Shown one piece after another: positions 1 through 64,000 of a stretch of 64,000 nt of DNA (within the stretch, counting starts at the first letter, position 1; the number at the start of each line of letters is the position of its first letter). The DNA lies in NCBI GenBank assembly GCA_035559235.1, contig DATMBM010000004.1, forward strand, positions 4,684 to 68,683, given 5' to 3'. A program made the position numbers and the translations under genes. The notes under the pieces were generated by a model that was not told where the DNA came from, made no database searches, and saw only the letters and a list, made by a program, of their open reading frames with translations. Origin of the DNA: Minisyncoccota bacterium. Its GTDB lineage: Bacteria > Patescibacteriota > Minisyncoccia > Phycocordibacterales > UBA2100.

Positions 1-6915
<6,915 letters not shown>

Positions 6916-6935
6916 GAGCTTACATAAAAGAGGAC

Positions 6936-6959
6936 GGCTCGCGTGCATCTGCGCGAGCC
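6936..6959 (+). terminator. Perfect 8-bp GC hairpin (GGCTCGCG-tgcatct-CGCGAGCC) just after the rpoBC stop. The T-run is weak, so this may be an attenuator or a partial terminator.
   Basis: Inverted repeat read directly from the sequence. Only GTGCTGACGTTTGC follows it. Confidence 0.3.
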
Positions 6960-6970
6960 GTGCTGACGTT

Positions 6971-6979
6971 TGCTATGAT
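6971..6979 (+). promoter_or_regulatory. Extended -10 box TGcTATGAT, 6 nt upstream of the dnaG ATG. Proposed leaderless promoter.
   Basis: TG-n-TATGAT sits at 6971-6979 and the ATG at 6986. No Shine-Dalgarno lies between them. Confidence 0.4.
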
Positions 6980-6985
6980 GCGCCT

Positions 6986-8752
6986 ATGGCCGACACCGTC
7001 CAACAGATCAAAGACCGGCTCAGCATCGTCGATGTGGTCGGGCAATACTGCAAACTGCAGCGTGCGGGGCAGAATTACCGCGCGCTATGCCCCTTTCATG
7101 CCGAGCGGACGCCGTCCTTCATCGTCTCGCCGGACAGGGGCACCTACCACTGCTTCGGCTGCGGTGCGCACGGCGACATCTTCTCGTTTATCGAAGCAAT
7201 CGAAGGCGTTGATTTTAAAGGCGCGATGAAAATGCTGGCGGAGCGCGCGGGCGTGCCGCTCGTCTTCTCTGGGCGCGAGAAAAGGGAAGACACCGACCGT
7301 CTGTTCGAAGCGATGGAAACCGCGGCGTTGTTCTACCAATCGAAACTAACCGACGAAGCAAAAAAATACTTAAAAGAACGCGGGCTCAGGGAAGAAACCA
7401 TCCGTGCATTCAGGCTCGGGTGGGCATCCGATGCGTGGAGCGATGCGTCAGACCATCTACGGCGGAAAAAATTCACGAACAAAGAAATCGTGGACGCGGG
7501 ACTCGCAAAAAAACCCGCCTCGACTCGCGATCTGTCTCGTCAAGGCGAAGCCGTGGCGGACGGTTCGTCGACGCGAGGCGGGGGAGAAAAGGCAAGCCTC
7601 ACCGACAAGTTCCGCAATCGCATCATGTTTCCGATTTTCGATACTGCGGGGCGCGTCGTGGCGTTTTCCGGCCGCACGTTCGGCGAGAAAGCGCATCCGG
7701 ACGCGCCGAAATATCTCAATTCGCCGGAGACGGCGCTCTATCATAAATCGCGCATACTCTACGGCTTTGATCGCGCGAAACAGAGTATCCGCAAGCACAA
7801 TTTCGCCGTCCTTGTCGAAGGCCAGATGGACTTAGTGATGAGCCACCAAGCGGGGTGGTCAAACACGGTCGCCGTCTCCGGAACCGCCTTTACGCCCGAG
7901 CACGCCGCGCTCCTGAAGCGGATGAGCGAAAACCTGGTGATCGCGCTCGATCCCGACGAGGCTGGCTTCAAGGCGGCATCGCGCGCCGCGCGCGCCGCGC
8001 TGCAGCAGGGCATGAACGTAAAGGTTGCGCAGCTGCCAAAGGGCCTCGACCCGGCCGATTTGATCGTCAAAGAAGGGGCAGAGGCGTGGCGCGCCGCGAT
8101 CCGTGGCGCCAAAGACATCATCACGTTCCTCCTGGATGTGCTGCAGGAAAACGCGAAGACCGCCGACCAATTCCGTCGTTCCGTCGAGTCGATCGTGCTT
8201 CCGTTCCTCGCCGACGTGCAGAGCCCGATCGCGCGCGAGCAATACCAGAAAGAGATTGCGAAGCGTCTCGGCGTCTCCGAATCGGCCGTGGAAAAAACGA
8301 CCACCACCATACAGAAGTCGTTGACCTACCATGTGGTCCCTCGCAAAGAAGCTCGTCCGGCTGACGCGCCAAACCGCATCAAGCAGGCATACGGGCTGTT
8401 GTTGTGGCAGGAGACATTGCAGAAACCGATGATCGATACCGATGTCTTTGCCCGTGAATTGGAAGGCGCGATCGGAAAGGAGCATATGGACGAGCTGCGA
8501 CGTCTACCGCTTGATGACAAGGAAACCCTGCGGTTCTTCGCGGAGCAATTGCATGGGCGGAACTCGTCGCTTCAGCAATCCGCAAAGACGCTCCTCGCGG
8601 TGCTGCGCCGCGACAAGCTCCAGACAGAATTACAGGAAACGACGGCGGCGCTGCGCGCCGCCGAGGCTCGGGAAGATATGGGGGAGATCGAACGTCTCTC
8701 AGAAGAGGCGCGTACGCTGACCACCGTCATTGCGCAATTAACGGAAAAATGA
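6986..8752 (+). CDS. dnaG: DNA primase DnaG
   Basis: CHC2 zinc finger (CPFHAERTPSFIVSPDRGTYHCFGCGAHGD) and TOPRIM motif (VLVEGQMDLV). 588 aa. Confidence 0.9.
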   Translation: MADTVQQIKDRLSIVDVVGQYCKLQRAGQNYRALCPFHAERTPSFIVSPDRGTYHCFGCGAHGDIFSFIEAIEGVDFKGAMKMLAERAGVPLVFSGREKREDTDRLFEAMETAALFYQSKLTDEAKKYLKERGLREETIRAFRLGWASDAWSDASDHLRRKKFTNKEIVDAGLAKKPASTRDLSRQGEAVADGSSTRGGGEKASLTDKFRNRIMFPIFDTAGRVVAFSGRTFGEKAHPDAPKYLNSPETALYHKSRILYGFDRAKQSIRKHNFAVLVEGQMDLVMSHQAGWSNTVAVSGTAFTPEHAALLKRMSENLVIALDPDEAGFKAASRAARAALQQGMNVKVAQLPKGLDPADLIVKEGAEAWRAAIRGAKDIITFLLDVLQENAKTADQFRRSVESIVLPFLADVQSPIAREQYQKEIAKRLGVSESAVEKTTTTIQKSLTYHVVPRKEARPADAPNRIKQAYGLLLWQETLQKPMIDTDVFARELEGAIGKEHMDELRRLPLDDKETLRFFAEQLHGRNSSLQQSAKTLLAVLRRDKLQTELQETTAALRAAEAREDMGEIERLSEEARTLTTVIAQLTEK

Positions 8753-8771
8753 TATATTTTCGGTGTTCAGA

Positions 8772-8796
8772 CAGCGCCTGAGATAGGCGGTGTTTT
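8772..8796 (+). terminator. Rho-independent terminator candidate downstream of dnaG
   Basis: CAGCGCCT-gagat-AGGCGGTG stem followed by TTTT. Confidence 0.4.
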
Positions 8797-8856
8797 CTAT
8801 ACCGTATTACTCTACGCTTCACAGCATTTTCACGTTAACTTCACAGGATAGCCACC

Positions 8857-10092
8857 ATGGTCAAAAAGAAAGCCAAAAAAGCAAAGTCGAAACGGAAGGC
8901 GCGACCAGCGCGCGCTTCGCGCGCGTCTGAACGTTCGGCGAAGCGCGGCGCAAAGAAAGTAAAGGCGCAGAAGGCGCCGAAAAGGGCAGTGCGCCAGAGC
9001 GCCGGCTCCGCGCAGGCAAAGAAAGACCAGAAGGTTGAGTCGTTGATCACACTCGGCCGCGAGCGCGGCTACGTCACGTATGACGAGATCATGCGCGAGT
9101 TCCCGCACATCGAGGATGACGTGCTGCTCCTTGAGGAGATGTACGAGCGCTTCGGCGCCGCAGGCATCGACGTCCTCGAAGGCGGCAACATACTCGAAGA
9201 TACCTCCGCGCAGGACATTTTAGAGAAGAAGAAGCTGCAGCACCGTCGCGCCGACAGCGCCTACGATTCCGTGCAGATGTACCTGCGCGAAATTGGCCAG
9301 TACCCGCTTTTGACGGCCGCGCAGGAGCGCGAGCTTGCGAAGCGTATCGGCGAAGGCGACGAAGAGGCGCGCTCGATTCTGGCGCGCTCCAACCTCCGCC
9401 TGGTGGTCTCGATCGCGAAAAAGTACGTCAATCGCAGCCCGGATTTGACGCTCCTCGACCTCATTCAGGAGGGGAACCTCGGCCTCTTCAAGGCTGTCGA
9501 CAAGTTCGACTTCACCAAGGGCTTCAAATTCTCGACCTATGCGACCTGGTGGATCCGCCAGGCGATTACGCGCGCGCTTGCAGACCAATCGCGCACCATC
9601 CGCATCCCGGTGCACATGGTGGAAACCATCGCGAAGTACAAGCAAAAAGTGCGCGAGCTCTCACAGCACCTTGGCCGTGACCCGCTGCCCGAAGAAATCG
9701 CGGCAGAAATGGGCATCGAAGTGGAAAAGATTTACACCATCCAGAAGATTAACCAGGATACCGTCTCGTTGGAATCACCGGTCGGCGATGATGACGACGA
9801 ACGCTCAACCCTTGGCTCGTTCATTGCCGACGAGACGATCGCCGCGCCCGACCAGGACGCGTCGCGCCGCATCCTTTCCGAGCAAATGGGAGCCATCCTC
9901 GACGAATTGTCCCCGAAAGAGCGCAAAATCCTCGAAATGCGCAACGGCCTGACCGAAGACGGCATTTGCTACACATTGGAAGAAGTCGGTCGTGAATTCG
10001 GCGTCACGCGCGAACGCATCCGTCAGATTGAAGCAAAGGCGCTGGAGCGCATTAGGTTCCACGAGCGAGCAAAGCAGTTGAAATCGTACTAG
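8857..10092 (+). CDS. rpoD: RNA polymerase sigma-70 factor RpoD with a Lys/Ala-rich N-terminal tail
   Basis: Region 1.2/2 ([23 protein letters not shown]) and region 2.2-2.4 ([40 protein letters not shown]) motifs, plus a region 4 helix-turn-helix. Lies in a dnaG-rpoD operon. Confidence 0.9.
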
Positions 10093-10120
10093 GGGCAGGG
10101 AAGGGATTTTGCCCTCCTCG

Positions 10121-10147
10121 AACACGTCCTGAGTGGACGTGTTTTCG
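10121..10147 (+). terminator. Rho-independent terminator after rpoD
   Basis: AACACGTCC-tgagt-GGACGTGTT hairpin followed by TTTCG. Confidence 0.55.
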
Positions 10148-10229
10148 TCACATCTACTGCTGTACATCATCGCGCTTTAGTATTTGCTGCGCGATGTTCT
10201 CGGAAGGCAATATCCCATCCCTGCTCCTT

Positions 10230-10790
10230 TCAAAGCGAATCGCGCTTATCATCTCCGTTTTCCAACGCATCAATCTGTTGTAGAAGCGCGTGTACTTGCG
10301 CCCTCAATTGCGTCAGCAGGTCGCCTCCACCTTTTTCTGTGACGCTGTCGTAGTCTCGTTGTAATGCGCTAGCCAAATTGGGATATTTCCGTCCTATGTC
10401 AGCAACTGTATCGCTAGACACCCTTAACGACGAGCGCATTTCTTTCAATTCGCTCAAATACTTTTCCAATTCCGTTTTGGTGTCGCCGCTCATGCTATCC
10501 AATTTCTCGCCCGTCTCGTATATCAATGCGTTAAGAATTTTACGCGTTTTCTCAACAGATGCTCGCAATTCGTTATCAGCGTTCTTTCGATGTTCATCGA
10601 AAAACGACCTAAGCGTATTTCGGTATTCTGATCCTTGTCGCCACAGAATGACCGTAAATCCGATAGCTAAAATCGCGATTAGTGCTGTGAGAATAGACAC
10701 GGTGACCCCGAGCGGGTTGTACCAGAGGCTTAGTTGCTGATTCGTTTTCTCCAGCACTTCAATGTAGAGGGCCGTGCTCGTTGCGTCCAT
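10230..10790 (-). CDS. Hypothetical membrane-anchored coiled-coil protein
   Basis: 186-aa ORF with one N-terminal TM helix (VTVSILTALIAILAIGFTVILW) and a charged coiled-coil-like C-terminus. Local GC is clearly lower than in neighbouring genes. Confidence 0.5.
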   Translation of the reverse strand: MDATSTALYIEVLEKTNQQLSLWYNPLGVTVSILTALIAILAIGFTVILWRQGSEYRNTLRSFFDEHRKNADNELRASVEKTRKILNALIYETGEKLDSMSGDTKTELEKYLSELKEMRSSLRVSSDTVADIGRKYPNLASALQRDYDSVTEKGGGDLLTQLRAQVHALLQQIDALENGDDKRDSL

Positions 10791-10795
10791 ATTGT

Positions 10796-11089
10796 TTATG
10801 CCAAATTGTATTTAATGAGAATCGAATCGCCCTCATCGATTCCTTCCTTTCGTCGGACATCAGCCTTGATGGCAAGCAGGTACGGGCCGTCTTTGGTGGG
10901 GAAGAGTGTCGTGTTCCAACTGGTTTCCCCGATTGTCGCCTTGACGCGGACGAATTGGAACCCTACTTTCTTTTTGTTGCGGGTGTAATCCTTGATTTGC
11001 CGCGAGAGCTTTTCGGGAACGTAGACGAAGTACCATCCGCCCGGGCCTTCGTACCGCCACACCTTGCCGCTCACAGTGAATGTCTTCAT
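10796..11089 (-). CDS. DUF1905-like small protein
   Basis: 97 aa. The pattern YEGPGGWYFVYVP…FQFVRVKATIGETSWNTTLFP matches what I recall of DUF1905. Confidence 0.45.
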   Translation of the reverse strand: MKTFTVSGKVWRYEGPGGWYFVYVPEKLSRQIKDYTRNKKKVGFQFVRVKATIGETSWNTTLFPTKDGPYLLAIKADVRRKEGIDEGDSILIKYNLA

Positions 11090-11163
11090 CCCGAGATGCT
11101 AGCGTACCTGCGAACGACTGTCGAATAAAGAACGGGGCCCGTCCATCGGACGGGCCCCCATGC

Positions 11164-11862
11164 TTACGCGGCAACTTGTCGCGGCCAGTACTTGCCCCAA
11201 TTTGCTTCAGTGAAGGTTTCTCGGAACGTCTCGTCGCGCCAGTTCATTCTGAAGTCGAGGATAACCTCACTTTGCCACGAATCGCGTCGGAAGACGTACG
11301 TGCGCTGATCGTGATTGGGCCAGCGAATGTGCATCCACAGACAGCAGGTTTTCAGCGGAATATTGTTGTCTTTGGCATGTCGGCGAACCCGATCCTTCCC
11401 GCGGAGGTAGTGACCGATAAGTTGATCGGCCCGAATGCCGCTAAGAGTGGCAGCCGCGCATGGCGCGTGGCCGTAGCATACGAACGTTTCAACTCCCTTA
11501 ATCTCACGTCCTTGGAACGAATGCCGTAAGAGCACCTCGCCGTCGGAGCGCATTTCCGCGGTGAGATCATCCGCGTCGGAAAATAAAAGAGGACCGCCGT
11601 TGAGTGCGGGTGCGTGGTGACATTCGCTTCCACTACACATTTCACGATGGTGTGTCATGCATTCATAGATCTCGTCACCGTCAGCGCACAGTGGAATGAC
11701 TGAACCTTTGTCTGCAACGATACGGTTTGCCTCGTTGGGATCAACGTCCACAAGAACCTGGGCATCCGGCTGACGCAGCCTCCTCAAGAAGACCATGTCT
11801 TGCCGTACGCGCGGATCCAGAAACGATTTTGGCATCGCTTCCCTCGTTTGGTTAGAGTTCAC
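11164..11862 (-). CDS. Hypothetical Cys/His-rich protein, possibly metal-binding
   Basis: 232-aa ORF with a cluster CMTHHREMCSGSECHH and a second site CYGHAPCAAATLSG. I recognise no family. Confidence 0.4.
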   Translation of the reverse strand: MNSNQTREAMPKSFLDPRVRQDMVFLRRLRQPDAQVLVDVDPNEANRIVADKGSVIPLCADGDEIYECMTHHREMCSGSECHHAPALNGGPLLFSDADDLTAEMRSDGEVLLRHSFQGREIKGVETFVCYGHAPCAAATLSGIRADQLIGHYLRGKDRVRRHAKDNNIPLKTCCLWMHIRWPNHDQRTYVFRRDSWQSEVILDFRMNWRDETFRETFTEANWGKYWPRQVAA

Positions 11863-11961
11863 CTCTAAGCACCTAAGAACAGGTACCGTCGGCCATCCTA
11901 CGCCTCTTTACGCCTCATTTCAAGCGCCGCATTCGGCCTTTGACTGCGCGGAGAAATACGC

Positions 11962-11967
11962 TATAGT
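11962..11967 (+). promoter_or_regulatory. -10 box TATAGT, 8 nt upstream of the ATG at 11976. Proposed leaderless promoter.
   Basis: The sequence reads gcTATAGTcatccaccATG. Confidence 0.35.
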
Positions 11968-11975
11968 CATCCACC

Positions 11976-13052
11976 ATGTGTGCAAAAAACGGCTCATACA
12001 CGGGCGATTTGAGGGAATTCATTTTGAATAGGAATGAGGAGCAGTCAGCGGCGTTTCGCTCGGCAGCTGCGCGTCTTGCGCGGACACGGTATCGTGCCGA
12101 GCATCCGACCGAAATTGCGGCGTGGAAATGCATGGACGGGCGTTTGAATCTTGCGGTATATACGAAGACACCACCCGGCATTATCCAGCCATTCCGCAAC
12201 ATCGGTGGCAAATTCGACCTTGGGTGGCCTTTTTTTCAGGAGACCATAAAGGGCTGGGCGAATTATTCGCTGCATCGCGGGCGTCGGTGTTTGATTCTCG
12301 TCACCTATCACTTTTCGAAAGGTGACCATCATCGCGGCTGCGCCGGCTGGAAATATGACACCGGTGCGGCGCACGCTGCGGCAAAAAAACTGGCCGAGCA
12401 GACCGAAGGCGTCTTCGGCAAAACACCGCGCATGGTGTATCCGGTCGTCGTCGGCGTCGAAACCGACGAAGAAGGGCTCGTCGTGCATGGGGCAAATGGG
12501 GATTCGATTGATATGGAAGCGCTCGGCTCGTTGGAAGGCCTCGAAGAAAAGATCCGAGATATGTTCCCCGACATGGATCTCCAGATGGCACAGGATTTCC
12601 TTCCGCTTCTGAAAGGCAACTGGGAACATATCCGCGATATTCGTGCGGAAAACCGGCCGCCGATCGATTTGGAACATCGCGAACAGATCATTGCAGTCGG
12701 CCGTGGATTCGATTGGCTGCATTTGCCGAATAAGGCGCTTATCATTGGCCCCTATTCGCACGAATGGCCCTCAGCGGTCGCGACAGCAGGGAAGATCATC
12801 TTGGGTAATTTGAATGACGGACGCGTCCCAAAGGAAGAAGGTGTGCTGCTTCTTCTCTCATCACTTTCGCGCGATGAGGAGGGAAGTTTTGGATGGAACA
12901 TGGCGATTGAAAAGGCCAAATACCTCGAACGAGTCTCGAAGGACATTCTGCTCGAACAGGTGCCGGAATTGAAGGATTCGTTGCAGGTTTTTGCCGGTGT
13001 TACGTTTGCCGATACAAGAAAGCTGCATCCGCTCGGTGATTCACACGCATAA
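11976..13052 (+). CDS. Beta-class carbonic-anhydrase-like protein with a C-terminal extension of about 150 aa
   Basis: CxDxR motif (WKCMDGR) followed by PFRNIGGKF (compare FVxRNxGN), then HHRGCAG (HxxCG) about 60 residues later. This is the zinc-ligand spacing of beta-carbonic anhydrases. Total length is 358 aa. Confidence 0.45.
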   Translation: MCAKNGSYTGDLREFILNRNEEQSAAFRSAAARLARTRYRAEHPTEIAAWKCMDGRLNLAVYTKTPPGIIQPFRNIGGKFDLGWPFFQETIKGWANYSLHRGRRCLILVTYHFSKGDHHRGCAGWKYDTGAAHAAAKKLAEQTEGVFGKTPRMVYPVVVGVETDEEGLVVHGANGDSIDMEALGSLEGLEEKIRDMFPDMDLQMAQDFLPLLKGNWEHIRDIRAENRPPIDLEHREQIIAVGRGFDWLHLPNKALIIGPYSHEWPSAVATAGKIILGNLNDGRVPKEEGVLLLLSSLSRDEEGSFGWNMAIEKAKYLERVSKDILLEQVPELKDSLQVFAGVTFADTRKLHPLGDSHA

Positions 13053-13057
13053 AGAAG

Positions 13058-13078
13058 CCGCCGGCTATTCGCCGGCGG
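13058..13078. terminator. Bidirectional GC hairpin between convergent genes
   Basis: GCCGCCGGC-tattc-GCCGGCGG. No strong T-run on either side. Confidence 0.35.
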
Positions 13079-13102
13079 TCGAAGGAATAGGATTATGCAG
13101 CC

Positions 13103-13345
13103 TCACAGTCTGATGCGATCTGCTTTGAGCGCGCGCGCGTACTCAACTGGGCACAGCTTGATGTCGGCCGTGCGCGCATGATTCCGGACGAAATAGAAAA
13201 TGGAACGCGCCTCATCATGGCTGCCCCTGACGGGCGCCGGACTCATTTCCTTAGTTGCTCGTGATCGGATCTCGTTGAAATCGGCATGCGTGACCTCATC
13301 CTGGAGACGTCCTACAAAAACGTCGATTTCGCGAGGGTCGTCCAT
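13103..13345 (-). CDS. Hypothetical small protein
   Basis: The ORF runs to 13441. I prefer the internal start MDDPREID… at 13345 because it has a GGAGG Shine-Dalgarno 6 nt upstream. The longer form would overlap the leaderless promoter of the opposite gene. Confidence 0.35.
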   Translation of the reverse strand: MDDPREIDVFVGRLQDEVTHADFNEIRSRATKEMSPAPVRGSHDEARSIFYFVRNHARTADIKLCPVEYARALKADRIRL

Positions 13346-13415
13346 GTAATGCCTCCATTGTCGGAATTGGACTGTAAAAAAATATACTCCTTCATCGCGT
13401 CTAAAACAAGTGTGT

Positions 13416-13424
13416 TGATATACT
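13416..13424 (+). promoter_or_regulatory. Extended -10 box TGaTATACT, 6 nt upstream of the ATG at 13431. Proposed leaderless promoter.
   Basis: The sequence reads gtgtTGaTATACTggcgaaATG. Confidence 0.4.
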
Positions 13425-13430
13425 GGCGAA

Positions 13431-14360
13431 ATGGCCCGCACGGTAAAAGAAGTGAACGATATGCCGCCCTTGGAGGCCTATAAGCCATTTGAGGGCGATG
13501 AGGCCGCAATTGAAGAGCGCCTGTGGCCGTTCGAGGAGGTCGAGCCCGAGGCGAAAATACCGATTTCGCACTGGAGCCATTCATCGCTTATGGCGTACCT
13601 CCGCAACCCGCTTGCCTGGTACAAGCGGTATGTCGAGCGCGTCTACGACATGCCAGTTACCCCCTCGTCGGTCGTCGGTCGTGCGGGACACGTAGCACTA
13701 CAGCATTTTTATAGCGGCATCCCGAAAGAAGGCGCGATCGACCTCGGGCTTGAATATTTGCGCGGCGTGCCCGATTTCGAGATCAACTTCGGCGTCGCGA
13801 AGACGAAGAAGGCGAAAAAAGAGAAGCGTCTCGGCATGGAGCGGGAATACCTGCAGGCAATCAATTTCTATCTTGCCAAGCCGCCGAAATACGACGTTGT
13901 CGATGTTGAAATCAAGGCGACGGCAACCGTAAAGGGCCTGGCGCTTCCGATCAAGGCCGTTTCCGACCTCGTCGTGCGATCAAAGGTGGACAAAAAGGCC
14001 CTTGATGTCGTCGACCATAAATTCGTCGAGTCGTTTTCGAAACACGGGAAAAACAAGACGCTTTTCGTGATGCAGGCGCTGTTCAATTACTACACGGTCA
14101 CCGAAACGTATCGGCAACCTGTGCGACGATTTATCCTGCACGAGTGCAAGAAGACGAAGAACAAAGACGGCTCATCGCAACTGAAGCGCTACGTAATCGA
14201 ATACGAAAAATGCGCGCGCGAATTCGAGCTGTTCAGACAGCTGGTCAACGATGCGACGGACGATCTCGCAAGACGAAAAGTGTTCCTCCCGAACCCCTCC
14301 GACATGTTTGAGGGTGAGAACTCGTTTGATATTTATCGGTTGGGGCTGGCGAGCGACTAG
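13431..14360 (+). CDS. PD-(D/E)xK (RecB/Cas4-like) nuclease-fold protein without the C-terminal 4-Cys cluster
   Basis: N-terminal HWSHSSLMAYLRNPLAWYKRYV resembles the RecB-family nuclease motif I region. D…D/E-x-K candidates are AVSDLVV…DVVDHKF. Only two Cys residues are present. Confidence 0.5.
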   Translation: MARTVKEVNDMPPLEAYKPFEGDEAAIEERLWPFEEVEPEAKIPISHWSHSSLMAYLRNPLAWYKRYVERVYDMPVTPSSVVGRAGHVALQHFYSGIPKEGAIDLGLEYLRGVPDFEINFGVAKTKKAKKEKRLGMEREYLQAINFYLAKPPKYDVVDVEIKATATVKGLALPIKAVSDLVVRSKVDKKALDVVDHKFVESFSKHGKNKTLFVMQALFNYYTVTETYRQPVRRFILHECKKTKNKDGSSQLKRYVIEYEKCAREFELFRQLVNDATDDLARRKVFLPNPSDMFEGENSFDIYRLGLASD

Positions 14361-15127
14361 AGAAGAGAATCAATCAATCCCTTCACCATGTCGTAGGGTT
14401 GTGCGCCTTCGAGCGGGATCTGCTCACCATCGACGATAAGGACCGAGTGCGGGGTGCCTTGACCACCCGCGGCAACGGCTTCTGCGGCATCTGCATCGAC
14501 GCGCGCCTTGTGCTTCCCGCTAGCGACACATGCCTCGAACTGCGCGACATTGAGCCCAAGCTCCTGCGCAAAGTCAGAAAGCTGGCCGGCGTCGGTAGAC
14601 GAGCGCGGTTCTCGTTCCGTGTACCGCGGCTTCCCGTCTTGTCCCACCGGAATCGTCTCCGGCGTGTTGTAAACGCCGATATCGAGCGAGTTGTTGGCAT
14701 TTGTCCGCTCGTAGAGCATATCGGTAAATTTCCAGAACATTTCATTGCCTCCTTGTTCGGCAGCGCATTCCAGTGCCTCAGCCTGCTTCGGCGCCTTCGG
14801 GTGGAGCGAGGGAATCGGGAAGTGTCGATAGACCCACGCGACATCCCCTGAAGCCCCGTATTCGGAGATGATGCGGTTCATTGTCGTATGGAATTGTTTG
14901 CAGAACGGGCATTCGGTGTCGGAAAATTCAACGACTACGATTTTGGCGTTCGGATTGCCCTTGATGTGGTCATCCTGTTGCACGGTGCGGATTTCTTCCT
15001 GGACGGTCGGCTGGATACCGTTATTCGCCGCGACGGGGCGCGAATTGACGAGGTAGAGCGAGACAGCGATCATTGCGCCCGCGATGATAATCGAGATGGG
15101 TACGGCCATTTTTTGGAGAAATTCCAT
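14357..15127 (-). CDS. DsbA-family thiol:disulfide oxidoreductase, membrane-anchored
   Basis: N-terminal TM helix and a thioredoxin fold with CPFC active site (FSDTECPFCKQFH). Confidence 0.8.
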   Translation of the reverse strand: MEFLQKMAVPISIIIAGAMIAVSLYLVNSRPVAANNGIQPTVQEEIRTVQQDDHIKGNPNAKIVVVEFSDTECPFCKQFHTTMNRIISEYGASGDVAWVYRHFPIPSLHPKAPKQAEALECAAEQGGNEMFWKFTDMLYERTNANNSLDIGVYNTPETIPVGQDGKPRYTEREPRSSTDAGQLSDFAQELGLNVAQFEACVASGKHKARVDADAAEAVAAGGQGTPHSVLIVDGEQIPLEGAQPYDMVKGLIDSLL

Positions 15128-15170
15128 AGGTTCGTTGTTAGGGTAACGGGAGGATTATAGCATGCTTCAT

Positions 15171-15206
15171 AAAAAGGGAAGGCGGGGCCGTATGGTAGGC
15201 CCCGCC
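15171..15206 (-). terminator. Rho-independent terminator on the minus strand
   Basis: GGCGGGGCC-gtatggta-GGCCCCGCC 9-bp stem. On the minus strand it is followed by TTCCCTTTTTATG. Confidence 0.5.
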
Positions 15207-15213
15207 AGAGCAT

Positions 15214-15423
15214 CTAGCGATAATAACCGACGAGGGTTTGCATCTCCACGTACCCGAGGATGCGGTAGAGGTTTGTCACCTCACCGTGCATACCCTCCTC
15301 TTTGAGAGCGGCTTGCAGCCGCTCAACGTAGCGCTCCCGGTCACGGTGACTTAGGATAGAAAGTGCCATCGTCGTCCGCGGGTGTTCGCGGGCCGCGGCC
15401 TCCATCTTCTCGATAGGTGTCAT
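15214..15423 (-). CDS. Hypothetical small protein
   Basis: 69-aa ORF (MTPIEKMEAAAREHP…) lying between the exonuclease gene and a terminator. No recognisable domain. Confidence 0.3.
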   Translation of the reverse strand: MTPIEKMEAAAREHPRTTMALSILSHRDRERYVERLQAALKEEGMHGEVTNLYRILGYVEMQTLVGYYR

Positions 15424-15485
15424 TGTTCCCTCATCTATTTCCCCAGTCCCGTTCTTACTGTGCTCCTTATTCTTTGCAAAGTCAA

Positions 15486-16061
15486 TTAAAACCCCAGCGT
15501 TTTCGTGAGTGACGCTGCCGATGAAGGTGCAAGCCACTGCGAAGTATCCAATTTCACCTCCTTTTTGATACCCAATTCCTTGAAGTGGAGTGAGCCGTTT
15601 TTGAGGGCGTAGTCGAAAATGCCTTTGGTAACCTCGACGTCCTTGAGGCAGTATTCGCGCAACTTTTTGATTTCGCCTTCCTTCCACCACTTCATCGCTT
15701 GCAGGCCGTTTGCAATCTTTTTCTTGCCCAGCGTGCCCTCAGCGATCGCGTCGAGACGCACGCGCCGGCCGAGCACGGCGGAAATTTCTTTCAGAAGGTC
15801 GATCGAGCGAATTTTGGACAAATCGCCGGGATAATATTTGTTGAGAACCGGAATGTCAAAATGGTCAGAATTGAATCCGACCAAGACATCGGTATGCTCC
15901 AAAACCTTCCACAGCTTCGGCAGCTCTTCTTTCAAAAACGAATCGTATGAATCCGTCTCGGAATCGTGGATGCAACAGATCGTCAGTTCCAGATCTTCCG
16001 GCTTCCAGTTCCCGCGGGACACGTCGCCGTAGGTCTCAATATCAAGCGTAACGACACGCAT
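15486..16061 (-). CDS. DEDDy-type 3'-5' exonuclease (DnaQ/PolB-exonuclease-like, RNase H fold)
   Basis: Exo I motif VVTLDIETYG, Exo II motif FNSDHFDIPVL and Exo III motif YCLKDVEVT. An extended -10 box TGtTATAAT (16070-16078, minus strand) sits 8 nt upstream of the ATG. Confidence 0.7.
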   Translation of the reverse strand: MRVVTLDIETYGDVSRGNWKPEDLELTICCIHDSETDSYDSFLKEELPKLWKVLEHTDVLVGFNSDHFDIPVLNKYYPGDLSKIRSIDLLKEISAVLGRRVRLDAIAEGTLGKKKIANGLQAMKWWKEGEIKKLREYCLKDVEVTKGIFDYALKNGSLHFKELGIKKEVKLDTSQWLAPSSAASLTKTLGF

Positions 16062-16090
16062 GAGTGGCGATTATAACAAACCAACACGCG

Positions 16091-17356
16091 TTAGCCCATT
16101 GATGAGAAGAGATGTTCAGCAATCCGGTCTGCGGCGCACGTCATTTCGTGGCCGGTTGCGAGGTTTTTGATCGTATATTGTCCCGTGTTTCGCTCTTTTT
16201 CACCGACGGCGATGATGAAGGGGATTTTCATTTTGTCTGCCTGGCGTATTTGATCGCCCAATTTCTTACCGGAAAAATTGACGGCCACCGCGATGTCTTC
16301 GCGACGCAAGTCGTGTGCAAGCTTCATGGCGTGCGACGTAGCGTCTTCTTCGACGATGCAGAGCATGAGTTCGGTCGTTGGCGTGTAGGAGGGGAGAAGA
16401 TTGTGCGTCTCGAGGAAATCGCGCAGGACGGCATCTCCCATCGCGAATCCGACCGTCGGGATCGGCTCGCCGCCGAAGATCGTGAGCAAATTGTCGTACC
16501 GGCCGCCGCCGGCGAGCGAACGCTTGTTTTCCCCCGACGTATCGAACAGTTCAAAGATCATGCCGGTGTAATAATCGAACCCGCGCGTGATTTTCGTATC
16601 GACGACCATGTTACCAATGCCCATCGAATGCAATAGTCCGCGCAACTTCTCAAGATACGCGGTTGAGGTCGTCGCATCGAGCTGCAGCAATAGGTCTTTC
16701 GCCTTGTCGCCAAGGATTCCTTCCAATTGCGATTCGAAATCCTCCATTTTCTCCCGGCGATCGAGCAGGCGGGTCGTCTTTGCGCGGAGATCGTCAGGGA
16801 TACCGCACGCGTCGTACGCCGCATCGAGAAGGCGCCGGTCGGAGACGCGGATTTCGAAATTGCGCTCGTCTGCGCCGAGGGAACGCATCGTGGCGTGAGC
16901 GAGCGCGATGATCTCGGCGTCCGCTTCGATTGCGGAGGAGCCTACAATATCGGCGTTGAGTTGCCAGAATTCGCGCATGCGCCCCTTTTGCATGCGCTCA
17001 TAGCGGAAAAAGTTGCCGATGGAATACCAGCGCGCGGGCATTGGGATTTCGCGGCTGCGCGCCGCGATCATGCGAGCGAACGTCGGGGTCATTTCGGGCC
17101 GCAGCGTCACTTCGCGCTCGCCGCGGTCGATAAAGGTGTAGCTTTGCTCGTTGATGATCTCGTCCGATGTCTTCGAGCGGTACAGTTCTGTCGGCTCAAG
17201 GATCGAGGCGTTGTATTCTTCGTAGCCGAACAATTCGCACGTGCGCGACATGTGTTCGAACATGTAGCGCTGGAAGAATTGGTCTTCCGGGTAGAAATCC
17301 CGCACGCCTTTGTACGGTTCGGTAGAAAGCTTGTGTTCCTTGGCCATACCAAGCAC
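16091..17356 (-). CDS. hisS: Histidyl-tRNA synthetase
   Basis: Class II motif 2 FRYERMQKGRMREFWQ, His-binding motif GGGRYDNL and a C-terminal anticodon-binding domain. GTG start. Confidence 0.9.
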   Translation of the reverse strand: MLGMAKEHKLSTEPYKGVRDFYPEDQFFQRYMFEHMSRTCELFGYEEYNASILEPTELYRSKTSDEIINEQSYTFIDRGEREVTLRPEMTPTFARMIAARSREIPMPARWYSIGNFFRYERMQKGRMREFWQLNADIVGSSAIEADAEIIALAHATMRSLGADERNFEIRVSDRRLLDAAYDACGIPDDLRAKTTRLLDRREKMEDFESQLEGILGDKAKDLLLQLDATTSTAYLEKLRGLLHSMGIGNMVVDTKITRGFDYYTGMIFELFDTSGENKRSLAGGGRYDNLLTIFGGEPIPTVGFAMGDAVLRDFLETHNLLPSYTPTTELMLCIVEEDATSHAMKLAHDLRREDIAVAVNFSGKKLGDQIRQADKMKIPFIIAVGEKERNTGQYTIKNLATGHEMTCAADRIAEHLFSSMG

Positions 17357-17357
17357 T

Positions 17358-18578
17358 CTAGTACGTCACCGGCAATTCGACAATAAAGGTTGAGCCCTTG
17401 CCGGGACCTTCTGATTCCGCCCAAATGCGACCGCCCTGCGCCTCCACGACCTGCTTTGCGATCGCGAGGCCGTAGCCGGTCGATTCAGGATTGATGCTTG
17501 ACGATTCTGCGCCCTTGCCGCCGGGCGTAAACAATCGCTCCATGTCTTCAGGAGAAAGGCCGACGCCGGTGTCGGCGACCGTCAGTCGCACGACGCTGGC
17601 GTTTTTCTCGACCGCGACCGCGATCGATCCTCCTGGCGTGTAATTGAGCGCGTTGTCGAGAAGATTCTTGATGACGAGACGGCTCATTTTTTCCGCGTCT
17701 CCGCGCACGACGCACGGGGAGGAAGCGTCGACGTTGAACGAGAGAGCTTTTTTCCGCGCGGCGACTTCATATCCGCGCGCCATGTCCCTCACGGTCGCGG
17801 CGAGATCGAACGGCTGCATTTCGATCGTCGTCTCACCCTGCAACAAATCCATCATTGCCTTCACGCCCTTGCGGGTCTCGGAAAGCGCCTGGCTCGCGAC
17901 CGACTTTACCATGCCGGGGTGGCGGTCGAAGCTGCCCTCGGCGATTTCGGCCAGTGCGGCGGCGTCTTTCGCCAAATAATTTTTCACTTCGTGGCTTACC
18001 ATGTGCAGCAGCTGCTTTTTCGATTCATTGTCGTCGAGCAGTTGCCTGAAGTGGTTTGCCTGCTCGAGGATGCGCGTGCGAATTTGCTCGGGGTGCGGAA
18101 TGCCTTCCATGCGTACATCGTTCTCGGGACTTGCCGTCTCGATAGTGACGGTGCCGAAATGCAAGAACGTTTCGAAAATATTCTCGGTCCGGACGGAAAT
18201 CTCCTGGATTTTTTCGAGGTCGAGCGTCGTGACTTTCCGGTTGAAGAGGTTGATCTGGTCGACGCTTATGATGCGCTGGTCCGTCACGGCCCACAGGTCG
18301 AGATAATAATTTGTCCACAAGACGGCAAGCGTGAGCCAAATGGCGAGAAGCCAAAGCGCGGAGAGAAGCGCGCCGAAGGGAATAAGAGCCGAGAGATCAA
18401 AGGGAATGGGGACGGTGAGCCCGATGATGCCGAAGAGAATAAATGGGAGAATGCCAAGGATCACCGTCGCGACAATATCGCGCACGAGGATAATCCAGTG
18501 CTTGCGAAGCTTCAGGAGCACTTTTTCGTTTTCGTGGATGTCGATCGGTACCATTTTAGTAGGCGATATGGATCGCAA
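17358..18578 (-). CDS. Two-component sensor histidine kinase. The true start is possibly the ATG at 18554.
   Basis: Two N-terminal TM helices, HisKA H-box (HEVKNYL) and HATPase_c G-boxes (DTGVGL…GTGLGLAIAK). Confidence 0.85.
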   Translation of the reverse strand: MRSISPTKMVPIDIHENEKVLLKLRKHWIILVRDIVATVILGILPFILFGIIGLTVPIPFDLSALIPFGALLSALWLLAIWLTLAVLWTNYYLDLWAVTDQRIISVDQINLFNRKVTTLDLEKIQEISVRTENIFETFLHFGTVTIETASPENDVRMEGIPHPEQIRTRILEQANHFRQLLDDNESKKQLLHMVSHEVKNYLAKDAAALAEIAEGSFDRHPGMVKSVASQALSETRKGVKAMMDLLQGETTIEMQPFDLAATVRDMARGYEVAARKKALSFNVDASSPCVVRGDAEKMSRLVIKNLLDNALNYTPGGSIAVAVEKNASVVRLTVADTGVGLSPEDMERLFTPGGKGAESSSINPESTGYGLAIAKQVVEAQGGRIWAESEGPGKGSTFIVELPVTY

Positions 18579-18783
18579 TCGTCGCCGCGAGGACGCCCGA
18601 GAGGAGGAAGCCGCTGACGATCGAATAGGTAATCAGTGCCGTCACCGCAGCTGGAGGATTCATGGCGTATCGGAACCAATGGTACGCAAGGATTGCGCCG
18701 AGAAGGACCGTCAGCGCGATGGCACCCAAAAAAATGGCCCACGCGACCGGCACGAGGAGCGCTCCAAGAGACGGGCCTTCCAT
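18556..18783 (-). CDS. Hypothetical small two-helix membrane protein
   Basis: 75-aa hydrophobic ORF (MEGPSLGALLVPVAWAIFLGAIALTVLL…). It overlaps the kinase start by about 20 nt. Confidence 0.3.
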   Translation of the reverse strand: MEGPSLGALLVPVAWAIFLGAIALTVLLGAILAYHWFRYAMNPPAAVTALITYSIVSGFLLSGVLAATIAIHIAY

Positions 18784-18867
18784 GAAGAGAGTATACCGCG
18801 GGATAGCCGCAGGAATACGACACGGATTTGTGGTTGTGGGAATAGTGTGATACTTACTATCATTGCT

Positions 18868-19317
18868 ATGCGCACCGACGACTTGCAAATCTATCCCCGC
18901 TTTGAAGTACGGGAGGGACGCCCCGGCACCGGTCTTGGGCTGTTTGCCAAAATTCCTTTCCAGAAGGGCGACTTTTTACTTGAATACACGGGGAAGAAAA
19001 TCCCGACGGTCGTTGCGGATGAAAGCGACAGCGAGTACCTGTTTGAAATAAACGCAGACTGGACGATCGACGGACCGCCGGAAATCAATCTTGCCGGCTA
19101 CATCAACCATGATTGTCATCCGAACACTGAATCAGACATCGTGGACGGAAGAATCATCATCGAGGCGATACGCGACATCGCTGCGGGGGAGGAGCTGACG
19201 ATCGACTACGGCAATGAATATTTTGACGAATTCATCAGGCCGAAGGGATGCAAGTGTGCGTCGTGTGAACGCGGGCTGCCATCGCCGCATTATGCAAATC
19301 GCGCTCAAGCGGACTAG
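18868..19317 (+). CDS. SET-domain protein (putative protein-lysine methyltransferase)
   Basis: SET signature motifs GLGLFA, NHDCHPN and ELTIDYG, plus a Cys-rich post-SET region (CKCASCERG). A TACTAT hexamer lies 7 nt upstream of the ATG. Confidence 0.7.
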   Translation: MRTDDLQIYPRFEVREGRPGTGLGLFAKIPFQKGDFLLEYTGKKIPTVVADESDSEYLFEINADWTIDGPPEINLAGYINHDCHPNTESDIVDGRIIIEAIRDIAAGEELTIDYGNEYFDEFIRPKGCKCASCERGLPSPHYANRAQAD

Positions 19318-19835
19318 CGGATAAGCGTGTCAACAAACGATCCTAGCGCGTACGCGATTGCCGCTGCGACCCCGCCAACAAGGAGCATTTCAAGTCCCGC
19401 GACAAACGCGTTCTTTTTTATCACGAGGGAGCGTGCTGAACCCACGACGAAGAACGCTGCTGCCGTAGCAATGGATGAGACGACGAAAGCATTCTCTGCT
19501 GCCGCGGGGACGAAAAAGGGGATGAGCGGCAGCGCGCCGGCGATGACAAACGAAACAAAGGTGACGACGCCGTCGGCAAATGGATTGCGATCGTGAGCTT
19601 CCGAGCCTTGTGCCGCGACGGCCTGTTCCGAGCGCATGGAAAGATATGCTGACGCGCCCATGGAAAAGCCGTCGGCGACGAGATTTGCGATCCCAAGAAT
19701 GATAATGATGGTCGCGCTTACACCAGCGCCTGCAGCCGCGGCAACAACGGCAAACGTCGTGATGATCCCGTCGTTGGCGCCATAGACGATGTCGCCGATG
19801 TAGTACGCGAGACGCGAGCGAGCGGTTCGTGGCAT
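19314..19835 (-). CDS. VIT1/CCC1-family Fe/Mn transporter (small form)
   Basis: GANDG motif (YGANDGIITTF) and multiple TM helices. An extended -10 box TGcTAGACT (19842-19850) sits 6 nt upstream of the ATG. Confidence 0.7.
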   Translation of the reverse strand: MPRTARSRLAYYIGDIVYGANDGIITTFAVVAAAAGAGVSATIIIILGIANLVADGFSMGASAYLSMRSEQAVAAQGSEAHDRNPFADGVVTFVSFVIAGALPLIPFFVPAAAENAFVVSSIATAAAFFVVGSARSLVIKKNAFVAGLEMLLVGGVAAAIAYALGSFVDTLIR

Positions 19836-19856
19836 GGTGGCAGTCTAGCATATGCG

Positions 19857-19865
19857 TGCTATACT
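19857..19865 (+). promoter_or_regulatory. Extended -10 box TGcTATACT, 7 nt upstream of the ATG at 19873. It is divergent from a TAGACT box that serves the minus-strand VIT gene.
   Basis: The sequence reads gcgTGcTATACTttcgcgcATG. Confidence 0.4.
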
Positions 19866-19872
19866 TTCGCGC

Positions 19873-20253
19873 ATGAAAGGACGCGGCGTCACCATTTTTT
19901 GGATCGTTATCGGTGTATTAATCGTCGGAGGGTTTGCGGTCTCAGCGTACATGCGCACGTTGCCCGGCGAGTACGACGGGCTTGCGCAATGTTTGAAAGA
20001 CAAGGGCGCCGTGTTTTATGGCGCGTTTTGGTGCCCGCACTGCCAAACGCAAAAGCAAATGTTCGGCCGCTCGGCCGACCTTCTGCCGTACGTGGAGTGT
20101 TCAAATCCTGACGGACAGTCGCAAACGCAAGTGTGCATCGACAAAGGCGTCCAGCAGTATCCGACATGGGAATTTGCGGACGGCTCGCGTCTGACGGGCG
20201 AGCAAGAGCCTGCGGCGCTTGCCGAAAAAGCAGGATGCGCGCTTCCTGAATAG
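19873..20253 (+). CDS. Membrane-anchored thioredoxin-like protein with a CPHC active site (BdbD/DsbA-like partner of DsbB)
   Basis: N-terminal TM helix and the motif FYGAFWCPHCQTQKQMF. Start chosen at the second ATG on promoter-spacing grounds. Confidence 0.65.
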   Translation: MKGRGVTIFWIVIGVLIVGGFAVSAYMRTLPGEYDGLAQCLKDKGAVFYGAFWCPHCQTQKQMFGRSADLLPYVECSNPDGQSQTQVCIDKGVQQYPTWEFADGSRLTGEQEPAALAEKAGCALPE

Positions 20254-20259
20254 GAGACT

Positions 20260-20793
20260 ATGGGTCTCTTTGTTACGAACCTCTATCTTGGCTACGCCGC
20301 CCTCGGACTCCAAATTGCGACTATCGCGCTGCTTGCTGTATTCGTTGTAAGGGCGCGTTTTGAGACGTTTACAAAGCTTGCCACGATTGTCGGCAGATGG
20401 GGCCTGTGGCTTGGGTTTGCCGCAGCGTTGTTTGCAGCGCTCGCCAATCAGTATTACAACCAAGTCCTCGAGATTCCTCCGTGCGATCTGTGTTGGTGGG
20501 GGCGTATTTTCTTGTACCCGCAGATCATTCTCCTCGGTATGGCCGCATGGAAACGTGACAGCTATATGGCTGAATATTCCATCGTTCTCTCAGTGATCGG
20601 CGCCGGGATTTCCCTGTACCATCATTTTCTGCAGATGTTCCCGGATTCGCTCCCGTGCCCGGCGACGGGTGTTTCTTGTGCGCAGCGTTTCCTGTTCGAG
20701 TTTGGCTACATCACATATCCGTTGATGGCGTTCTCGCTCTTTGCGTTCTTGATCATCGTGATGCTTTTTGTTCGCGCTCGACGTGGGATGTAA
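20260..20793 (+). CDS. DsbB/BdbC-family disulfide bond formation protein B
   Basis: Four TM helices with periplasmic Cys pairs (PPCDLCWW and CPATGVSC), as in DsbB/BdbC. AGGAG Shine-Dalgarno upstream. Confidence 0.7.
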   Translation: MGLFVTNLYLGYAALGLQIATIALLAVFVVRARFETFTKLATIVGRWGLWLGFAAALFAALANQYYNQVLEIPPCDLCWWGRIFLYPQIILLGMAAWKRDSYMAEYSIVLSVIGAGISLYHHFLQMFPDSLPCPATGVSCAQRFLFEFGYITYPLMAFSLFAFLIIVMLFVRARRGM

Positions 20794-21310
20794 AAGCGGT
20801 GAGGAATTTTCGGAGTACCTGTGTTGTTTTTTCGTCCGACAGATTGAGATCGTCGTCAAATTTCTTCGATGATTCGCTGCAATAGAATTCCGGCTGGCCC
20901 ATCGTGCGTGCATTGAAGTAGCTCATCACGCGCCGGACGTCGAATTGCGCGAGATTTGCCCCGCGAAGTCCCGATGACGCGCCGATAATCCCCACGGGCT
21001 TCAGTTCCCACGGCAACGGTTCGTCTTCCGGCCGCGACGACCAGTCGAGAAAATTTTTCATGGGCGCAGCTGGGGTGCGGTTAAATTCCGGTACGGCGAG
21101 AAGCACACCGTCAGCCGCGCGTATGTTCTCGCGGAGCGTCTTCGCCGTCTCAGGATACGCCGCGTCCTCAAGATCCTGGTTGTAGATTGGAAGCATCGAA
21201 ATGTCGAGTATTTCAATACCCATCTCCGGTGCGAGTTTTTGTGCCGCGCGCAGGAGCGCGGTATTGTACGAACGTTTGCGCAGGCTTCCGGAGACCGCCA
21301 CCACGTGCAT
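20753..21310 (-). CDS. NAD(P)H-dependent FMN reductase (flavodoxin-like fold)
   Basis: MHVVAVSGSLRKRSYN… resembles the SsuE/ArsH-like FMN_red family. A TATACT box sits 6 nt upstream of the ATG (21317-21322, minus strand). Confidence 0.7.
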   Translation of the reverse strand: MHVVAVSGSLRKRSYNTALLRAAQKLAPEMGIEILDISMLPIYNQDLEDAAYPETAKTLRENIRAADGVLLAVPEFNRTPAAPMKNFLDWSSRPEDEPLPWELKPVGIIGASSGLRGANLAQFDVRRVMSYFNARTMGQPEFYCSESSKKFDDDLNLSDEKTTQVLRKFLTAFTSHVEREQKASR

Positions 21311-21326
21311 GGGGCGAGTATAGCAT

Positions 21327-22973
21327 TTAGTGCTTTTTGATCATGTATTTCTCGATATCCGCGAACGTTCCGCCCACCTTCTTGCCCGGATTGAAGATAT
21401 TTTGCGGATCGAAGATGCGTTTAACCTCGGCAAACAGCTGCACCATCTTCATCCCGAACATTTGCTCAAGGTAAGGTGTCCGGATAATGCCGTCGTTATG
21501 CTCTCCGGTTGACGAGCCGCCATACGCGAACACAAGGTCATACACTTTTGGCGTCAGTTCAAGGATCATGTTTCTCGCGCGCTCGTCGTTCAAATTGACA
21601 AGGGGGATGATATGGAAATTTCCGTTTCCGACGTGGCCCGCAATCGTATAGATGAGATCGTACTTCCCGAGCAGTTCGTAGAGAGCGGGGAGGAATTCGG
21701 CGTAGGTTGACGGAGGCACGACGAAATCGTCGATAAACGGCGATGCGTATAAGCCCTTCAGGTTTTTCCGGAGCAGGGCGAAGCTTTCATGGCGGATCGT
21801 CCAGTATTTCTTCTCCATCTCCCCGAACGCGAGCCTTGTTTTGACGGGAAGATCGCCCAGATCGTGGCGAATTTCTCGCACTTTATCTCTGGCCGCCTCG
21901 GGTGAATCTTCGGCGAATTCAGCCATGAGGACCAATTTGGGGACACCGCCCGTCACGACCATCCACAGCTCCGGAATGAATGCGAGCCCGAGACGGATCG
22001 TCTCGAGGAATCCAAAATGCCCGATGATTTGCGGCATGAATTTGACCGCAAGGCGGAATGTCTGGTCGTCATAACTTTCGAACGACTCCGGATCATGCTT
22101 CATGATCCGATTGACGATTTCTGGTAGGAGAGCGATATCCGTCAGGAACGCAACCACCATGGCCCGATGTTCTTTGAGCCGTACGGTTTTCATGCGCGCT
22201 TTGGTAACGAGGCACAACGTCCCCTGTGAGCCGACGACTAGTTTTGTAAGATCAAAGGTTCCTTTTTTCTCATCTATCACGTCCCACAGCGCGTATCCCG
22301 CGGAATTTTTCGAAACCTTCGGCCGAGCGGCCTCAATCACGTCCTCGTGTTCGAGAATGAGGTCGTGGACAGCGCGGTAGATGGAGCCCTCGAGCGTCTG
22401 CTCACTTTCCTTTTGTGCTAATTCGGACTGCGAAAGCGGACGAAATACTGCTGCGGAACCATCAGAAAGGACCACGTCCAGTTCCTCAACATAACGGTCG
22501 GTCTTCCCGTAGTGGAGCGTCAATTCGCCTCCGGAATTGTTCGCAATCATGCCGCCGAGCGCGCAGATGTCACGGGACGCAGGGAAGGAAGGTATCAGCG
22601 CATGTGCCTTTTCAAGAGTCTGAGCCTCCAAGTCGCGGTAAAAAACACCCGGCTCAGCTACGACATAATCGGAACCGACGTCGTAGACGCGATTCATGTG
22701 CTTCGTGAACGAGAGGACAATCGAGTCCGTAAGCGGTCCACCGCTCATGTCCGTTCCGGCAGAACGCGCCGCAATCGCAACATGCTCTCCACGCATTCGT
22801 GCCGCATGCACGTACTGCACAACCGCGGCAACATCCGATGCGTCTTTAGGGAAAACAACTATCGAAGGTTGACGTTCGAATATGCTCGTGTCGCGGCTGA
22901 AGGTGCGAAGCGTCGCTACATCATCCGCGATTTCACCCTTAATAAGGGATGCTAGATCGGCCTGAAGCGACAT
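21327..22973 (-). CDS. FAD-linked oxidase (GlcD/D-lactate dehydrogenase-like)
   Basis: FAD-binding PCMH domain (AARSAGTDMSGG) plus a C-terminal FAD-oxidase domain. A TATACT box sits 6 nt upstream of the ATG (22980-22985, minus strand). Confidence 0.8.
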   Translation of the reverse strand: MSLQADLASLIKGEIADDVATLRTFSRDTSIFERQPSIVVFPKDASDVAAVVQYVHAARMRGEHVAIAARSAGTDMSGGPLTDSIVLSFTKHMNRVYDVGSDYVVAEPGVFYRDLEAQTLEKAHALIPSFPASRDICALGGMIANNSGGELTLHYGKTDRYVEELDVVLSDGSAAVFRPLSQSELAQKESEQTLEGSIYRAVHDLILEHEDVIEAARPKVSKNSAGYALWDVIDEKKGTFDLTKLVVGSQGTLCLVTKARMKTVRLKEHRAMVVAFLTDIALLPEIVNRIMKHDPESFESYDDQTFRLAVKFMPQIIGHFGFLETIRLGLAFIPELWMVVTGGVPKLVLMAEFAEDSPEAARDKVREIRHDLGDLPVKTRLAFGEMEKKYWTIRHESFALLRKNLKGLYASPFIDDFVVPPSTYAEFLPALYELLGKYDLIYTIAGHVGNGNFHIIPLVNLNDERARNMILELTPKVYDLVFAYGGSSTGEHNDGIIRTPYLEQMFGMKMVQLFAEVKRIFDPQNIFNPGKKVGGTFADIEKYMIKKH

Positions 22974-23299
22974 CGAATCAGTATAGCGTGCTGCGGGTAC
23001 ACCTTGCGTAACAGAGGCGTTTATTGTGCAACCCGCTTTTTTGGTGGCGCATAAGACGCCATAACACTAAAGGACGCCATGTCTTATAATAGCATCTGTC
23101 CGTCACAATGTGACATTTTTAACGTACAAATTCATAAAGGACACTTTAGGATTTACTTCAATAAGGTCATTTTAAGGACGTCCGTTATATCACGGCATGG
23201 TTTGGCAGCACTGGCTATATTGACGCATTTGTGTGTCCTTATATCGTGTTCGCAGTCTTGATTGTTCACCCGACATTACACACTTTTAAACAGACATGT

Positions 23300-24283
23300 A
23301 TGAAGCTCAACAGATTAGAAATTGCTGGAATTTTTTCTGCCGTTGTACTGGTGATCCTCGCGGGCGTATTTTTCGCGGGGCAAGTCGTGCACGCGGATGA
23401 AAATTTAACCCCGGTTGACCCATGTGAGGACATTTTTCCCAGTGTTCCGGGAATGCCCGGCTGTGACGAATCAGGCGGTGGAAACGATGATGAGAGCCAG
23501 GGCGGGAACGAAACACCAGTAGATCCATGTGAAGACATTTTCCCGAATATCCCGAACATGCCTGAGTGCGAAGGAGGCGATGATGGAGGAAGTGGTGGAG
23601 GAGAGACTGACCTCTGCCCGAATGACGAAGGTGTTCAAACATCTACACCGTGCCCGTCTGACGAGGACGATGAAGGCTCTGAGGGCGGCTCGTCAGGTGG
23701 CGGAGGCAGCGGCAGCAGTGGCGGAGGGGGTGGTAGTGGCAGCGGGGGGTCTGGCGGCGGATCTGTCCTCGGCGCATCCACAGGCGGCGGCCTGAGCTGC
23801 GAATATCTGACCGGCTTTATCAAGCCTGGCAGCAAGAACGATTTCTTCCAAGTTGCCCGACTCCAGGCTTTCCTCAAGGTCTTCGAAGGGGCAAGTGTTC
23901 AGGTGAATGGCACGTACGATGCGGCGTCTATCGCAGCGGTACACGCCTTCCAGACCAAGTATGCGTCTGAAATCCTTACGCCCTGGGGCGTCTCACGATC
24001 AACCGGGTATGTCTATCTCACGACCCGAAAAAAAGTGAACGAGATCTATTGCGACCGCAATTTCTCCTTCCCGCTTACCGAAGAAGAGCAACAGATCATC
24101 GAGCACAAGAAGTCGGCTCCGACGTCTGTTGTGCGCCCGGCGCAGCCTCGAGTGCAGCCTCAGGCACCTGCGGCACCACAACAGCCAGAGACGGAAGAGC
24201 GCGAAGAGGAGACGCCGGTCGTGAATACACCGACCAGCTCATTTACCGACTTTTTCCGACGGTTGTTTGAGCGATTCCGATAG
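23300..24283 (+). CDS. Secreted Gly/Ser/Asp-rich protein with a C-terminal peptidoglycan-binding-like domain
   Basis: Signal anchor (MKLNRLEIAGIFSAVVLVILAGVFFAG). Two copies of the repeat TPVDPCEDIFP(S/N)(V/I)P(G/N)MP(G/E)C, then a poly-GS stretch. The C-terminus (…VARLQAFLKVFEG…VNGTYDAASIAAVHAFQTKYASEILTPWGVSRSTGYVYLTTRKKVN) resembles PG_binding_1. Confidence 0.6.
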   Translation: MKLNRLEIAGIFSAVVLVILAGVFFAGQVVHADENLTPVDPCEDIFPSVPGMPGCDESGGGNDDESQGGNETPVDPCEDIFPNIPNMPECEGGDDGGSGGGETDLCPNDEGVQTSTPCPSDEDDEGSEGGSSGGGGSGSSGGGGGSGSGGSGGGSVLGASTGGGLSCEYLTGFIKPGSKNDFFQVARLQAFLKVFEGASVQVNGTYDAASIAAVHAFQTKYASEILTPWGVSRSTGYVYLTTRKKVNEIYCDRNFSFPLTEEEQQIIEHKKSAPTSVVRPAQPRVQPQAPAAPQQPETEEREEETPVVNTPTSSFTDFFRRLFERFR

Positions 24284-24304
24284 AAGCACGTGATCTTTAG
24301 AAAA

Positions 24305-24385
24305 GGAGCCGGAGCGGGTCCGAGGCAGACAGCTTTACGCTGGTTTCCCTACTGTCTTGGGCCCACTCCGGCTCCTTTTCTTTTG
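24305..24385 (+). terminator. Long stem-loop terminator
   Basis: GGAGCCGGAGCGGGTCC … GGGCCCACTCCGGCTCC followed by TTTTCTTTTGG. Confidence 0.5.
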
Positions 24386-24853
24386 GGGCAGCCATTGCTC
24401 GCTGTGATATGCCTTGTTTGTGCGACACATTGACTCACTCCGTACTTTGTATCGAATTGTTATCCACAGTAGCAAATACGTTGACTTCCTACTGAGACAC
24501 GAGATAATTCGCGCAATCAGTACGCAGAGGGGGCGTACCGAGAAATAAAGGGAACCAGCGAAAAGGGAAACCAGCGATGTAAGTCGCATGGTTTATTTTA
24601 TTTCTCACTCCGGTTTTGTTGCGCCGAACGCGTCACACGCGTGCGGCGTTTTTGCGTTTGTTCGGATGAGAGGGATCGCGTGAAGTGTACGGTGCGATCC
24701 CCCTCCCCGGGGGGACCGCGCCGTGGACTGCACGGGGGTTTAGCGGCCCAGACGAGTCCACCAGGTCGAACCTCAGCATTGCGCCATCCGTACGGGGGCG
24801 GAATGAGGAGATTAGTAGGGAACTTTATAAGAAATTCTAAATTCACACAGACT

Positions 24854-25753
24854 ATGACACAGACACTCAATTACAGTGCAGCGGTTGCAACGATCGCAGC
24901 ACTTGTCTTGTCCATGACGGCAGTCGGTACGGCCTTCGCAGGCTCGAACTCCGAACTCGATCTTGACATGGACAATGATGTGAAGATCAAAGTCACAAAC
25001 AACGCCAACGTCATCAGCTCGACCTCGGCTTCGGCTTCGACCGGCGGTAACTACGCTGGTGGCTCCTACGGTGGCAACGGCGGCAACGGCGGCGACGGCG
25101 AAGAGGGCGGCGAAGCAGATGCTGATGCAGATGCAGATGCTGACGCAGACCACGATGGCGACGCTGATGCAAACGCAGACGCGACGGCAAACGGTGGTGA
25201 CGGTGGTAAGGGCGGCAAAGGCGGCCGCGGCGGCGATGTCGGCGTTGGCGGCACGGTTGTGACCGGCGACGCGACGGCAAACGCTGGCTCGATGAATGTC
25301 GTCAACTCGAACGACATTAAGGTTGAAGGCTGTGGCTGCGATGCAGACCTCGGCGACCTCGATGATTTCGACGATGCCGACGTGGACCTCGAGAACGAGG
25401 TTGAAGTCGAGCTTCACAACAACGGCTTCGTCTACAGCCGCACGGATGCGTACGCTAAGACTGGCTGGAACAAAGCCGGCGGTTCTTCGGGCGGCAACGG
25501 CGGCGAAGGCGGCAAAGGAGAAGAGGGCGGCAAGGCAGATGCTGACGCAGATGCGGACGCAGATGCTGACGGCCACGATGACTCGAATGCAGACGCTGAC
25601 GCTGACGCCAATGGCGGCGACGGTGGCAGTGGCGCGAAGGGTGGTCGCGGCGGCGATGTCGGTGAGGGCGGTCTCGTTTCGACGGGCAATGCTCGCACCA
25701 ACTCGGGCTCGATCAACGTCGTGAACACGAACCTTGTTCGTGTAATCCGATAG
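24854..25753 (+). CDS. Secreted Gly/Asp/Ala-rich protein made of two tandem repeats of about 150 aa
   Basis: Signal peptide (MTQTLNYSAAVATIAALVLSMTAVGTAFA). Each repeat has GGNGG…(AD)n…GGDGG(K/S)G…GGRGGDVG…TGDATANAGSMNVVNSN / TGNARTNSGSINVVNTN. Confidence 0.6.
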   Translation: MTQTLNYSAAVATIAALVLSMTAVGTAFAGSNSELDLDMDNDVKIKVTNNANVISSTSASASTGGNYAGGSYGGNGGNGGDGEEGGEADADADADADADHDGDADANADATANGGDGGKGGKGGRGGDVGVGGTVVTGDATANAGSMNVVNSNDIKVEGCGCDADLGDLDDFDDADVDLENEVEVELHNNGFVYSRTDAYAKTGWNKAGGSSGGNGGEGGKGEEGGKADADADADADADGHDDSNADADADANGGDGGSGAKGGRGGDVGEGGLVSTGNARTNSGSINVVNTNLVRVIR

Positions 25754-25892
25754 TTGCTCACAGAAGGCAGGGAGGCCCTCCAATGACTGCAAGGTCAAAG
25801 GACGGGTAAACAACTCCCTCCTTCTCATGGAAATCGAAGCCTCCCGGTTTGGGTTTCCATAGGAAGGACATTACAAGCGAAACCACGATCCT

Positions 25893-28856
25893 ATGAAAAT
25901 TACGCATCCGTACCTCATGAAAATCGCGAGCATCATTACAGTGTTCGTGCTTGTGTCCGTCTATACGATGCCGCTCATTACGGTGCACGCGGAAGGCGAA
26001 GGAGGCGGCGAATCATCGTCGGTTGGTGGCTCGGGAGGTGATGGCGGCAGTGGTGGAAGCGGAGATACGGGAGGCGCCGGTGGCAACGCCGGAGGCGGAG
26101 GAGACGCGAACAGCTCGTCTTCGGGCGACAGTTCTTCGACTGCCGGAGGAGGCGGTACCGGGGGCAGTGGCGGGGACAGCACCGGCGGAGGATCAAGCGG
26201 AACAGGAGGTGATGGCGGTGAAGGAGGCGCCGGCGGGAACGCGCAAGACACTTCTAATGGCGGCTCATCGGAAGCAACTGGCGGCAACGGCGGCGACGGC
26301 GGCAGTGGCGGTAATGCCGAAGGAAATGGCACCGCAGGTAGCGGAGGAACTGGCGCGGGAGGAGGAGATGCCAATGCGAACTCAAATACAGACAACGGAT
26401 CAGACGCATCAGCAGATGCGCAAGGCGGCAATGGCGGAGGTGGGGGAAGTGGTGGTGATGGCACTGGTGCCAATGCAGACGGCGGCAACGGCGGCGACGC
26501 CGGAACGGGGGGCGATGCGAACGGGAATGCCAACGCCAACGGTGGTGGGGACGCCGATGCGGGAGCGACCGGAGGCGACGGAGGAAGCGGTGGTGACGGT
26601 GGTTCAGGCGGGGACGCCAATGGTGCAACACCCGACGGCGCACCAACGACGATCGCTACAGGCGATGCGAATTCCTCGGCGAGCGCTGGTGGAAGTTCGA
26701 ACACGACTGATGCGACAGTCCCGCTCGGTAATGAGGCGAACGATGACGAGACTGAGCTCAAACTTGAAAACGTGCTCGGCGCAACGACTACCGCAACGTC
26801 GACGGCGGAAACGGGAGAGAACGTGATCGAAGAGGCTGAAGACGGGACCATCCTCACCGGCGCGGCAAACGCCTTCAGCTGGATTTTCGCGCTCTTCAAC
26901 GTTGCAGTCGTGAATTCGACCGGCTCCATCCATTTCTATAAAAATCCGGTCGGTGAAGCGTTGAATTTCACCCAGCGATTCGTTGACGCATTCCGTAACA
27001 TGGCGCGCGACGGCGCATGCTCGCTCGTCCGCTGCGACGGAATCGACGGCGTCGTCCTCAAGGTGTACAACGAAAACGTCGCAAATGTCGAAAATGTCGC
27101 CGTGTCCCGCGCTCAGTCGGGCGGCAACGATTGCAGCAGCACCGACGGGACTTGTGAAATCGGGACCGGAGACACCGACGCGATGTCGGGTATCGTAAAC
27201 GTCGGTAACCTCACGATGGTTGATTCGCGCTACCTCCTCCTCTTTATGGCAAATCAGGGTGACCTTGACGGAGACATCCTGCTGCCGGACGGCGCATTCT
27301 TCGAATCGCTCTCGACGGGCGCCCGCATCGGTCGTGCAAGTGATATCGAAGCGTCATCGACCGCAGAAATCATCGACACGGCATCCTCGACCGCCGAAAC
27401 CGGCGCCAATACGGCGATTGGCCCCGAAGGCTCTGTAATCGAGACCGGTGATGCGAACGCGCATGCATCCGACATAAACTTCGTAAACCAGCTCGGTGCG
27501 CCGATCTGCTTCATCGTCGCCGTTGGGGGTGAGTGGCGCGGCGACGTCGTGCAGTTACCAGGCATGTTCTCGCACGAAAGCGCGCCATTTGGCGAAATCA
27601 TCTGTGGTGCCGGAGGCTCCTCGCGCGATCCCGTAACTGGTCTGGAACTAGAAGTGGAAAACTACGCAAAAATCTTCAACACGGCGATCGCTGAGGCGGT
27701 CAGCGGCAACAACGAAGCGCAAGGTCTCCTGGCGAAAATCAAGACGGGTGACGCGAGCGCCTTCGCGCAAATCCTCAACCTCGTCAACGTAACGCTTATC
27801 GGACAGGACTGGATCTTCGCCAACTTTGCGATTTCCGGCGATTGGGACGGCGATCTGGTCTTCGGCGTGAAGCCGGGCGAGGACGACATCCTCGGTGACC
27901 TCATCGAGGAGCACGTTCTCGGCGTCTCCGGCGGCAGTGCAAGCGTCTGGAACCACCCGGAACCTAAAATCACCATGGTAAAGACAGCCGATGTCGAACA
28001 GGCGATGTCTCCAGCGACTGTTAATTACACGATCGTCGTGAACAACAACGGCGGTGACGCAACAGACGTCGTCGTTGTCGACACCATGAAGGGTCCGGAC
28101 GGCTCCGTAATCGGCAAGCAGATGTGGAAACTTGGGAATGTGAAGAGTAAGGAAGAAGTGAAAATCACCTACACGGTCGAATTCAAAGGCGATGTGACGA
28201 CGGGCTACTACACCAACACCGCAGTCCTCACCGGCAAGCGAAGCACCGGCAGCAGCCTCACCAAGGTGACTGCAACCGACGTGGTTGAAGTTGGCGTAGC
28301 CGAAGTGCTTGGGGAATCCTGCGCACCGATCCTGACCGAATACATCCGGCCGTGGCGCACAAATTCGCCGGAACAAGTCCGCTCGTTGCAGTCCTTCCTC
28401 AATGCCTACGAAGGAGAAACGCTTGCGGAGACCGGCGTGTACAATAGTGCGACGCAAGCAGCGGTGAAGCGCTTCCAGGGCAAATATGCGAGCGATATCT
28501 TGGCTCCATGGGGCATCTCGCAGCCGACCGGCAACGTCTACTACACGACCCAGAAAAAGGTTAACCAGATGGCGTGCGCCGACATCGACTTCTCGCTGAC
28601 ACCCGCACAGATCGCTGAAATCGAATCCTTCAAGGCGTCAACGAAGCAGAAGCAAGAGCAGACGATCCAGGAGGGCAATACCGGTGTGACGCCGAAGCAC
28701 CTGCTGGAGTTGCCGTTCGTTGCCGCGCCGGTTTTCTTCAAGACGGATGCGTCGCAAGGTCAGCCGGCATCGACGTCGGCGCTGCTCCAGCAGCAGTTGA
28801 AAGTCTTCGCATCATGGCTAGTGTTCGCGCCGCTTGTTGAAGCGTTCGAGATATAA
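25893..28856 (+). CDS. Large cell-surface protein: signal peptide, a Gly-rich region of about 230 aa, five TGDAxA…VN motif units, a DUF11-like domain and a C-terminal PG-binding-like domain
   Basis: 987 aa. The DUF11-like stretch is TIVVNNNGGDATDVVVVDTM. The C-terminus is homologous to that of the 23300 gene (QVRSLQSFLNAYEG…VKRFQGKYASDILAPWGISQPTGNVYYTTQKKVN). Confidence 0.7.
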   Translation: MKITHPYLMKIASIITVFVLVSVYTMPLITVHAEGEGGGESSSVGGSGGDGGSGGSGDTGGAGGNAGGGGDANSSSSGDSSSTAGGGGTGGSGGDSTGGGSSGTGGDGGEGGAGGNAQDTSNGGSSEATGGNGGDGGSGGNAEGNGTAGSGGTGAGGGDANANSNTDNGSDASADAQGGNGGGGGSGGDGTGANADGGNGGDAGTGGDANGNANANGGGDADAGATGGDGGSGGDGGSGGDANGATPDGAPTTIATGDANSSASAGGSSNTTDATVPLGNEANDDETELKLENVLGATTTATSTAETGENVIEEAEDGTILTGAANAFSWIFALFNVAVVNSTGSIHFYKNPVGEALNFTQRFVDAFRNMARDGACSLVRCDGIDGVVLKVYNENVANVENVAVSRAQSGGNDCSSTDGTCEIGTGDTDAMSGIVNVGNLTMVDSRYLLLFMANQGDLDGDILLPDGAFFESLSTGARIGRASDIEASSTAEIIDTASSTAETGANTAIGPEGSVIETGDANAHASDINFVNQLGAPICFIVAVGGEWRGDVVQLPGMFSHESAPFGEIICGAGGSSRDPVTGLELEVENYAKIFNTAIAEAVSGNNEAQGLLAKIKTGDASAFAQILNLVNVTLIGQDWIFANFAISGDWDGDLVFGVKPGEDDILGDLIEEHVLGVSGGSASVWNHPEPKITMVKTADVEQAMSPATVNYTIVVNNNGGDATDVVVVDTMKGPDGSVIGKQMWKLGNVKSKEEVKITYTVEFKGDVTTGYYTNTAVLTGKRSTGSSLTKVTATDVVEVGVAEVLGESCAPILTEYIRPWRTNSPEQVRSLQSFLNAYEGETLAETGVYNSATQAAVKRFQGKYASDILAPWGISQPTGNVYYTTQKKVNQMACADIDFSLTPAQIAEIESFKASTKQKQEQTIQEGNTGVTPKHLLELPFVAAPVFFKTDASQGQPASTSALLQQQLKVFASWLVFAPLVEAFEI

Positions 28857-28874
28857 GGAGCCGTCCTGAGAACC

Positions 28875-29396
28875 ATGAAAAGACTCTTCGCCATCAGCTT
28901 GCTTGCGATGGTTGCGGCGCCGCTTGCGGCGAACGCCGACTGGATCGAAGACGTGATTGAAGTCGTGAAATCAGGCAACGGTACAGTCGTCGAGTCGCAC
29001 TCTTCCGCTTCGACCGGCGGGCAGACGGCGGCGAGCGGGCAAACGGTTACGACCGGAGACGTGAGCGCATCGTCGCATACCGAAACGCGCATCAATGCAA
29101 ATTCTTCCGGCGGGGAGGTAACGGTGAAGGTTGAGACATCGCGAAACGGCGAGACGGAGACGAAAGAATATGCGCAACCGATTGAGCCGGAGGCGGGAGT
29201 GCATGTCGAAGTAAACGCGCATGCGACCAACGATGAGACGAACAGTGAGGTGCGAGTCGACGGAGAAGTTGTTGCGGAAACCGGAAGTGATTCACACGCT
29301 GAATCTAGTAGTACATCCGCCGGGATCTCGGCCTTTTTCACTGCGTCCGTGCCAAACTTTTTCAAAAAGGTGCTTTCCTTCTTCAGTTGGTTCTAG
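28875..29396 (+). CDS. Small secreted protein carrying one TGDVSASSHTETRINANSSG motif unit
   Basis: Signal peptide (MKRLFAISLLAMVAAPLAANA) and an AAGGAG Shine-Dalgarno. The motif is related to those in the two upstream genes. Confidence 0.55.
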   Translation: MKRLFAISLLAMVAAPLAANADWIEDVIEVVKSGNGTVVESHSSASTGGQTAASGQTVTTGDVSASSHTETRINANSSGGEVTVKVETSRNGETETKEYAQPIEPEAGVHVEVNAHATNDETNSEVRVDGEVVAETGSDSHAESSSTSAGISAFFTASVPNFFKKVLSFFSWF

Positions 29397-29526
29397 TACC
29401 GCTTCATCGGTGCGGCAGGCAGGCGCGCTACCATTGTGAAATGACCGAGCAGCCGCCCGCAACGACACCCGATGCTAAGCCGATCCCGTCCCCGGCGGAG
29501 CCGATGTAAGGTAGCGTTGGAATCTG

Positions 29527-29535
29527 TGCGATAAT
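29527..29535 (+). promoter_or_regulatory. Extended -10 box TGcGATAAT, 6 nt upstream of the ATG at 29542. Proposed leaderless promoter.
   Basis: The sequence reads tgTGcGATAATgcgaagATG. Confidence 0.4.
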
Positions 29536-29541
29536 GCGAAG

Positions 29542-30528
29542 ATGGCGCGGCGAAAACGGCGCGGAATCGACCTTGGAGATTTTGGGTGGAGTCCGCGATT
29601 TTTGAAAGAAGAAGTATATGTCGCGACGTTTGTGCTCGTCGTATGTCTTTTTGCCGGTGCGGGCATGCTCGATCGCTACATCAAAGAGGCAGAATCCCCT
29701 TACATCGCAGCGGTTATAGCAGCGGTACTGACGGAGCTTGCGAACGAGGATCGGCAGCAGGAGGGGCTACGGGCATTGCAAACCAATCCAAAGTTAGTTG
29801 CAGCGGCCCAGCGCAAGGCCGATGACATGGCAGCGAAGGGATACTTCGCGCACGAGACGCCGGAAGGGCATAATTCCTGGCACTGGTTTCGGGAAGTAGG
29901 CTACGACTATGCGTACGCCGGGGAGAATCTTGCGGTGAATTTTTCTGAAAGCGCCGACGTCGAGAAAGCGTGGATGGCTTCGCCGACGCACCGCGAAAAC
30001 ATATTGAATGCGCGGTACACGGAGATCGGTATCGCGACGGCCGTCGGGACGTATAAAGGAAAGCCCGCGATTTTCGCGGTACAGATGTTTGGGCACCCAT
30101 CGGAAGCAGAGTTGCGATCGCGTGAGAGTGCCCCTGGCGACGTACCGGCTCGTGCGCCGGCGTCCGCGACAGCCACATCGGTCGGGGCGACGCTGGGCGA
30201 AGCGACAGAAACGGAAGAAGTACAGCCGATTGGCGCGCTCGCGGAAGAAGATGGTGACGCGGCGGTCATCGCCGAATCAGACATCCCGTGGTGGGCGTAT
30301 CTGGCAGCGCAGCCGAAGCAGACATTGCGATATGCATACTATGTGCTCGGTCTCCTCATCCTGGCGGCGCTTTTCTTTGACATGGAACTCGAGCTGAAGT
30401 GGCATCACTTCCGCCATGCGCGCAAAGCCGGATACCTACTCGCGACGATGTCCATGCTCTTCATCGCCGCCGACTGGCTCTTTTTTGCGGAGCCGACACT
30501 TGCAGTACTAGGAATATTGGCCCATTAG
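29542..30528 (+). CDS. CAP/SCP/PR1-like (YkwD-type) domain protein with flanking TM helices
   Basis: CAP-domain pattern LQTNPKLVAAAQRKADDMAAKGYFAHETPEGHNSWHWF…GENLAVNFSESADVEKAWMASPTHRENIL. One N-terminal and about three C-terminal TM helices. Confidence 0.65.
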   Translation: MARRKRRGIDLGDFGWSPRFLKEEVYVATFVLVVCLFAGAGMLDRYIKEAESPYIAAVIAAVLTELANEDRQQEGLRALQTNPKLVAAAQRKADDMAAKGYFAHETPEGHNSWHWFREVGYDYAYAGENLAVNFSESADVEKAWMASPTHRENILNARYTEIGIATAVGTYKGKPAIFAVQMFGHPSEAELRSRESAPGDVPARAPASATATSVGATLGEATETEEVQPIGALAEEDGDAAVIAESDIPWWAYLAAQPKQTLRYAYYVLGLLILAALFFDMELELKWHHFRHARKAGYLLATMSMLFIAADWLFFAEPTLAVLGILAH

Positions 30529-30579
30529 ATATCCACGGCTAAGCCTTTGCCGCCCCTTAGTTACAGATACAATCCGCTC

Positions 30580-31512
30580 ATGACCGTGCGGATTACGCAC
30601 ATCGTGGTCGCATTCATCGCAGTGGTGGTACTCGTTGGCGGCGCGTTTACGTTTGGCATGAAGTGGGGCGGGAATCCGGAATCGCAGGGCGCGACGGTTG
30701 CCGAGGCGATCGATAAAGAAGAGTTTTCCGAGCCGAATGAGGAAGACGGCATGGCGGAAGGCGCGGAGCCAACGTATGCGGTGACGAAAATAATCGACGG
30801 CGACACAATCGCCGTCTCGATCGACGGGAAGACGGAGACGGTCCGTCTCATCGGCATCGATACGCCGGAAACCGTCGATACGCGCGTCGAAGTCCAGTGT
30901 TTTGGCGCAGAGTCGTTCGCCAAATTACGCTCGCTTCTCACCAACAGAAAGGTGTCTCTCGAGATTGATGAGGGAGAAGGTGAACGCGATAAATACAAAC
31001 GACTCTTAGCGTATGTCTTTCGCGACGACGGGCTCTTCATCAATAAGTACATGGTCGAAGAGGGATACGCATACGAGTACACGTACGATACGGCGTATCA
31101 CTACCAAAAGGAATTTAGAGCAGCCGAGACGGCGGCAAAAAATGCACAGAAGGGGTTGTGGGCGCCAGATGCATGTCCTGCAGAAACACCGCAGCCTGCC
31201 GCGACGAAACCGCAGGTGAAAGGAACGACGTCGACGCAAACCGAAGCGGCAGCGACCCCCGCAGCCGTCACGCAGGAGCAGACTGCGCAAACGGAAACGC
31301 AAGCTCAACAGTCGCGGGAACCGGAGCATGAACCCGAACCGACCACGCCGCCAAGTGGCTCGTACACGTGTTCGTCCAACAAATACAATTGTTCAGATTT
31401 CTCGACCCATGCGGAGGCGCAGGCGGTATTCGAGCAATGCGGCGGCGTGGACAACGACGTACACAAGCTCGACAGCAACAAGGACGGCGAAGCGTGCGAA
31501 AGCCTACCTTAA
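30580..31512 (+). CDS. Thermonuclease (staphylococcal-nuclease fold) fused to a C-terminal Excalibur calcium-binding domain
   Basis: SNase motifs (KIIDGDTIAV…RLIGIDTPE…KRLLAYVF). The Excalibur domain reads CSDFSTHAEAQAVFEQCGG…LDSNKDGEACE. Start chosen at 30580 because a TACAAT box (30568-30573) lies 6 nt upstream. An N-terminal TM helix follows the start. Confidence 0.7.
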   Translation: MTVRITHIVVAFIAVVVLVGGAFTFGMKWGGNPESQGATVAEAIDKEEFSEPNEEDGMAEGAEPTYAVTKIIDGDTIAVSIDGKTETVRLIGIDTPETVDTRVEVQCFGAESFAKLRSLLTNRKVSLEIDEGEGERDKYKRLLAYVFRDDGLFINKYMVEEGYAYEYTYDTAYHYQKEFRAAETAAKNAQKGLWAPDACPAETPQPAATKPQVKGTTSTQTEAAATPAAVTQEQTAQTETQAQQSREPEHEPEPTTPPSGSYTCSSNKYNCSDFSTHAEAQAVFEQCGGVDNDVHKLDSNKDGEACESLP

Positions 31513-31759
31513 TCCCGGCGGTCGCGAATGTCGATACCGAGGATGAACCCCAGGAGATCGATGAAGAAGCCGCCTATGGCGCGCGAAAGCGCGCGCAAAA
31601 TCCGCAGTTCGAGGATGACGGCGTCTGCGAAAAGTTCATGGAATCGATAGTGTGTGATGCGTTGCATGTGCGGCTTGAGACGGGCTTTGTCAATGTCTCT
31701 TACAGCCAAAAAACCACCAAATTTGGCCTTTTCTAACGGACACGGTACTATGACCATTC

Positions 31760-33469
31760 ATGGGTCCGATCGTCCGCAACCTTTCATATGCACGAAACGG
31801 AGCGGCGGTCGCCCTTTCATTTTTCACCTCCGAAATTCGCGGTCTCCAGGCCGCCGCATACATCCTTGCGATCTCTTCGCTCCTTTCCTCGATCCTCGCG
31901 CTCTTACGCGATCGCGTGCTCGCGCACCTTTTCGGCGCCGGCATAGAGCTCGACCTCTACTACGCGGCATTCCGCATACCGGATCTGGTGTTTATCGGCA
32001 TCGGCGCCCTTGTCTCGGCGTACATGCTCATCCCGGAATTGTCCCGGCGCGATGAGACGGCGCAGAAGCGCTACCTGGATACGGTTATTGCAGGCTTCTC
32101 AATCCTCGTTGTGATTGCAAGCGCGGTAGCGTACGTCCTTGCGCCGCTCATTTTGCAGAAATTTTTCCCCGCACTCACCGTCGGCGATTCGTTTGCGACG
32201 CTCACGCTGTTAACGCGCATCTTGCTCGTGCAGGCGATTCTCCTCGGCTTTTCAAATATCGCCGCCGCGGTCACGCAGTTCAAACACCGGTATGCGCTCT
32301 ACGCCGCAAGCCCGATCGTCTACAACCTCGGGATCGTCGCAGGCGCACTTTTCTTGTATCCGCTGTACGGCTTGCCGGGCCTCGTTTGGGGCGTCGTCAT
32401 CGGCGCCGCACTTCATCTTGGGATCCAGCTGCCGCCCGCGATGCGTGACGGATTTTTCATCCGGTTCCCGCACTTCAAGGAGTCTCGCGCGTTTTTCGAC
32501 ACCATCCGGATCTCAATGCCGCGTGCGCTTGCACTCTCCATGAACCAGCTTGCGTTTTTCGGCCTACTGTCGCTCGCAGGGGCGCTTTCGGTCGGTTCAA
32601 TCTCGATCTTTATGTTTGCATACAACCTGCAGGGCGTTCCACTCTCTATCATCGGCGCAAGCTATGCGACCGCTGCGTTCCCGACGCTGGCGTACGCATT
32701 TTCGCGGGGCGATAACGACGTATTTCTCGCCCAGGTCTATCTTGCGGCGCGACAAATCCTGTTCTGGTCACTTCCGGTGATCGCGATCATGGTGGTGTTG
32801 CGCGCACACATTGTCCGCGCAGTCCTCGGCAGCGGCGCCTTCGATTGGACCGACACGCGCCTTACCGCTGCCGCGCTCGCGCTCTTTGTCATCTCGCTTG
32901 CCGCACAGGGCTTGACACTCCTCCTCATCCGCGCGTTCTATGCGTCCGGGCGGACCCTGGCGCCATTTCTCGTTTCTCTCATGACCGCGATCGTCACCGT
33001 ACTTCTCGGCGTCACCTTCCTGCAAATGGTGGGAAACCCGAGCGCGGGGAATTTCCTCGAGGCGCTCTTGCGCGTCGAGGGCGTGCCGGGCAGCTCTGTC
33101 CTCGTGCTCGCGCTCGCGTACGCGACATCTTCAATCATCGGTGTACTCGTGCTTGCGCTGTATTTTGAATCTCGCTTCGGCAATTTCTTCTCTGAGACGC
33201 GTCGCGTGTGGTGGCAGAGCCTCTGCGCAGCGCTCGGCGCAGGGATTTTCTCGTACCTCACGCTCCATGCAATCGGCGACATCGAGATCGGCTCGACGCT
33301 CGGCTCGATCCTGCTTCGCGGAGCCACGGCGGGCCTAAGCGGCTGCGCCGCCGCCGTTTTCGTCTACTATCTCTTGGGCAGCCGTGAATTGGCGGAAAAC
33401 GTGGCGACCCTTCGACGCCGCCTATGGCGCGAGGCCGAGCCAGTTGCGAGCGCGGAGCAGTCAGCATAG
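31760..33469 (+). CDS. murJ: Lipid II flippase MurJ/MviN
   Basis: 14-TM MOP-superfamily protein. The N-terminal region (LRDRVLAHLFGAGIELDLYYAAFRIPDLVF) parallels E. coli MurJ. Confidence 0.8.
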   Translation: MGPIVRNLSYARNGAAVALSFFTSEIRGLQAAAYILAISSLLSSILALLRDRVLAHLFGAGIELDLYYAAFRIPDLVFIGIGALVSAYMLIPELSRRDETAQKRYLDTVIAGFSILVVIASAVAYVLAPLILQKFFPALTVGDSFATLTLLTRILLVQAILLGFSNIAAAVTQFKHRYALYAASPIVYNLGIVAGALFLYPLYGLPGLVWGVVIGAALHLGIQLPPAMRDGFFIRFPHFKESRAFFDTIRISMPRALALSMNQLAFFGLLSLAGALSVGSISIFMFAYNLQGVPLSIIGASYATAAFPTLAYAFSRGDNDVFLAQVYLAARQILFWSLPVIAIMVVLRAHIVRAVLGSGAFDWTDTRLTAAALALFVISLAAQGLTLLLIRAFYASGRTLAPFLVSLMTAIVTVLLGVTFLQMVGNPSAGNFLEALLRVEGVPGSSVLVLALAYATSSIIGVLVLALYFESRFGNFFSETRRVWWQSLCAALGAGIFSYLTLHAIGDIEIGSTLGSILLRGATAGLSGCAAAVFVYYLLGSRELAENVATLRRRLWREAEPVASAEQSA

Positions 33470-33480
33470 GATGAGGCCTC

Positions 33481-35256
33481 ATGTCCGCCACCATCCGCAA
33501 CTTCTCAATTATCGCGCACATCGATCACGGCAAGTCCACGCTTGCCGATCGGATGCTTGAACTGACCGGCACCATCGAGAAGCGCGAAATGCGCGCACAA
33601 GTGCTCGACCGGATGGATTTGGAACGCGAGCGCGGGATTACGATCAAGATGCAACCGGTGCGGATGAGCTGGGGCGGGAACGTCCTTAACCTGATCGATA
33701 CGCCGGGGCACGTCGATTTCGCGTATGAAGTTTCCCGCGCCCTCTCCGCGGTCGAAGGCGTCGTCCTTCTTGTCGACGCGACACAGGGCGTCGAAGCGCA
33801 AACGCTTTCCGTCTTGCAAACCGCGCGGGACCTCGGGCGCGTCGTGATTCCTGTCGTCAATAAAATTGATGCGCCACACGCGCGCGTCGACGACGTAAAG
33901 AGCGAACTTGCGCTCCTCTTAAACTGCGACGAGTCGAGCGTGTTGCTCACATCCGGGAAAACCGGGCAGGGAGTCAAGGAGCTTCTGGACGCGATCGTCG
34001 AACGAATTCCGCCACCGGAGCCGCGTGGTGACAAGCTCCAGGCGCTCGTGTACGATTTTTCATATTCCGACCACCGCGGCGTCATTGTGTACTGTCGGCT
34101 CTTCGGCGGAACGGTTGCAAGAGGAGACGCGCTAAAACTCGCCGCTGCGAATGCGCAATTCAATGCGCTGGAAGTAGGCGTGCTCACACCCGACGAAGAG
34201 CCGCGCGACTCATTGACCGAGGGCGAAATCGGCTACATTGTCACCGGCATCAAGAAGCCCGGTATCGCGTCGGTCGGTGACACCGTCGTTTCGGCGCGCA
34301 TGTCCGCGCCCGCGCTTCCGGGATACCGGCAACCGGCGCCGGTCATTTGGGCCTCGGTGTATCCCGAATCACAAGACGATCTCGTGCAGCTGCGCCAGGC
34401 GCTCGAACGGCTCCGCCTCCACGACTCGTCGCTTTCCTACGAAGAAGAATCATCGGGCGTCATGGGAAAGGGCTTCCGGTGCGGTTTTCTGGGCATGCTC
34501 CATCTGGAAATCATCGTCGAGCGCCTGAAGCGGGAATTCAATCTCCCGCTCGTCGTCACGATGCCGACGACCGTCTACGAAGTGACGCGAGCGGACGGCA
34601 CAATCGAAGAAATTTATAATCCGGCGCGATTCCCTGATGATGGCACTGCAACGCGTGTGCGCGAACAATGGGTGAACATCGCGGTCATTACGCCACCGCA
34701 ATTTCTCGGAGGCATCACGCAAATCCTTTTCGACCACGAAGCGGTGGTGGGAGACACCGAAACGCTCCCCGACGGCAAGATCAAGCTCTCTGCCGAAATG
34801 GCGCTCAGAGAGCTGATGCGCACGTTCTTCGATAAGCTCAAGTCCGTCTCGTCGGGCTTCGCGTCGCTCTCCTACGAACTCATCGGTCTGCGCGATGCCG
34901 ATGTCGTGCGGCTCGACGTGCTGGTTGCCGAAGAACTTATGCCCGCCTTTGCTCGCATCGTCTCGCGCCGGCGCGTACAACACGAGGCGGAGCACTTGGT
35001 CGAGAAATTGGAAGAGCTGCTGCCGAAGCAGCTGTTTGAATTGAAGATCCAGGCGAAATCCGGCGGACGCATCATTGCCTCGCGGCGCAAATCAGCGCTT
35101 CGTAAAGACGTGACCGGCTACCTCTACGGCGGTGATATCACGCGCAAGATGAAGCTGCTTGAGAAGCAAAAGAAGGGAAAGAAGAAAATGCTGGCGCGCG
35201 GCAAAGTGGACATTCCGCACGACGTCTTTTTGAAGGTGATCCGAGGAGGGGAATAG
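33481..35256 (+). CDS. lepA: Elongation factor 4 (LepA)
   Basis: G1 motif AHIDHGKST, DTPGHVDF, NKID, and the LepA-specific C-terminal domain. Confidence 0.9.
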   Translation: MSATIRNFSIIAHIDHGKSTLADRMLELTGTIEKREMRAQVLDRMDLERERGITIKMQPVRMSWGGNVLNLIDTPGHVDFAYEVSRALSAVEGVVLLVDATQGVEAQTLSVLQTARDLGRVVIPVVNKIDAPHARVDDVKSELALLLNCDESSVLLTSGKTGQGVKELLDAIVERIPPPEPRGDKLQALVYDFSYSDHRGVIVYCRLFGGTVARGDALKLAAANAQFNALEVGVLTPDEEPRDSLTEGEIGYIVTGIKKPGIASVGDTVVSARMSAPALPGYRQPAPVIWASVYPESQDDLVQLRQALERLRLHDSSLSYEEESSGVMGKGFRCGFLGMLHLEIIVERLKREFNLPLVVTMPTTVYEVTRADGTIEEIYNPARFPDDGTATRVREQWVNIAVITPPQFLGGITQILFDHEAVVGDTETLPDGKIKLSAEMALRELMRTFFDKLKSVSSGFASLSYELIGLRDADVVRLDVLVAEELMPAFARIVSRRRVQHEAEHLVEKLEELLPKQLFELKIQAKSGGRIIASRRKSALRKDVTGYLYGGDITRKMKLLEKQKKGKKKMLARGKVDIPHDVFLKVIRGGE

Positions 35257-35267
35257 CGGCGGGAGCC

Positions 35268-35528
35268 TTACGGCTCCCGAGAAGAAAACAGCGCTGCGAC
35301 GGATCGCAACATGTACGTTAGCAACATGAGTATCAGTATGATCGGCGCTGATACACTTGCGCTCGCCACCAAGGCCATCCAGGCCAGCAGTGCAAGGTCA
35401 GTGCCTAGCGCGTAGTTATTTAAGATGATCCACAGCGTTTCCAGCGGGATGATCACAACGGCGGCCACTAACGCCAATCGGATAGTCATCGCACGTTCTC
35501 CTTGTGAAGTGCCCACGCCGGTGGGCAT
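35268..35528 (-). CDS. Hypothetical small membrane protein
   Basis: Hydrophobic 2-TM ORF. The in-frame MTIRLALVAAVVIIPL… start is also possible. Confidence 0.3.
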   Translation of the reverse strand: MPTGVGTSQGERAMTIRLALVAAVVIIPLETLWIILNNYALGTDLALLAWMALVASASVSAPIILILMLLTYMLRSVAALFSSREP

Positions 35529-35811
35529 CCTGCGCTGACAATATACTGCCGCTTACCGGCAGTCAATTAGTTAAACAGCGTAATCAAAAACTCAGGCAAG
35601 CCCGGCGCGAAAAAGAGCACCATGCCGAAGATGATAAGGACGGCGACGATGCCCCACACGACGTTCAAGACCTTTTTGGTTCTCCGATGGAATAAGAAGC
35701 TCATATTTCAGTGGTACAGCTACAGCACTTCCGTCGTCGCTCGCTCGGAAAAGCCGTAAACGCAATCCCCGGCTTTTCTCTCGCTTCACTAGACGGTAGA
35801 ATCGTACCACT

Positions 35812-36180
35812 ATGGCGACGTTTCAGCAAAGGCGTGACCCGCTGCGCCTCATGTGGCGGCGGCTCGGAGCGATCTTCATGCTCGTCATCATTGCGGTTGC
35901 CCTGCGCGGCGTGTGGGGAGTCTACCAGAAAGCGCAGGAATCGGCCGTCCTTCGCGCCGAGGCCGAAGCCAAACTGGCCGAACTTAAGGACCGAGAGCAC
36001 CAACTCCGCACGGACATCGCCAACCTCAAAAGCGAACGTGGAATAGAGGCGGAGCTGAGAGAGCGCTACGACGTCGCGGGAGAAGGCGAGGGGGTAATTG
36101 TTATCGTCGAGCCGCCAACACCTCCGCCCGAGCCGCCCGCGTCGCGTTTCCAGCAGTTCAGAAACTGGTTTTCCTGGTGA
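35812..36180 (+). CDS. FtsB/DivIC-like septum formation initiator
   Basis: Single TM helix (LGAIFMLVIIAVAL) followed by a coiled coil and then a Pro-rich tail. A TAGAAT box lies 9 nt upstream. Confidence 0.55.
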   Translation: MATFQQRRDPLRLMWRRLGAIFMLVIIAVALRGVWGVYQKAQESAVLRAEAEAKLAELKDREHQLRTDIANLKSERGIEAELRERYDVAGEGEGVIVIVEPPTPPPEPPASRFQQFRNWFSW

Positions 36181-36195
36181 AATATGGTATAGTGT

Positions 36196-36508
36196 TGTCC
36201 TGCGCTAAGCAGCCGCTTCGTCCAAGACGGAGAGGAAAGTCCGGACACGCGTGATTCAGTTCAAATGGTAGCGGGTAACGCCCGCCCGGGTAATCCGAGG
36301 GATGCGAACAGAGACGTCCGAGCCGAGAGGCGAGGAGATCCGCAAGGATCAGCTGATACGGAAACGTATCAGGTGCAACGGCAAAATTCCTACCTGCGTG
36401 CAAGGTCGTGTCACCCAACATGGGTGGAGAACCGCTCGAGGTGGTTGGTAACAACCATCCCAGATACATGGCTGCTCTCGACAGAATCCGGCTTATTGTG
36501 CAGCGAAC
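36196..36508 (+). ncRNA. rnpB: RNase P RNA (bacterial type), compact at about 310 nt
   Basis: Conserved P4 5' strand GAGGAAAGUCCGGAC at 36232-36246 and P4 3' strand ACAGAAUCCGGCUUAU at 36481-36496. A short P3 hairpin (CGUCcaaGACG) is present. The 5' and 3' ends are approximate. Confidence 0.7.
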
Positions 36509-36510
36509 GA

Positions 36511-36537
36511 GCGAGGCGAAAAAGCCTCGCTTTTTCG
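36511..36537 (+). terminator. Rho-independent terminator after rnpB
   Basis: GCGAGGC-gaaaaa-GCCTCGC followed by TTTTT. Confidence 0.6.
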
Positions 36538-36608
36538 TTTCCGAGAGAGCAAACAAAAAACATAGTGAGTATCGCGCATAGCGAGCAACGCAAGCACGCG
36601 TTGCTCGT

Positions 36609-39023
36609 TTGCGTTCGAATGATGAAAATCTGTGGAAATCATCACGCAAGGTGAGCGGATTTCGCATGGTATTCTATATATCCATGGCTCCAACCGCACA
36701 CAGCGGCGCAGTGGCAGTCCTTGACGGCATTGCGCGGCTTGCACTTATCGGCTTCGTTGCGCTGCTTCCCATATTCGTCATCCCTTTTCCGTGGGCGTCG
36801 ATTCCGCAGTCCAAAATGATTTTTATCGCTCTCGTCGCGCTTATCGTCGCGCTCATCTGGGCGCTCGCACGTCTCATTGAGGGCAAGATTGATATCCCGC
36901 GCGTCTCGTTGATGTGGGCGGTGTTGTTGCTGCCTATTGCATACGCCGTCTCGGTTGCCGCCACCGGTTTTACGGGAGCATCCCTTGTCGGACAGGGGAT
37001 CGAGCAAGACACACTAACCGCCGTCACGATGTGGTACGTAATTTTCGCGCTCACCGCACTTTTGTTTGCCGGCCATTCCGCGGGACTGCGCGCCATGCTT
37101 CGGGCGCTCGTCGTCGGGCTGACAATCTTTTTCGGGTTGCAGGTGCTGTATATTTTCTTCCCGACTTGGTTTAGTCTCGGCGTCCTGCAAGGACCGACGG
37201 CGAATGCGCTTGGGAGCTGGCATGATCTTGGTATTGTCGCGTCCCTCGGCCTCTTTCTCTCGGTGGTTCTCGTGCGCGGCGGCGCATTCGCCGGGACGTG
37301 GCGCATCGCGCTTGCGGCGCTCGGCATTCTTTCTACCTTTCTAATTATCGTCGTCCATTTTACGGACATACTCTGGGGAGCCGCGGCGCTGCTCGTACTT
37401 GCATGGGGCATTCTTGTGCGCGGACGCCTGCATGCAGACGGTCTACCGCTTTCACAAGCGGTCGCGCGGACGATAGCTGTCCCCCTTCTTGCCATTCTCT
37501 TTGGGTTCGCAGCGGCGTTTGGCACTCAGGTGTGGGGCAAGCTGCCGGCCCCCATCCTTATCACGGAGGTCGAGGTCCGGCCGTCGTGGCAGGGAACGCT
37601 CGATGTCGGGCGCCAATCGCTCGGCGCGCCCTCGTCGCTTCTCTTTGGTACCGGACCGAATTCGTTCATCCGCGAATGGGCGGAGCATAAGCCGGCTGGC
37701 GTGAATGTGACGCCGTTTTGGAACGCCGATTTCAACTACGGTATCGGCATCATCCCGACCTCCGTCTTCACGGCGGGGCTTGTTGGCACGATCGCCTGGA
37801 GTGCAATCGTTCTCGCGATCCTCGCGCTCGGGTGGCGTTTCGCGTCTCTCATCATGCGTCGCGAGTACACCGGAGCGATGCTCCCGCTCTCGAGCCGTCA
37901 CACGTTGTTCGGCGCTCTGCTTGTAGGCGCCGCGTACCTTCTCATATTCCACCTCATCTATACGCCCGGCCCGGCATTTACGAGCATTATGTTCGTGATT
38001 TTCGGCCTACTCGCAGCCGTCGCGAATGATAACCCCGTTCGCACGGTTTCCACGGAAAATATGACAAGCGCGATCGCGTTCGCACTCCTCATCCTCCTCG
38101 TCGTGCCTGCCGGATTTGCCTCAGGCATTACGGCGCGGGAAGTCGTGTCAAACCTCCACGTCAACCGTAGCGCCGCAGCGTTCCGTGACAACGGCAATGT
38201 CGCAGAATCGGGACGCATGATTGAGATGGCGCTTGCCATCTCTCCGCGCAATGATCGCGCGCACCGCGCCGCATCCGAACTTGGACTCGTCGAATTGTCG
38301 CAACTCCTCGCAAACGGCAATCCGGAAACTCAGGAGGCGCTTACAAAGCTTCAGGAAACGCTGCAGCAAACGATCCAGCACGGCCTGACGGCAGTGGAAA
38401 TCGACGACGCAAATTACCAGAACTGGCTCGTCCTCGCGCAAGTGTATGACTCACTGGCAGGAGTCAACGTCGAAGGCGCGTATGAAGAAGCTCAGCGGAC
38501 GTATGAACGCGCGTTTGAGGCGAATCCGACGAATCCGGTCCCGAAACTACGGCTGGCGCAGCTTGCCGTCGTACGCGGCGACAATGCGACGGCGCGTACG
38601 CATCTCCAGGAAGCACTCGCACTAAAACAAAATTTCGCCGCGGCGTATTTCCTGCTCTCACAAGTCGAAGCGGCCGACGGTAACAATGAGGAGGCGATAC
38701 AGGCGGCCGCAACCGCCGTACAGCTCGTGCCGAATGATCCGGTTGGCTGGTTCAACCTCGGCTACATTTTGTATCTCGGTGACGTGTTTGTGGACGCGGC
38801 GGCGGCGCTCGAACAGGCGATCGCGCGCGCAAACGACTACGCGAACGCGTACTTCTTCCTCGGCTCCGCATACTATGAATTAGGCCGTCCAGAAGATGCC
38901 GTGCTTGCGTTCCAGCGTGTCCTCGAATTGAACCCGTCGGAAACGTGGCTCAACGACGTCATCAACAATATCGAATCCGGCAACGAGCCGTTTGAAGGGA
39001 TATCGCAAGCGGGGGAGCAGTAA
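36609..39023 (+). CDS. Polytopic membrane protein (about 12 TM helices) with C-terminal TPR repeats; possibly an O-antigen-ligase-like or glycosyltransferase-like protein
   Basis: About 470 hydrophobic N-terminal residues, then TPR units (AYFLLSQVEAADGNNEEAIQ…AYFFLGSAYYELGRPEDAVLAFQRVLELNP). The start may be at 36667. Confidence 0.65.
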   Translation: MRSNDENLWKSSRKVSGFRMVFYISMAPTAHSGAVAVLDGIARLALIGFVALLPIFVIPFPWASIPQSKMIFIALVALIVALIWALARLIEGKIDIPRVSLMWAVLLLPIAYAVSVAATGFTGASLVGQGIEQDTLTAVTMWYVIFALTALLFAGHSAGLRAMLRALVVGLTIFFGLQVLYIFFPTWFSLGVLQGPTANALGSWHDLGIVASLGLFLSVVLVRGGAFAGTWRIALAALGILSTFLIIVVHFTDILWGAAALLVLAWGILVRGRLHADGLPLSQAVARTIAVPLLAILFGFAAAFGTQVWGKLPAPILITEVEVRPSWQGTLDVGRQSLGAPSSLLFGTGPNSFIREWAEHKPAGVNVTPFWNADFNYGIGIIPTSVFTAGLVGTIAWSAIVLAILALGWRFASLIMRREYTGAMLPLSSRHTLFGALLVGAAYLLIFHLIYTPGPAFTSIMFVIFGLLAAVANDNPVRTVSTENMTSAIAFALLILLVVPAGFASGITAREVVSNLHVNRSAAAFRDNGNVAESGRMIEMALAISPRNDRAHRAASELGLVELSQLLANGNPETQEALTKLQETLQQTIQHGLTAVEIDDANYQNWLVLAQVYDSLAGVNVEGAYEEAQRTYERAFEANPTNPVPKLRLAQLAVVRGDNATARTHLQEALALKQNFAAAYFLLSQVEAADGNNEEAIQAAATAVQLVPNDPVGWFNLGYILYLGDVFVDAAAALEQAIARANDYANAYFFLGSAYYELGRPEDAVLAFQRVLELNPSETWLNDVINNIESGNEPFEGISQAGEQ

Positions 39024-39025
39024 GC

Positions 39026-39667
39026 TTACTTCTCTCCGTCCGCCACCCGCCAGAGGTACCACGACGCCACTGACGCGTGTTCGCGCCACTCTTTGGCCAG
39101 CTTTTCCATATGCGTGGGCGTCGGCAGTGTGCGTAGTTTGTAGACGATCTGAAAGCCCTTCCTGATGCCAAGGTCACCGGTCGGCAGGATGTCGAGGCGG
39201 TTCAGGGTGAAGATCAGGAACATATGCGCAGTCCACACGCCAACACCCCTTACCTGCGTGACATGCGTGATGATTTCGTCGCTCGACATGCGGGCAAATT
39301 TTTTCGGATCGATCGTTCCGTCGGCGAATTTCTGCGCAAGATCCTTGAGATAGGCGACTTTTTGGGCGGAGAGGCCGGCGGAGCGCAGGCTCTTCCGCGG
39401 CATAGCGAGAACCTCTTCAGGCTTCGGAAACGCGCGCGCGACGGGCTTCTCCCAGTCGATGGGCCCCGGCGGCAGGTTGATGTTAAAGAGCGCCACGAAG
39501 CGCCGGTAAATGGAGAGCGCGGCGGAGCCGGAGATTTGCTGGTAGATAATCGCGCGTGCGAGCGACTGGAATGCGTTCCTACCACGGCGCAGTTTTGGCG
39601 GTCCGTGTTTTCGGATGAGCGGCCCGAAATGCTTGTGCCGCCGCAAGAAGTGCAGTGATTTTTCCAC
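39026..39667 (-). CDS. HhH-GPD base-excision DNA glycosylase (AlkA-like 3-methyladenine glycosylase II)
   Basis: HhH-GPD motif VRGVGVWTAHMFLIFTLNRLDILPTGDLGIRKG. GTG start with a TACACT box 6 nt upstream. Confidence 0.7.
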   Translation of the reverse strand: MEKSLHFLRRHKHFGPLIRKHGPPKLRRGRNAFQSLARAIIYQQISGSAALSIYRRFVALFNINLPPGPIDWEKPVARAFPKPEEVLAMPRKSLRSAGLSAQKVAYLKDLAQKFADGTIDPKKFARMSSDEIITHVTQVRGVGVWTAHMFLIFTLNRLDILPTGDLGIRKGFQIVYKLRTLPTPTHMEKLAKEWREHASVASWYLWRVADGEK

Positions 39668-39684
39668 GCGCCGAGTGTAGCACC

Positions 39685-40008
39685 CTATTTGCGCACTTCA
39701 AACGATGTGACGGTGATGCCGTATTTGTCGGCGATGTATTCGAAATCGGCGACCAGCGCGATGTGGCCGTCTTCGTACCAGACCGTGCCGCGACCGTCTT
39801 TTGCCTCGATCTCGGTAACGTACAACGTGCCGCCGAGGACTGCCGGTTCGGGAGAAAGCATTGCAATGTTCTGTCGTACGTATTCTTCGACGCTGGGGAT
39901 GCGCTGGTCATCGGGCGTCCCTATGGGCGCCTCGACGATGCCGGCAAAGTAGGCGTATGCGCCAATCGCAACCGCAACGGCAATGAGGAGAACCAGGAAG
40001 CGCTGCAT
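39685..40008 (-). CDS. Hypothetical secreted/anchored small protein
   Basis: Signal anchor MQRFLVLLIAVAVAIGAYAYFAG. An extended -10 box TGcTAGCAT (40015-40023, minus strand) sits 6 nt upstream of the ATG. Confidence 0.45.
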   Translation of the reverse strand: MQRFLVLLIAVAVAIGAYAYFAGIVEAPIGTPDDQRIPSVEEYVRQNIAMLSPEPAVLGGTLYVTEIEAKDGRGTVWYEDGHIALVADFEYIADKYGITVTSFEVRK

Positions 40009-40077
40009 GAGCGAATGCTAGCATGGAAGGTGCATGATAAAAATGCCGTCGCGGCGGCCGTCGCGGCGGCGGTTTTT

Positions 40078-40467
40078 CTAGCCGGGACAAAGTGCGTCGA
40101 TCAATGCTTTCTTAAGTTCGTCCTGGCTGAAAGGTTTCGAAACGTGTCGTATATTTTTCAACCCGCTCGTATCTTCGATCATGGCCTTGCTATAGCCTGA
40201 TACGAATACGAAGGGAATTTCCCTCTCCAGCAGCAGTCTTGCCACAGCACATGAAGATTCGCCGTGTACCGTCTCGTTAACACAAGCGAGATGGACCGTA
40301 CCCTCATTCACGTGCCGCAACGCATCGTCGATGTTTTTTACTGCGACCGCATGGGCGCCCCACTCCGCCAGAAGCGCCTGCAACTCCATGCTGATAAGCG
40401 GATGGTCTTCAAGTATCAGCACTACCGCACCTATGAGAATATCTGGCCTCGACGCAATACTTGGCAT
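40078..40467 (-). CDS. Stand-alone receiver (REC) domain protein whose phospho-acceptor position appears atypical
   Basis: CheY-like pattern VLILEDHPL…HLACVNE…IPFVFVSGY…SKPF. The expected Asp of the LxxD motif appears replaced (CVNE). Start chosen at the ATG that has a GGAGG Shine-Dalgarno. Confidence 0.5.
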   Translation of the reverse strand: MPSIASRPDILIGAVVLILEDHPLISMELQALLAEWGAHAVAVKNIDDALRHVNEGTVHLACVNETVHGESSCAVARLLLEREIPFVFVSGYSKAMIEDTSGLKNIRHVSKPFSQDELKKALIDALCPG

Positions 40468-40486
40468 TAACATCCTCCTCGGCACT

Positions 40487-40500
40487 TGGTCACGTGACCA
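40487..40500. promoter_or_regulatory. Perfect 14-bp palindrome TGGTCACGTGACCA, a candidate operator
   Basis: Lies immediately upstream of the receiver gene in a 200-nt intergenic region. Confidence 0.3.
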
Positions 40501-40690
40501 GTGTAACTATATCAAAACCGACCGTTCGTCCGGTGAGATGCTGAGCTGGCGGTAAATCCCTGCGTGTAGGGGAGGCTAACGGGTCAATTGCAATCGTAAC
40601 GCCGACATTCACAGCACATTCACTTTTTGGATGATCATTTGAGAACTATGTCACACAGGCTGAGGTGGGCGAGAACAGTATTGCGAGGTA

Positions 40691-41134
40691 CTAAGTCCCG
40701 GGCTCTCGATACTCGGAGTAGAAAATGTTGTTCTGAATGCAGTCGAACGCGATACGCATATAAGGGATAATATTCTCAGGCAATTGGTTGATGGGGTGCC
40801 AACTGAGATCATCACATTTTTCAGGTTCCAAGTTTGTTGGCTCGCCTTCCCAGTGTGCGGGAATCAGGTGGAAATCGATGTATTCGCGGTCAGCGGTAAT
40901 GCGATGTTGGGCATGAACCACCCGAAGATCTGTCGCCACCAGATCGATATCGGCTTCTTCTTTTGCCTCTCGCACCATAGCGTCGGCAATCGTCTCGTTT
41001 CCATCAACATGGCCGGCCACCACGCCATACAGTCCGTCTTTCCAGCCGGTATTGTGGCGTCTCAGGAGGAGAATGCCACCGTCTCGCACAAGGTGCAGGT
41101 TAGCAGAGACATACATTTTAAATTTCTCAGCCAT
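40691..41134 (-). CDS. NUDIX hydrolase
   Basis: Nudix box GHVDGNETIADAMVREAKEEADIDL. Confidence 0.75.
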   Translation of the reverse strand: MAEKFKMYVSANLHLVRDGGILLLRRHNTGWKDGLYGVVAGHVDGNETIADAMVREAKEEADIDLVATDLRVVHAQHRITADREYIDFHLIPAHWEGEPTNLEPEKCDDLSWHPINQLPENIIPYMRIAFDCIQNNIFYSEYREPGT

Positions 41135-41135
41135 A

Positions 41136-41936
41136 TCATCGTCTCAGGACGTCTTTCTTATAGTGCTTCAAGTATGCCACGACGATAAACGAGATGATGA
41201 CAAGCAGAAACCACGACGTGATCTTGTTGGTCGACACGACGCTCCACGCATGGATTTGGCTCGGGTATTTCCAGGCGCCGTAGAACGTGGAGATGTTTTC
41301 GGCGAGCCAGATAAAGAATGCGATCAGACAGAACGCAAGGGCGAGCGGCATACTGCGGCGCTCCTTCGTGACAAGAAACGTGACACTTGTGTGCGCAAAG
41401 AGCAGGAAAACTGCGGGAATGAGGACGAGTCGCAGGTCCGGTATGAAGTAGTTTGCGAAAAAATTAAGATAGATGATGATGCCAAGTATAAGTACAACAA
41501 GGTAGTTCGGCGGGTTTTCCAACTCAAGTTTAAAGATGCGCCAGGCCTGCGCGATGTAGCTGCCGACCGCCGCGTACATGAATCCGGCAAACAGGGGAAC
41601 GGTCGCAATTTTGAAAAATGCCTCTTCAGGATAGGTCCAGGAGCCGACCGCCGGATGCGTCTTGAAAAGCTCAAGCGCGGTCCCGAGGACGTGGAAGAGG
41701 AAAATTGTTTTCACCTCGTCCCACGTCTCAATTTTGGTAAGAAGCAGGACGATCTGCAGGAAAAGCGCGGCAAGGAACAAAAAGTCATAGCGATGGAGTC
41801 CAAAGAGGGGGATATGGTGCGAAAGAAACAGGAGCACGAAAAACGACCCCGCGAATATACATGCCCGCGCCTCCTTAGTGCCGAAAACAAAAAACTCCCA
41901 CAGGTAACTCCGCATGTCGGCGATCGTTTGCGGCAT
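41136..41936 (-). CDS. DUF817-family integral membrane protein
   Basis: About 8 TM helices with the pattern YLWEFFVFGTKEARACIFAGSFF… typical of DUF817. Start chosen at the internal Met MPQTIADM. Lower local GC. Confidence 0.55.
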   Translation of the reverse strand: MPQTIADMRSYLWEFFVFGTKEARACIFAGSFFVLLFLSHHIPLFGLHRYDFLFLAALFLQIVLLLTKIETWDEVKTIFLFHVLGTALELFKTHPAVGSWTYPEEAFFKIATVPLFAGFMYAAVGSYIAQAWRIFKLELENPPNYLVVLILGIIIYLNFFANYFIPDLRLVLIPAVFLLFAHTSVTFLVTKERRSMPLALAFCLIAFFIWLAENISTFYGAWKYPSQIHAWSVVSTNKITSWFLLVIISFIVVAYLKHYKKDVLRR

Positions 41937-41987
41937 CAGGGCATTGTACCGCGGCGTCTGCGCAGAATTTTTGACTTGCTTTGAGGA

Positions 41988-42584
41988 GTGTTGTATTTTC
42001 TGTCGAGGCAAACGGATAGGAGGTGTGCCGTGGTCATCATTGGCATATCCGGCGTAAACGTCAAAGAAAACGACGAATCCCATTGGGACAACCTGGAAAT
42101 CGCGCTGAAAGAGCAACTTCCGCATGCGAAGTTCGTCGTTGAGCGGGAGCTCAATTGCCGCCCGTACAGTTTTTCACGCCTGCGGCAGCTAGCCTACAGG
42201 ATTGCGCTAAAGCACGATACGGGAGAAGAAATCGTGCTATTGGGGAAAAGTGCGGGCGGGATCGTTGCGCTTATCGTCGCCTCGCTCCTAAAAAATTCTC
42301 GTGTGCTCTTGATTGCCACTCTCTTTGCGCCACATCAATTCCCATTGTGGGGAGCGTATCGCTGGCTTCTGGGGGCCCCGCGCGATCCTGGTGTACCGAT
42401 CATCACGTTCCAAATGGTAGGCGACCGACTCGTGTGGTGGGGTGCACGGCATCCGCTTTCAAAATCGCACGTGGTATTGCGCTCGAATGTCCGCCATGCG
42501 CATAAGTATGCGCTGGTCAATGACCTTGAACTCGCCCGCGTCGTCGCTCGGCACGTTAAAGAAGCCCTCTTTCCCTCGGCCTGA
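41988..42584 (+). CDS. Alpha/beta-hydrolase-fold protein (nucleophile motif GKSAG)
   Basis: VLLGKSAGGIVALIV resembles a G-x-S-x-G nucleophile elbow. The start codon is uncertain. Confidence 0.45.
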   Translation: MLYFLSRQTDRRCAVVIIGISGVNVKENDESHWDNLEIALKEQLPHAKFVVERELNCRPYSFSRLRQLAYRIALKHDTGEEIVLLGKSAGGIVALIVASLLKNSRVLLIATLFAPHQFPLWGAYRWLLGAPRDPGVPIITFQMVGDRLVWWGARHPLSKSHVVLRSNVRHAHKYALVNDLELARVVARHVKEALFPSA

Positions 42585-42783
42585 AGCCTCTGCGCTTCAG
42601 GCCGCTTCTGCGTGACGGATGACCCTAAGGGGAATCTGCGTCAGCTCACTAAACTCGCTGCGTTCGTTAAGTGGCTTCTGCCCGGGCTCGCCCGTTGCCA
42701 AGGCGACATGGCTCCGCCTTTCGATTCCCGCACGCGACGTGCGAGGGCACGTCGCTTAGGATCAAATTTCCGTCCGGAAAATT

Positions 42784-42855
42784 TGACCCTAGCGGGAATC
42801 GAACCCGCGTTAACAGCTTGAAAAGCTGCTGTCCTAACCACTAGACGATAGGGCC
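42784..42855 (-). tRNA. tRNA-Glu (anticodon UUC)
   Basis: Reverse complement reads GGCCCTA-TC-GTCT-AGTGGTTA-GGAC-A-GCAGC-TTTTCAA-GCTGT-TAAC-GCGGG-TTCGATT-CCCGC-TAGGGTC-A. This is a 72-nt cloverleaf with T-loop TTCGATT and no encoded CCA. Confidence 0.85.
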
Positions 42856-42952
42856 GTTGTGTCGGCGTACGCCGCACAATATAGCCTATTTATTCAGGAA
42901 TTTGAAGTGGTGTCGGAATCATGTCAGAAACCTCGTGCTATGCTTTTTAACC

Positions 42953-43759
42953 ATGAATGGAAAAGAGGAGAAGTTCGGACTGCCCGAAAGACGGTATCGG
43001 CGGTCAGACGAATACTCCCGTAACCTGCGCCTTGCCATCCTTGCGGCGATCACGGGCGCTGGGGTGATTACGACCGATCCTGCGGAAGGAGCAAAGGCAC
43101 CACTGGGGAGCGATGCTGAGTTTATGCAAACGATCGAAAATGGCCCCCCGAGCAAAACAAAAGAGGAAATCCAATGGCTCCAGCAATACTATTCGCGTGA
43201 AAACGAGCAACAAGGACCCCATGTTCGAAAAATCAAGGCGCTCGGAAAAAAGTATCCCGACGTACTGCGAGCTCTCAAAGAATCCGAGGCTGAACAAGAG
43301 CGCTCACGCGCTGACGAGCGAGAAGAAGCCGTCCACCTAGTGACGCGGTACGAATTAGCCGCAGATCTCATCGCGGGAGAGCTTGAAAGAATGCGACGGC
43401 TATTCGCGTATGAGCCTGAAAGTGCACAACGTATCTTGCGCGGACCGATGGCGACCAAGGAAGAGAATGGCTACTGGTTTGTCTCGAACGTTGTACCGGG
43501 GCTCCGCAGCTTTGCCGAGATGTATGCGATCATGCGCGCGCTTAAAAACGACTATGGAACGCGTGAGCAACTGCGCCGAGAATACGCGAACCAGCCGAAT
43601 GTGCTGACGCGTGGCCGCATGAGTGATTTTCTGCAGCGAAAGGAGTCGTTCATGGAATTGCCGCTAGAAGTTCGAGACAGAATCCTTGCAGAGATCGTGC
43701 AAGAGGAGATAAAAAACCCGCCGAAACCGTCCCCTTCGTCCGGGCGTGAGAAGGGATAA
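42953..43759 (+). CDS. Hypothetical protein, charged and helical
   Basis: 269-aa ORF (MNGKEEKFGLPERRY…) lying between two tRNA genes. No recognised domain. Confidence 0.4.
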   Translation: MNGKEEKFGLPERRYRRSDEYSRNLRLAILAAITGAGVITTDPAEGAKAPLGSDAEFMQTIENGPPSKTKEEIQWLQQYYSRENEQQGPHVRKIKALGKKYPDVLRALKESEAEQERSRADEREEAVHLVTRYELAADLIAGELERMRRLFAYEPESAQRILRGPMATKEENGYWFVSNVVPGLRSFAEMYAIMRALKNDYGTREQLRREYANQPNVLTRGRMSDFLQRKESFMELPLEVRDRILAEIVQEEIKNPPKPSPSSGREKG

Positions 43760-43912
43760 GGAGTGGGCAAGAAGGCTAAATTTTGCTAGTATGTCGCCAC
43801 TGGAGAGGTAGGAAATGCGGTTGACCGCATATCCCCCGGTGCGCGAAGCGCAAACGCCGATGTGAGCATAGCGAACAGGCGTTAGGAGCGTGGCCACCGA
43901 TACCTTTTCGAA

Positions 43913-43999
43913 GGAGAGGTGGCTGAGTGGTCGAAAGCACCGCACTCGAAATGCGGCAGGTTCGAAAGGGCCTCGAGAGTTCGAATCTCTCCCTCTCCG
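43913..43999 (+). tRNA. tRNA-Ser (anticodon CGA), class II with a long variable arm
   Basis: GGAGAGG-TG-GCT-GAGTGGTCGAA-AGC-A-CCGCA-CTCGAAA-TGCGG-[CAGGTTCGAAAGGGCCTCG]-GAGAG-TTCGAAT-CTCTC-CCTCTCC-G, 87 nt. A hairpin plus T-run follows at 44008-44040. Confidence 0.85.
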
Positions 44000-44224
44000 C
44001 AAAAATAACGAGGACGACACAATGTGTCGTCCGACTATATTTTTACTGGAAGAGGGAGAGATTCGAAGGCGAGCATGGGGTGCCCGCTTAGCAAAGCGGG
44101 TCGTGCGAGCGTGGTCAGGCGGAGAAAGTGCGCGGCGGCGCAATTTTGAGCGCCTGGCCGAATCTCTTTGCACAAAGAGAAAAGAACGGCACATCGCGTA
44201 CAATCTTGATATTTCGTCAAAATT

Positions 44225-44233
44225 TGCTATAAT
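44225..44233 (+). promoter_or_regulatory. Extended -10 box TGcTATAAT, 6 nt upstream of the GTG start at 44240
   Basis: The sequence reads tttGcTATAATattgagGTG. Confidence 0.35.
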
Positions 44234-44239
44234 ATTGAG

Positions 44240-45145
44240 GTGAACAAAGCCTTCGCATTCTTGGTCGCGGCAATCATTTTTCTCGGTGGAGCGTACTTTA
44301 TTTTGCAGAGCCAGTGGGCGCCGTCCGTACAGGAAGGCACGAGCGCCGAGGACGCGCGGATGCTCGTCGAGAACTTCGGAAGGGAACTCCAAAATGTCTC
44401 TCTACTTGCGCAACGGCAGCAATTGGAGCGCGACATGCAAAATGCATACGGCCGATACGTGGCTCCGGATCTTCTCGCGGAATGGCTCAACAATCCGCAA
44501 CAGGCGCCCGGGCGCCTCACTTCTTCTCAGTGGCCGGAACGGATAGATATCCAAAGCGTCGAGCAAATCGGCGAAGGGCCGATGTACTACATCCAAGGCG
44601 AGATCGTCGAAGTGACGAATGAGGGAGAAGGTATTGGTGAGGCGCCGACGGAGACGCTGCGTCGCCCGATCACACTTACGGTCGAGTTGCTTGTGGAAGG
44701 CTTGCGCATCACTGAGGTTGTGCTGGGAGCGGCGGCAAGCGATGGTGAGTGGATCTACACCGAGCCTAATGCGCAAGGAATCCAATTTCAGTATCCGCGC
44801 ACGTTGCCGACGCGATACATTTCGGCGCCCACAGAAGGCTGGCCGCCGCGAGTTGCGCTTGAGGGCGGCCGCGATTTCTCATGCGCACCAGAAGGCACCC
44901 GCATGGTAGGCGATCGGCAATACTGCGTGACAGTTTCGAGCGAAGGCGCAGCGGGAAGCACGTATCGAACCTACGAATACACGACTGCGCAAGGTGATTT
45001 TCTCGCGCGGGTGGAATTTACGCTCCAATTCCCGCAGTGTGCAAATTATGGCGAAGACGAACAGCCTGTCTGCGAAGCGGAACAAGCATCGTTTGACATA
45101 GACGGTCTTGTCGACCGCATCGCCTCGTCGATTAGGATGCTGTAG
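44240..45145 (+). CDS. Hypothetical exported protein
   Basis: Signal anchor (FAFLVAAIIFLGGAYFIL). 301 aa with no recognised domain. Confidence 0.45.
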   Translation: MNKAFAFLVAAIIFLGGAYFILQSQWAPSVQEGTSAEDARMLVENFGRELQNVSLLAQRQQLERDMQNAYGRYVAPDLLAEWLNNPQQAPGRLTSSQWPERIDIQSVEQIGEGPMYYIQGEIVEVTNEGEGIGEAPTETLRRPITLTVELLVEGLRITEVVLGAAASDGEWIYTEPNAQGIQFQYPRTLPTRYISAPTEGWPPRVALEGGRDFSCAPEGTRMVGDRQYCVTVSSEGAAGSTYRTYEYTTAQGDFLARVEFTLQFPQCANYGEDEQPVCEAEQASFDIDGLVDRIASSIRML

Positions 45146-45566
45146 CGGGGTATCGCTTCTTCATTATTACTACTGATTTCTTGACGATTGCTTTAAGCGT
45201 CGGGACATGAATGTCAGACATTTTGCGTACATAAATGCATGAGCCGCCGCTAACACTGTGCTTTCCGAGCTTTTTCAAAAGTGGCCCGAAATCCTTGAAT
45301 CCTGGCATGATGTGGAAGGTCACGTTTGCGGCGCGAGGAGAAAAACCCGTCAGAGGCCAATCGCCCTCTTGGCGTGAGCGTTCGGACTTGTAGTGGTACT
45401 GCCCGAAGCCGACGATGCTTGTGCCCCACATCCGCGGCGTCATACCGGTCGCCTCCTTGAAAAGCTTGAGGGCGATTTCGGCGTCTTTGCGCCGAACGGG
45501 ATCCTTCACCGAACTGATGAATTTCGAGACGCTCGCCGCCGTCTTTTGCGTTTTGATCTCTGCCAT
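45132..45566 (-). CDS. DUF1801 (YdhG-like) domain protein
   Basis: The pattern MAEIKTQKTAASVSKFISSV…MWGTSIVGFGQYHYK matches DUF1801. The ORF continues further upstream, but the Met at 45566 is preferred. Confidence 0.5.
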   Translation of the reverse strand: MAEIKTQKTAASVSKFISSVKDPVRRKDAEIALKLFKEATGMTPRMWGTSIVGFGQYHYKSERSRQEGDWPLTGFSPRAANVTFHIMPGFKDFGPLLKKLGKHSVSGGSCIYVRKMSDIHVPTLKAIVKKSVVIMKKRYPATAS

Positions 45567-45610
45567 AGCTCTGTATTGTATGACAGCTCGGGCACGGGTA
45601 CAATGACGGT

Positions 45611-45808
45611 ATGAAAAACTTTCTGATTGGGCTCGTCGTCGCTCTCGCAATTGCGGCTGGTTTGTATTACTTCTTGCTGCAGGACGCAGCTCGTCAAAGC
45701 GCCGTCGACGATGAAATCGAGCGCGGCGCCGCGATCGACCTCCAGATAAACGAGGCCAATCGCATCCCGCCGGGGGTCATGATGGAAGACGGCGCCATTC
45801 CGGAGTAA
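45611..45808 (+). CDS. Hypothetical small membrane-anchored protein
   Basis: 65 aa. MKNFLIGLVVALAIAAGLYYFLL followed by a charged tail. Confidence 0.3.
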   Translation: MKNFLIGLVVALAIAAGLYYFLLQDAARQSAVDDEIERGAAIDLQINEANRIPPGVMMEDGAIPE

Positions 45809-46726
45809 TTATTTCTCGTGGTGCACGAAGAGATACAAATCCTCGAGCGCCTTCACCGCGTCGCCTGACGCGATGTTGTTTTGGTGATACTTGCCGTCGG
45901 TACAATCTCCTGCAGCCCAGATGCGCGGGTGTGATGTTTTTTGCGTGTACGGATCGGCAATGACCTGGTTGTATTGATTTTTCTTCACGAGATCGCCGAG
46001 CCACTCGGTGTTCGGCACGAGGCCAATTTCGACAAAGACGCCGGAGACGGGCAGGTGCTCTTCGCCGGATGCGTCTTTGTAGCGCAGGCCGTTAACAAAT
46101 TTGTCGCCCTCGATCGCGAGAATCTCGACATTATTGAGTGCCTTCAGCTTCGGATTTTTCAATACCTTCTCCACGGTCAATTCGTCGGCTCGGAAATCGG
46201 AGCGGGCGAGGAGTGTGACGGATTTGCAGTACGCAAGGAGCTGCATCGCGGTTTCGAACGCGGCGTTTCCACCGCCGATCACGGCGACGTCCATGTCGGC
46301 GAAAAGCGGGCCGTCGCACGAGGCGCAGTAGGTGAGGCCTTTCTGGTCGAATTCTTTCGCGCCAGGAACCTCCAATTTCCGGCGGTTTGAACCACTCGCG
46401 ACCAAGGTCGTCTTTGCCTGGTGCGTCTTGCTGTCCGAACACGTGATTTCCAAGCCGTCGGCAATGTCCCTGATGTTCGTCGCACGGTGCGGTGAGTAGA
46501 TTTCGAGCCACTCGCCCTTGTATTGTTCGACGTGTGATTTCAGTTTCTTCGCGAGGTCGGTCCCCGTAATCGACGGCTCTCCGATCCAGTTTTGTATTTC
46601 AGGCGAGACGGTGCTCTGGCCGCCCCAATCGTCGGTGATGAGGATCGTCTTGAGCCGCTTGCGAGCCGCGTAGACGGCCGCTGACACTCCTGCCGGTCCG
46701 CCGCCGATGATTGCTAAATCATACAT
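45809..46726 (-). CDS. trxB: Thioredoxin-disulfide reductase (TrxB-like, redox motif CASC)
   Basis: FAD motif LAIIGGGPAG, redox-active YCASCDG, NADPH motif AVIGGGNAAFE and a C-terminal AAGDCT. Confidence 0.8.
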   Translation of the reverse strand: MYDLAIIGGGPAGVSAAVYAARKRLKTILITDDWGGQSTVSPEIQNWIGEPSITGTDLAKKLKSHVEQYKGEWLEIYSPHRATNIRDIADGLEITCSDSKTHQAKTTLVASGSNRRKLEVPGAKEFDQKGLTYCASCDGPLFADMDVAVIGGGNAAFETAMQLLAYCKSVTLLARSDFRADELTVEKVLKNPKLKALNNVEILAIEGDKFVNGLRYKDASGEEHLPVSGVFVEIGLVPNTEWLGDLVKKNQYNQVIADPYTQKTSHPRIWAAGDCTDGKYHQNNIASGDAVKALEDLYLFVHHEK

Positions 46727-46808
46727 AGGGAATAGGTGATAGGTTACAGGGAATAGTAAATCCAAGCACTCCGTATTCTACTACAACCCATAACCTATCC
46801 CCTAGAAT

Positions 46809-48017
46809 CTACTTTCTTCGAAGGAAGGAGGGAAGGCTGCTCCAGCTGTCGTCATCATCGCCGACTGAAACGGACGGCATGTCGGCAGGCTTTGTGTCGC
46901 GCACGGGAATGGAGCGTTCCTTTTCCGAAGGAAGCTGGTCGGCAAGTGGCTTCTTTTCCGCCTGCGAAGTGCGCAGCGGCTGCATTTCAGGCTCGCGTTT
47001 GGAGAGGCGCGGAGGTGTCGTCGGCACGGCAACGCCCGGCGCCCCGTGGCGGATGCCGCCTTCCGGGAAGCCGGTCGCGATGACCGTGACCTTGACCTGT
47101 CCTTTCTTGAGCGTGTCGTCGGTGACGGCACCGAAGATGACCTTTGCTTCCGAGTCGATCGTCTCGGTGATGACGTTTGCCGCTTCCTGCACTTCGAGCA
47201 TGCCGAGATCGTCGCCGCCGGCGATCGAGAAGAGGACACCTTTCGCGCCATTGATGGACACTTCCAAAAGCGGCGAATTGATTGCCTGCCGCGCGGCGGT
47301 TTCCGCGCGCTTCTCGCCAATCGCGTAGCCGATGCCCATGAGGGCGCTTCCGGCGTTGTGCATGATGGCGCGGACGTCGGCAAAGTCGACGTTGATGATG
47401 CCGGTCGTCGTGATCAAATCTGAGATGCCTTCGACCGCTTGCTTCAAAATATCGTCGCACATCGCGAATGCGTTCTTGATGCCGGTTTCTTTCGAGACGA
47501 TTTCAAGGAGTTTGTCGTTCGGGATGATGATGATCGCGTCCACCGCTTTACGCAATTCCGCGATGCCTTGTTCCGCGAGGCGCATGCGTTGCGCGCCCTC
47601 AAAGCCGAACGGTTTCGTAACGACGCCGACGGTAAGGGCGCCCAGTTCGCGCGCCATTTTGGCGACCGCCGGTGCGGCGCCCGTGCCCGTGCCGCCGCCC
47701 ATGCCGCAGGTCACAAAGACCATGTCAGAGCCCTTGAGGGCTTCCTGAATTTCCTCGCGTGTTTCCTCGGCTGCTTGTTTGCCCAAGTCAGGGTCCATGC
47801 CGGTGCCGAGTCCGCGCGTGAGGTTGCGCCCGATGTGAATTTTCCTCTTTGCGTGCGATTTGTGCAGGTCTTGCGCATCGGTGTTCACCGCCAAAAAGTC
47901 GACACCGATCACATGTGTCTTCACCATGTGATTGATCGTGTTGCCCCCTGAACCACCGACTCCTACCACTCGGATCCGTGCGAATGACTCTACTTCAGGG
48001 CGGACGAGTTTGGCCAT
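46809..48017 (-). CDS. ftsZ: Cell division GTPase FtsZ
   Basis: Tubulin signature GGGTGTGAAP, the motif IRVVGVGGSGGN and a C-terminal variable tail. Start taken at MAKLVRPEV. Confidence 0.9.
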   Translation of the reverse strand: MAKLVRPEVESFARIRVVGVGGSGGNTINHMVKTHVIGVDFLAVNTDAQDLHKSHAKRKIHIGRNLTRGLGTGMDPDLGKQAAEETREEIQEALKGSDMVFVTCGMGGGTGTGAAPAVAKMARELGALTVGVVTKPFGFEGAQRMRLAEQGIAELRKAVDAIIIIPNDKLLEIVSKETGIKNAFAMCDDILKQAVEGISDLITTTGIINVDFADVRAIMHNAGSALMGIGYAIGEKRAETAARQAINSPLLEVSINGAKGVLFSIAGGDDLGMLEVQEAANVITETIDSEAKVIFGAVTDDTLKKGQVKVTVIATGFPEGGIRHGAPGVAVPTTPPRLSKREPEMQPLRTSQAEKKPLADQLPSEKERSIPVRDTKPADMPSVSVGDDDDSWSSLPSFLRRK

Positions 48018-48294
48018 ACGTAGAGGCCATGATAGCACAAACAACTCGTTTGCAAATTTGACAACATTTACATTTTGACGCGCCTTGTTCATGGCTGTCT
48101 GCTCGTCGGGTGGCAGCGGCGCGGCTTCGCACCGAACACGGAGTGAGCGGACGCGCGAACGTCACATCTATGGCCAAAATGTCTCGCAGCCCCATTATTT
48201 GCTGCGCAATGTTCTCTCGAAGTCGCGCCGCTGCTGGTCTTCTCCGGTTCGTGTTCGGAGTGAAGCAGCGCCTCGCAATGTCGCGAGCGGAGAT

Positions 48295-49467
48295 TTACGG
48301 CAAGAGCGATCGAAAGATCTGTTTTATGGAATCCAGCATTCGCGAGACGATGTCGCCAATCGGGTGGGAATTGTCCAGCATGTCTTCTGCGTAGCCCCAG
48401 CGGCACAATCCGAACGAGACCGCCCACGTCGCATCAAGCGCGGAGACGCGCGGAAGCATCATGGGAAGCCCTACTTGCGCGGGGAGCTTGAGCGTCGCGC
48501 GCGCCACATCGACGATAGGGGCAAGGCCCGCACCGCCGCCCGTGATCACGATGCCTGCCGGCAAGAGTCGTTCACGACCAATCGATTTCAAGTGCGCGTT
48601 GACGAGTGAAAACATTTCTTTAAGGCGCGACGCCATGACCTGCGACAGTTTTTTCGGCGGGACCGGGCTGCCGACGACGGCCCCACGCTTCAACTGCTCC
48701 GCCTCGGCAAGCGGCATCTGGAATGAGAGCGCGATCGCATTTGTGATCTCATTCGATCCGACCGGGAAGATTTTGAGCGAGACCGGCTTGTCGTCGTCGA
48801 AGACGACGACCGAAAGCGTTTCGGAACCGATGTTCGCGAGGACGACGCCGGCGGTCTTTTGCGCCTTTGAAAGCGTCACCAAGCTCGCGGCGAGCGGGGA
48901 TGCCATGACGCCGTCGACTTCGACCCCGGCCGCTTCAACGGCTTCGATAAGATCGTCATGGTGTTGTGCGAGCATCGTGATGAGCATCGTCTCAACTCCC
49001 AGCCGGTTGCCTTGCATGCCTGTCGGACGGCCTTGGAGCGGCACGCCGTCGAGCCTGAATTCGAGCGGGATCGTGTGCAGTACGACGCGATTGGTGAGCT
49101 TCGACGTCGCGCGCTTTTCGCTCTCCACGATCACGCGCTCGATATCGCGCGGCGTCACGAGCCCGCCGGATGCGGTGAGCGTGATGTCGGCCGCTGAGCG
49201 CGCCTCTTCGAGCGAAATGCCGCCCACGGCGACGCGGGCGGCTTTCACGTGCACGTGCGCTGCCTGCGCCGCACGATCGACGGCGGCACGAACCGAGCGC
49301 GCGACTTCTCGTGTGTCGACAATGTAACCGTGCCGCATGCCTTTTGATGCGGCTGCAGCAGTTGCGAGAATTTGCATTGGACTTTCAGGAGATTGTGGCG
49401 GCGCAGCGATGACGACCTTCACCTGATGGGTCCCGATGTCGATACCGGTGTAAATTTTCTGAGCCAT
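48295..49467 (-). CDS. ftsA: Cell division protein FtsA
   Basis: Actin-like ATPase fold (IYTGIDIGTHQVKVV…). Gene order ftsA-ftsZ. Confidence 0.85.
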   Translation of the reverse strand: MAQKIYTGIDIGTHQVKVVIAAPPQSPESPMQILATAAAASKGMRHGYIVDTREVARSVRAAVDRAAQAAHVHVKAARVAVGGISLEEARSAADITLTASGGLVTPRDIERVIVESEKRATSKLTNRVVLHTIPLEFRLDGVPLQGRPTGMQGNRLGVETMLITMLAQHHDDLIEAVEAAGVEVDGVMASPLAASLVTLSKAQKTAGVVLANIGSETLSVVVFDDDKPVSLKIFPVGSNEITNAIALSFQMPLAEAEQLKRGAVVGSPVPPKKLSQVMASRLKEMFSLVNAHLKSIGRERLLPAGIVITGGGAGLAPIVDVARATLKLPAQVGLPMMLPRVSALDATWAVSFGLCRWGYAEDMLDNSHPIGDIVSRMLDSIKQIFRSLLP

Positions 49468-49545
49468 GCAAAAACACGCCCACCGTGGACGTCTTGCCAT
49501 TGTACTGTATGCGTTGCGGCTTCGGCGGCCGTGCCTCGGGGATAG

Positions 49546-49929
49546 CTAGAAGCCGAATCGCGCCAAGATGGAGCGTTCACGCGCATCCATTCTGTCGCCG
49601 TGCGCGTAGCCGGCAAGGTGAGCGCAGCCATGCACGAAGAGGTGCGCGATGCGCGCTCTCGGGGAAATGCCGAGCGCGCGGGCTTCGCGCGCAGCTTTGC
49701 GTATATTGAGGAAAATCTCGCCTTCGCGTTTTGAAAGCGGGAAGGAGAGCACGTTCGGCGCGTAATGCTTCTTCCGATATTGGATGTTCATTTTTCGTGA
49801 AAGAGAGTCGCCGCAGATAACGAGGGATAGCTGGTAGCCCGCGGGCAAGGTCGCGCGCGCCAGACCCTCAAACGGAACGCGCACCGTATCGGAAACGGTG
49901 CGACGGATATCGAGCGTGGAGGCGGACAT
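49546..49929 (-). CDS. ybeY: rRNA maturation endoribonuclease YbeY
   Basis: HGCAHLAGYAHGD (H-x-x-x-H…H zinc motif). Confidence 0.8.
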   Translation of the reverse strand: MSASTLDIRRTVSDTVRVPFEGLARATLPAGYQLSLVICGDSLSRKMNIQYRKKHYAPNVLSFPLSKREGEIFLNIRKAAREARALGISPRARIAHLFVHGCAHLAGYAHGDRMDARERSILARFGF

Positions 49930-50255
49930 TAGCGTGCGATCGGGGTCGAGTCGCCGAGGCCGGATGAGCGGCCCGAACCGGTTTGCTGGCTGGCAGCGGT
50001 CGTATCGCGCTGCGGGCGGCCCTTCGGAGCAACTTCGGCAATTTTGCCTTCTTTGACGAGGTCGCGGTACACTTCGCGGCGCGCAATGCGCTTGAGCGCC
50101 TGCTTTTTCGAAACCGTCTTTGATTTTCCGCGCTCGAAATAGCGTCCCTTGCGGACAGTCTGAATGAGGCCCGTGCCCTGCACGCGGCGGGAGAATTTGC
50201 GGATCACCGAAAGCGTGCTCTCGGTACCACTCTTCGTCACTTCAGCATTAATCAT
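49929..50255 (-). CDS. rpsU: 30S ribosomal protein bS21 with a C-terminal extension
   Basis: The pattern LSVIRKFSRRV…GRYFERGKSK…ALKRIARRE parallels bS21. Confidence 0.7.
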   Translation of the reverse strand: MINAEVTKSGTESTLSVIRKFSRRVQGTGLIQTVRKGRYFERGKSKTVSKKQALKRIARREVYRDLVKEGKIAEVAPKGRPQRDTTAASQQTGSGRSSGLGDSTPIAR

Positions 50256-50304
50256 GTGGAGGGGATACTACCACAACGGGAGCACAGAGGCAAGCGAGAG
50301 GGAA

Positions 50305-51486
50305 TTACGCGTACACCCGCTGCCGGCGCAAGTAGCTGGTCAATTCCGGTACGGGGATAACCTCCTGTGAATTCGTCGCGACTTCGCGCACCAAGACGGT
50401 GCCCTCGATCGCTTCCTTGTGGCCCATAATGAGCATGTGGGAGACGCTCATGCGCTTCGCCCGCTCCATCTGCTCGTGCAGGCGCTCGTACATGAGGGAT
50501 TGTTCAACGGGAATGCCGGCGCGACGCAGCGTTTCGAGGACGGGAAGCGCTTTGCGACGAGCTTCGGGGCCGAGGTGGGCGAAGTAGAGCGCGGGGACGC
50601 TCTTTTTTATCGGCTGCACCTTGTTCTTTCCGCGCACCTCGCAGAGGACCGTTGCGACGACCGCGGGCGTGTGCGCGCCCATCAGGCGTGAAGCAAGCGG
50701 ATCATACCGGCCACCGACGGCAAACGGCACGCGCGAGCCTGACTCGTCATCGACATGCGACAGCTCAAAGAGCGTGTGCGACCAGAAATCGCGCGAACCT
50801 AGGACCGACGGGCTCAATTCGTAGGGCACGCCGGAAATCTCGAGATATTCCAACAGATCCCAAAAACGGCGGCGCTCCTCTTCGGTCAGATAATCGACGC
50901 TCTGCGGGGCGCGTGGCATGGCGGGATGCCCTTTTTCGAAGAGCTGTACCAGCGTGCCCAATGGATCATTCACGATGCGTGGGCGAAGTGTTGGGGAAAT
51001 CGAATCGATATGCTTGCGCAAGAAGTGTCCGACATCGCGCACGTACCGGTTTGACGATTCGAGGGAGCCGATCGAATTGATCGCGAGCGTGCGTTTGGTA
51101 AGGCCGACTTCGTCGGCAATCGCGTTCAGGACGATGATGAGGAGCGCCTCCGCAATCGCGCTTGACGTGCCGATGCAGTGCAATTCCAGCGTCATACAGG
51201 AGAGCGGCGCGCGCGTGCCGGGAGCGTGTTTTGCCACGCGCCAGAGCAACATGCTCTCGTTTGGCGCGCGGTTGGTCGTGAGGCACATTCGTGCGCTCTG
51301 CAAGAGCGGCTTTTCGTCTCGGCGCGCGAATTGCGGCTCGCTGTTTTTGTTCTGCGGCGGGAGCGCGCGCTTGCCGTGCGCGAGCGCTGCTTCAAGCGGG
51401 AGAAATCCATAGTATTCAGCGATGCGGATCGCCCGCGCAATCAGGTTCGCCGTATTCTGGACGCGTGTGTTTTTGATTTGGATCAC
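50305..51486 (-). CDS. HisRS-like paralog with degenerate catalytic motifs (class II aaRS fold plus an anticodon-binding-like domain)
   Basis: It keeps GGRYDPL and the C-terminal HGTP_anticodon-like region (HMLIMGHKEAIEGTVLVREVATNSQEVIPV). It lacks the FRYER motif-2 arginines that are present in hisS at 16091-17356. GTG start. Confidence 0.55.
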   Translation of the reverse strand: MIQIKNTRVQNTANLIARAIRIAEYYGFLPLEAALAHGKRALPPQNKNSEPQFARRDEKPLLQSARMCLTTNRAPNESMLLWRVAKHAPGTRAPLSCMTLELHCIGTSSAIAEALLIIVLNAIADEVGLTKRTLAINSIGSLESSNRYVRDVGHFLRKHIDSISPTLRPRIVNDPLGTLVQLFEKGHPAMPRAPQSVDYLTEEERRRFWDLLEYLEISGVPYELSPSVLGSRDFWSHTLFELSHVDDESGSRVPFAVGGRYDPLASRLMGAHTPAVVATVLCEVRGKNKVQPIKKSVPALYFAHLGPEARRKALPVLETLRRAGIPVEQSLMYERLHEQMERAKRMSVSHMLIMGHKEAIEGTVLVREVATNSQEVIPVPELTSYLRRQRVYA

Positions 51487-51489
51487 AAA

Positions 51490-52140
51490 TTATTCCGCCA
51501 CGTAAGTGGCGTCGCCCGGAAAGAGGCCGATGACATCGATGGGAAAGAGGCGGACCAGCACTTGTCCGATGATATTTTCTTTCGGCAACGCGCCCCACAC
51601 GCGCGAATCGCTCGACACCTTGCGGTTGTCTCCGAGTACGAAATATTCTCCTTCGCCAAGCGTTACTTCCATGCCGGTTGGGCCGCCAATGTTTGTGTCG
51701 GCGACGTACGGCTCCTCAAGGACGAAGCCATTTGGGTTTTCCGCGTTCGTGATGCGTATTTGCCCGCCCTCCACTGCAATCGTTTCCCCCGGCAAACCAA
51801 TGACGCGTTTTATGAGCGTCCGCGGACCGCGCCATTCTTGTTGCGCAATGCGCTTCCACAGCGAGCATTCACCCGTATTCGGTAGGCAAAACACGATGAC
51901 ATCGCCCCGCTCCGGCGCCGAGAAGTCGTAGGAAAGGCGATCGGTGATCAGATAATCCCAATTATCAAATGTTGGCTCCATCGAGGCGCCGGAAACGACG
52001 TAGGGCGCCGCGACGAAGAAGCGGATGAAAAGCGCGAGGCCGAGCGCGAGCGTCACATACCATGCGAATCCGCCTGAACGCGCGTCTCTCGCACTGGAGT
52101 GATCCGATGATTGAGACGGTGTCATCACAGGATCAGTCAT
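51490..52140 (-). CDS. lepB: Signal peptidase I
   Basis: Catalytic Ser motif GASMEPTF and the GDNRKVSSDSRVWG box. Start chosen at ATG 52140, which has a TATACT box (52150-52155, minus strand) 9 nt upstream and a TTGTGT -35 hexamer 16 nt further upstream. Confidence 0.8.
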   Translation of the reverse strand: MTDPVMTPSQSSDHSSARDARSGGFAWYVTLALGLALFIRFFVAAPYVVSGASMEPTFDNWDYLITDRLSYDFSAPERGDVIVFCLPNTGECSLWKRIAQQEWRGPRTLIKRVIGLPGETIAVEGGQIRITNAENPNGFVLEEPYVADTNIGGPTGMEVTLGEGEYFVLGDNRKVSSDSRVWGALPKENIIGQVLVRLFPIDVIGLFPGDATYVAE

Positions 52141-52261
52141 GCGGGAGTCAGTATAACGCAAACGAACGTTGACACAAAGTATTTCAAGTGTTGGATGTGC
52201 ATAAATTCATGTTTTCATGTAGCATGAATAGCGCGTTCATCCTCTATACGCTATTCAATAT

Positions 52262-52852
52262 ATGACATGGGTACTCGTTGGTCTCGGGAATCCTGATGAA
52301 GAACATGTGCGGACGCGTCACAACGCGGGGAGAATGGCGGTCGAGTATTTCGTGAAGAAACATGAACTTGGAGAGTGGAAAGATGAGAAGAAAACGAATT
52401 CATTTGTCCTGCGCGGCGCTCTCGGAAAGGCGTTGGTTGCCTGCGTTCTGCCGAATACGTACATGAATAAGTCGGGGAAGGCGGTCGCACACTATATAAA
52501 GAGCGTTAAGGCGGCTGAGAAGCTGATTGTCGTGTACGACGAACTTGATTTGCCGCTCGGCACGATCAAAATCTCATTTAATCGCGGCAGCGGAGGACAT
52601 CGCGGGCTCGATTCGGTGATGCGCGCGGTCAAAACGCCCGCGTTTGCGCGTGTGCGCATAGGTGTCTCTCCCGCTAATGGCGCGGGAGGCGCACAAAAGC
52701 CGCAGGGCGAAAAGGAGGTGGAGCGATTTATCCTCGGGGAGTTCACCTCAAAAGAACTTCCGACACTGAAGGCTGCGCTCAAGCGCGCGAGCGAGGCGCT
52801 TGAAATGATGATTGTCGAGGGTAGAGAAAAGGCGATGACAACGTTCAACTAA
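52262..52852 (+). CDS. pth: Peptidyl-tRNA hydrolase
   Basis: LVGLGNPDEEHVRTRHNAG…NTYMNKSG…HRGLDS motifs. Confidence 0.85.
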   Translation: MTWVLVGLGNPDEEHVRTRHNAGRMAVEYFVKKHELGEWKDEKKTNSFVLRGALGKALVACVLPNTYMNKSGKAVAHYIKSVKAAEKLIVVYDELDLPLGTIKISFNRGSGGHRGLDSVMRAVKTPAFARVRIGVSPANGAGGAQKPQGEKEVERFILGEFTSKELPTLKAALKRASEALEMMIVEGREKAMTTFN

Positions 52853-52969
52853 ACCGCTATCCACAGACGGCGTGTGCGTTCAGGAATTCTTTATCTTTGC
52901 GCCCGTATACTGCGGGTATTATCGAGCCGCACGAATGGGGAATAAGTGCGTTAAGCGCGTACTACTCAT

Positions 52970-54778
52970 ATGGGAAACAGAGTGACGGCAGCTTCTCTTA
53001 TCAGCATTGTATTCGCCACGCTGCTCGTGGCGTTTGTGTTTACTCCCGCACCTGCTGCAGCGGCGCGCGGTGATGCGCATCGGTCGTTTGCTGAAAGCAT
53101 CATCGATCGGATCAACGATCGTTTGTGCGATAGACAAAAAGCACTTGGCGGTCGTTTGCCGATCCCGCTTATCCACCCGAGCAAGTGTAAAAAGGAACCG
53201 CCCCCGCCTCCAGAAGAGCCGACAGTGGTTTTGACGGCGGATCCGCTCACGATCAACGAAGGTGACAGTTCGACCTTGGAATGGACGTCCGAAAACGCCG
53301 ATACCTGCGAGGCATCAGGCGGATGGGACGGCGAGCGGAACACCTCGGGTACGGAAGTGGTATCTCCATCAGAAACGACGATGTACCACATCGATTGCTT
53401 TGGGCCCGGCGGTGTCGCGGGCGATGACGTCGTCGTGACGGTGATCCCGGATGAACCAGACGCACCGACAGTTGAGATTACTGCAGATCCGATGACGATT
53501 ACGGAAGGCGAATCGTCGGAACTCTCGTGGAATTCTGAGAATGCTGACACCTGTACAGCCTCAAACGGATGGATCGGTGATAGGGCGCTGGATGGCACAG
53601 AAGTAGTAACTCCGGCAACAACGACCACCTATGCGATTGAATGTGAGGGCGAGGGCGGCACTGCGCAAGATAGCGTGACTGTGACGGTCACTCCTGATGA
53701 ACCTGAAACTGGGACGCTTATTGTACGCAAGGTTGTCATTCGTGATGATGGCAATGACGCGGCAACGACGACCTTTTCGTTCGAAGTAAACGATGAAGAC
53801 CCGATTTTCTTCGACGATGATGGCGAAGTGCAGCTCACGCGTCCGGTGGGAACGTACACGATCAATGAGGGTGCGCACGACGGCTTTACGATGAGCACGA
53901 GCAATTGTGATGCTGTCGAACTCTCCGAGGGTGAGACCGAAATTTGCACGATTACGAACAACGACGAGGCGGAAGAACCGGAGACCGCCGTTCTTACGCT
54001 GGTGAAAGTTGTGGTTAATAACAACGGAGGAGAAGCAACCACGACAGATTGGACGCTCGTGGCGGACGGTCCGACCGATATTTCGGGCGTTACGGGCAGC
54101 GCGGCCGTGACCGAGGCGGTTGTTGAAGTGGGCAGCTACGATCTTTCGGAGACGAATGGTCCGGAGGGCTACACTGCATCGAACTTCGTCTGCCAGATCA
54201 ATGACGGTCCTGATGTTGCCGGTAACACGGTCGTATTGGAGGCGGGCGACGACGTCGTGTGTACGATTACAAATGATGATGAGGAAGAAGAGCAGGTCGG
54301 TACGCTTGTCATCAGTGAAGTTCTCTACAATCCCTCTGTTGCACAAGGAGTAGAGGCGGGGAACGAATGGGTGGAAATATTCAATGGGACGGCAGGGACG
54401 CTCAACCTCTCCGGATACTTTATCCAGGACAACAGTGAGACGTTCATCCTTCCGCAGGGAACGACGCTTGCGTCAGGTTCGTTCCTTCTGCTGACAGGAT
54501 CATCCACGACGGCTGACCTCTGGACAGTGCCGAGCAGCGCAACGTGGCTCGTCTTGCCCGGCTTCACGAGACAGCTCTCAAACGAAAATGACTCTGTTGA
54601 ATTATTTAACACCGCAAGTTCGTCTGTCGACGCGGTGTGCTGGGGGCCCAATGACAAAGCATTCGATTGCGATGCGCTCGTCGTCGATGACGGCGAATCC
54701 CTCGGCCGCATCGACAAATTCTTTGACACCGGGACGGCGGCAGATTGGCAGGCCCAAACGCCGAACCCCGGGGAGTAA
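52970..54778 (+). CDS. Surface protein: signal peptide, two Ig-like repeats, two Cna-B/prealbumin-like repeats and a C-terminal lamin-tail (LTD) domain
   Basis: Repeats LTADPLTINEGDSSTLEWTSENADTC and ITADPMTITEGESSELSWNSENADTC. Repeats TLIVRKVVIRDDGND… and TLVKVVVNNNGGE…. The LTD-like C-terminus reads LVISEVLYNP…EWVEIFNGT…LSGYFIQD. Confidence 0.65.
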   Translation: MGNRVTAASLISIVFATLLVAFVFTPAPAAAARGDAHRSFAESIIDRINDRLCDRQKALGGRLPIPLIHPSKCKKEPPPPPEEPTVVLTADPLTINEGDSSTLEWTSENADTCEASGGWDGERNTSGTEVVSPSETTMYHIDCFGPGGVAGDDVVVTVIPDEPDAPTVEITADPMTITEGESSELSWNSENADTCTASNGWIGDRALDGTEVVTPATTTTYAIECEGEGGTAQDSVTVTVTPDEPETGTLIVRKVVIRDDGNDAATTTFSFEVNDEDPIFFDDDGEVQLTRPVGTYTINEGAHDGFTMSTSNCDAVELSEGETEICTITNNDEAEEPETAVLTLVKVVVNNNGGEATTTDWTLVADGPTDISGVTGSAAVTEAVVEVGSYDLSETNGPEGYTASNFVCQINDGPDVAGNTVVLEAGDDVVCTITNDDEEEEQVGTLVISEVLYNPSVAQGVEAGNEWVEIFNGTAGTLNLSGYFIQDNSETFILPQGTTLASGSFLLLTGSSTTADLWTVPSSATWLVLPGFTRQLSNENDSVELFNTASSSVDAVCWGPNDKAFDCDALVVDDGESLGRIDKFFDTGTAADWQAQTPNPGE

Positions 54779-54797
54779 AAAGGAACATTAACAGTGC

Positions 54798-54822
54798 AAA
54801 AATCCGCCCAGGGCGGATTTTT
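54798..54822. terminator. Bidirectional rho-independent terminator
   Basis: AAAAATCCGCCC-a-GGGCGGATTTTT, with A/T runs on both sides. It lies between convergent genes. Confidence 0.6.
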
Positions 54823-54823
54823 G

Positions 54824-55093
54824 CTATGCGCGTTTCGCTGCGGTGCGCGTCCGCATCAGGCCGCGAGCGTGTTCGTAGGTACGAATAAGCGGCGCCGCAT
54901 GTACGGTGCGGCTGCGTGCCAAGGGTACGCCGTACCGGATGGCGGCGTACGTCGCATAGACAAGCGTCGCGACCGCGATCGCCGGCAGGAGTCGCTCGTT
55001 GACGACCCACACGACAGACGCCGGAATAACCACGGCGGCGGTTATAAGCACGTCACGGGCCGAAAGGGTGTCTGATTGTTCTTCCATATGCAT
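54824..55093 (-). CDS. Hypothetical small 2-TM membrane protein
   Basis: MHMEEQSDTLSARDVLITAAVVIPASVVWVV…LPAIAVATLVYATYAAI. Confidence 0.35.
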   Translation of the reverse strand: MHMEEQSDTLSARDVLITAAVVIPASVVWVVNERLLPAIAVATLVYATYAAIRYGVPLARSRTVHAAPLIRTYEHARGLMRTRTAAKRA

Positions 55094-55375
55094 TGCTCCA
55101 GACGGCGCAAGCGCGTCTTTATTACTGTGTGTAAGGTCCAAAACGTGTGCCATAGGTGGCCACGTATTACCATATTTTCCTACGTAAGCGCAAGTTGTGA
55201 TGAAGAAGGCTCGCGGCAGCGCAGCAATTGCTTCCCGCCGAACACGGAGCCGTCAAACGCGTTACTGTCACATCTTTTGCGGTACGTCTCGCCGCATCCT
55301 TATGCGCTGCGCAAGGTTCTCTGGAAGCAATTGCTGCGCTGTCGGCTCGTAAGAAGTTGAAATTAAGTGGGCCGG

Positions 55376-56497
55376 CTACTTATTTCCCGCAAACGAGAGC
55401 GTCATCCGTCGTTCCTTCGGTTCGAACAATTTGATGACAAACGGATACACTTTGCCGAGCTCTAATTTCGATCGAAGCTCCGCCTCGTCTTTGAATTCGG
55501 AGATATGCACCAATCCGGCAACCCCCTCCTCGATAGAAGCAAGCGCGCCATGCTTGTTGTACTTGATGACGACCGCGTCCACCGTCTGATCTTTCTTGTA
55601 TTTCGAAGCGGCCGCCTTCCACGGATCATCAGTGAGCGCCTTGATGGAGAGGGAAACCTTGTCATCCTTGATCTCGATGACTTTCACCTTGACGGTTTCC
55701 CCGACCTTGTAGCGGGTTTTCGGATTTTCAACCAGTGCCCAGTCCATTTCGGAGATGTGCACAAGGCCTTCAAGCCCTTCCTCCAACTTCACAAAGACGC
55801 CGAATTCAGTCGCGCCGGTCACGACGCCTTCGACGACATCGCCGACATGGTATTTCTCGACAAGAGATGAGCGCTCAGATGGACCCGCGCCCTTTTCGGA
55901 GAGGATGAGTTTCTGCTCTTTCGGATTTGCCGTAATGATCTGCACCTCCAGCTTTTCCCCGACAAGTTTCTTGAGCTCGACAAAGATTTTCTCTTTGTCG
56001 CCGTCAGGAACGCGCGGATAGTGTGCCGGCGCGAGCTGCGATGCCGGCAAGAAGCCGGAAATGCCCTGCCAATTGATGATGAGGCCACCCTTGTTCGCGT
56101 CGGCAACCGGGAGTTCGAAGACCGTCTTCTTCTGCATTGCCTGCTCGGCTTCATTCCAGATGAGCGCCTGCCGTGCCTCGCGCAGCGACAATTCGATGTA
56201 TCCTTCTTTCTTTTCGGTGCCGACGACTTTCGCGGTGATGATGTCGCCAACGTTCGTGTTCTTCAAAGTCTCGCGGGCAGAGAGGTATTCGCGGCCATAA
56301 ATGATGCCGGTTCCAAAAGGATGCAAATCGACAAACACACGCGCGCGACCAATCGCAACGACCGGCCCTTCGACCACGTCGTCGAGTGCCGGCGGCTTCG
56401 GCGTCGATTCAAAGAGCGCCTCCATCGGGCCCTCTTTCTTGATAACCTCATCCTTCTCGTCGACGTCCTTTTCGACGTCAGCTGTTGCTGTTGGCAT
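55376..56497 (-). CDS. rpsA: 30S ribosomal protein S1 (four S1 domains)
   Basis: Repeated S1 OB-fold units (GxV…G.FV…GL.H.SE pattern, four times). Confidence 0.85.
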   Translation of the reverse strand: MPTATADVEKDVDEKDEVIKKEGPMEALFESTPKPPALDDVVEGPVVAIGRARVFVDLHPFGTGIIYGREYLSARETLKNTNVGDIITAKVVGTEKKEGYIELSLREARQALIWNEAEQAMQKKTVFELPVADANKGGLIINWQGISGFLPASQLAPAHYPRVPDGDKEKIFVELKKLVGEKLEVQIITANPKEQKLILSEKGAGPSERSSLVEKYHVGDVVEGVVTGATEFGVFVKLEEGLEGLVHISEMDWALVENPKTRYKVGETVKVKVIEIKDDKVSLSIKALTDDPWKAAASKYKKDQTVDAVVIKYNKHGALASIEEGVAGLVHISEFKDEAELRSKLELGKVYPFVIKLFEPKERRMTLSFAGNK

Positions 56498-56596
56498 TTT
56501 TCTTTCAGGTTGGGCTCTCCGCGTCCTGCATCCGTTCCGTTGACGACGCCAGAGGATTAACCCTTCCTTAGAGACTGGTAATGCGTGGGGAAACTA

Positions 56597-56634
56597 TACA
56601 AAAGAAAGAGCCCCGATGCAAGCATCGGGGCTCT
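56597..56634 (-). terminator. Minus-strand rho-independent terminator inside the rpsA upstream region
   Basis: AGAGCCCCGATGC…GCATCGGGGCTCT hairpin. On the minus strand it is followed by CTTTCTTTTGT. Confidence 0.45.
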
Positions 56635-56881
56635 CCAGGACCATCGCTTCGCAGCCGTTGCCGGCTCCACTAGGTCCTTATGAAAGTAAGGACTGGGTTG
56701 GTGGGTTGGAACCAGCCCTCACATGAGGAGGGTGTTTGGTGGCTACCTCCTGTCCAGCTAGAGATACGATACTAACTTGAATATGATCTCTTGTCAAGGA
56801 ATGGCAACTACACTATGGATTAAAATATGGCTTAAAACAACCACGATAGCGCCCTTTGCAGCGGATGCTATAATTATGGTC

Positions 56882-57502
56882 ATGATTTTGACTTACCACG
56901 ACGGCTTTTGTATCCGCGCGAGTGCGGGGGATACCACGATTGTTTTTGGGCCCGTCTCGAAGCAGTCGAAAAAATTCAAGCCGACGAATTTCGGCGCCGA
57001 CGTCGCGCTTATTTCACTCAACCATCCTGATATGAACGGCGCCGAAGAGGCCGGGCGTGGCGAGAAGCAACCCTTTGTGGTCACGGGACCGGGCGAGTAC
57101 GAAATAAAAGACATCGCGGCGTTCGGATTCGGCTCGACGTCAAAATATGGGGGACATGAGCGCATTAATACCGTGTACTCGGTGACTTTCGACGGCCTCA
57201 CGATCATGTATCTCGGTGCCGTAGGGACGACCGTATTGCCAAAAGATATCGAGGATATGGATCCGCCGGACGTCTTAGTCGTTCCGGTGGGCAATGAGGG
57301 GGCGCTCACGGCGGCTGAAGCGCACAAGCTTGCGGTAAACCTGGAGGCGAAGATCGTCATTCCGGTCGGCTACGACGAGAAAACACTTAAGCAATTTTTG
57401 AAGGAAGCGGGTGCGGAGGGCGTGAAAGCGGAAGAAAAGCTGACGATAAAAAAGAAGGATGTAGCAGGGAAGGAGAATGAGGTGGTGGTGTTAAAGGCTT
57501 AG
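56882..57502 (+). CDS. MBL-fold metallo-hydrolase (UPF0173-like)
   Basis: MILTYHDGFCIRASAGDTTIVFGP…VVPVGNEG resembles the Zn-dependent beta-lactamase-fold hydrolase family. A TATAAT box at 56869-56874 lies 7 nt upstream of this ATG. An in-frame ATG at 56876 is an alternative start. Confidence 0.6.
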   Translation: MILTYHDGFCIRASAGDTTIVFGPVSKQSKKFKPTNFGADVALISLNHPDMNGAEEAGRGEKQPFVVTGPGEYEIKDIAAFGFGSTSKYGGHERINTVYSVTFDGLTIMYLGAVGTTVLPKDIEDMDPPDVLVVPVGNEGALTAAEAHKLAVNLEAKIVIPVGYDEKTLKQFLKEAGAEGVKAEEKLTIKKKDVAGKENEVVVLKA

Positions 57503-57628
57503 ACGCGATGCGTCGGAAGTGCGTCCCTCGGGCACGCACATTTTCAGCTGAAAATGTGCTCATCCTCGCGCCGTCGCGCTGCGGGGTCCCTCGTGACGCA
57601 GTTCCGGCGCCGCGCACGACATGACTTC

Positions 57629-57637
57629 TGTTATAAT
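57629..57637 (+). promoter_or_regulatory. Extended -10 box TGtTATAAT, 8 nt upstream of the ATG at 57646
   Basis: The sequence reads cTGtTATAATggagggatATG. Confidence 0.4.
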
Positions 57638-57645
57638 GGAGGGAT

Positions 57646-58017
57646 ATGGTTGTGGGGAAAGCAATCGAAAATCTCAAGGACAAACCACATGAGGAGAAGA
57701 AGGTTGTGGCTGGCGGTATCGCAATCGCGGTTGTCATCATCCTGCTCGTCGGGTGGGGATTTTTCTTTTTGCGCAGCATCCAGCGGGGAAGCGCCGTCCC
57801 GACACTTCAAGGCGCGGCGGTTCCTGAGGATCAATTGGACACGCAATTCCTGCAGCAGACGCAGCAGCAGCTGCAGCAGTACTACCAGACATCGCAGCAG
57901 CAACTGCGGAAAATCCGCGACACATCGGGAGGCGGCAGCGTCAATGTCGACGTTGGATCCGGCGCGTCTCCAAACGGCGGAAGCGGCGGATTTGGGGCTC
58001 AAAATAACGGTTTTTAG
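57646..58017 (+). CDS. Hypothetical membrane-anchored Gln-rich protein
   Basis: TM helix (GGIAIAVVIILLVGWGFFFL), then a Q-rich segment (QQTQQQLQQYYQTSQQQL) and a Gly-rich tail. Confidence 0.45.
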   Translation: MVVGKAIENLKDKPHEEKKVVAGGIAIAVVIILLVGWGFFFLRSIQRGSAVPTLQGAAVPEDQLDTQFLQQTQQQLQQYYQTSQQQLRKIRDTSGGGSVNVDVGSGASPNGGSGGFGAQNNGF

Positions 58018-58049
58018 GCGACTTTGCGCTGGCAAAGACGACCGTTTTC

Positions 58050-58058
58050 TGATATACT
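58050..58058 (+). promoter_or_regulatory. Extended -10 box TGaTATACT, 8 nt upstream of the gyrA ATG
   Basis: The sequence reads tcTGaTATACTgatcctatATG. Confidence 0.4.
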
Positions 58059-58066
58059 GATCCTAT

Positions 58067-60553
58067 ATGGCACGAGGCCAAAAAGGCGATGGGAACGACG
58101 CAGGGGCGGGAACACGGACGCCCCTTCGCATTGTGCCTCGCTCGATCACGACTGAAATGCGCGAGTCGTATCTTGACTATGCGATGTCGGTCATTACTGC
58201 CCGCGCGCTTCCTGATGTGCGCGACGGCCTGAAGCCGGTGCACCGGCGCATCCTCTACGCGATGCAGGAAATTGGGCTCACTGCGAGCGCAAAGACGAGA
58301 AAAAGCGCGACCGTTGTCGGAGAAGTGCTTGGTAAGTACCACCCGCACGGCGATGTGGCCGTGTACGACTCGATGGTAAAAATGGCGCAGGATTTCACGA
58401 TGCGCTATCCCCTTATCGTCGGCCAGGGAAATTTCGGCTCTATTGACGGCGACAACCCCGCGGCGATGCGCTACACGGAGGTGAAAATGTCCCGTCTCGC
58501 CGGTGAGATGCTGAAAGACATCGAAAAGGACACGGTACATTTCCGTCCGAACTACGACAATACGAAGAAGGAACCGGTCGTCCTGCCGGCGGCAGCACCG
58601 AATCTCCTTTTAAACGGTACGTTGGGCATTGCGGTCGGCATGGCGTCCAACATCCCGCCGCACAATTTGCGCGAAGTATGCGACGCCACCGTGCACCTAA
58701 TTGAAAATCCGGACGCGACGACGGACGATTTGATGCAATTCGTCCAGGGTCCTGATTTTCCGACGGGCTGCATTGCGTTCAACCAGAAGGACATCGCGCA
58801 CGCGTATGCGACGGGACGCGGCGGCGTTGTCGTGCGCGGCGAAGCGGAGATCACGGAAAACAAAAAAGGTGACTACCAGATCGTCATCACGTCGATCCCG
58901 TATCGCGTCAACAAATCCGACCTTCTGCAAAAGATCGGTGCGCTCGTGCACGAGAAAAAGCTCGAGGGCATCCGCGATGCGCGCGACGAGAGCACGAAAG
59001 ACATCCGCATCGTGATCGAACTCAAGCAAAACGCGAACCCGCAGACGGTTTTGAATTATCTCTACAAGCACACGCAGCTCGAAGAGACCTTCCACTACAA
59101 CATCGTGGCGCTCGTCGACGGCGTCCCGCAGACGCTATCGCTAAAGGCGATCATCGAGGCCTTCGTTTCGCATCGTAAGGAAGTGGTGACGCGACGCACG
59201 ACATTTGACCTTTCGCGCGCGAAAGAGCGCGAGCACATCCTCCTTGGCCTTTCCAAAGCGCTCGATCACATCGACGCGATCATCCAACTCATCAAGAAGT
59301 CGAAGGACGTCGATGATGCCCGTAAGGGACTCATGACGAAATTCAAATTCTCGGAAATTCAGGCGAACGCGATCCTCGACATGCGTTTGCAGAAGCTCTC
59401 CGGTCTCGAGCGCAAGAAGATCGAGGACGAGCTGGAGCAGGTGCAGGCGCTCATTGCGGAACTCGAATCGCTCCTGAAAAGCGAGAAGAAGATGATGGAC
59501 GTCATCAAGAAAGAAGTGAAAGAGCTGGGTGAAAAATACGGGGACGACCGGCGCACAAAGATCATGAAGCGCGGCGCGCAGATACTCTCGGCCGAAGATT
59601 TGATCGCGGACGATGAATTCGCGCTTGTCCTGACGCAGGGCGGCTACATCAAGCGCACGAATCCGGCCGAATACCGCCGGCAGCGCCGCGGAGGCGTTGG
59701 TGTTGTTGATCTGGATACGAAGGAGGAGGATTTCGTGACGCACCTGCTTACCGCAAGCGCGCACTCCGACATTCTCTTTTTCACCGACCGCGGCAAGGCG
59801 TACCAGATAAAGATGTACGAGCTTCCGGAGGGCCGGCGCGCGACGAAGGGCAAATCGATCATGAATTTCCTTTCAATCGAGCAGGGCGAGCGCATCACTT
59901 CGATCCTTGCGATGCCGAAGGACGTTAAATCAACCAACGGGCTTTCGCTCCTGCTTGCGACAAAGAATGGCACCGTCAAGAAGACATCGGCCGACAAGTT
60001 CAAAGAGGTCCGCCGCTCCGGATTGATCGCCATTTCGCTCGATAGGGGGGACGCGCTCATTTCCGCGAGCTTCGTCCGAAAAGGCGATACCGTTTTCTTG
60101 GTGACGACGAAGGGGCAGTCGATCCGATTCGATGAAAAAGACGTGCGTGAAATGGGGCGGCAGGCGGGCGGCGTGCGCGGCATCAAATTGCAGTCAGGAG
60201 ACAGCGTCGTAGGCGCGGGTGTCGCAGAAAAAGGTGGCGCGGAAGAGCTCTTGATCCTCTCGCAGCTCGGTTACGGGAAGAAGACGCCGATCAAGGAATA
60301 CAAGGTGCAGGGTCGCGGCGGAAGCGGCATTAAAACAAGCGCCGTCACAGCGAAAACCGGGCCGGTGATCGCGGGACTCATCGTCAGCGAGCACGGCGAA
60401 TTGATTTGCATGTCACAAAAGAGCCAAGTGATCCGCACTGATTTGAAAGAAATCCGCACCAGCGGGCGGCAGACCCAGGGCGTGCGCGTCATGGCGCTGC
60501 GAAGCGGCGACAAAATCGCGGCGTGCGTGGTGCTGGAAGGGAAGGAGGTTTGA
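58067..60553 (+). CDS. gyrA: DNA gyrase subunit A
   Basis: Active-site region AAMRYTE and the N-terminal motif [21 protein letters not shown]. The C-terminal beta-pinwheel repeats are present. 828 aa. Confidence 0.9.
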
Positions 60554-60563
60554 CAAATAGCGC

Positions 60564-60785
60564 GTGAGTAGTATAACTTCTTTTGTTCGCGTTGGTCTTT
60601 ACACCCTGCTAATAGATAGGAGGAAGGGAATGATGGACCGTATTCTTAATAGGCTGACAAAAACCGACCGATCAGGCGCACTCGTCGGGTACGCTGTTTT
60701 TTTCGTCGGCTTCCCGGTTGTGATAGCGATTTTGGTCGCCGGCAACTGGGTTTATGTACGGATTGCGCCGCTTATCGGTCCCTGA
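60564..60785 (+). CDS. Hypothetical small membrane protein
   Basis: GYAVFFVGFPVVIAILVAGNWVYV hydrophobic core. The internal Met MMDRIL is a possible start. Confidence 0.3.
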   Translation: MSSITSFVRVGLYTLLIDRRKGMMDRILNRLTKTDRSGALVGYAVFFVGFPVVIAILVAGNWVYVRIAPLIGP

Positions 60786-60799
60786 ACTCGACACCTATC

Positions 60800-60837
60800 C
60801 ACGCCCGCGGCAACGTCCGCGGGCGTGAGTCTTTTTG
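60800..60837 (+). terminator. Rho-independent terminator
   Basis: CACGCCCGCGG-caacgt-CCGCGGGCGTG followed by agtCTTTTTG. Confidence 0.6.
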
Positions 60838-60855
60838 CACGATATACTTATTCAC

Positions 60856-61494
60856 ATGTCACACGTGCGAGAGGGACGCGCGCATGTCTCGTCCGGCGCG
60901 AGCCGAGGCGGGGCGGCTTTTGCGCATCCGCCACGAAATATCAAGGCGCTCGGCATCGAGCCTGCGATGAAAATTGCGGATTTCGGCGCCGGGAGCGGTG
61001 CGTACGTCATCGCGATTGCGGAGCACTTGGAAAACAGCGGTCGCGTGTACGCCGTTGACATTCAGAAAGACCTACTGCGGAGGATTCACACGGAGGCAGT
61101 TAAGCGCGGATTCAAGAATGTCGAAATCGTGTGGGGCGACCTTGAGATGCCCGAGGGTTCGAAAATTGCAGACGCATCGCTTGATCTGGTGCTCATTTCA
61201 AATCTATTGTTCCAGGTTGAAGACAAGCAGGCCGTTATCGAAGAAGGAAAACGCGTGATCAAGCCGGGAGGCCGCCTTGCCATTATCGATTGGTCGGAGA
61301 GTTTCGGCGGCATGGGTCCTATCAAGACAGCGGTCGTCACGAAAGAAGAAGTGCTTGCGCTGGCGCGGGAAAGTAGCCTTGTGTTCCAAAAAGAATTCCG
61401 TGCTGGCGCGCATCATTATGGACTGGTCTTTCGCAAAGAAGCGGGGCGGCGCGCTATCGGTGTGCAATCCAAGCGGGTTACAATGCGACCATGA
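60856..61494 (+). CDS. Class I SAM-dependent methyltransferase
   Basis: Motif I IADFGAGSGAYV and the post-I acidic residue (VYAVDI). A TATACT box at 60843-60848 lies 7 nt upstream of this ATG. Confidence 0.65.
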   Translation: MSHVREGRAHVSSGASRGGAAFAHPPRNIKALGIEPAMKIADFGAGSGAYVIAIAEHLENSGRVYAVDIQKDLLRRIHTEAVKRGFKNVEIVWGDLEMPEGSKIADASLDLVLISNLLFQVEDKQAVIEEGKRVIKPGGRLAIIDWSESFGGMGPIKTAVVTKEEVLALARESSLVFQKEFRAGAHHYGLVFRKEAGRRAIGVQSKRVTMRP

Positions 61495-62792
61495 AAACGG
61501 GAATGTCGATATTCCAGGTCATTCTTCTATGCGTCTTCGGCGCCTTCGCGATCGCTGGCATCCTGATTTTTGCCTTCCTCATCGGTTCAAGCAACAACTC
61601 TTCGATCGGTGAAGTCGTGCTCTGGGGCACGTTTGATGAGACCGCGGTCGTGACGGTCATGCGCCAGCTTTCGGAAAATGACGACCGCTTGCGGCAAATT
61701 ATCTACGTCGAGAAAAACCCGGATACATTCGAACAAGAACTCACGAGCGCGCTTGCCGCGGGGACCGGCCCCGATCTCTACATCCTCCGGCACGATTATG
61801 CGGTCATCGATGCACCGAAAATCGCATCGATCCCATACGAACAGTTTTCGCGTGAGCAATTCGACGACCTGTTCGTCGAAGCCGCGCAGCCGTTTCTCTC
61901 CGCAGACGGCGTCCTTGCGGTCCCGCTTGTCGTCGATCCGATTGTCATGTATTGGAACCGCGATTTGTTCGCAAACGCCGGGCTTGCCCGACCGCCCATC
62001 TTCTGGGACGAGCTGCAAGGCGTTGCGCGCGCAATCAGCAAGCGGAACGATGTCGGCTCTCTCGTACGCAGCGCCGTCGGGCTGGGCGAGTATGCGAATG
62101 TCACGCACGCGAAGAACATCATCGGCACCTTGATTTTGCAGGCGGGAGGATCGGTCACTGCGCGCGCCAGCGACGGCGTCTTGCAGCCGGCATTGCAAGC
62201 ACGCGGTACCACGATTGCGCAGCCGGCACAGAGCGCGGTTTCGTTTTATACAAGCTTCGCAAACCCGTCGCAGGATATCTACAGCTGGAATCGTTCGCAA
62301 AAGGAAAGTCGCGAAGCATTTGCTTCCGGCGATCTCGGCCTCTTCATCGGCCTCGCGAGCGACGAACCGCTTATCCGTCGTCAAAATCCCAACCTGAATT
62401 TCGGAGTGGCACCTCTGCCGCAGATACGCGATGCAGAGCGCTCGATTACTGGCGGTTATGCCTATGCATTTGCAGTCCCGCGTGCGTCGAAAAATCCGGA
62501 AGGCGCGCTCACGGCCGCGTACCTTCTCGCATCACCCGAAGCGTCGCGCGCGCTCTCTCTCGCATTTGGCGTCGCGTCGGCACGCCGCGACGTCCTTGCC
62601 GAACCTGCGCAGGGTATTGATGACCTCTTCAATAAAATGGCGATCATCGCGCGCCTGTGGGAAGATCCCAATCCACAGGCGACGGACCGGATATTCCGCG
62701 ATATGATTGAATCGATCACATCAGGCGCGGCGAAGATAACCGAAGCCCTTCAGCGCGCCGAGGCCGCGATGCGGGAAATTCAAACGCCATGA
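61491..62792 (+). CDS. Extracellular solute-binding protein (ABC transporter SBP family 1-like), membrane-anchored
   Basis: N-terminal anchor (IFQVILLCVFGAFAIAGILIF). The pattern PDLYILRHDYAVIDAPKIASIPYEQF…VVDPIVMYWNRDLFANAGL is typical of MalE-like SBPs. Confidence 0.7.
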   Translation: MKTGMSIFQVILLCVFGAFAIAGILIFAFLIGSSNNSSIGEVVLWGTFDETAVVTVMRQLSENDDRLRQIIYVEKNPDTFEQELTSALAAGTGPDLYILRHDYAVIDAPKIASIPYEQFSREQFDDLFVEAAQPFLSADGVLAVPLVVDPIVMYWNRDLFANAGLARPPIFWDELQGVARAISKRNDVGSLVRSAVGLGEYANVTHAKNIIGTLILQAGGSVTARASDGVLQPALQARGTTIAQPAQSAVSFYTSFANPSQDIYSWNRSQKESREAFASGDLGLFIGLASDEPLIRRQNPNLNFGVAPLPQIRDAERSITGGYAYAFAVPRASKNPEGALTAAYLLASPEASRALSLAFGVASARRDVLAEPAQGIDDLFNKMAIIARLWEDPNPQATDRIFRDMIESITSGAAKITEALQRAEAAMREIQTP

Positions 62793-63175
62793 AATCCATA
62801 CGGGCAGTACGCGCGAAAATATTCACTCTCATGATTCTTGCGTGGGCTGCGATGCTGCCAGCTTTCGCGATCGCGCAGACGACGAACTGCGGCGCCGGGC
62901 AGAAATGCCTGCAAAATCCACTGCGCTTTCCAAGTATCGAGCAATTCATTCAGGGCGTCCTGCAAGCGATTGTTATGATTGCACTACCCATCATCACGAT
63001 TTTTATTGTCTATGCGGGGTTCAAATATATTTCAGCACGTGGCAATCCCAGCAAAATCGGCGATGCACATAGGAATTTCATGTACGTTGCTATCGGCGCG
63101 GCGCTTATCCTCGGCGCCTGGGTGTTAGCAACTCTCATCGGCGGAACGGTGACGCAGCTCCTCGGCGGCAAGTAA
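62789..63175 (+). CDS. VirB2/TrbC-like (type IV secretion pilin-like) small membrane protein
   Basis: Signal peptide (MKSIRAVRAKIFTLMILAWAAMLPAFAIA), then two hydrophobic helices (LQAIVMIALPIITIFIVYAGFKYI and FMYVAIGAALILGAWVLATLIGG) and a short Gly tail. Confidence 0.5.
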   Translation: MKSIRAVRAKIFTLMILAWAAMLPAFAIAQTTNCGAGQKCLQNPLRFPSIEQFIQGVLQAIVMIALPIITIFIVYAGFKYISARGNPSKIGDAHRNFMYVAIGAALILGAWVLATLIGGTVTQLLGGK

Positions 63176-63177
63176 GT

Positions 63178-63552
63178 ATGGTACGCGCACTCGCTGTTGC
63201 CGTGATGTTTCTGCCGACGGTTGTGACAGCGGCTCCGCGGACGTTCGACCAGCTGATCGACCTCATCATCAGGCTCTTGAACGCCGGGATCGGGATCACG
63301 CTCATCCTCGGTATCGTCATCTATTTTTACGGTGTTGCGACATCGATCCCAAAGTTTAGGACTGACGATTCCGAGCGTCTGCGCGCTCACTTCGTCTGGG
63401 GGCTTTTGGCGCTTTTTGTCATGTTCAGCGTCTGGGGGATTCTTGCGCTCGTGCGCAATACGCTGTTTGCCGGCGGCGGGTACACGTTTAACAATAGCAC
63501 GACGGTGGTATGCGAAGGATCGTTTGAAGACTGCGTCTACGGCCAATTTTAA
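63178..63552 (+). CDS. Second pilin-like small membrane protein
   Basis: Signal peptide (MVRALAVAVMFLPTVVTAAP), then LIDLIIRLLNAGIGITLILGIVIYFYGVA and WGLLALFVMFSVWGILALV. The architecture matches the preceding gene. Confidence 0.45.
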   Translation: MVRALAVAVMFLPTVVTAAPRTFDQLIDLIIRLLNAGIGITLILGIVIYFYGVATSIPKFRTDDSERLRAHFVWGLLALFVMFSVWGILALVRNTLFAGGGYTFNNSTTVVCEGSFEDCVYGQF

Positions 63553-63554
63553 AT

Positions 63555-63761
63555 ATGACTGACCAGATGGAGGTTTTGCTCTACGCGCTTATCGGCATTT
63601 TCGGGGCGCTTTCGGTCATCGTCTTTCTTTGGGGTTTTGTCGTCTATCTTGCTCGGCTTGGGACAGAGCGGCGCGTCCTCGGTATACGCATCATGGAATG
63701 GGGGGTCGCACTCATCCTGACGGCGATCGCCCTGATTGGCGTACTTCGCTTTTTCGAATAA
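63555..63761 (+). CDS. Third small 2-TM protein of the tandem array
   Basis: LLYALIGIFGALSVIVFLWGFVVYLA and WGVALILTAIALIGVL. Confidence 0.4.
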   Translation: MTDQMEVLLYALIGIFGALSVIVFLWGFVVYLARLGTERRVLGIRIMEWGVALILTAIALIGVLRFFE

Positions 63762-63860
63762 CAAAGATATCCACATCTCGCACGGGGAAGCATTGCGGCG
63801 GCGGCCGGGCGCGGTACGATTACGCTATACTTAACGGGCAACCTAAGAGGACCTTACCTA

Positions 63861-64000
63861 TGCAATCGCGATCCATCGTTTCCGCTTCGGCACTCGGTGC
63901 AGGTGTCATGCTTTTGCCGTACTTGGCTTCAGCCCAGACGCTTCTCAATACCCTGGCGCTTGTCTCTACGTTCCTCAATTCGCTCGTATATCTCTTCATC
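63861..64000 (+). CDS. Fourth pilin-like gene, 3' end truncated by the window
   Basis: MQSRSIVSASALGAGVMLLPYLASAQTLLNTLALVSTFLNSLVYLFI… The frame is open to the window end. Confidence 0.35.

Follow-up and report, generated by a model that had tools for sequence, protein, structure and literature searches.

Start-proximal extended -10 boxes suggest largely leaderless transcription units in a Kaiserbacteria-like Paceibacteria contig

Introduction

Do the genes of this lineage usually begin to be transcribed at, or almost at, their start codons? The question is raised by a 64-kb stretch of DNA (here called the window, at its full length) from a Kaiserbacteria-like bacterium within the Paceibacteria (Parcubacteria, CPR/Patescibacteria). 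A preliminary description had listed 20 start codons with a TAnnnT hexamer, often preceded by TGn, 6-9 nt upstream, and had proposed leaderless transcription as the default. Most transcription units of the window would, in our reading, begin at the start codon or 1-5 nt before it, with a probability of roughly 0.85. Leaderless-dominant architecture is already known (GeneMarkS-2 'group C') and the lineage is new for it; in the literature, no paper was found that describes such a layout for Kaiserbacteria-like CPR/Patescibacteria.

Materials and methods

The gap was defined as the distance between the final T of a box and the first nucleotide of the start codon. For the unbiased test, the longest-ORF start was taken for 50 ORFs encoding 150 aa or more, and no start was picked via the motif. 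Some starts in a table of 53 curated genes were chosen with the help of the box; the unbiased test is independent of those. E. coli was run with the same script, and 160 related contigs in all were used for replication.

Results

All 20 start codons of the preliminary description were found to have the named hexamer 6-9 nt upstream, with correct coordinates. The gap is 6 nt at 6986, 13431, 29542, 30580, 44240, 19835, 21310, 22973, 39667 and 40008, 7 nt at 18868, 19873, 56882 and 60856, 8 nt at 11976, 57646, 58067 and 16061, and 9 nt at 35812 and 52140. The form TAnnnT describes most of these sites, with the exception of GATAAT at 29542, and the statement that no Shine-Dalgarno (SD) sequence intervenes is true of all but 57646, where GGAGGG lies between box and ATG. 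About 10 more start-proximal -10 boxes were detected (23231, 31760, 33481, 36684, 41936, 42953, 45566, 48017, 50255 and 61491; Table 1).

With longest-ORF starts, TAnnnT was present at gap 6-9 in 17 of 50 ORFs, where other offsets or shuffles would predict about 2.4-2.8. The shuffled-sequence control proposed in the preliminary description, with its comparison to other offsets, upheld this enrichment: the background at gaps 10-44 was about 0.6 per offset (Poisson P ~9e-10), and shuffles of the upstream regions yielded 2.8 +/- 1.6, none of 5000 reaching 17. The longer TGnTAnnnT was counted eight times at gaps of 6 or 8 nt and a single time over all other offsets. Among the curated genes, 28/53 matched or exceeded the null 99th percentile in position-weight score at gap 5-11, to which the GATAAT of 29542 is added.

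Across 49 bacteria the transcription start site is centred 7 bp past the -10 box (PMC12641261). Initiation about 7 nt past the box would thus place +1 on the A of ATG where the gap is 6 nt, and would leave a leader of 1-5 nt at gaps of 7-11 nt. It is possible, if the less probable reading, that the boxes are real promoters of short-leadered transcripts (1-5 nt or more) that are not strictly leaderless: gap lengths show a second peak at 8-9 nt, and half of the boxes lie 8-11 nt from the start, with gyrA orthologs mostly at 8-10 nt and ftsZ at 11 nt, which would imply a leader of about 5 nt for ftsZ. Genes with gaps of 8-11 nt probably produce some transcripts with 1-5 nt leaders instead of none. 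However, the gap is exactly 6 nt in 10/20 listed sites, which is also the mode of every data set, the literature convention treats leaders of up to 5 nt as leaderless, and 57646 alone has an SD within its leader.

The boxes would be ordinary promoters of leadered mRNAs if the start codons were misassigned and the true starts lay downstream. The starts are indeed predicted, and the window proteins are without an exact-sequence record in the gene-call collection. We nevertheless consider this unlikely, since the enrichment is present with longest-ORF starts taken blindly, ortholog N-termini (MILT.HEG, MTDPVM, MAR.K) open at the same Met, and several Pfam domains begin at residues 1-5 (FMN_red, Lactamase_B_3, DnaG zinc ribbon, LepA and Pth), so that the starts of those genes cannot be further downstream; in FMN_red, residue 1 was aligned to profile position 1.

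Three starts that the preliminary description had preferred to those of the longest ORFs are backed by orthologs. At 56882 (MBL-fold hydrolase), 35 codons into the longest ORF, the Pfam domain begins at residue 3, the orthologs open MILT.HEG at the same residue, and in 22/28 of them a box lies 6-8 nt upstream of that Met. The lepB orthologs (52140) open MTDPVM and retain TTGTGTCAA-N-TAGAAT-N6-8-ATG, with the -35 TTGTGTCAA conserved, and a box precedes the methyltransferase gene (60856) in 25/28. Boxes were also found in orthologs of gyrA (TGnTAnAAT 8-10 nt before the ATG of MAR.. in ~25/27), the bS21-like gene (14/17), pth (15/18), ftsZ (gap 6-9 in 7/8 close orthologs) and the 123-aa protein gene at 57646 (9/18). 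Conservation was weak for the solute-binding protein gene (5/27 close orthologs), and no box was found in orthologs of ybeY (0/16) or rpsA (0/22). The box of the DUF817 gene favours a predicted protein of 266 aa over the longest ORF of 329 aa, and the shorter form accommodates the full DUF817 profile.

Its position, its spacing and the additional bases conserved around it support TGnTAnnnT as a putative sigma-70 extended -10 promoter. At the free positions of the aligned sites, T-15 reached 52%, G-14 62%, A-9 63% and A-8 54%, with a weak TTG at -35 to -33. A generic two-hexamer sigma-70 scan of the window was not enriched over shuffles (10 vs 9.2), so the promoter call depends on the extended -10 box together with where it lies. 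The rpoD product, a full housekeeping sigma-70, is predicted to read the -10, TGn and -35 elements; its holoenzyme would recognise the consensus TGnTAtAaT, the -35 being limited to a weak TTG.

It is very unlikely that the motif acts instead on the mRNA as a non-SD ribosome-binding signal, for example for a diverged 16S 3' tail or bS1, as in GeneMarkS-2 'group B'. Such a role would follow from a 16S 3' tail complementary to UGCUAUAAU; the motif does lie at an SD-like distance from the start, and some of the Parcubacteria reportedly lack the anti-SD (PMC9297842). Yet the non-coding RNase P RNA gene also bears the motif: its 5' end lies exactly 6 nt past TGgTATAGT, as would be expected of a transcription start, which argues for a promoter. 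The motif further has the classical promoter features TG -15/-14, T-12, A-11 and T-7 and a properly spaced -35 TTG that is conserved in lepB and gyrA orthologs, and it is missing from operon-internal coupled genes, rpsA and ybeY, whereas group B motifs precede all genes.

GGAG/GAGG upstream of the window starts showed no positional peak, and likewise none in the 160 related contigs. An SD count, also proposed earlier, gave 4/50 window ORFs (box 17/50) against 19/37 in E. coli (box 2/37). That only a minority of genes carry a canonical SD is therefore right in substance; 13345 and 40467 are canonical, and the other two sites cited for it, 20260 (gap 3) and 28875 (gap 14), are poorly spaced. Two further SD-like sites were found at 35489 (AAGGAG, gap 8) and 11835 (GAGG, gap 6). 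The three canonical GGAGG sites of the window hint that an anti-SD may still be present.

In relatives, the box was recovered in 109/387 and 132/536 cases on gyrA-neighbourhood contigs and in 25/126 and 96/347 on independent rpoB-neighbourhood contigs. Chance or composition of AT-richer intergenic DNA (48% AT in the 40 nt upstream of starts vs 43% for the window) is refuted as the source of the pattern by its offset specificity, its excess over every one of the 5000 upstream-region shuffles and its absence in E. coli, together with this replication.

Table 1. Start-proximal boxes, Shine-Dalgarno sites and related genes of the window.
Feature	Coordinates	Strand	Box or motif	Gap (nt)	Start	Score	Remarks
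dnaG	6971..6988	+	TGcTATGAT	6	ATG	10.6	Pfam DnaG zinc ribbon from residue 3
rpoD	8857..10092	+					full housekeeping sigma-70; regions 1.1, 1.2, 2, 3, 4
358-aa protein gene	11959..11978	+	TATAGT	8	ATG	7.4	
80-aa ORF	13343..13356	-	GGAGG	6	ATG		minority class; promoter ~35 nt upstream
PD-(D/E)XK nuclease gene	13416..13433	+	TGaTATACT	6	ATG	12.4	
DsbA-like gene	15125..15162	-	TGCTATAAT	26	ATG	13.0	leadered, without SD; score at gap 26
3'-5' exonuclease-like gene	16059..16078	-	TGtTATAAT	8	ATG	12.2	
SET-domain gene	18852..18870	+	TACTAT	7	ATG	3.4	weak box
VIT1 gene	19833..19850	-	TGcTAGACT	6	ATG	9.6	
Thioredoxin-like gene	19857..19875	+	TGcTATACT	7	ATG	11.7	
FMN reductase gene	21308..21325	-	TGcTATACT	6	ATG	11.7	
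FAD-linked oxidase gene	22971..22988	-	TATACT	6	ATG	10.0	
350-aa ORF	23213..23233	+	TATATT	9	GTG	8.5	tentative start
CAP-domain gene	29527..29544	+	TGcGATAAT	6	ATG	6.0	non-TA box
SNase gene	30565..30582	+	TACAAT	6	ATG	10.1	
murJ	31743..31762	+	TACTAT	8	ATG	7.3	
lepA	33464..33483	+	TAGGAT	8	ATG	3.7	weak box; GTP_EFTU from residue 4
73-aa ORF	35487..35502	-	AAGGAG	8	ATG		minority class; TATATT promoter ~45 nt upstream
divIC-like gene	35794..35814	+	TAGAAT	9	ATG	8.8	
RNase P RNA gene	36185..36507	+	TGgTATAGT				box 36185-36193; RNA 36200-36507
TPR protein gene	36667..36686	+	TGgTATTCT	8	ATG	9.5	
HhH-GPD glycosylase gene	39665..39682	-	TGcTACACT	6	GTG	10.0	
107-aa ORF	40006..40023	-	TGcTAGCAT	6	ATG	7.3	
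Gene at 40467	40465..40512	-	GAGGAGG	6	ATG		minority class; TGaTATAGT promoter, ~30-nt leader
DUF817 gene	41934..41951	-	TACAAT	6	ATG	9.3	
268-aa protein gene	42936..42955	+	TGcTATGCT	8	ATG	9.3	
Gene at 44240	44225..44242	+	TGcTATAAT	6	GTG	13.0	TTGATA -35, 16-nt spacing
DUF1801 gene	45564..45583	-	TACAAT	8	ATG	8.8	
ftsZ	48015..48037	-	TGcTATCAT	11	ATG	9.5	
bS21-like gene	50253..50273	-	TGgTAGTAT	9	ATG	8.6	
lepB	52138..52177	-	TATACT	9	ATG	9.1	TTGTGT -35, 16-nt spacing
Short bS1 (rpsA)	55376..56497	-					373 aa with three S1 domains; neither a -10 close to the start nor an SD
MBL-fold hydrolase gene	56866..56884	+	TGcTATAAT	7	ATG	13.0	
123-aa conserved protein gene	57629..57648	+	TGtTATAAT	8	ATG	12.2	gap includes GGAGGG
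gyrA	58050..58069	+	TGaTATACT	8	ATG	12.4	
Methyltransferase gene	60800..60858	+	TATACT	7	ATG	10.6	box 60843-60848
Solute-binding protein gene	61476..61493	+	TACAAT	6	ATG	8.2	

The thioredoxin-like gene (19873) and the VIT1 gene (19835) form a divergent pair. For the SET-domain gene (start 18868), an alternative TATCAT at gap 4 scores 7.8.

Discussion

The leaderless interpretation of the preliminary description is supported, as promoter character, ortholog conservation and rare SD sequences all agree with it. Motif, spacing, enrichment, promoter-type information content, ortholog conservation and SD scarcity were directly observed; from these we infer where transcription starts and how ribosomes are loaded. 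'Default' is apt for roughly 52% of the genes of the window (~28-29/54 leaderless-looking), or ~60% once genes coupled to the upstream gene are set aside, and not for every gene. Of the remainder, ~8 show tight coupling to the gene upstream and 4-6 an SD, and the others are leadered without SD or unclear; three simple classes leave ~12 genes unaccommodated.

Under the proposed mechanism, a 5'-terminal AUG (rarely GUG) would be translated without SD pairing, as in leaderless initiation. Promoters appear to occupy the final codons of the preceding gene or to follow its terminator directly, so that many genes would have a promoter of their own. The gyrA terminator hairpin (60800-60827) and its T run are followed at once by the TATACT of the methyltransferase gene, and the solute-binding protein gene has its putative promoter within the upstream gene and a start that overlaps the upstream stop. 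The box of the FMN reductase gene begins immediately after the stop codon of the gene upstream. The lepA box sits within the murJ 3' end; translational coupling is an alternative there to a promoter of its own, because lepA starts 11 nt past the murJ stop. Genes without a box mostly start -4 to +10 nt from the upstream stop, presumably by coupling or re-initiation. A few small genes seem to retain the classical promoter-leader-GGAGG layout, and trxB, ftsA, the DsbA-like gene and rpsA would be leadered without SD.

Group C comprises Actinobacteria (Mycobacterium, Streptomyces) and Deinococcus-Thermus (D. deserti), with 167/262 mapped genes leaderless in D. deserti and ~40% of operons predicted to be so in M. 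tuberculosis (PMC6028130). The window resembles it in the Pribnow-type TAnnnT that stands 6-8 nt ahead of the start in first operon genes, in the large leaderless fraction and in starts that are mostly AUG or GUG. Unlike group C, it belongs to an ultra-small CPR/Patescibacteria genome of ~57% GC, its TGn extension is prominent, and its promoters are often embedded in the 3' end of the upstream gene. The remaining genes of group C have an SD, whereas the window and the 160 related contigs show no SD peak, and the non-leaderless genes of the window are mostly stop-start coupled.

In the Parcubacteria, Tsurumaki et al. (2022) found just 48% of 16S genes to carry the CCTCCT anti-SD, and inferred an absence of SD helix formation; their study covered rRNA and ribosomal proteins, with leaderless mRNAs and promoter placement unmentioned (PMC9297842). 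The subgroup lacking the anti-SD falls in the same broad clade as the window, and the absent SD peak would fit as the mRNA-side counterpart of that loss, although the three canonical GGAGG sites argue for caution.

The boxes share TG -15/-14, T-12, A-11, T-7 and a weak -35 with known sigma-70 extended -10 promoters, and the sigma-70 of the window has region 3; the promoter itself appears ordinary, and what is unusual is that it keeps a fixed place with respect to the start codon. In archaeal GeneMarkS-2 'group D', too, the first gene is leaderless and downstream stop-start pairs overlap or abut, but the promoter box there lies ~26 nt upstream and is bound by TBP/TFB, whereas that of the window is a bacterial -10 box.

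Methods

Enrichment of the -10 box was measured at the first start codon of 50 non-overlapping open reading frames (ORFs) of at least 150 aa (longest-ORF starts), as a safeguard against circular start choice. This set replaced an earlier test on every ATG that opens an ORF of 100 aa or more, which was noisy because internal ATGs were included. The gap is the number of nt between the last T of the box and the first base of the start codon, and genes are named by the window position of that codon where no gene name is used. For gene-by-gene assignment, the threshold was set to the null 99th percentile of the position-weight score.

Conservation was checked ortholog by ortholog via synteny around gyrA in the closest relatives (loci L001-L031), with the box scored at gaps of 6-9. 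Contigs with rpoB neighbourhoods, from metagenomes, were used as an independent set. For the motif alignment, 123 sites from the window and the 31 closest relatives were anchored on the required T-A-N3-T, and TAnnnT in coding regions was used as control.

Gene content and placement

The window has a GC content of ~57% and can be placed in Candidatus Kaiserbacteria / Paceibacteria, as its conserved proteins have their closest relatives in MAGs from this clade. GyrA has 74-85% identity to Candidatus Kaiserbacteria / Paceibacterota MAG proteins and 67-71% to other Parcubacteria. Besides the genes in the table, Pfam identified dnaG, hisS, murJ, lepA, ftsA, ftsZ, ybeY, lepB, pth and a bS21-like gene; two tRNAs are also present.

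Coordinates of features in the window
Feature	Position	Strand	Description
rpoB + rpoC	1-6915		single reading frame (Pfam)
rpoD	8857-10092		full-length sigma-70, regions 1.1-4 (Pfam)
Upstream region of dsbA-like gene	15128-15162	-	TGCTATAAT, then CCTCCC
Divergent starts 19835/19873	19833-19875		VIT1 / thioredoxin-like
-10 box of 19835	19842-19847	-	
-10 box of 19873	19860-19865	+	
RNase P RNA	36200-36507		
tRNA-Ser	43913-44000		
Palindrome	44012-44032		perfect 9-bp stem, T runs on both strands
Short bS1	55376-56497		373 aa, three S1 domains (Pfam)
gyrA	58067-60553		
Hairpin after gyrA and -10 box of the next gene	60800-60848		11 bp stem, T run

In the uninterrupted rpoB/rpoC frame, the Rpb2 domains end at about residue 1051 and the Rpb1 domains begin at 1087, with a linker of ~35 aa. 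A separate rpoB, with a stop after ~1055 aa and the rpoC start a few nt later, was found in 19 of 20 relatives; among them only the rpoB-neighbourhood contig L158 is fused too (2289 aa). The single frame reflects either a genuine beta-beta' fusion or an indel in the assembly. Upstream of rpoB, the clade carries smc, a kinase/pyrophosphorylase gene, rpsP, khpA and trmD (L088, 4793-9995, and other rpoB loci). The rplKAJL cluster does not adjoin rpoB in the relatives' rpoB neighbourhoods, which were fetched to check the absence of uL1.

Enrichment of the -10 box at start codons

The preliminary description had proposed leaderless transcription from -10 boxes next to start codons, and at each of the 20 starts it listed a -10 hexamer was found 6-9 nt upstream, with a gap of exactly 6 nt in 10. 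Three sites need qualification: the box at 29542 is present but reads GATAAT and not TAnnnT, the box at 18868 is present but weak, and 57646 is an exception to the statement that no Shine-Dalgarno (SD) sequence lies between box and start, having GGAGGG before its ATG. About 10 further start-proximal boxes had not been listed (23231, 31760, 33481, 36684, 41936, 42953, 45566, 48017, 50255 and 61491).

Among the longest-ORF starts, TAnnnT occurs at gaps of 6-9 in 17/50, against ~0.6 per offset at gaps of 10-44 (Poisson P ~9e-10). The extended form TGnTAnnnT has 8 occurrences at a gap of 6 or 8 and a single one over the remaining offsets together. In the shuffled control suggested earlier, upstream shuffles give 2.8 +/- 1.6 and 0/5000 reach 17. 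Applied to 50 kb of E. coli K-12, the same script showed a reversed pattern, with the box in 2/37 against 17/50 in the window and an SD peak in 19/37 against 4/50. Chance or composition was rejected as the source of the pattern, since 17/50 lies beyond all 5000 shuffles and E. coli shows the reverse. The observation thus holds, and its leaderless interpretation is supported at the level of sequence.

Promoter or ribosome-binding site

In the alignment, the free positions carry the information of a classical sigma-70 extended -10 element: T-15 (52% of sites, control 18%), G-14 (62%, control 32%), T-10 (50%), A-9 (63%, control 18%) and A-8 (54%), with a weak TTG at -35 to -33. TGn lies directly 5' of TAnnnT, information is found at -12, -11 and -7, and the -35 is weak or absent; -35 elements TTGTGTCAA and TTGACTGG are recognisable at correct spacing in lepB and gyrA orthologs. 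The rpoD product is a group-1 sigma factor that includes regions 2, 3 and 4. A generic -35/-10 promoter scan of the window gave no enrichment over shuffles; it is uninformative here because the -35 boxes are weak, and the null result fits promoters that depend on the TGn extension.

The most telling evidence for a promoter is TGgTATAGT exactly 6 nt 5' of the non-coding RNase P RNA. TATATT lies 23 nt upstream of tRNA-Glu. In 49 bacteria, transcription starts centre on a point 7 bp past the -10 box (PMC12641261), so that a gap of 6 nt would place +1 on the A of the ATG. The predicted leaderless 5' ends (5' UTR of 0-5 nt) have indirect support from the RNase P RNA, whose 5' end lies 6 nt past the same box.

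The box could instead be a non-SD ribosome-binding site, which would pair with a 16S 3' tail complementary to UGCUAUAAU. In the GeneMarkS-2 class with this architecture (group B), the motif is carried on the mRNA before all genes, operon-internal ones included. Neither the coupled genes nor rpsA and ybeY carry the box, and it does precede a non-coding RNA gene, that of RNase P RNA; the ribosome-binding reading was rejected. No 16S rRNA gene or 3' end was found in the window or in 160 related loci.

Start codons

Misassigned starts were also considered and rejected, as Pfam domains begin within residues 1-5 of the predicted proteins and orthologs start at the same Met. Residue 1 aligns with profile position 1 in FMN_red, residue 3 with position 2 in Lactamase_B_3, residue 3 with position 4 in the DnaG zinc ribbon, residue 4 with position 2 in the LepA GTPase and residue 5 with position 2 in Pth; ortholog N-termini have the same initiating Met. 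The earlier box-guided choice of 56882 (MBL hydrolase), 52140 (lepB) and 60856 (methyltransferase) over the longest ORFs is supported by this evidence. At least these three starts are corrected by the box, and probably 41936, 45566 and 48017. These bacteria are very abundant but uncultured, and a box that pinpoints their true start codons is a practical aid to CPR annotation.

Conservation in relatives

The tabulated genes with the box in the window mostly keep it in close orthologs; of those without it, ybeY and rpsA lack it in every ortholog checked, and 63178 is at control level (see table).

Start-proximal boxes in orthologs and related loci (background of the four locus sets given per offset)
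Gene or set	With box	Background	SD signal	Remark
gyrA	about 25/27			mostly gaps 8-10
MBL hydrolase (56882)	22/28			
Methyltransferase (60856)	25/28			
bS21-like	14/17			
pth	15/18			
ftsZ	7/8			
lepB	9/15			
ybeY	0/16			no box in window
rpsA	0/22			no box in window
63178	6/23	about 7 expected		no box in window; control level
31 closest gyrA loci	109/387	~6 per offset	none	TAnnnT, gap 6-9
49 more distant Paceibacteria loci	132/536	~17	weak peak	TAnnnT, gap 6-9
Close rpoB-neighbourhood contigs	25/126	~1.6	none	TAnnnT, gap 6-9
Distant rpoB-neighbourhood contigs	96/347	~9	none	TAnnnT, gap 6-9

In MBL-hydrolase orthologs that have no start-proximal -10 box (L001, L003, L020 and L022), repeated CTAGAAGCT or CTACAAGCT units stand directly before the ATG, a different and unexplained upstream architecture.

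Gene classes in the window

A start-proximal box was assigned to 28-29 of 54 genes (28/53 curated genes past the threshold, plus GATAAT at 29542), or ~60% of those not coupled to an upstream gene; all start with ATG except three with GTG. About eight genes (17347, 20260, 28875, 41134, 49929, 51486, 62789 and 63178) start -4 to +18 nt from the upstream stop and have neither box nor good SD, presumably being translationally coupled.

No GGAG/GAGG peak was detected upstream of starts in the window, L001-L031 or the rpoB neighbourhoods (L082-L161), using a method that detects SD in E. coli. SD-like sites are found in 4-6 genes, in agreement with the minority described previously. Among the genes named there, 13345 and 40467 have textbook sites; 20260 and 28875 have no good SD. 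The small ORFs at 13345, 35489 and 40467 have promoter, leader of 30-45 nt, GGAGG, 6-8 nt and ATG in textbook order. Leaders lacking an SD were found at the dsbA-like gene at 15127 (TGCTATAAT at 26 nt), trxB at 46726, ftsA and rpsA. At the dsbA-like gene TGCTATAAT is perfect, and the CCTCCC that follows within the 26-nt leader is anti-SD-like, not SD-like. The short bS1 gene has neither start-proximal box nor SD, and the box is missing from all 22 of its close orthologs. The long A-rich leader of this gene may serve as an initiation region of a separate kind, perhaps one under autoregulation.

Promoters often occupy the final codons of the preceding gene (21310, 33481, 39667 and 61491). The divergent starts 19835 and 19873 are only 37 nt apart and both have start-proximal boxes, set back to back, so the -35 region of each overlaps the start of the other gene. 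The strong terminator hairpin after gyrA continues directly into the following gene's -10 box, which gives terminator and promoter a stretch of sequence in common. Between 44 and 64 kb, 39 terminator-like sites were counted, an enrichment over shuffles (24 +/- 5.9). The palindrome directly after tRNA-Ser looks like a bidirectional terminator. The start-proximal boxes also point to genes that would mostly be transcribed one by one.

Comparison with known systems

We consider it somewhat probable (about 0.6) that Kaiserbacteria and neighbouring Paceibacteria have largely abandoned SD-led initiation, with most genes expressed as single leaderless mRNAs from extended -10 promoters and the rest stop-start coupled. 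If so, no earlier example of a bacterial lineage with a leaderless majority would exist beyond Actinobacteria and Deinococcus-Thermus, and this one would be the first, extending the short list of those with leaderless initiation as the main route, and many start codons in these MAGs would be mis-set by standard gene callers. It would also bear on proposals of an ancestral origin for leaderless translation or of a link between it and reduced ribosomes. Full-text literature searches yielded no paper that connects CPR, Patescibacteria or Parcubacteria with leaderless transcription.

Tsurumaki et al. 2022 (PMC9297842) reported that roughly half of the 16S genes in Parcubacteria lack an anti-SD motif, and do not discuss leaderless mRNAs. 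The box pattern would be the mRNA-side counterpart of this absence, and a clade-wide leaderless switch, if true, would explain it functionally in part of Parcubacteria.

The closest known architecture is that of group C genomes, among them those of Actinobacteria and Deinococcus-Thermus, in which a Pribnow box stands 6-8 nt before the start; leaderless genes make up 167/262 of those mapped in D. deserti (PMC6028130). The window likewise has a -10 motif ~6-10 nt 5' of the starts of first genes in operons, in more than 25% of transcription units (17/50 even with blind longest-ORF starts). It differs in that the remaining genes of group C use SD, whereas those of the window mostly do not, and in a lineage outside Actinobacteria and Deinococcus-Thermus. 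The comparison supports a new lineage for a known leaderless-dominant architecture, in which SD loss would be sharper than in the classical examples.

Follow-up and report, generated by a model that had tools for sequence, protein, structure and literature searches.

A gene cluster encoding four apparently exported proteins, g1 to g4, is in our estimate slightly better than evenly likely (probability about 0.55) to be a conserved Patescibacteria envelope cluster that encodes a wall-tethered, multi-protein surface structure. The cluster lies in a 64,000-nt stretch of DNA (referred to as the window) from a Candidatus Paceibacterota MAG, and the source is a small-genome Patescibacterium, in line with the small-genome organism proposed in an initial annotation of this DNA. 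Patescibacteria (CPR), ultra-small bacteria that live attached to other cells, account for a large part of bacterial diversity. To our knowledge, their cell-surface proteins are almost entirely unassigned. Our analysis yielded a repeat domain, a fixed four-unit module, a recurrent three-protein set with wall-binding domains, and a dedicated leader RNA, providing material for a new Pfam family (the repeat unit) and a new Rfam family (the leader RNA). Together, these are concrete candidates for what cryo-EM shows on Patescibacteria cells as structures of the envelope or of attachment.

The four genes are real and conserved. An ORF check recovered all four consecutive, same-strand ORFs at the coordinates first reported (Table 1), and every peptide quoted in the initial annotation was found in the translations. 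g1 is identical to NCBI HWO07085.1, a "hypothetical protein [Candidatus Paceibacterota bacterium]." The reported dominance of Gly, Asp, Ser, and Ala applied to g1, g2, and g3 (14 to 21% Gly) but not to g4, which is rich in Ser, Ala, Val, Glu, and Thr. As had been claimed, each protein opens with a hydrophobic stretch and then an AxA-type site, judged by eye and by conservation, with putative cleavage (marked by a slash) at VHA/D, AFA/G, VHA/E, and ANA/D in g1 to g4, respectively. These signal-like N-termini are kept in homologues in our family alignments, and we infer from the sequences that all four proteins are exported. Furthermore, Cys pairs are conserved in the cluster proteins and a conserved DsbB gene and thioredoxin-like gene lie upstream of the cluster, which is consistent with extracytoplasmic proteins. 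A secreted nuclease gene is also a neighbor of the cluster.

Table 1. Features of the cluster (positions in the window)
Feature	Position	Strand	Remarks
g1	23300-24283	+	327 aa; ATG start and stop
Divergent PG_binding_1-type domain of g1	23795-24112	+	aa 166-271
Probable intrinsic terminator	24299-24386	+	Long GC-rich hairpin and U-tract directly past g1 stop
Promoter-like site 5' of g2 leader	24481-24508	+	TTGACT-16-GATAAT; consensus scan 10/12; consensus match alone weak
Structured leader RNA 5' of g2	24678-24808	+	Covariance model 132 bits
g2	24854-25753	+	299 aa; ATG start and stop
g3	25893-28856	+	987 aa; ATG start and stop
Four-unit all-beta module of g3 (predicted)	26748-27863	+	aa 286-657; units 287-355, 389-463, 483-554, 583-657
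CLIPPER (DUF11/DUF7507) Ig-like domain of g3	27960-28262	+	aa 690-790
Divergent PG_binding_1-type domain of g3	28314-28634	+	aa 808-914; two conserved Cys bracket domain
g4	28875-29396	+	173 aa; ATG start and stop; begins 18 nt past g3
CAP/SCP-domain membrane protein	29542-30528	+	Pfam CAP 66.4 bits

The TGDA motif, previously described as a repeat of ~20 residues, proved to be the core of a unit of ~75 aa with the consensus xxVxxxNxAxIxNxVxxxAxTGxNxAxxNTGxxxIxTGDAxAxxxVxNxxNxN and an optional extension (S..hhhh.N.fGdWdGd..F). g3 contains four units and a half-unit, g2 contains two, and g4 contains one degenerate unit. With a test unit HMM built without g3 and its close relatives, g3 scored 97.4 bits (shuffle maximum, 5.9) and g2 scored 23.3 bits (shuffle maximum, 0.4), placing both far above chance. 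Assignment of the unit to g4, which had also been claimed, held at the level of the family (g4-family profile against the unit profile in hhalign, E of 1.9e-4 and probability of 48%; g4 HMM against g2, 3.5e-4) but not for g4 as a single sequence, which was not significant at -3.4 bits. Aligning homologues, named in the initial annotation as the test of motif co-occurrence, strengthened the co-occurrence rather than making it vanish. The view that the unit is not a described domain was also borne out, with no Pfam or NCBIfam match in scans of g1 to g4 and diverse family members and, when the unit profile was run against PDB sequences, only a chance match to an epimerase (E of 0.25).

An exhaustive search found 3,871 representatives of unit-bearing protein clusters (1,518 at E ≤ 1e-30), most with four units. 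Exactly four units were present in 108 of 171 family proteins examined, and the linkers between units were position specific in an alignment of 88 sequences. The four-unit organization is a fixed module, and the unit is a previously undescribed beta-strand repeat that is widespread, unannotated, and without a Pfam model or structural relative. Among long family members, roughly half (73 of 141) end in a TM helix and basic tail, an arrangement that sets the C-terminus at the membrane, with the repeat module on the outer side.

The largest protein of the cluster, g3, consists of a signal-like N-terminus (aa 1 to 33), a Gly/Asp/Ser/Asn-rich low-complexity region (aa 34 to 240), a half-unit (aa 243 to 265), the four-unit module, a CLIPPER domain, a PG_binding_1-type domain, and a tail ending W..FAPLVEAFEI. 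AF2 predicted that the module folds by itself as a monomer (pTM, 0.85), so that it would need no partners, and the model appears beta-solenoid-like in character. The DUF11-like segment noted earlier for g3 scored above the gathering cutoff (GA) for both DUF7507 (PF24346; 29.9 bits, GA 27) and DUF11 (PF01345; 27.2 bits, GA 24.6). Within it, K697, D730, and N775, candidate residues for a Lys-Asn intramolecular isopeptide bond with a catalytic Asp, are invariant in four close homologues. K697 and D730 are 33 residues apart, as are K715 and D748 in the CLIPPER structure 9IFR (PMC12617251), but searching PDB sequences with the g3 domain did not align it to 9IFR, which was absent from the results, and gave spurious designed-armadillo matches. 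Fibrillar adhesins combine CLIPPER (DUF11) stalks with a wall or membrane anchor (PMC12617251). g3 resembles them in its putative signal peptide, a distal module outside the stalk, a CLIPPER domain with conserved K/D/N, and a C-terminal anchoring region. In contrast to fibrillar adhesins, g3-type proteins have one or two CLIPPER domains instead of a long tandem stalk, an undescribed four-repeat domain (predicted to be all beta) as the distal module, a PG_binding_1-type domain with an unusual tail instead of LPXTG or OmpA as the anchor, and conserved small partner proteins encoded beside them.

These partners, g2 and g4, are both putative small secreted proteins. The two units of g2 are each interrupted by a Gly/Asp/Ala-rich loop (halves at aa 43 to 73 and 129 to 164 and at aa 183 to 213 and 269 to 296), with an invariant CGC between halves and a C-terminus ending in NVVNTNLVRVIR. 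Relatives of g2 form at least 202 clusters, all unnamed and without Pfam matches, and the AF2 model of g2 was of moderate quality (pLDDT, 71; pTM, 0.42). An ATG at 24803 was considered as the g2 start and rejected because it is followed by stops in L005 and L006 and is out of frame in L010, and because all homologues begin MT(K/Q)T. In g4, the degenerate unit (aa ~29 to 74) is followed by a Ser/Thr/Glu-rich middle and an aromatic/basic, amphipathic C-terminal tail ending in PNFFKKVLSFFSWF. The CAP-domain gene is a probable fifth cluster member. Its homologues follow g4 in L002, L004 to L007, L010, and L011, and others occur ~500 nt downstream of a protein with a PG_binding_1-type domain but no units (L046) and close to a distant family member (L056).

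Locus comparison showed that these gene neighborhoods recur across related genomes. Among 52 species-level Patescibacteria loci, ~30 have a g3-like gene with a g2-like gene immediately 5' to it, and the complete g1-g2-g3-g4 order is found in 6. This order followed by the CAP-domain gene recurs among close relatives, and g1 homologues occupy the same position in L005 to L007, L009, L010, and L012. Homologues of g4 adjoin g3-like genes in 12 genome loci and 3 metagenome loci (L125, L113, and L082). The g2/g3/g4-like trio also recurs over distant subfamilies with differing gene order, including g2-g4-g3 in L178 to L180. DUF2292-like small ORFs, absent from the window, were observed near distant family members.

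These data bear on a second reading, unlikely in our judgment but worth serious weight, in which the proteins are independent paralogous surface adhesins, grouped by tandem duplication and shared regulation and each acting alone. The g3 module is predicted to fold completely by itself, CLIPPER domains are a typical feature of the stalks of fibrillar adhesins (PMC12617251), and the tandem unit-proteins of L057 resemble duplications. However, the proteins fall into three size classes with distinct conserved architectures (for g2, the CGC and the RVxR end; for g4, the single unit and amphipathic tail), and these classes co-occur over distant subfamilies despite differing gene order, which is not the pattern of recent duplication.

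In the favored reading of a wall-tethered, multi-protein structure, g3 would be the anchored component, with its C-terminal part remaining near the cell after export through the PG_binding_1-type domain and hydrophobic tail, or through a TM helix in paralogous subfamilies. The CLIPPER Ig-like domain would form a short stalk, probably isopeptide-locked, and the four-repeat all-beta module would project outward beneath the flexible Gly/Asp-rich N-terminal region. g2, with two units, and g4, with one, may bind to the g3 module or lengthen it via beta-sheet edge contacts of like units with one another; g1 would be a second protein carrying the same type of wall-binding domain; and g2-g3-g4 would be expressed from their own promoter via a structured leader RNA. 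Co-assembly of g2, g3, and g4 is thereby proposed, and the structure may act as a surface coat or in adhesion, possibly in host attachment.

The proposed arrangement resembles Streptomyces chaplins (long wall-anchored and short secreted forms) and CsgB/CsgA, in which one repeat is common to an anchored protein and its small secreted subunits. Unlike these systems, g1 to g4 show no sequence relationship to chaplins or curli and no DUF320 or Curlin_rpt Pfam match, and they come without CsgG/E/F-type secretion machinery or a sortase motif. The unit of ~75 aa is longer than chaplin and curli units (about 22 to 40), and the g3 module is predicted to be a closed four-unit domain. Membership in curli or other functional amyloids (CsgA, FapC) is not indicated, with neither a Curlin or Fap repeat nor a close beta-solenoid fold match. 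Chaplin membership is likewise not indicated, as g1 to g4 have no Pfam match to chaplins and no C-terminal LPXTG/LAXTG; the only LAETG lies inside the PG_binding_1-type domain. The GGxGxDxUx nonapeptide periodicity of the RTX beta-roll is also absent, with no HemolysinCabind Pfam match, and, in contrast to RTX beta-roll and PE_PGRS-type Gly-rich repeat proteins, the Gly-rich parts are loops or spacers and not the conserved fold. A more elaborate and quite unlikely possibility is a Patescibacteria-specific templated surface fiber or sheath, functional-amyloid-like and unrelated to curli, Fap, or chaplins, in which a wall-tethered four-rung beta-solenoid of g3 would nucleate polymerization of g2 subunits that carry the same rung, g4 would cap the fiber or link it to the membrane, and a new ligand- or protein-sensing leader RNA would exert control over expression. 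If this were true, the fiber or sheath could be the contact surface for episymbiosis.

Tethering to the wall in the favored reading would involve the domain common to g1 and g3 (~110 aa; E ~1e-23). Since a tail of 55 to 75 aa follows this domain in both proteins, it does not lie at the very C-terminus; the homology and PG_binding_1 relation proposed for a C-terminal domain of ~90 aa were upheld, but its length and terminal position were not. In g1, a signal-like N-terminus and Cys-containing acidic/Gly-rich region precede the domain, and a Pro/Gln-rich linker and amphipathic tail ending DFFRRLFERFR follow it. Against PG_binding_1 (PF01471; GA 23), g3 scored 26.8 bits as a whole protein and 31 bits as an isolated domain, and g1 alone fell below GA at 14.1 bits. 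g1 matched the C-domain HMM with an E of 1.7e-45, 30 of 30 homologous domains matched PG_binding_1, and profile matches extended to the PDB PG-binding domains 1lbu, 5tv7, 7rum, and SleB. The domain therefore appears to be a PG_binding_1 relative and putative peptidoglycan binder with partial model coverage, as g3 aligns to model positions 3 to 41 of 57 and the C-terminal third is a family-specific extension.

The g1/g3 domain resembles the PG_binding_1 domains of 1lbu (a Streptomyces Zn D-Ala-D-Ala carboxypeptidase) and SleB in its first two helices and shares the LQxxL...G.FD..T..AV..FQ signature with PG_binding_1 of wall hydrolases. It differs from the latter in the third-helix region, which is replaced by a conserved PWG....TGYVYYTTQKKxNExxC extension with a bracketing Cys pair, and it sits on structural proteins, whereas PG_binding_1 of 1lbu and SleB sits on enzymes. 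Such a domain could also hold g3, with or without g2, noncovalently on peptidoglycan as the two-dimensional lattice of an S-layer. We regard this as very unlikely, as g1 to g4 had no SLH or S-layer match in Pfam or NCBIfam, which also speaks against SLH-anchored S-layer membership, and a TM anchor with a different tail is found in many members of the family.

The domain may bind the producer's own wall, although its ligand could be the host wall. In a host-directed system, the PG_binding_1-type domains would bind the host wall while the repeat module or Gly-rich region attacks or attaches. Patescibacteria are episymbionts, PG-binding domains have been proposed in the literature for host attachment in Paceibacteria, and the neighbors of the cluster include genes for a secreted nuclease and the CAP-domain protein. 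Nevertheless, we find this highly doubtful, since the domain is C-terminal, beside tails that are membrane anchors in paralogues, which argues for a place near the producer's own wall, and relatives parasitizing archaea, which are without murein, also express such proteins. Finally, the notion that g1 to g4 are low-complexity artefacts, ORFs of GC-rich repetitive DNA, could draw on the numerous overlapping alternative-frame ORFs and strongly skewed composition of the region but is effectively refuted by protein-level conservation and constant domain order over dozens of genomes, Pfam matches that pass their thresholds, and an AF2 fold predicted with confidence.

The four genes had been described as an operon-like block, but they do not form one operon. 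Sequence signals suggest that g1 is transcribed apart from g2-g3-g4, with a strong terminator ending g1 and with a separate promoter-like site and leader preceding g2. The terminator hairpin had an MFE of -65.1 kcal/mol (z, -6.98), with 0 of 200 shuffles as stable, and matched only spurious microRNA-type hairpins in Rfam. TTGAC...GATAAT boxes align among the window, L010, and L011. As promoter and terminator counts over the whole region were not above those in shuffles, we retained only individually supported sites.

The conserved leader RNA comprises hairpin P1 of 22 bp, the conserved unpaired sequence GGTCGA, and hairpin P2 of 11 bp around CCGUACGG. The whole window had no Rfam match at gathering score, and matches over the leader at E ≤ 10 were by chance (mir-6644, 16.2 bits against GA 82; Six3os1_5, 8.4 against GA 50). 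The leader model gave no instance in more distant loci, indicating that the element is clade restricted. In a scan of metagenomes with a 17-mer, most matches were by chance, and the real element was present in 8 of 80 fetched loci; together with 8 genome loci, 16 instances were available. In their alignment, 97.6% of cells were paired, compared to 37 to 53% in slid controls, and compensatory changes were observed at 12 pairs versus 3.8 ± 1.5 in shuffles. A g2-like gene lies immediately downstream of the leader in all 16 instances.

The four plus-strand ORFs described in the initial annotation (g1 to g4) were all found exactly at the coordinates claimed, and every peptide quoted from them was present in the translated ORFs. 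Each protein begins with a hydrophobic stretch followed by an AxA-like site, and these N termini are kept among homologues (protein alignments A4, A6 for the g4 family, and A7 for the g2 family), suggesting that g1 to g4 are exported. The contig is also recorded as a Logan assembly, and NCBI has a protein identical to g1, HWO07085.1, under the name "hypothetical protein [Candidatus Paceibacterota bacterium]".

The TGDA repeat reported for this block is real, but its proposed size of ~20 residues is not, as TGDAxA...VNxVN forms the second half of a ~75-residue unit in the homologue alignment. The consensus from g3-core homologues is xxVxxxNxAxIxNxVxxxAxTGxNxAxxNTGxxxIxTGDAxAxxxVxNxxNxN, and in g3-type proteins S..hhhh.N.fGdWdGd..F comes after the unit. 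Leaving g3 and its close relatives out of the profile and using 200 shuffles per protein, we obtained 97.4 bits for g3 (best shuffle, 5.9) and 23.3 bits for g2 (best shuffle, 0.4). The profile did not match g1 (best shuffle, 2.5 bits), and the single g4 sequence scored a nonsignificant -3.4 bits (best shuffle, 6.7). The unit is clearer in divergent g4 homologues in A6 than in g4; the g4 family matched the unit profile by hhalign (E 1.9e-4, probability 48%) and the g4 HMM matched g2 at 3.5e-4, so that the likely membership of g4 in the unit family rests on family-level evidence.

As the initial annotation had suspected, the unit did not correspond to a described domain: neither Pfam-A nor NCBIfam matched it in g2 to g4 and nine diverse relatives, and its profile found no relative among PDB sequences. 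An exhaustive search of 1.84 billion cluster representatives with the unit HMM recovered 3,871 proteins with E values up to 1e-3, of which 1,518 reached E ≤ 1e-30. The names seen were only "hypothetical protein", "peptidoglycan-binding protein", and "TIGR01451 family repeat protein", with named sources in Parcubacteria, Kaiserbacteria, Nomurabacteria, and Microgenomates. By these sequence searches, the unit appears to be an undescribed but widespread domain. Exactly four full units were present in 108 of 171 proteins examined and five in 41. In an 88-sequence alignment, the linkers are position specific: unit 1 is followed by C....C, unit 2 by LP...FF, and unit 4 by FGRPDLW. This argues that the four-unit module is an old, fixed architecture rather than a recently expanded repeat. 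With this alignment as input, AlphaFold2 modeled g3 residues 240-681 as all-beta, each unit having paired strands 16-21 residues long (mean pLDDT 87.4, pTM 0.85). Foldseek returned no match to this model below E 0.1, and we read the module as a predicted beta-solenoid-like domain without a close solved relative, whose stacking geometry we infer from the model. The g2 model, of moderate confidence (pLDDT 71, pTM 0.42), has similar long strands in both halves and no meaningful match in the PDB.

Scanning one genome per species, we found 52 loci, 51 of them from Patescibacteria MAGs. The exception, L053 (CBFDVE010000468.1, 1.8 kb, "Rhodospirillaceae" bin), is the only g3-type locus without a Patescibacteria label and is probably mis-binned, given its very short contig. 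Five loci (L005, L006, L007, L009, and L010) keep the g1-g2-g3-g4 order, and L012 keeps part of it. In ~30 of the 52 loci, a g3-like gene is immediately preceded by a g2-like one, and 12 loci have a g4-like gene downstream. The g2-like proteins (at least 202 clusters) always have two halves with an invariant CGC between them and end in ...NVVNxNxxRVxR. Three loci of distant subfamilies whose anchors differ (L178, L179, and L180) encode the same three protein classes in the order g2-g4-g3. One rival explanation is that g1 to g4 are independent adhesins; the main argument that g2, g3, and g4 instead act together is that three distinct architectures are kept across rearranged loci. Elsewhere, L057 has three unit-proteins in tandem, and L056 has a small unit-protein upstream as well as two sortase genes and a CAP gene in the vicinity. 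In both loci, unit-protein genes have DUF2292-like small ORFs (…GSxEIYVxNSxVTQIT…) upstream of them (L056 4817-4981, L057 717-926); the window has none. A CAP-domain gene also occurs ~500 nt downstream of a PG_binding_1-only protein in L046 and near a distant family member in L056; the CAP/SCP-domain gene after g4 is a probable additional cluster member.

The genes flanking g1 to g4 are a typical patescibacterial set (thioredoxin-like protein, DsbB, FMN reductase, FAD-linked oxidase, CAP-domain protein, secreted nuclease, and MurJ). The closest relatives keep the thioredoxin, DsbB, and FAD oxidase genes upstream, in keeping with the numerous Cys pairs conserved in g1 to g3: CGC in g2, C....C in g3, and a pair around the PG_binding_1-type domain.

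That domain, ~110 residues common to g1 and g3 (E ~1e-23), appears to be a divergent PG_binding_1. All 30 homologous copies matched PG_binding_1 (best 2.9e-8; model positions 3-41 of 57 aligned), and the family profile matched PDB peptidoglycan-binding domains of 1lbu, 5tv7, an endolysin, and SleB. It carries a conserved extension, PWG....TGYVYYTTQKKxNExxC, bracketed by two Cys. Residues 690-790 of g3 scored above Pfam thresholds for DUF7507 and DUF11, the latter now named CLIPPER. This CnaA-like Ig domain has been crystallized, and its structure shows an isopeptide bond between Lys and Asn and a catalytic Asp (PMC12617251). Close homologues of g3 all keep K697, D730, and N775, and the Lys and Asp of g3 are spaced as in the crystallized domain, marking a candidate isopeptide bond. 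None of g1 to g4 has a C-terminal LPXTG-type signal. The g1 and g4 C termini are aromatic/basic amphipathic tails (DFFRRLFERFR and NFFKKVLSFFSWF), and similar tails are found on many other proteins of the family. In about half of the long members (73/141), a TM helix and basic tail take their place, which argues for a cell-proximal C terminus and a distal repeat module.

The best-supported reading of g1 to g4 is a wall-tethered, multi-protein surface structure, and the new surface-protein family first proposed from the sequence is supported. g3 would be tethered through its PG_binding_1-type domain, with CLIPPER as a stalk and the four-unit module displayed as a novel head; g2 and g4 would be small partners with the same unit, and g1 a second wall-binding protein. 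Rival explanations are that the proteins form an S-layer or that they target a host wall. Secreted proteins with PG-binding domains, possibly homologues, are reported to be among the most highly expressed unknowns of three archaea-parasitizing Paceibacteria (PMC10936435). The analogy of g2 to g4 with chaplins (long anchored and short secreted) or CsgB/CsgA concerns possible working and not membership, as sequence and fold comparisons did not place them in those families. The logic of such a surface adhesin or coat is known; new are the undescribed domain, its conserved small partners, and a leader RNA of its own.

A probable terminator hairpin, possibly bidirectional, directly follows g1, making g1 a separate transcription unit. 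Similar boxes in other loci line up with the promoter-like site beyond it, and the ~340 nt from this site to the g2 start show DNA-level conservation. Near the predicted start of the leader transcript, a GGGAA(A)CCAGCG box occurs twice (24550-24560 and 24565-24576, plus strand), and two or three similar boxes align in L005-L009. A covariance model search found the structured leader RNA in 8 genome and 8 metagenome loci. It immediately precedes a g2-like gene in 16/16, and its distribution is limited to the window's closest clade. Paired cells amounted to 97.6%, versus 37-53% with partners slid, and 12 pairs had compensatory changes, versus 3.8 ± 1.5 in shuffles (12 reached by 0/500); the 22-bp hairpin has 10 covarying pairs. 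The leader matched no Rfam family and is a candidate new cis-regulatory RNA that could act as a riboswitch, protein-binding leader, or attenuator.

Features of the window and related loci (window positions unless a locus or aa is named)
Feature	Location	Strand	Remarks
Thioredoxin-like, DsbB, FAD-linked oxidase genes	19852-22973		upstream of g1; syntenic in L005-L007
g1	23300-24283	+	ORF
Hairpin	24299-24386	+	directly 3' of g1; -65 kcal/mol, z -7.0; flanking A- and U-tracts
Promoter-like site	24481-24508	+	TTGACT-16-GATAAT
Leader RNA core	24678-24808	+	22-bp hairpin, conserved GGTCGA, second hairpin around CCGUACGG
Leader RNA, other genome loci	L005 5652-5783; L006 5620-5751; L007 5604-5736; L009 5886-6030; L010 5379-5492; L011 285-417; L014 4804-4917
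Leader RNA, metagenome loci	L081, L082, L104, L111, L113, L122, L124, L125
g2	24854-25753	+	ORF
g2 units	aa 43-73 + 129-164; 183-213 + 269-296		two, each broken by Gly/Asp/Ala-rich loop
g3	25893-28856	+	ORF
g3 N-terminal half-unit	aa 243-265
g3 units	aa 287-355, 389-463, 483-554, 583-657		four
g4	28875-29396	+	ORF
CAP/SCP-domain membrane protein gene	29542-30528	+	after g4; also in L002, L004-L007, L010, L011
Bacterial RNase P RNA class A and two tRNA genes	36200-36507, 42784-42855, 43913-43999		ordinary features

One subfamily has a conserved (D/N)ILPYVLLFILSSLWI(V/I)EKS(R/K)K tail, which may be an unusual sorting signal (P0024 at L056 6001-8829, P0027-29, P0038, P0050, P0057, P0124, and P0125); the two sortase genes of L056 flank the P0024 gene. 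Homologues of g1 contain CxDGxDNDxDGxxDxxDPxC repeats (L007 3757-4938, L009 4042-5235, and L010 3419-4678), resembling a Cys-bracketed DxDxDG calcium- or metal-binding motif. In their place, g1 of the window has two copies of another Cys-containing repeat, TPVDPCEDIFPxxPxMPxC.

What the first reader, a model, noticed from the sequence alone, without database searches (positions are those of the whole stretch)
62789..64000. Tandem array of four or more small pilin-like genes (signal peptide plus two hydrophobic helices, VirB2/TrbC-like architecture)
Four consecutive small ORFs of about 65-130 aa each have a cleavable-looking signal peptide followed by two long hydrophobic helices and a short tail. 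The separate genes share little sequence beyond this architecture. This is the signature of conjugative or T4SS major pilins and of the small pilin-like paralog families found in ultra-small bacteria. The array runs off the end of the window, so more copies may follow. It sits right after a membrane-anchored solute-binding protein.
Basis: partly seen in the sequence, partly recalled or inferred. Interest (0 to 1): 0.55.

Follow-up and report, generated by a model that had tools for sequence, protein, structure and literature searches.

The report
Solute-binding-protein-linked VirB2-like pilin gene array
The end of this window holds a conserved operon from an ultra-small (Patescibacteria) bacterium in which a membrane-anchored sugar-binding protein is followed by five divergent conjugation-type (VirB2-like) pilin genes; such pilin arrays are already known in these bacteria, but the fixed five-gene set and its coupling to a binding protein have not been described in the papers I could search.

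Summary
The array is real. Window 62789-64000 holds P1 (128 aa), P2 (124 aa), P3 (68 aa) and the first 47 codons of P4. An identical public contig shows that P4 has 121 aa and that a fifth gene, P5 (108 aa), follows. P1 and P4 score above the Pfam cut-off for T4SS_pilin (PF18895), and P1 also for TrbC/VirB2. P2, P3 and P5 are clear paralogs of P4.

The array is part of a methyltransferase - solute-binding protein - P1-P5 operon. This gene order holds in about 80 species of Kaiserbacteria-like Paceibacteria. Low-GC relatives keep it with three pilin modules fused into one protein. No VirB4-like ATPase lies within 10 kb in any of 91 loci. Published tables report VirB4 elsewhere in 6 of 10 draft genomes that carry the operon.

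Pilin arrays in Patescibacteria are published (Wang 2023; Quinonero-Coronel 2025), so the kind is known. What seems new is the fixed set of paralogs, the coupling to the binding protein, and the separation from virB4. Whether these proteins build a T4SS pilus is inferred, not shown.

The parts
60800..60827 (+). Terminator-like GC-rich hairpin plus T run after gyrA and a small ORF. It probably marks the upstream boundary of the operon.
   Evidence: L001 2572-2599, 11-bp stem with 10 GC pairs and a T-rich tail. Window coordinate = L001 + 58228.
60835..61494 (+). Class I SAM-dependent methyltransferase (UbiE/ArsM-like), the first gene of the operon. Its stop overlaps the SBP start by 4 nt. The gene caller's start corresponds to window 60967.
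   Evidence: Pfam Methyltransf_31/11/25; NCBIfam. It sits directly upstream of the SBP in 62 of 77 species loci, with a 4-nt overlap in 33.
61491..62792 (+). Membrane-anchored extracellular solute-binding protein of the carbohydrate type. It is an orphan: no ABC permease or ATPase lies nearby. Its stop overlaps the P1 start (ATGA).
   Evidence: Pfam SBP_bac_1 at 73 bits and SBP_bac_8 at 65 bits. Best PDB relative is 4r9f 'MBP1', E 1.3e-13. TM helix at residues 1-35. No recurrent ABC ATPase in 91 loci. The TM anchor is conserved: 0.70 against 0.63 for the rest of the protein.
62789..63175 (+). P1: VirB2/TrbC-type pilin. Signal peptide (cleavage AIA|QT), a Cys pair (CGAGQKC), the LQNPL motif, and two hydrophobic helices joined by the loop ARGNPSKIGDAHRN.
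   Evidence: Pfam T4SS_pilin 47.5 bits and TrbC 41.4 bits. NCBI calls it 'pilin', HWO07123.1. AF2 helices 50-82 and 87-124, pLDDT 80. 497 homologs.
63178..63552 (+). P2: pilin paralog. Signal peptide (VTA|AP), a two-helix core, then a Gly-rich C-terminal tail with a Cys-x6-Cys pair.
   Evidence: HMM similarity to the P4 family E 7.6e-16 and to the P5 family E 2.2e-11. 34 % identity to P4, z 15.9. T4SS_pilin 12.3 bits, orthologs 18-20 bits.
63555..63761 (+). P3: the shortest and most variable paralog. It consists of the two helices only and has no signal peptide in this genome. Some orthologs do carry one.
   Evidence: hhalign of the P4 family against the P3 family gives 97 % probability, E 3.9e-11. 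Median identity across species 33 %.
63860..64000 (+). P4 (first 47 of 121 codons; the gene ends at window-equivalent 64225). It is the most conserved paralog, with a signal peptide (ASA|QT), a two-helix core and a conserved tail RVTSTEPVIPKTIQLDTRF. P5 (108 aa, no signal peptide) follows at window-equivalent 64257-64583, outside the window.
   Evidence: Pfam T4SS_pilin 27.9 bits, above the 26.6 cut-off. Median identity across about 79 species 68 %. AF2 hairpin with helices 19-63 and 66-102.

Best explanation
The region is the start of a five-gene set of VirB2/TrbC-superfamily (Pfam T4SS_pilin) pilin paralogs. It belongs to a chromosomal operon, methyltransferase - membrane-anchored sugar-type solute-binding protein - P1-P5, in a Kaiserbacteria-like member of the Paceibacteria (Patescibacteria/CPR).

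Shown here:
- The genes are real.
- They belong to the T4SS_pilin family.
- Their order and their one-to-one orthology hold across about 80 species.

Inferred mechanism:
- Each protein inserts into the cytoplasmic membrane as a helical hairpin, with N and C termini outside and the charged loop inside.
- Signal peptidase I trims P1, P2 and P4.
- The Dsb pair encoded in the window oxidises the outward-facing Cys pairs of P1 and P2.
- A VirB4-driven, monoderm-type T4SS encoded elsewhere in the chromosome then draws on this membrane pool to build a pilus or conduit made of several subunit types, used for contact or exchange with a host cell.
- The paralogs have distinct, non-redundant roles. P4 is the best candidate for the main structural subunit. 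P1 is a specialised first subunit. P3 and P5, which lack a signal peptide, are minor or membrane-proximal subunits.
- The co-translated solute-binding protein probably works with this structure, either as a glycan-binding adhesin or as a receptor for incoming host sugars.
For: Family:
- P1 and P4 score above the Pfam T4SS_pilin cut-off, and P1 also above the TrbC/VirB2 cut-off.
- 25 of 30 array members from six genomes hit PF18895 at E<=1.
- P2, P3 and P5 are paralogs of P4.
- Modules in low-GC relatives hit both the P1 and the P4 HMMs and so bridge the two groups.
- NCBIfam 'Mbov_0395 pilin-like conjugal transfer protein' hits P1 at E 1.4e-6.

Fold and topology:
- AF2 predicts helical hairpins.
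- Signal peptides and two hydrophobic helices are present.
- Cys pairs occur only in the predicted outside segments, and DsbA-like and DsbB genes are in the window.
- Fused proteins with three pilin modules joined by Gly-rich linkers require each module to be N-out and C-out.

Non-redundant roles:
- The order SBP-P1-P2-P3-P4-P5 holds in 67 of 91 loci. Each position is best matched by its own HMM.
- Conservation is graded: P4 68 %, P1 56 %, P5 46 %, P2 42 %, P3 33 %.

Operon:
- 4-nt ATGA overlaps link MTase to SBP and SBP to P1. Gaps of 2 nt separate P1, P2 and P3.
- A terminator-like hairpin lies upstream of the methyltransferase.

Link to T4SS:
- Homologous PF18895 pilin series lie inside the essential T4SS cluster of S. 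epibionticum (PMC10633639; its supplement).
- VirB2-like arrays are widespread in Patescibacteria (PMC12102498).
- VirB4 is reported in 6 of 10 draft genomes that carry this operon.
Against: - No VirB4, VirB6, VirD4 or PrgI gene was found in the 64-kb window among the 37 ORFs scanned (the large ORFs judged likely genes, plus a few smaller ones). None lies within +-10 kb of the array in 91 loci. The only large Walker-A proteins there are IF-2 and ClpB, plus one 705-aa protein in L088 that I did not identify.
- 4 of 10 cassette-bearing draft genomes are listed without VirB4. These are incomplete MAGs, and the dataset-wide rate is 80 %.
- P2, P3 and P5 fall below the Pfam cut-off on their own.
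- The P1-versus-P4 profile comparison is weak (P 6.7e-4, probability 27 %).
- Structure and sequence searches of the PDB gave no pilin match.
- No pilus of this type has been seen on any Patescibacterium, according to the papers read.
- The tight, conserved coupling to an orphan SBP has no precedent in T4SS biology.
Confidence: 0.6

Rival explanations
1. A T4SS-independent membrane complex that depends on the SBP. The five two-helix proteins (10 TM helices in all; 6 in the fused three-module forms) assemble with the TM anchor of the solute-binding protein into a channel or uptake device for host-derived carbohydrates. On this reading the pilin fold has been co-opted and no pilus is made.
For: - The SBP is an orphan. 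No ABC permease or ATPase lies nearby in 91 loci or in the Pfam-annotated contexts.
- It is translationally coupled to P1.
- The SBP-pilin link persists across lineages of 34-60 % GC.
- The array is never next to virB4.
- 4 of 10 draft genomes are listed without VirB4.
- The sequence of the SBP's TM anchor is conserved.
- Fused 6-TM triple modules exist.
- P4's exposed tail is highly conserved rather than variable.
Against: - The family is homologous to pilins that sit inside T4SS clusters in other classes.
- There is no energy-coupling component in the operon.
- No transporter built from VirB2-like hairpins is known.
- Absence of VirB4 in draft MAGs is weak evidence.
Confidence: 0.2
2. An array of redundant, interchangeable major pilins used for antigenic or host-range variation. 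This is the role proposed for Bartonella and Anaplasma VirB2 paralogs and suggested for Patescibacteria arrays in PMC12102498.
For: - Paralog identity is low (19-34 %), in line with the published array average of 25 %.
- P2 and P3 are fairly variable between species.
Against: - Each position has its own ortholog in about 80 species in a fixed order. There is little copy-number change and no sign of recent duplication or recombination.
- P4 is 68 % and P1 56 % identical across species.
- The paralogs differ in architecture, such as signal peptide present or absent, Cys tails and a conserved P4 tail. That points to division of labour.
- Three modules are fused into one protein in relatives.
Confidence: 0.1
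3. Unrelated small hydrophobic proteins, type IV pilus (T4P) pilins, or chance ORFs that only mimic the VirB2 architecture.
For: - Two-helix hydrophobic proteins attract weak, non-specific HMM hits such as DUF973, MASE1 and Ion_trans.
- Foldseek finds only generic helical hairpins.
Against: - Scores are above the cut-off for P1 and P4.
- T4SS_pilin is by far the most consistent hit, in 25 of 30 and 40 of 40 members.
- The genes are conserved across about 80 species.
- None of the five N-termini has a class III (G|F..E) prepilin signal (read directly).
- The 178-aa antisense ORF at 63010-63546 has no support.
Confidence: 0.03

Closest known systems
Pilin series SEML1_0014-0019 in the T4SS cluster of Candidatus Southlakia epibionticum (Saccharibacteria); Wang et al. 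2023, PMC10633639
   Same: - Six tandem small proteins that hit PF18895 (some also PF04956) in a monoderm Patescibacterium.
- The sequences are divergent but the fold is shared.
- Only one member is named 'pilin' by the annotation pipeline and the rest are 'hypothetical'. Here too, only P1 is named.
   Different: - There the array lies inside the virB4/virB6/prgI cluster and was shown by Tn-seq to be essential.
- Here the array is at least 10 kb from any T4SS gene, follows a methyltransferase and an SBP, and has no functional data.
- It also belongs to a different class (Paceibacteria).
VirB2-like pilin arrays of Patescibacteria catalogued by Quinonero-Coronel et al. 2025 (PMC12102498)
   Same: - Tandem arrays of 2-11 VirB2-like genes detected with PF04956/PF18895, with a mean paralog identity of about 25 %.
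- The present array fits that description.
   Different: - That survey used i-Evalue <0.001 for single proteins. With that rule only P1 and P4 would be called here, and they are separated by two genes, so this locus may have been missed as an array.
- The survey reports arrays mainly in Microgenomatia and Saccharimonadia.
- It does not mention an SBP or methyltransferase partner ('solute-binding' occurs 0 times).
- It proposes host-range variation. The fixed orthology found here argues for distinct roles instead.
VirB2 (Agrobacterium T pilus) / TrbC (RP4), Pfam PF04956
   Same: - A signal peptide, two hydrophobic helices and a short charged loop.
- P1 aligns over the whole TrbC model (1-97 of 98) at 41.4 bits.
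   Different: - Those pilins belong to diderm T4SSs, are encoded inside the virB/trb operon and are cyclised.
- They have one major pilin plus VirB5, not five paralogs.
- No sequence or fold match to solved pilins was recovered here.
Mbov_0395 / MMCAP2_0565 pilin-like conjugal transfer protein of Mycoplasma ICEs (NCBIfam NF045849)
   Same: - A small two-helix pilin-like protein of a monoderm (MPF-FATA-type) conjugation system.
- P1 matches positions 9-79 of the 80-position model at E 1.4e-6, and P2 at E 4.9e-3.
   Different: - The scores (27.8 and 16.5 bits) are below the family cut-off of 40, so these are not members.
- The Mycoplasma protein is a single gene on a mobile element, not a chromosomal array.
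VirB2 paralog clusters of Bartonella and Anaplasma T4SSs
   Same: Tandem, divergent VirB2 copies (cited in PMC12102498).
   Different: - Those are thought to be variable and interchangeable surface antigens of pathogens of animals.
- Here the copies are individually conserved orthologs in a fixed order.

Membership tests
Pfam T4SS_pilin (PF18895) / TrbC-VirB2 (PF04956) superfamily | Score above the curated gathering cut-off of the family HMM | tested here: met
   - P1 scores 47.5 bits (cut-off 26.6) and 41.4 bits on TrbC (cut-off 27.9).
- P4 scores 27.9 bits.
- P2 (12.3), P3 (12.2) and P5 (15.4) fall below the cut-off on their own. They join the family through P4: HMM E 1e-11 to 1e-16 and hhalign 97 %.
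Pfam T4SS_pilin (PF18895) / TrbC-VirB2 (PF04956) superfamily | Architecture: cleavable signal peptide, then two hydrophobic helices joined by a short charged loop | tested here: met
   - The two-helix core is present in all five proteins.
- A signal peptide is present in P1, P2 and P4 and absent in P3 and P5.
- Some P3 orthologs carry one.
Functional T4SS pilin (VirB2 role) | Encoded with, or at least in the same genome as, a VirB4-type T4SS | tested here: inconclusive
   - It is not linked: no VirB4-like ATPase lies in the window or within +-10 kb in 91 loci.
- The rest of this genome could not be read.
- Table S1 of PMC12102498 lists VirB4 in 6 of 10 cassette-bearing draft genomes.
Functional T4SS pilin (VirB2 role) | Polymerises into an extracellular pilus; processing such as cyclisation | not testable with these tools
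   This needs microscopy, proteomics or mass spectrometry. The monomer AF2 models say nothing about polymerisation.
Patescibacterial VirB2-like pilin array (as defined in PMC12102498) | Two or more VirB2-like genes in tandem or separated by one non-pilin gene, with low identity between paralogs | tested here: met
   - There are five adjacent paralogs at 19-34 % identity.
- Under that paper's own single-protein E-value rule only P1 and P4 would pass.
Type IV pilus (T4P) / T2SS pseudopilins | Class III signal peptide (G|F/M xxx E) followed by a single N-terminal hydrophobic helix and a globular domain | tested here: not met
   No such motif occurs in any of the five N-termini. All five have two hydrophobic helices and no globular domain.
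VirB3 / PrgI small T4SS membrane proteins | Match to Pfam VirB3 (PF05101) or PrgI (PF12666) | tested here: not met
   Neither family appears in the per-protein hit tables shown for the five window proteins and eight orthologs, nor among the 25 most frequent of the 55 families hit by the 30 array members (the other 30 families were not listed). The CONJScan profiles were not available.
ABC importer substrate-binding protein (for the upstream gene) | SBP fold, plus adjacent permease and ATPase genes | tested here: inconclusive
   - The fold is met: SBP_bac_1 at 73 bits and PDB 4r9f at E 1e-13.
- Partner genes are absent nearby in the window and in 91 loci.
- Partners elsewhere in the genome could not be checked.

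The most novel reading that the evidence does not exclude
The methyltransferase-SBP-pilin cassette is a self-contained surface apparatus of Paceibacteria. A membrane-anchored sugar-binding protein is physically coupled to a structure built from five distinct VirB2-like hairpins. That structure works either as a conduit attached to the T4SS or as a membrane channel independent of it, and serves to take up host-derived carbohydrates. This would give the so far 'completely unknown' function of patescibacterial T4SS pilins a concrete role in nutrient import.
Probability: 0.15. Interest if true: 0.8.

Novelty: new variant of a known kind. Interest (0 to 1): 0.45.

Why it matters
Patescibacteria make up a large share of bacterial diversity and depend on host cells. 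Their T4SS is essential in the one species tested, yet its role is called 'completely unknown' (PMC11665869), and export, DNA uptake and nutrient uptake have all been proposed. A pilin set in a fixed order, translationally coupled to an orphan carbohydrate-type binding protein in about 80 species and in distant relatives, gives a concrete hypothesis to test: binding protein plus pilin structure acts as a device for host contact or uptake. It also shows that single-protein HMM cut-offs under-count pilin paralogs. Only 1 of the 5 genes here is annotated. Finally, the arrays are not simply variable copies, and fused three-module pilins suggest that different paralogs sit next to each other in the assembled structure.

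Tried and rejected
- Reading the rest of the source contig (NCBI, 69,448 bp). The look-up returned only a 6.4-kb Logan contig, which adds 654 nt beyond the window.
- Foldseek of the AF2 models of P4 and P1 against the PDB. The best E-values were above 1 and the matches were generic helical hairpins, so this was uninformative.
- Profile searches of PDB sequences with the P1 and P4 families. There was nothing relevant.
- tblastn of P1 and P4 against 72,556 plasmids. No match, so there is no sign of a mobile-element origin.
- Direct profile-profile comparison of P1 with P2, P3 and P5. It was weak or not significant. The link rests on Pfam and on bridging sequences.
- A conserved mRNA hairpin after P4, which could mark a major subunit. 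It is present here and in several loci but is not significant overall: median z -0.67, and 12 % of loci have z below -2.
- Looking up VirB4 status for the complete Kaiserbacteria chromosome CP066682.1 in Table S1. The stored file is truncated.
- Sigma-70 promoter scan of the operon. No hit.
- My first Pfam scan of the P4 fragment used the wrong frame (63861 instead of 63860), so its empty result means nothing.
- Considered and rejected: T4P pilins (no class III signal), holins (no phage context), ATP synthase c subunits (no match), VirB3/PrgI (no Pfam hit), and cargo of a mobile element (the synteny from gyrA to infB is conserved).
Full report
**What is in the sequence.**
On the + strand at the end of the window lie these ORFs:
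- a 433-aa ORF at 61491-62792
- P1 at 62789-63175 (128 aa)
- P2 at 63178-63552 (124 aa)
- P3 at 63555-63761 (68 aa)
- the first 47 codons of P4, from 63860 to the window end

The 433-aa protein is an SBP_bac_1/SBP_bac_8 solute-binding protein with an N-terminal TM helix. Its stop overlaps the P1 start (ATGA). P1, P2 and P3 are separated by 2 nt each, and about 100 nt precede P4.

A public Logan contig (L001) is identical to the window over the overlap (window = L001 + 58228) and runs 654 nt further. It completes P4 (121 aa) and adds P5 (108 aa).

The exact proteins are in NCBI as HWO07122-HWO07127 from a 'MAG TPA Candidatus Paceibacterota bacterium' contig of 69,448 bp. Only P1 is named 'pilin'. 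P2-P5 are 'hypothetical protein'.

**Check of the observation.**
The tandem array is real, but two details are wrong.
- A signal peptide with an AXA-type site is present in P1 (AIA|QT), P2 (VTA|AP) and P4 (ASA|QT). P3 and P5 begin directly with the first hydrophobic helix.
- The genes do share sequence.
  - P2, P4 and P5 are 32-34 % identical to one another, and P3 is 29 % identical to P4. Alignment scores for these four pairs lie 12-22 SD above shuffles.
  - P3's similarity to P2 and P5 is weaker (22-23 %, z 4-5).
  - A common motif runs through P2-P5 (F-x-W-G ... loop ... M-x-W/Y-G ... M-V-S-x-W/Y-G-I).
  - Only P1 is distant (19-30 %, z 0-4.8).
- The array has exactly five genes. In relatives the next genes are unrelated, and those annotated (NTP transferase, rbfA, infB) lie on the other strand.

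**Family assignment.**
- P1 scores 47.5 bits on Pfam T4SS_pilin (PF18895, cut-off 26.6) and 41.4 bits on TrbC/VirB2 (PF04956, cut-off 27.9).
- Full-length P4 scores 27.9 bits on T4SS_pilin, and all 40 P4 homologs tested hit it at E<=0.01.
- P2, P3 and P5 are below the cut-off individually (12-15 bits; most orthologs tested 13-22 bits, two P3 orthologs no hit).
- T4SS_pilin is nonetheless the most consistent hit, in 25 of 30 array members from six genomes.
- These three proteins match the P4-family HMM at E 1e-11 to 1e-16. hhalign gives 97 % for P4 against P3.
- The direct P1-versus-P4 profile comparison is weak but in register (P 6.7e-4). Pilin modules from low-GC relatives hit both HMMs and bridge the two groups.
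- NCBIfam's Mycoplasma-ICE 'pilin-like conjugal transfer protein' model hits P1 at E 1.4e-6, below its cut-off.
- AF2 predicts helical hairpins for P4 (pLDDT 75) and P1 (pLDDT 80).
- PDB sequence and fold searches returned nothing specific. For a two-helix protein this is uninformative.
- No class III prepilin signal is present, so these are not type IV pilus pilins.

**Context and conservation.**
The window is an ordinary chromosomal stretch. It carries a fused rpoB-rpoC, dnaG, rpoD, hisS, murJ, lepA, ftsA/ftsZ, lepB, pth and gyrA, at GC about 0.56. No T4SS or type IV pilus machinery gene was recognised among the 37 ORFs scanned. A weak PilM_2 hit lies on the FtsA protein.

A terminator-like hairpin at 60800-60827 precedes a class I methyltransferase (60835-61494), whose stop overlaps the SBP start.

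A scan of one genome per GTDB species with the P4 family returned 131 relatives, of which 80 loci were fetched. I mapped HMMs of SBP and P1-P5 onto these loci plus 11 metagenome loci.
- The order SBP-P1-P2-P3-P4-P5 is exact in 67 of 91.
- Most of the rest are cut contigs; a few lack P3, carry an extra pilin gene or call two genes in swapped order.
- The methyltransferase sits directly upstream in 62 of 77 species loci, with the 4-nt overlap in 33.
- Median identity to the window proteins is P4 68 %, P1 56 %, SBP 51 %, P5 46 %, P2 42 % and P3 33 %.

So this is an old, fixed set of five orthologous groups under purifying selection. It is not a fast-changing family of copies.

**Distant relatives.**
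An exhaustive profile search with the P4 family found 7,641 representative clusters at E<=1e-3. Many are single polypeptides with two or three pilin modules joined by Gly-rich linkers.

Three of the three-module proteins were looked up. All sit in the same cassette in low-GC (0.34-0.43) lineages:
- The shared core is methyltransferase - SBP - two P1-type genes - triple pilin - P4-type, with a P5-type gene lacking a signal peptide last or next to last.
- gyrA lies upstream where the contig reaches that far (L092, L094).
- L092 also has a 645-aa non-pilin gene inside the array.

In the one cassette tested gene by gene (L092), six of the seven pilin genes pass the Pfam cut-off. The precomputed Pfam marks on the other two cassettes also point to T4SS_pilin. 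The SBP-pilin coupling is therefore older than the Kaiserbacteria-like clade.

The fusions also imply that each module has both ends on the same (outer) side of the membrane, and that different paralogs sit side by side.

**Relation to a T4SS.**
- Across 91 loci (+-10 kb), the large Walker-A proteins are IF-2 and ClpB, plus one 705-aa protein in L088 that I did not identify. No VirB4- or VirD4-like family recurs, and there is no conserved ABC ATPase or permease for the SBP.
- P1 and P4 have no tblastn match in 72,556 plasmids.
- I could not read the rest of this genome.
- Table S1 of Quinonero-Coronel et al. lists VirB4 in 6 of 10 draft genomes that I found to carry the cassette. The rate across their dataset is 2,417 of 3,035. 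With incomplete MAGs this neither proves nor excludes dependence.

**What is known.**
- Wang et al. [quoted passage not shown] This is unusual because Gram-positive T4SSs lack pili. Their table shows SEML1_0014-0016, 0018 and 0019 hitting PF18895.
- Quinonero-Coronel et al. 2025 report VirB2-like pilins in 1,948 assemblies, near virB4 in 1,135 of them. They count 441 arrays of 2-11 genes with 25 % mean identity and suggest a role in adapting to different hosts.
- A 2025 review calls these the first pilin-bearing monoderm T4SSs.
- The role of the T4SS is described as 'completely unknown'.
- None of these texts mentions a solute-binding protein partner. A search for Kaiserbacteria plus pilin listed one paper, on glass-sponge microbiomes, whose title and abstract do not concern this.

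**Best explanation.**
- Shown: a conserved operon encoding a methyltransferase, a membrane-anchored carbohydrate-type SBP and five VirB2-superfamily hairpin proteins.
- Inferred:
  - The proteins insert through Sec/YidC with both termini outside. SPase I cleaves P1, P2 and P4 (lepB is in the window). Dsb enzymes oxidise the outer Cys pairs (DsbA-like and DsbB genes are in the window).
  - A VirB4 T4SS encoded elsewhere then assembles a pilus or conduit from several subunit types.
  - P4, the most conserved paralog with a conserved ...PVIPK... tail, is the likely main subunit. The others are specialised.
  - The SBP may act with the structure as an adhesin or receptor. Its TM anchor is at least as conserved as its globular part.
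- Confidence in the family assignment is about 0.9. Confidence in the T4SS-pilus mechanism is about 0.5-0.6.

**Rivals.**
- A T4SS-independent membrane complex coupled to the SBP (about 0.2).
- Interchangeable pilins for surface variation (about 0.1). The fixed orthology argues against this.
- Unrelated small proteins or type IV pilus pilins (below 0.05).

**Verdict.**
The variant is worth noting for four reasons:
- it is a fixed set of five paralogs
- four of the five genes are unannotated
- it is coupled to a methyltransferase and an orphan SBP
- it is separated from virB4

Fused multi-module forms occur in relatives.

Noticed in passing
window 61-6915 (+): A single 2284-aa ORF carries all RpoB domains (residues 3-1031) followed by the RpoC domains (1067-2162). 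This is an rpoB-rpoC fusion like those I recall (from memory, not checked here) in Helicobacter and Wolbachia.
   Followed up: no
L092 6239-7240; L094 10001-11011; L095 3343-4419 (also P0254, P0255, P0258, P0263, P0266, P0273): Single polypeptides of 300-360 aa consist of a signal peptide and three tandem T4SS_pilin modules joined by Gly-rich linkers. Two-module forms also exist. The three looked up sit in the same methyltransferase-SBP-pilin cassette in low-GC lineages.
   Followed up: partly
window 14357-15127 (-) and 20260-20793 (+): A DsbA-like thioredoxin and a DsbB gene are present. This fits the Cys pairs in the predicted outside segments of P1 (CGAGQKC) and P2 (C-x6-C in the tail).
   Followed up: partly
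L037 16794-17234; L039 12079-12516; L047 11889-12326; L058 19219-19605; L062 19276-19680: A further lone P1-type pilin gene with Cys-rich N-terminal part lies just downstream of clpB, about 9 kb from the array, in several relatives. No T4SS gene is next to it either.
   Followed up: partly
L001 6003-6021 (window-equivalent 64231-64249, just beyond the window): A perfect 8-bp GC-rich hairpin (GCGGCTGC-gta-GCAGCCGC) lies 5 nt after the P4 stop, inside the operon. Similar hairpins occur in several relatives, but the signal is not significant overall (median z -0.67).
   Followed up: yes
P4 residues 101-118 (window-equivalent 64160-64213); alignment A3: The C-terminal tail of P4-type pilins carries a strongly conserved motif (RVTSTxPVIPKxIQ, with P107 and P110 invariant in 40 sequences). 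I-P or A-I-P motifs recur in the tails of distant P4-type modules. It may be a processing or docking site.
   Followed up: no
window 61491-61600 (SBP residues 1-35): The TM anchor of the SBP is conserved in sequence (S.FQ..LL..FG..A..G.LIFA). The majority-residue fraction is 0.70, against 0.63 for the globular part, across 83 sequences. This hints at specific packing within the membrane.
   Followed up: partly
L006 and L007 (GCA_001781475.1, contigs MFLA01000001 and MFLA01000011): One NCBI MAG holds two diverged copies of the whole syntenic locus, from the methyltransferase through the array to infB. The bin therefore probably mixes two related populations.
   Followed up: no
window 63010-63546 (-): A 178-aa antisense ORF overlaps P1 and P2. 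It has no support and is almost certainly spurious, since the + strand proteins are the conserved ones.
   Followed up: partly
window 52970-54778 (+) and 25893-28856 (+): Two large predicted surface proteins are present. One has SpaA_2 prealbumin-like and Lamin-tail domains, and the other has DUF11/DUF7507 and a peptidoglycan-binding domain. Lamin-tail-domain (LTD) proteins also recur in the same upstream neighbourhood in relatives; the SpaA_2 domain is not recorded there.
   Followed up: no
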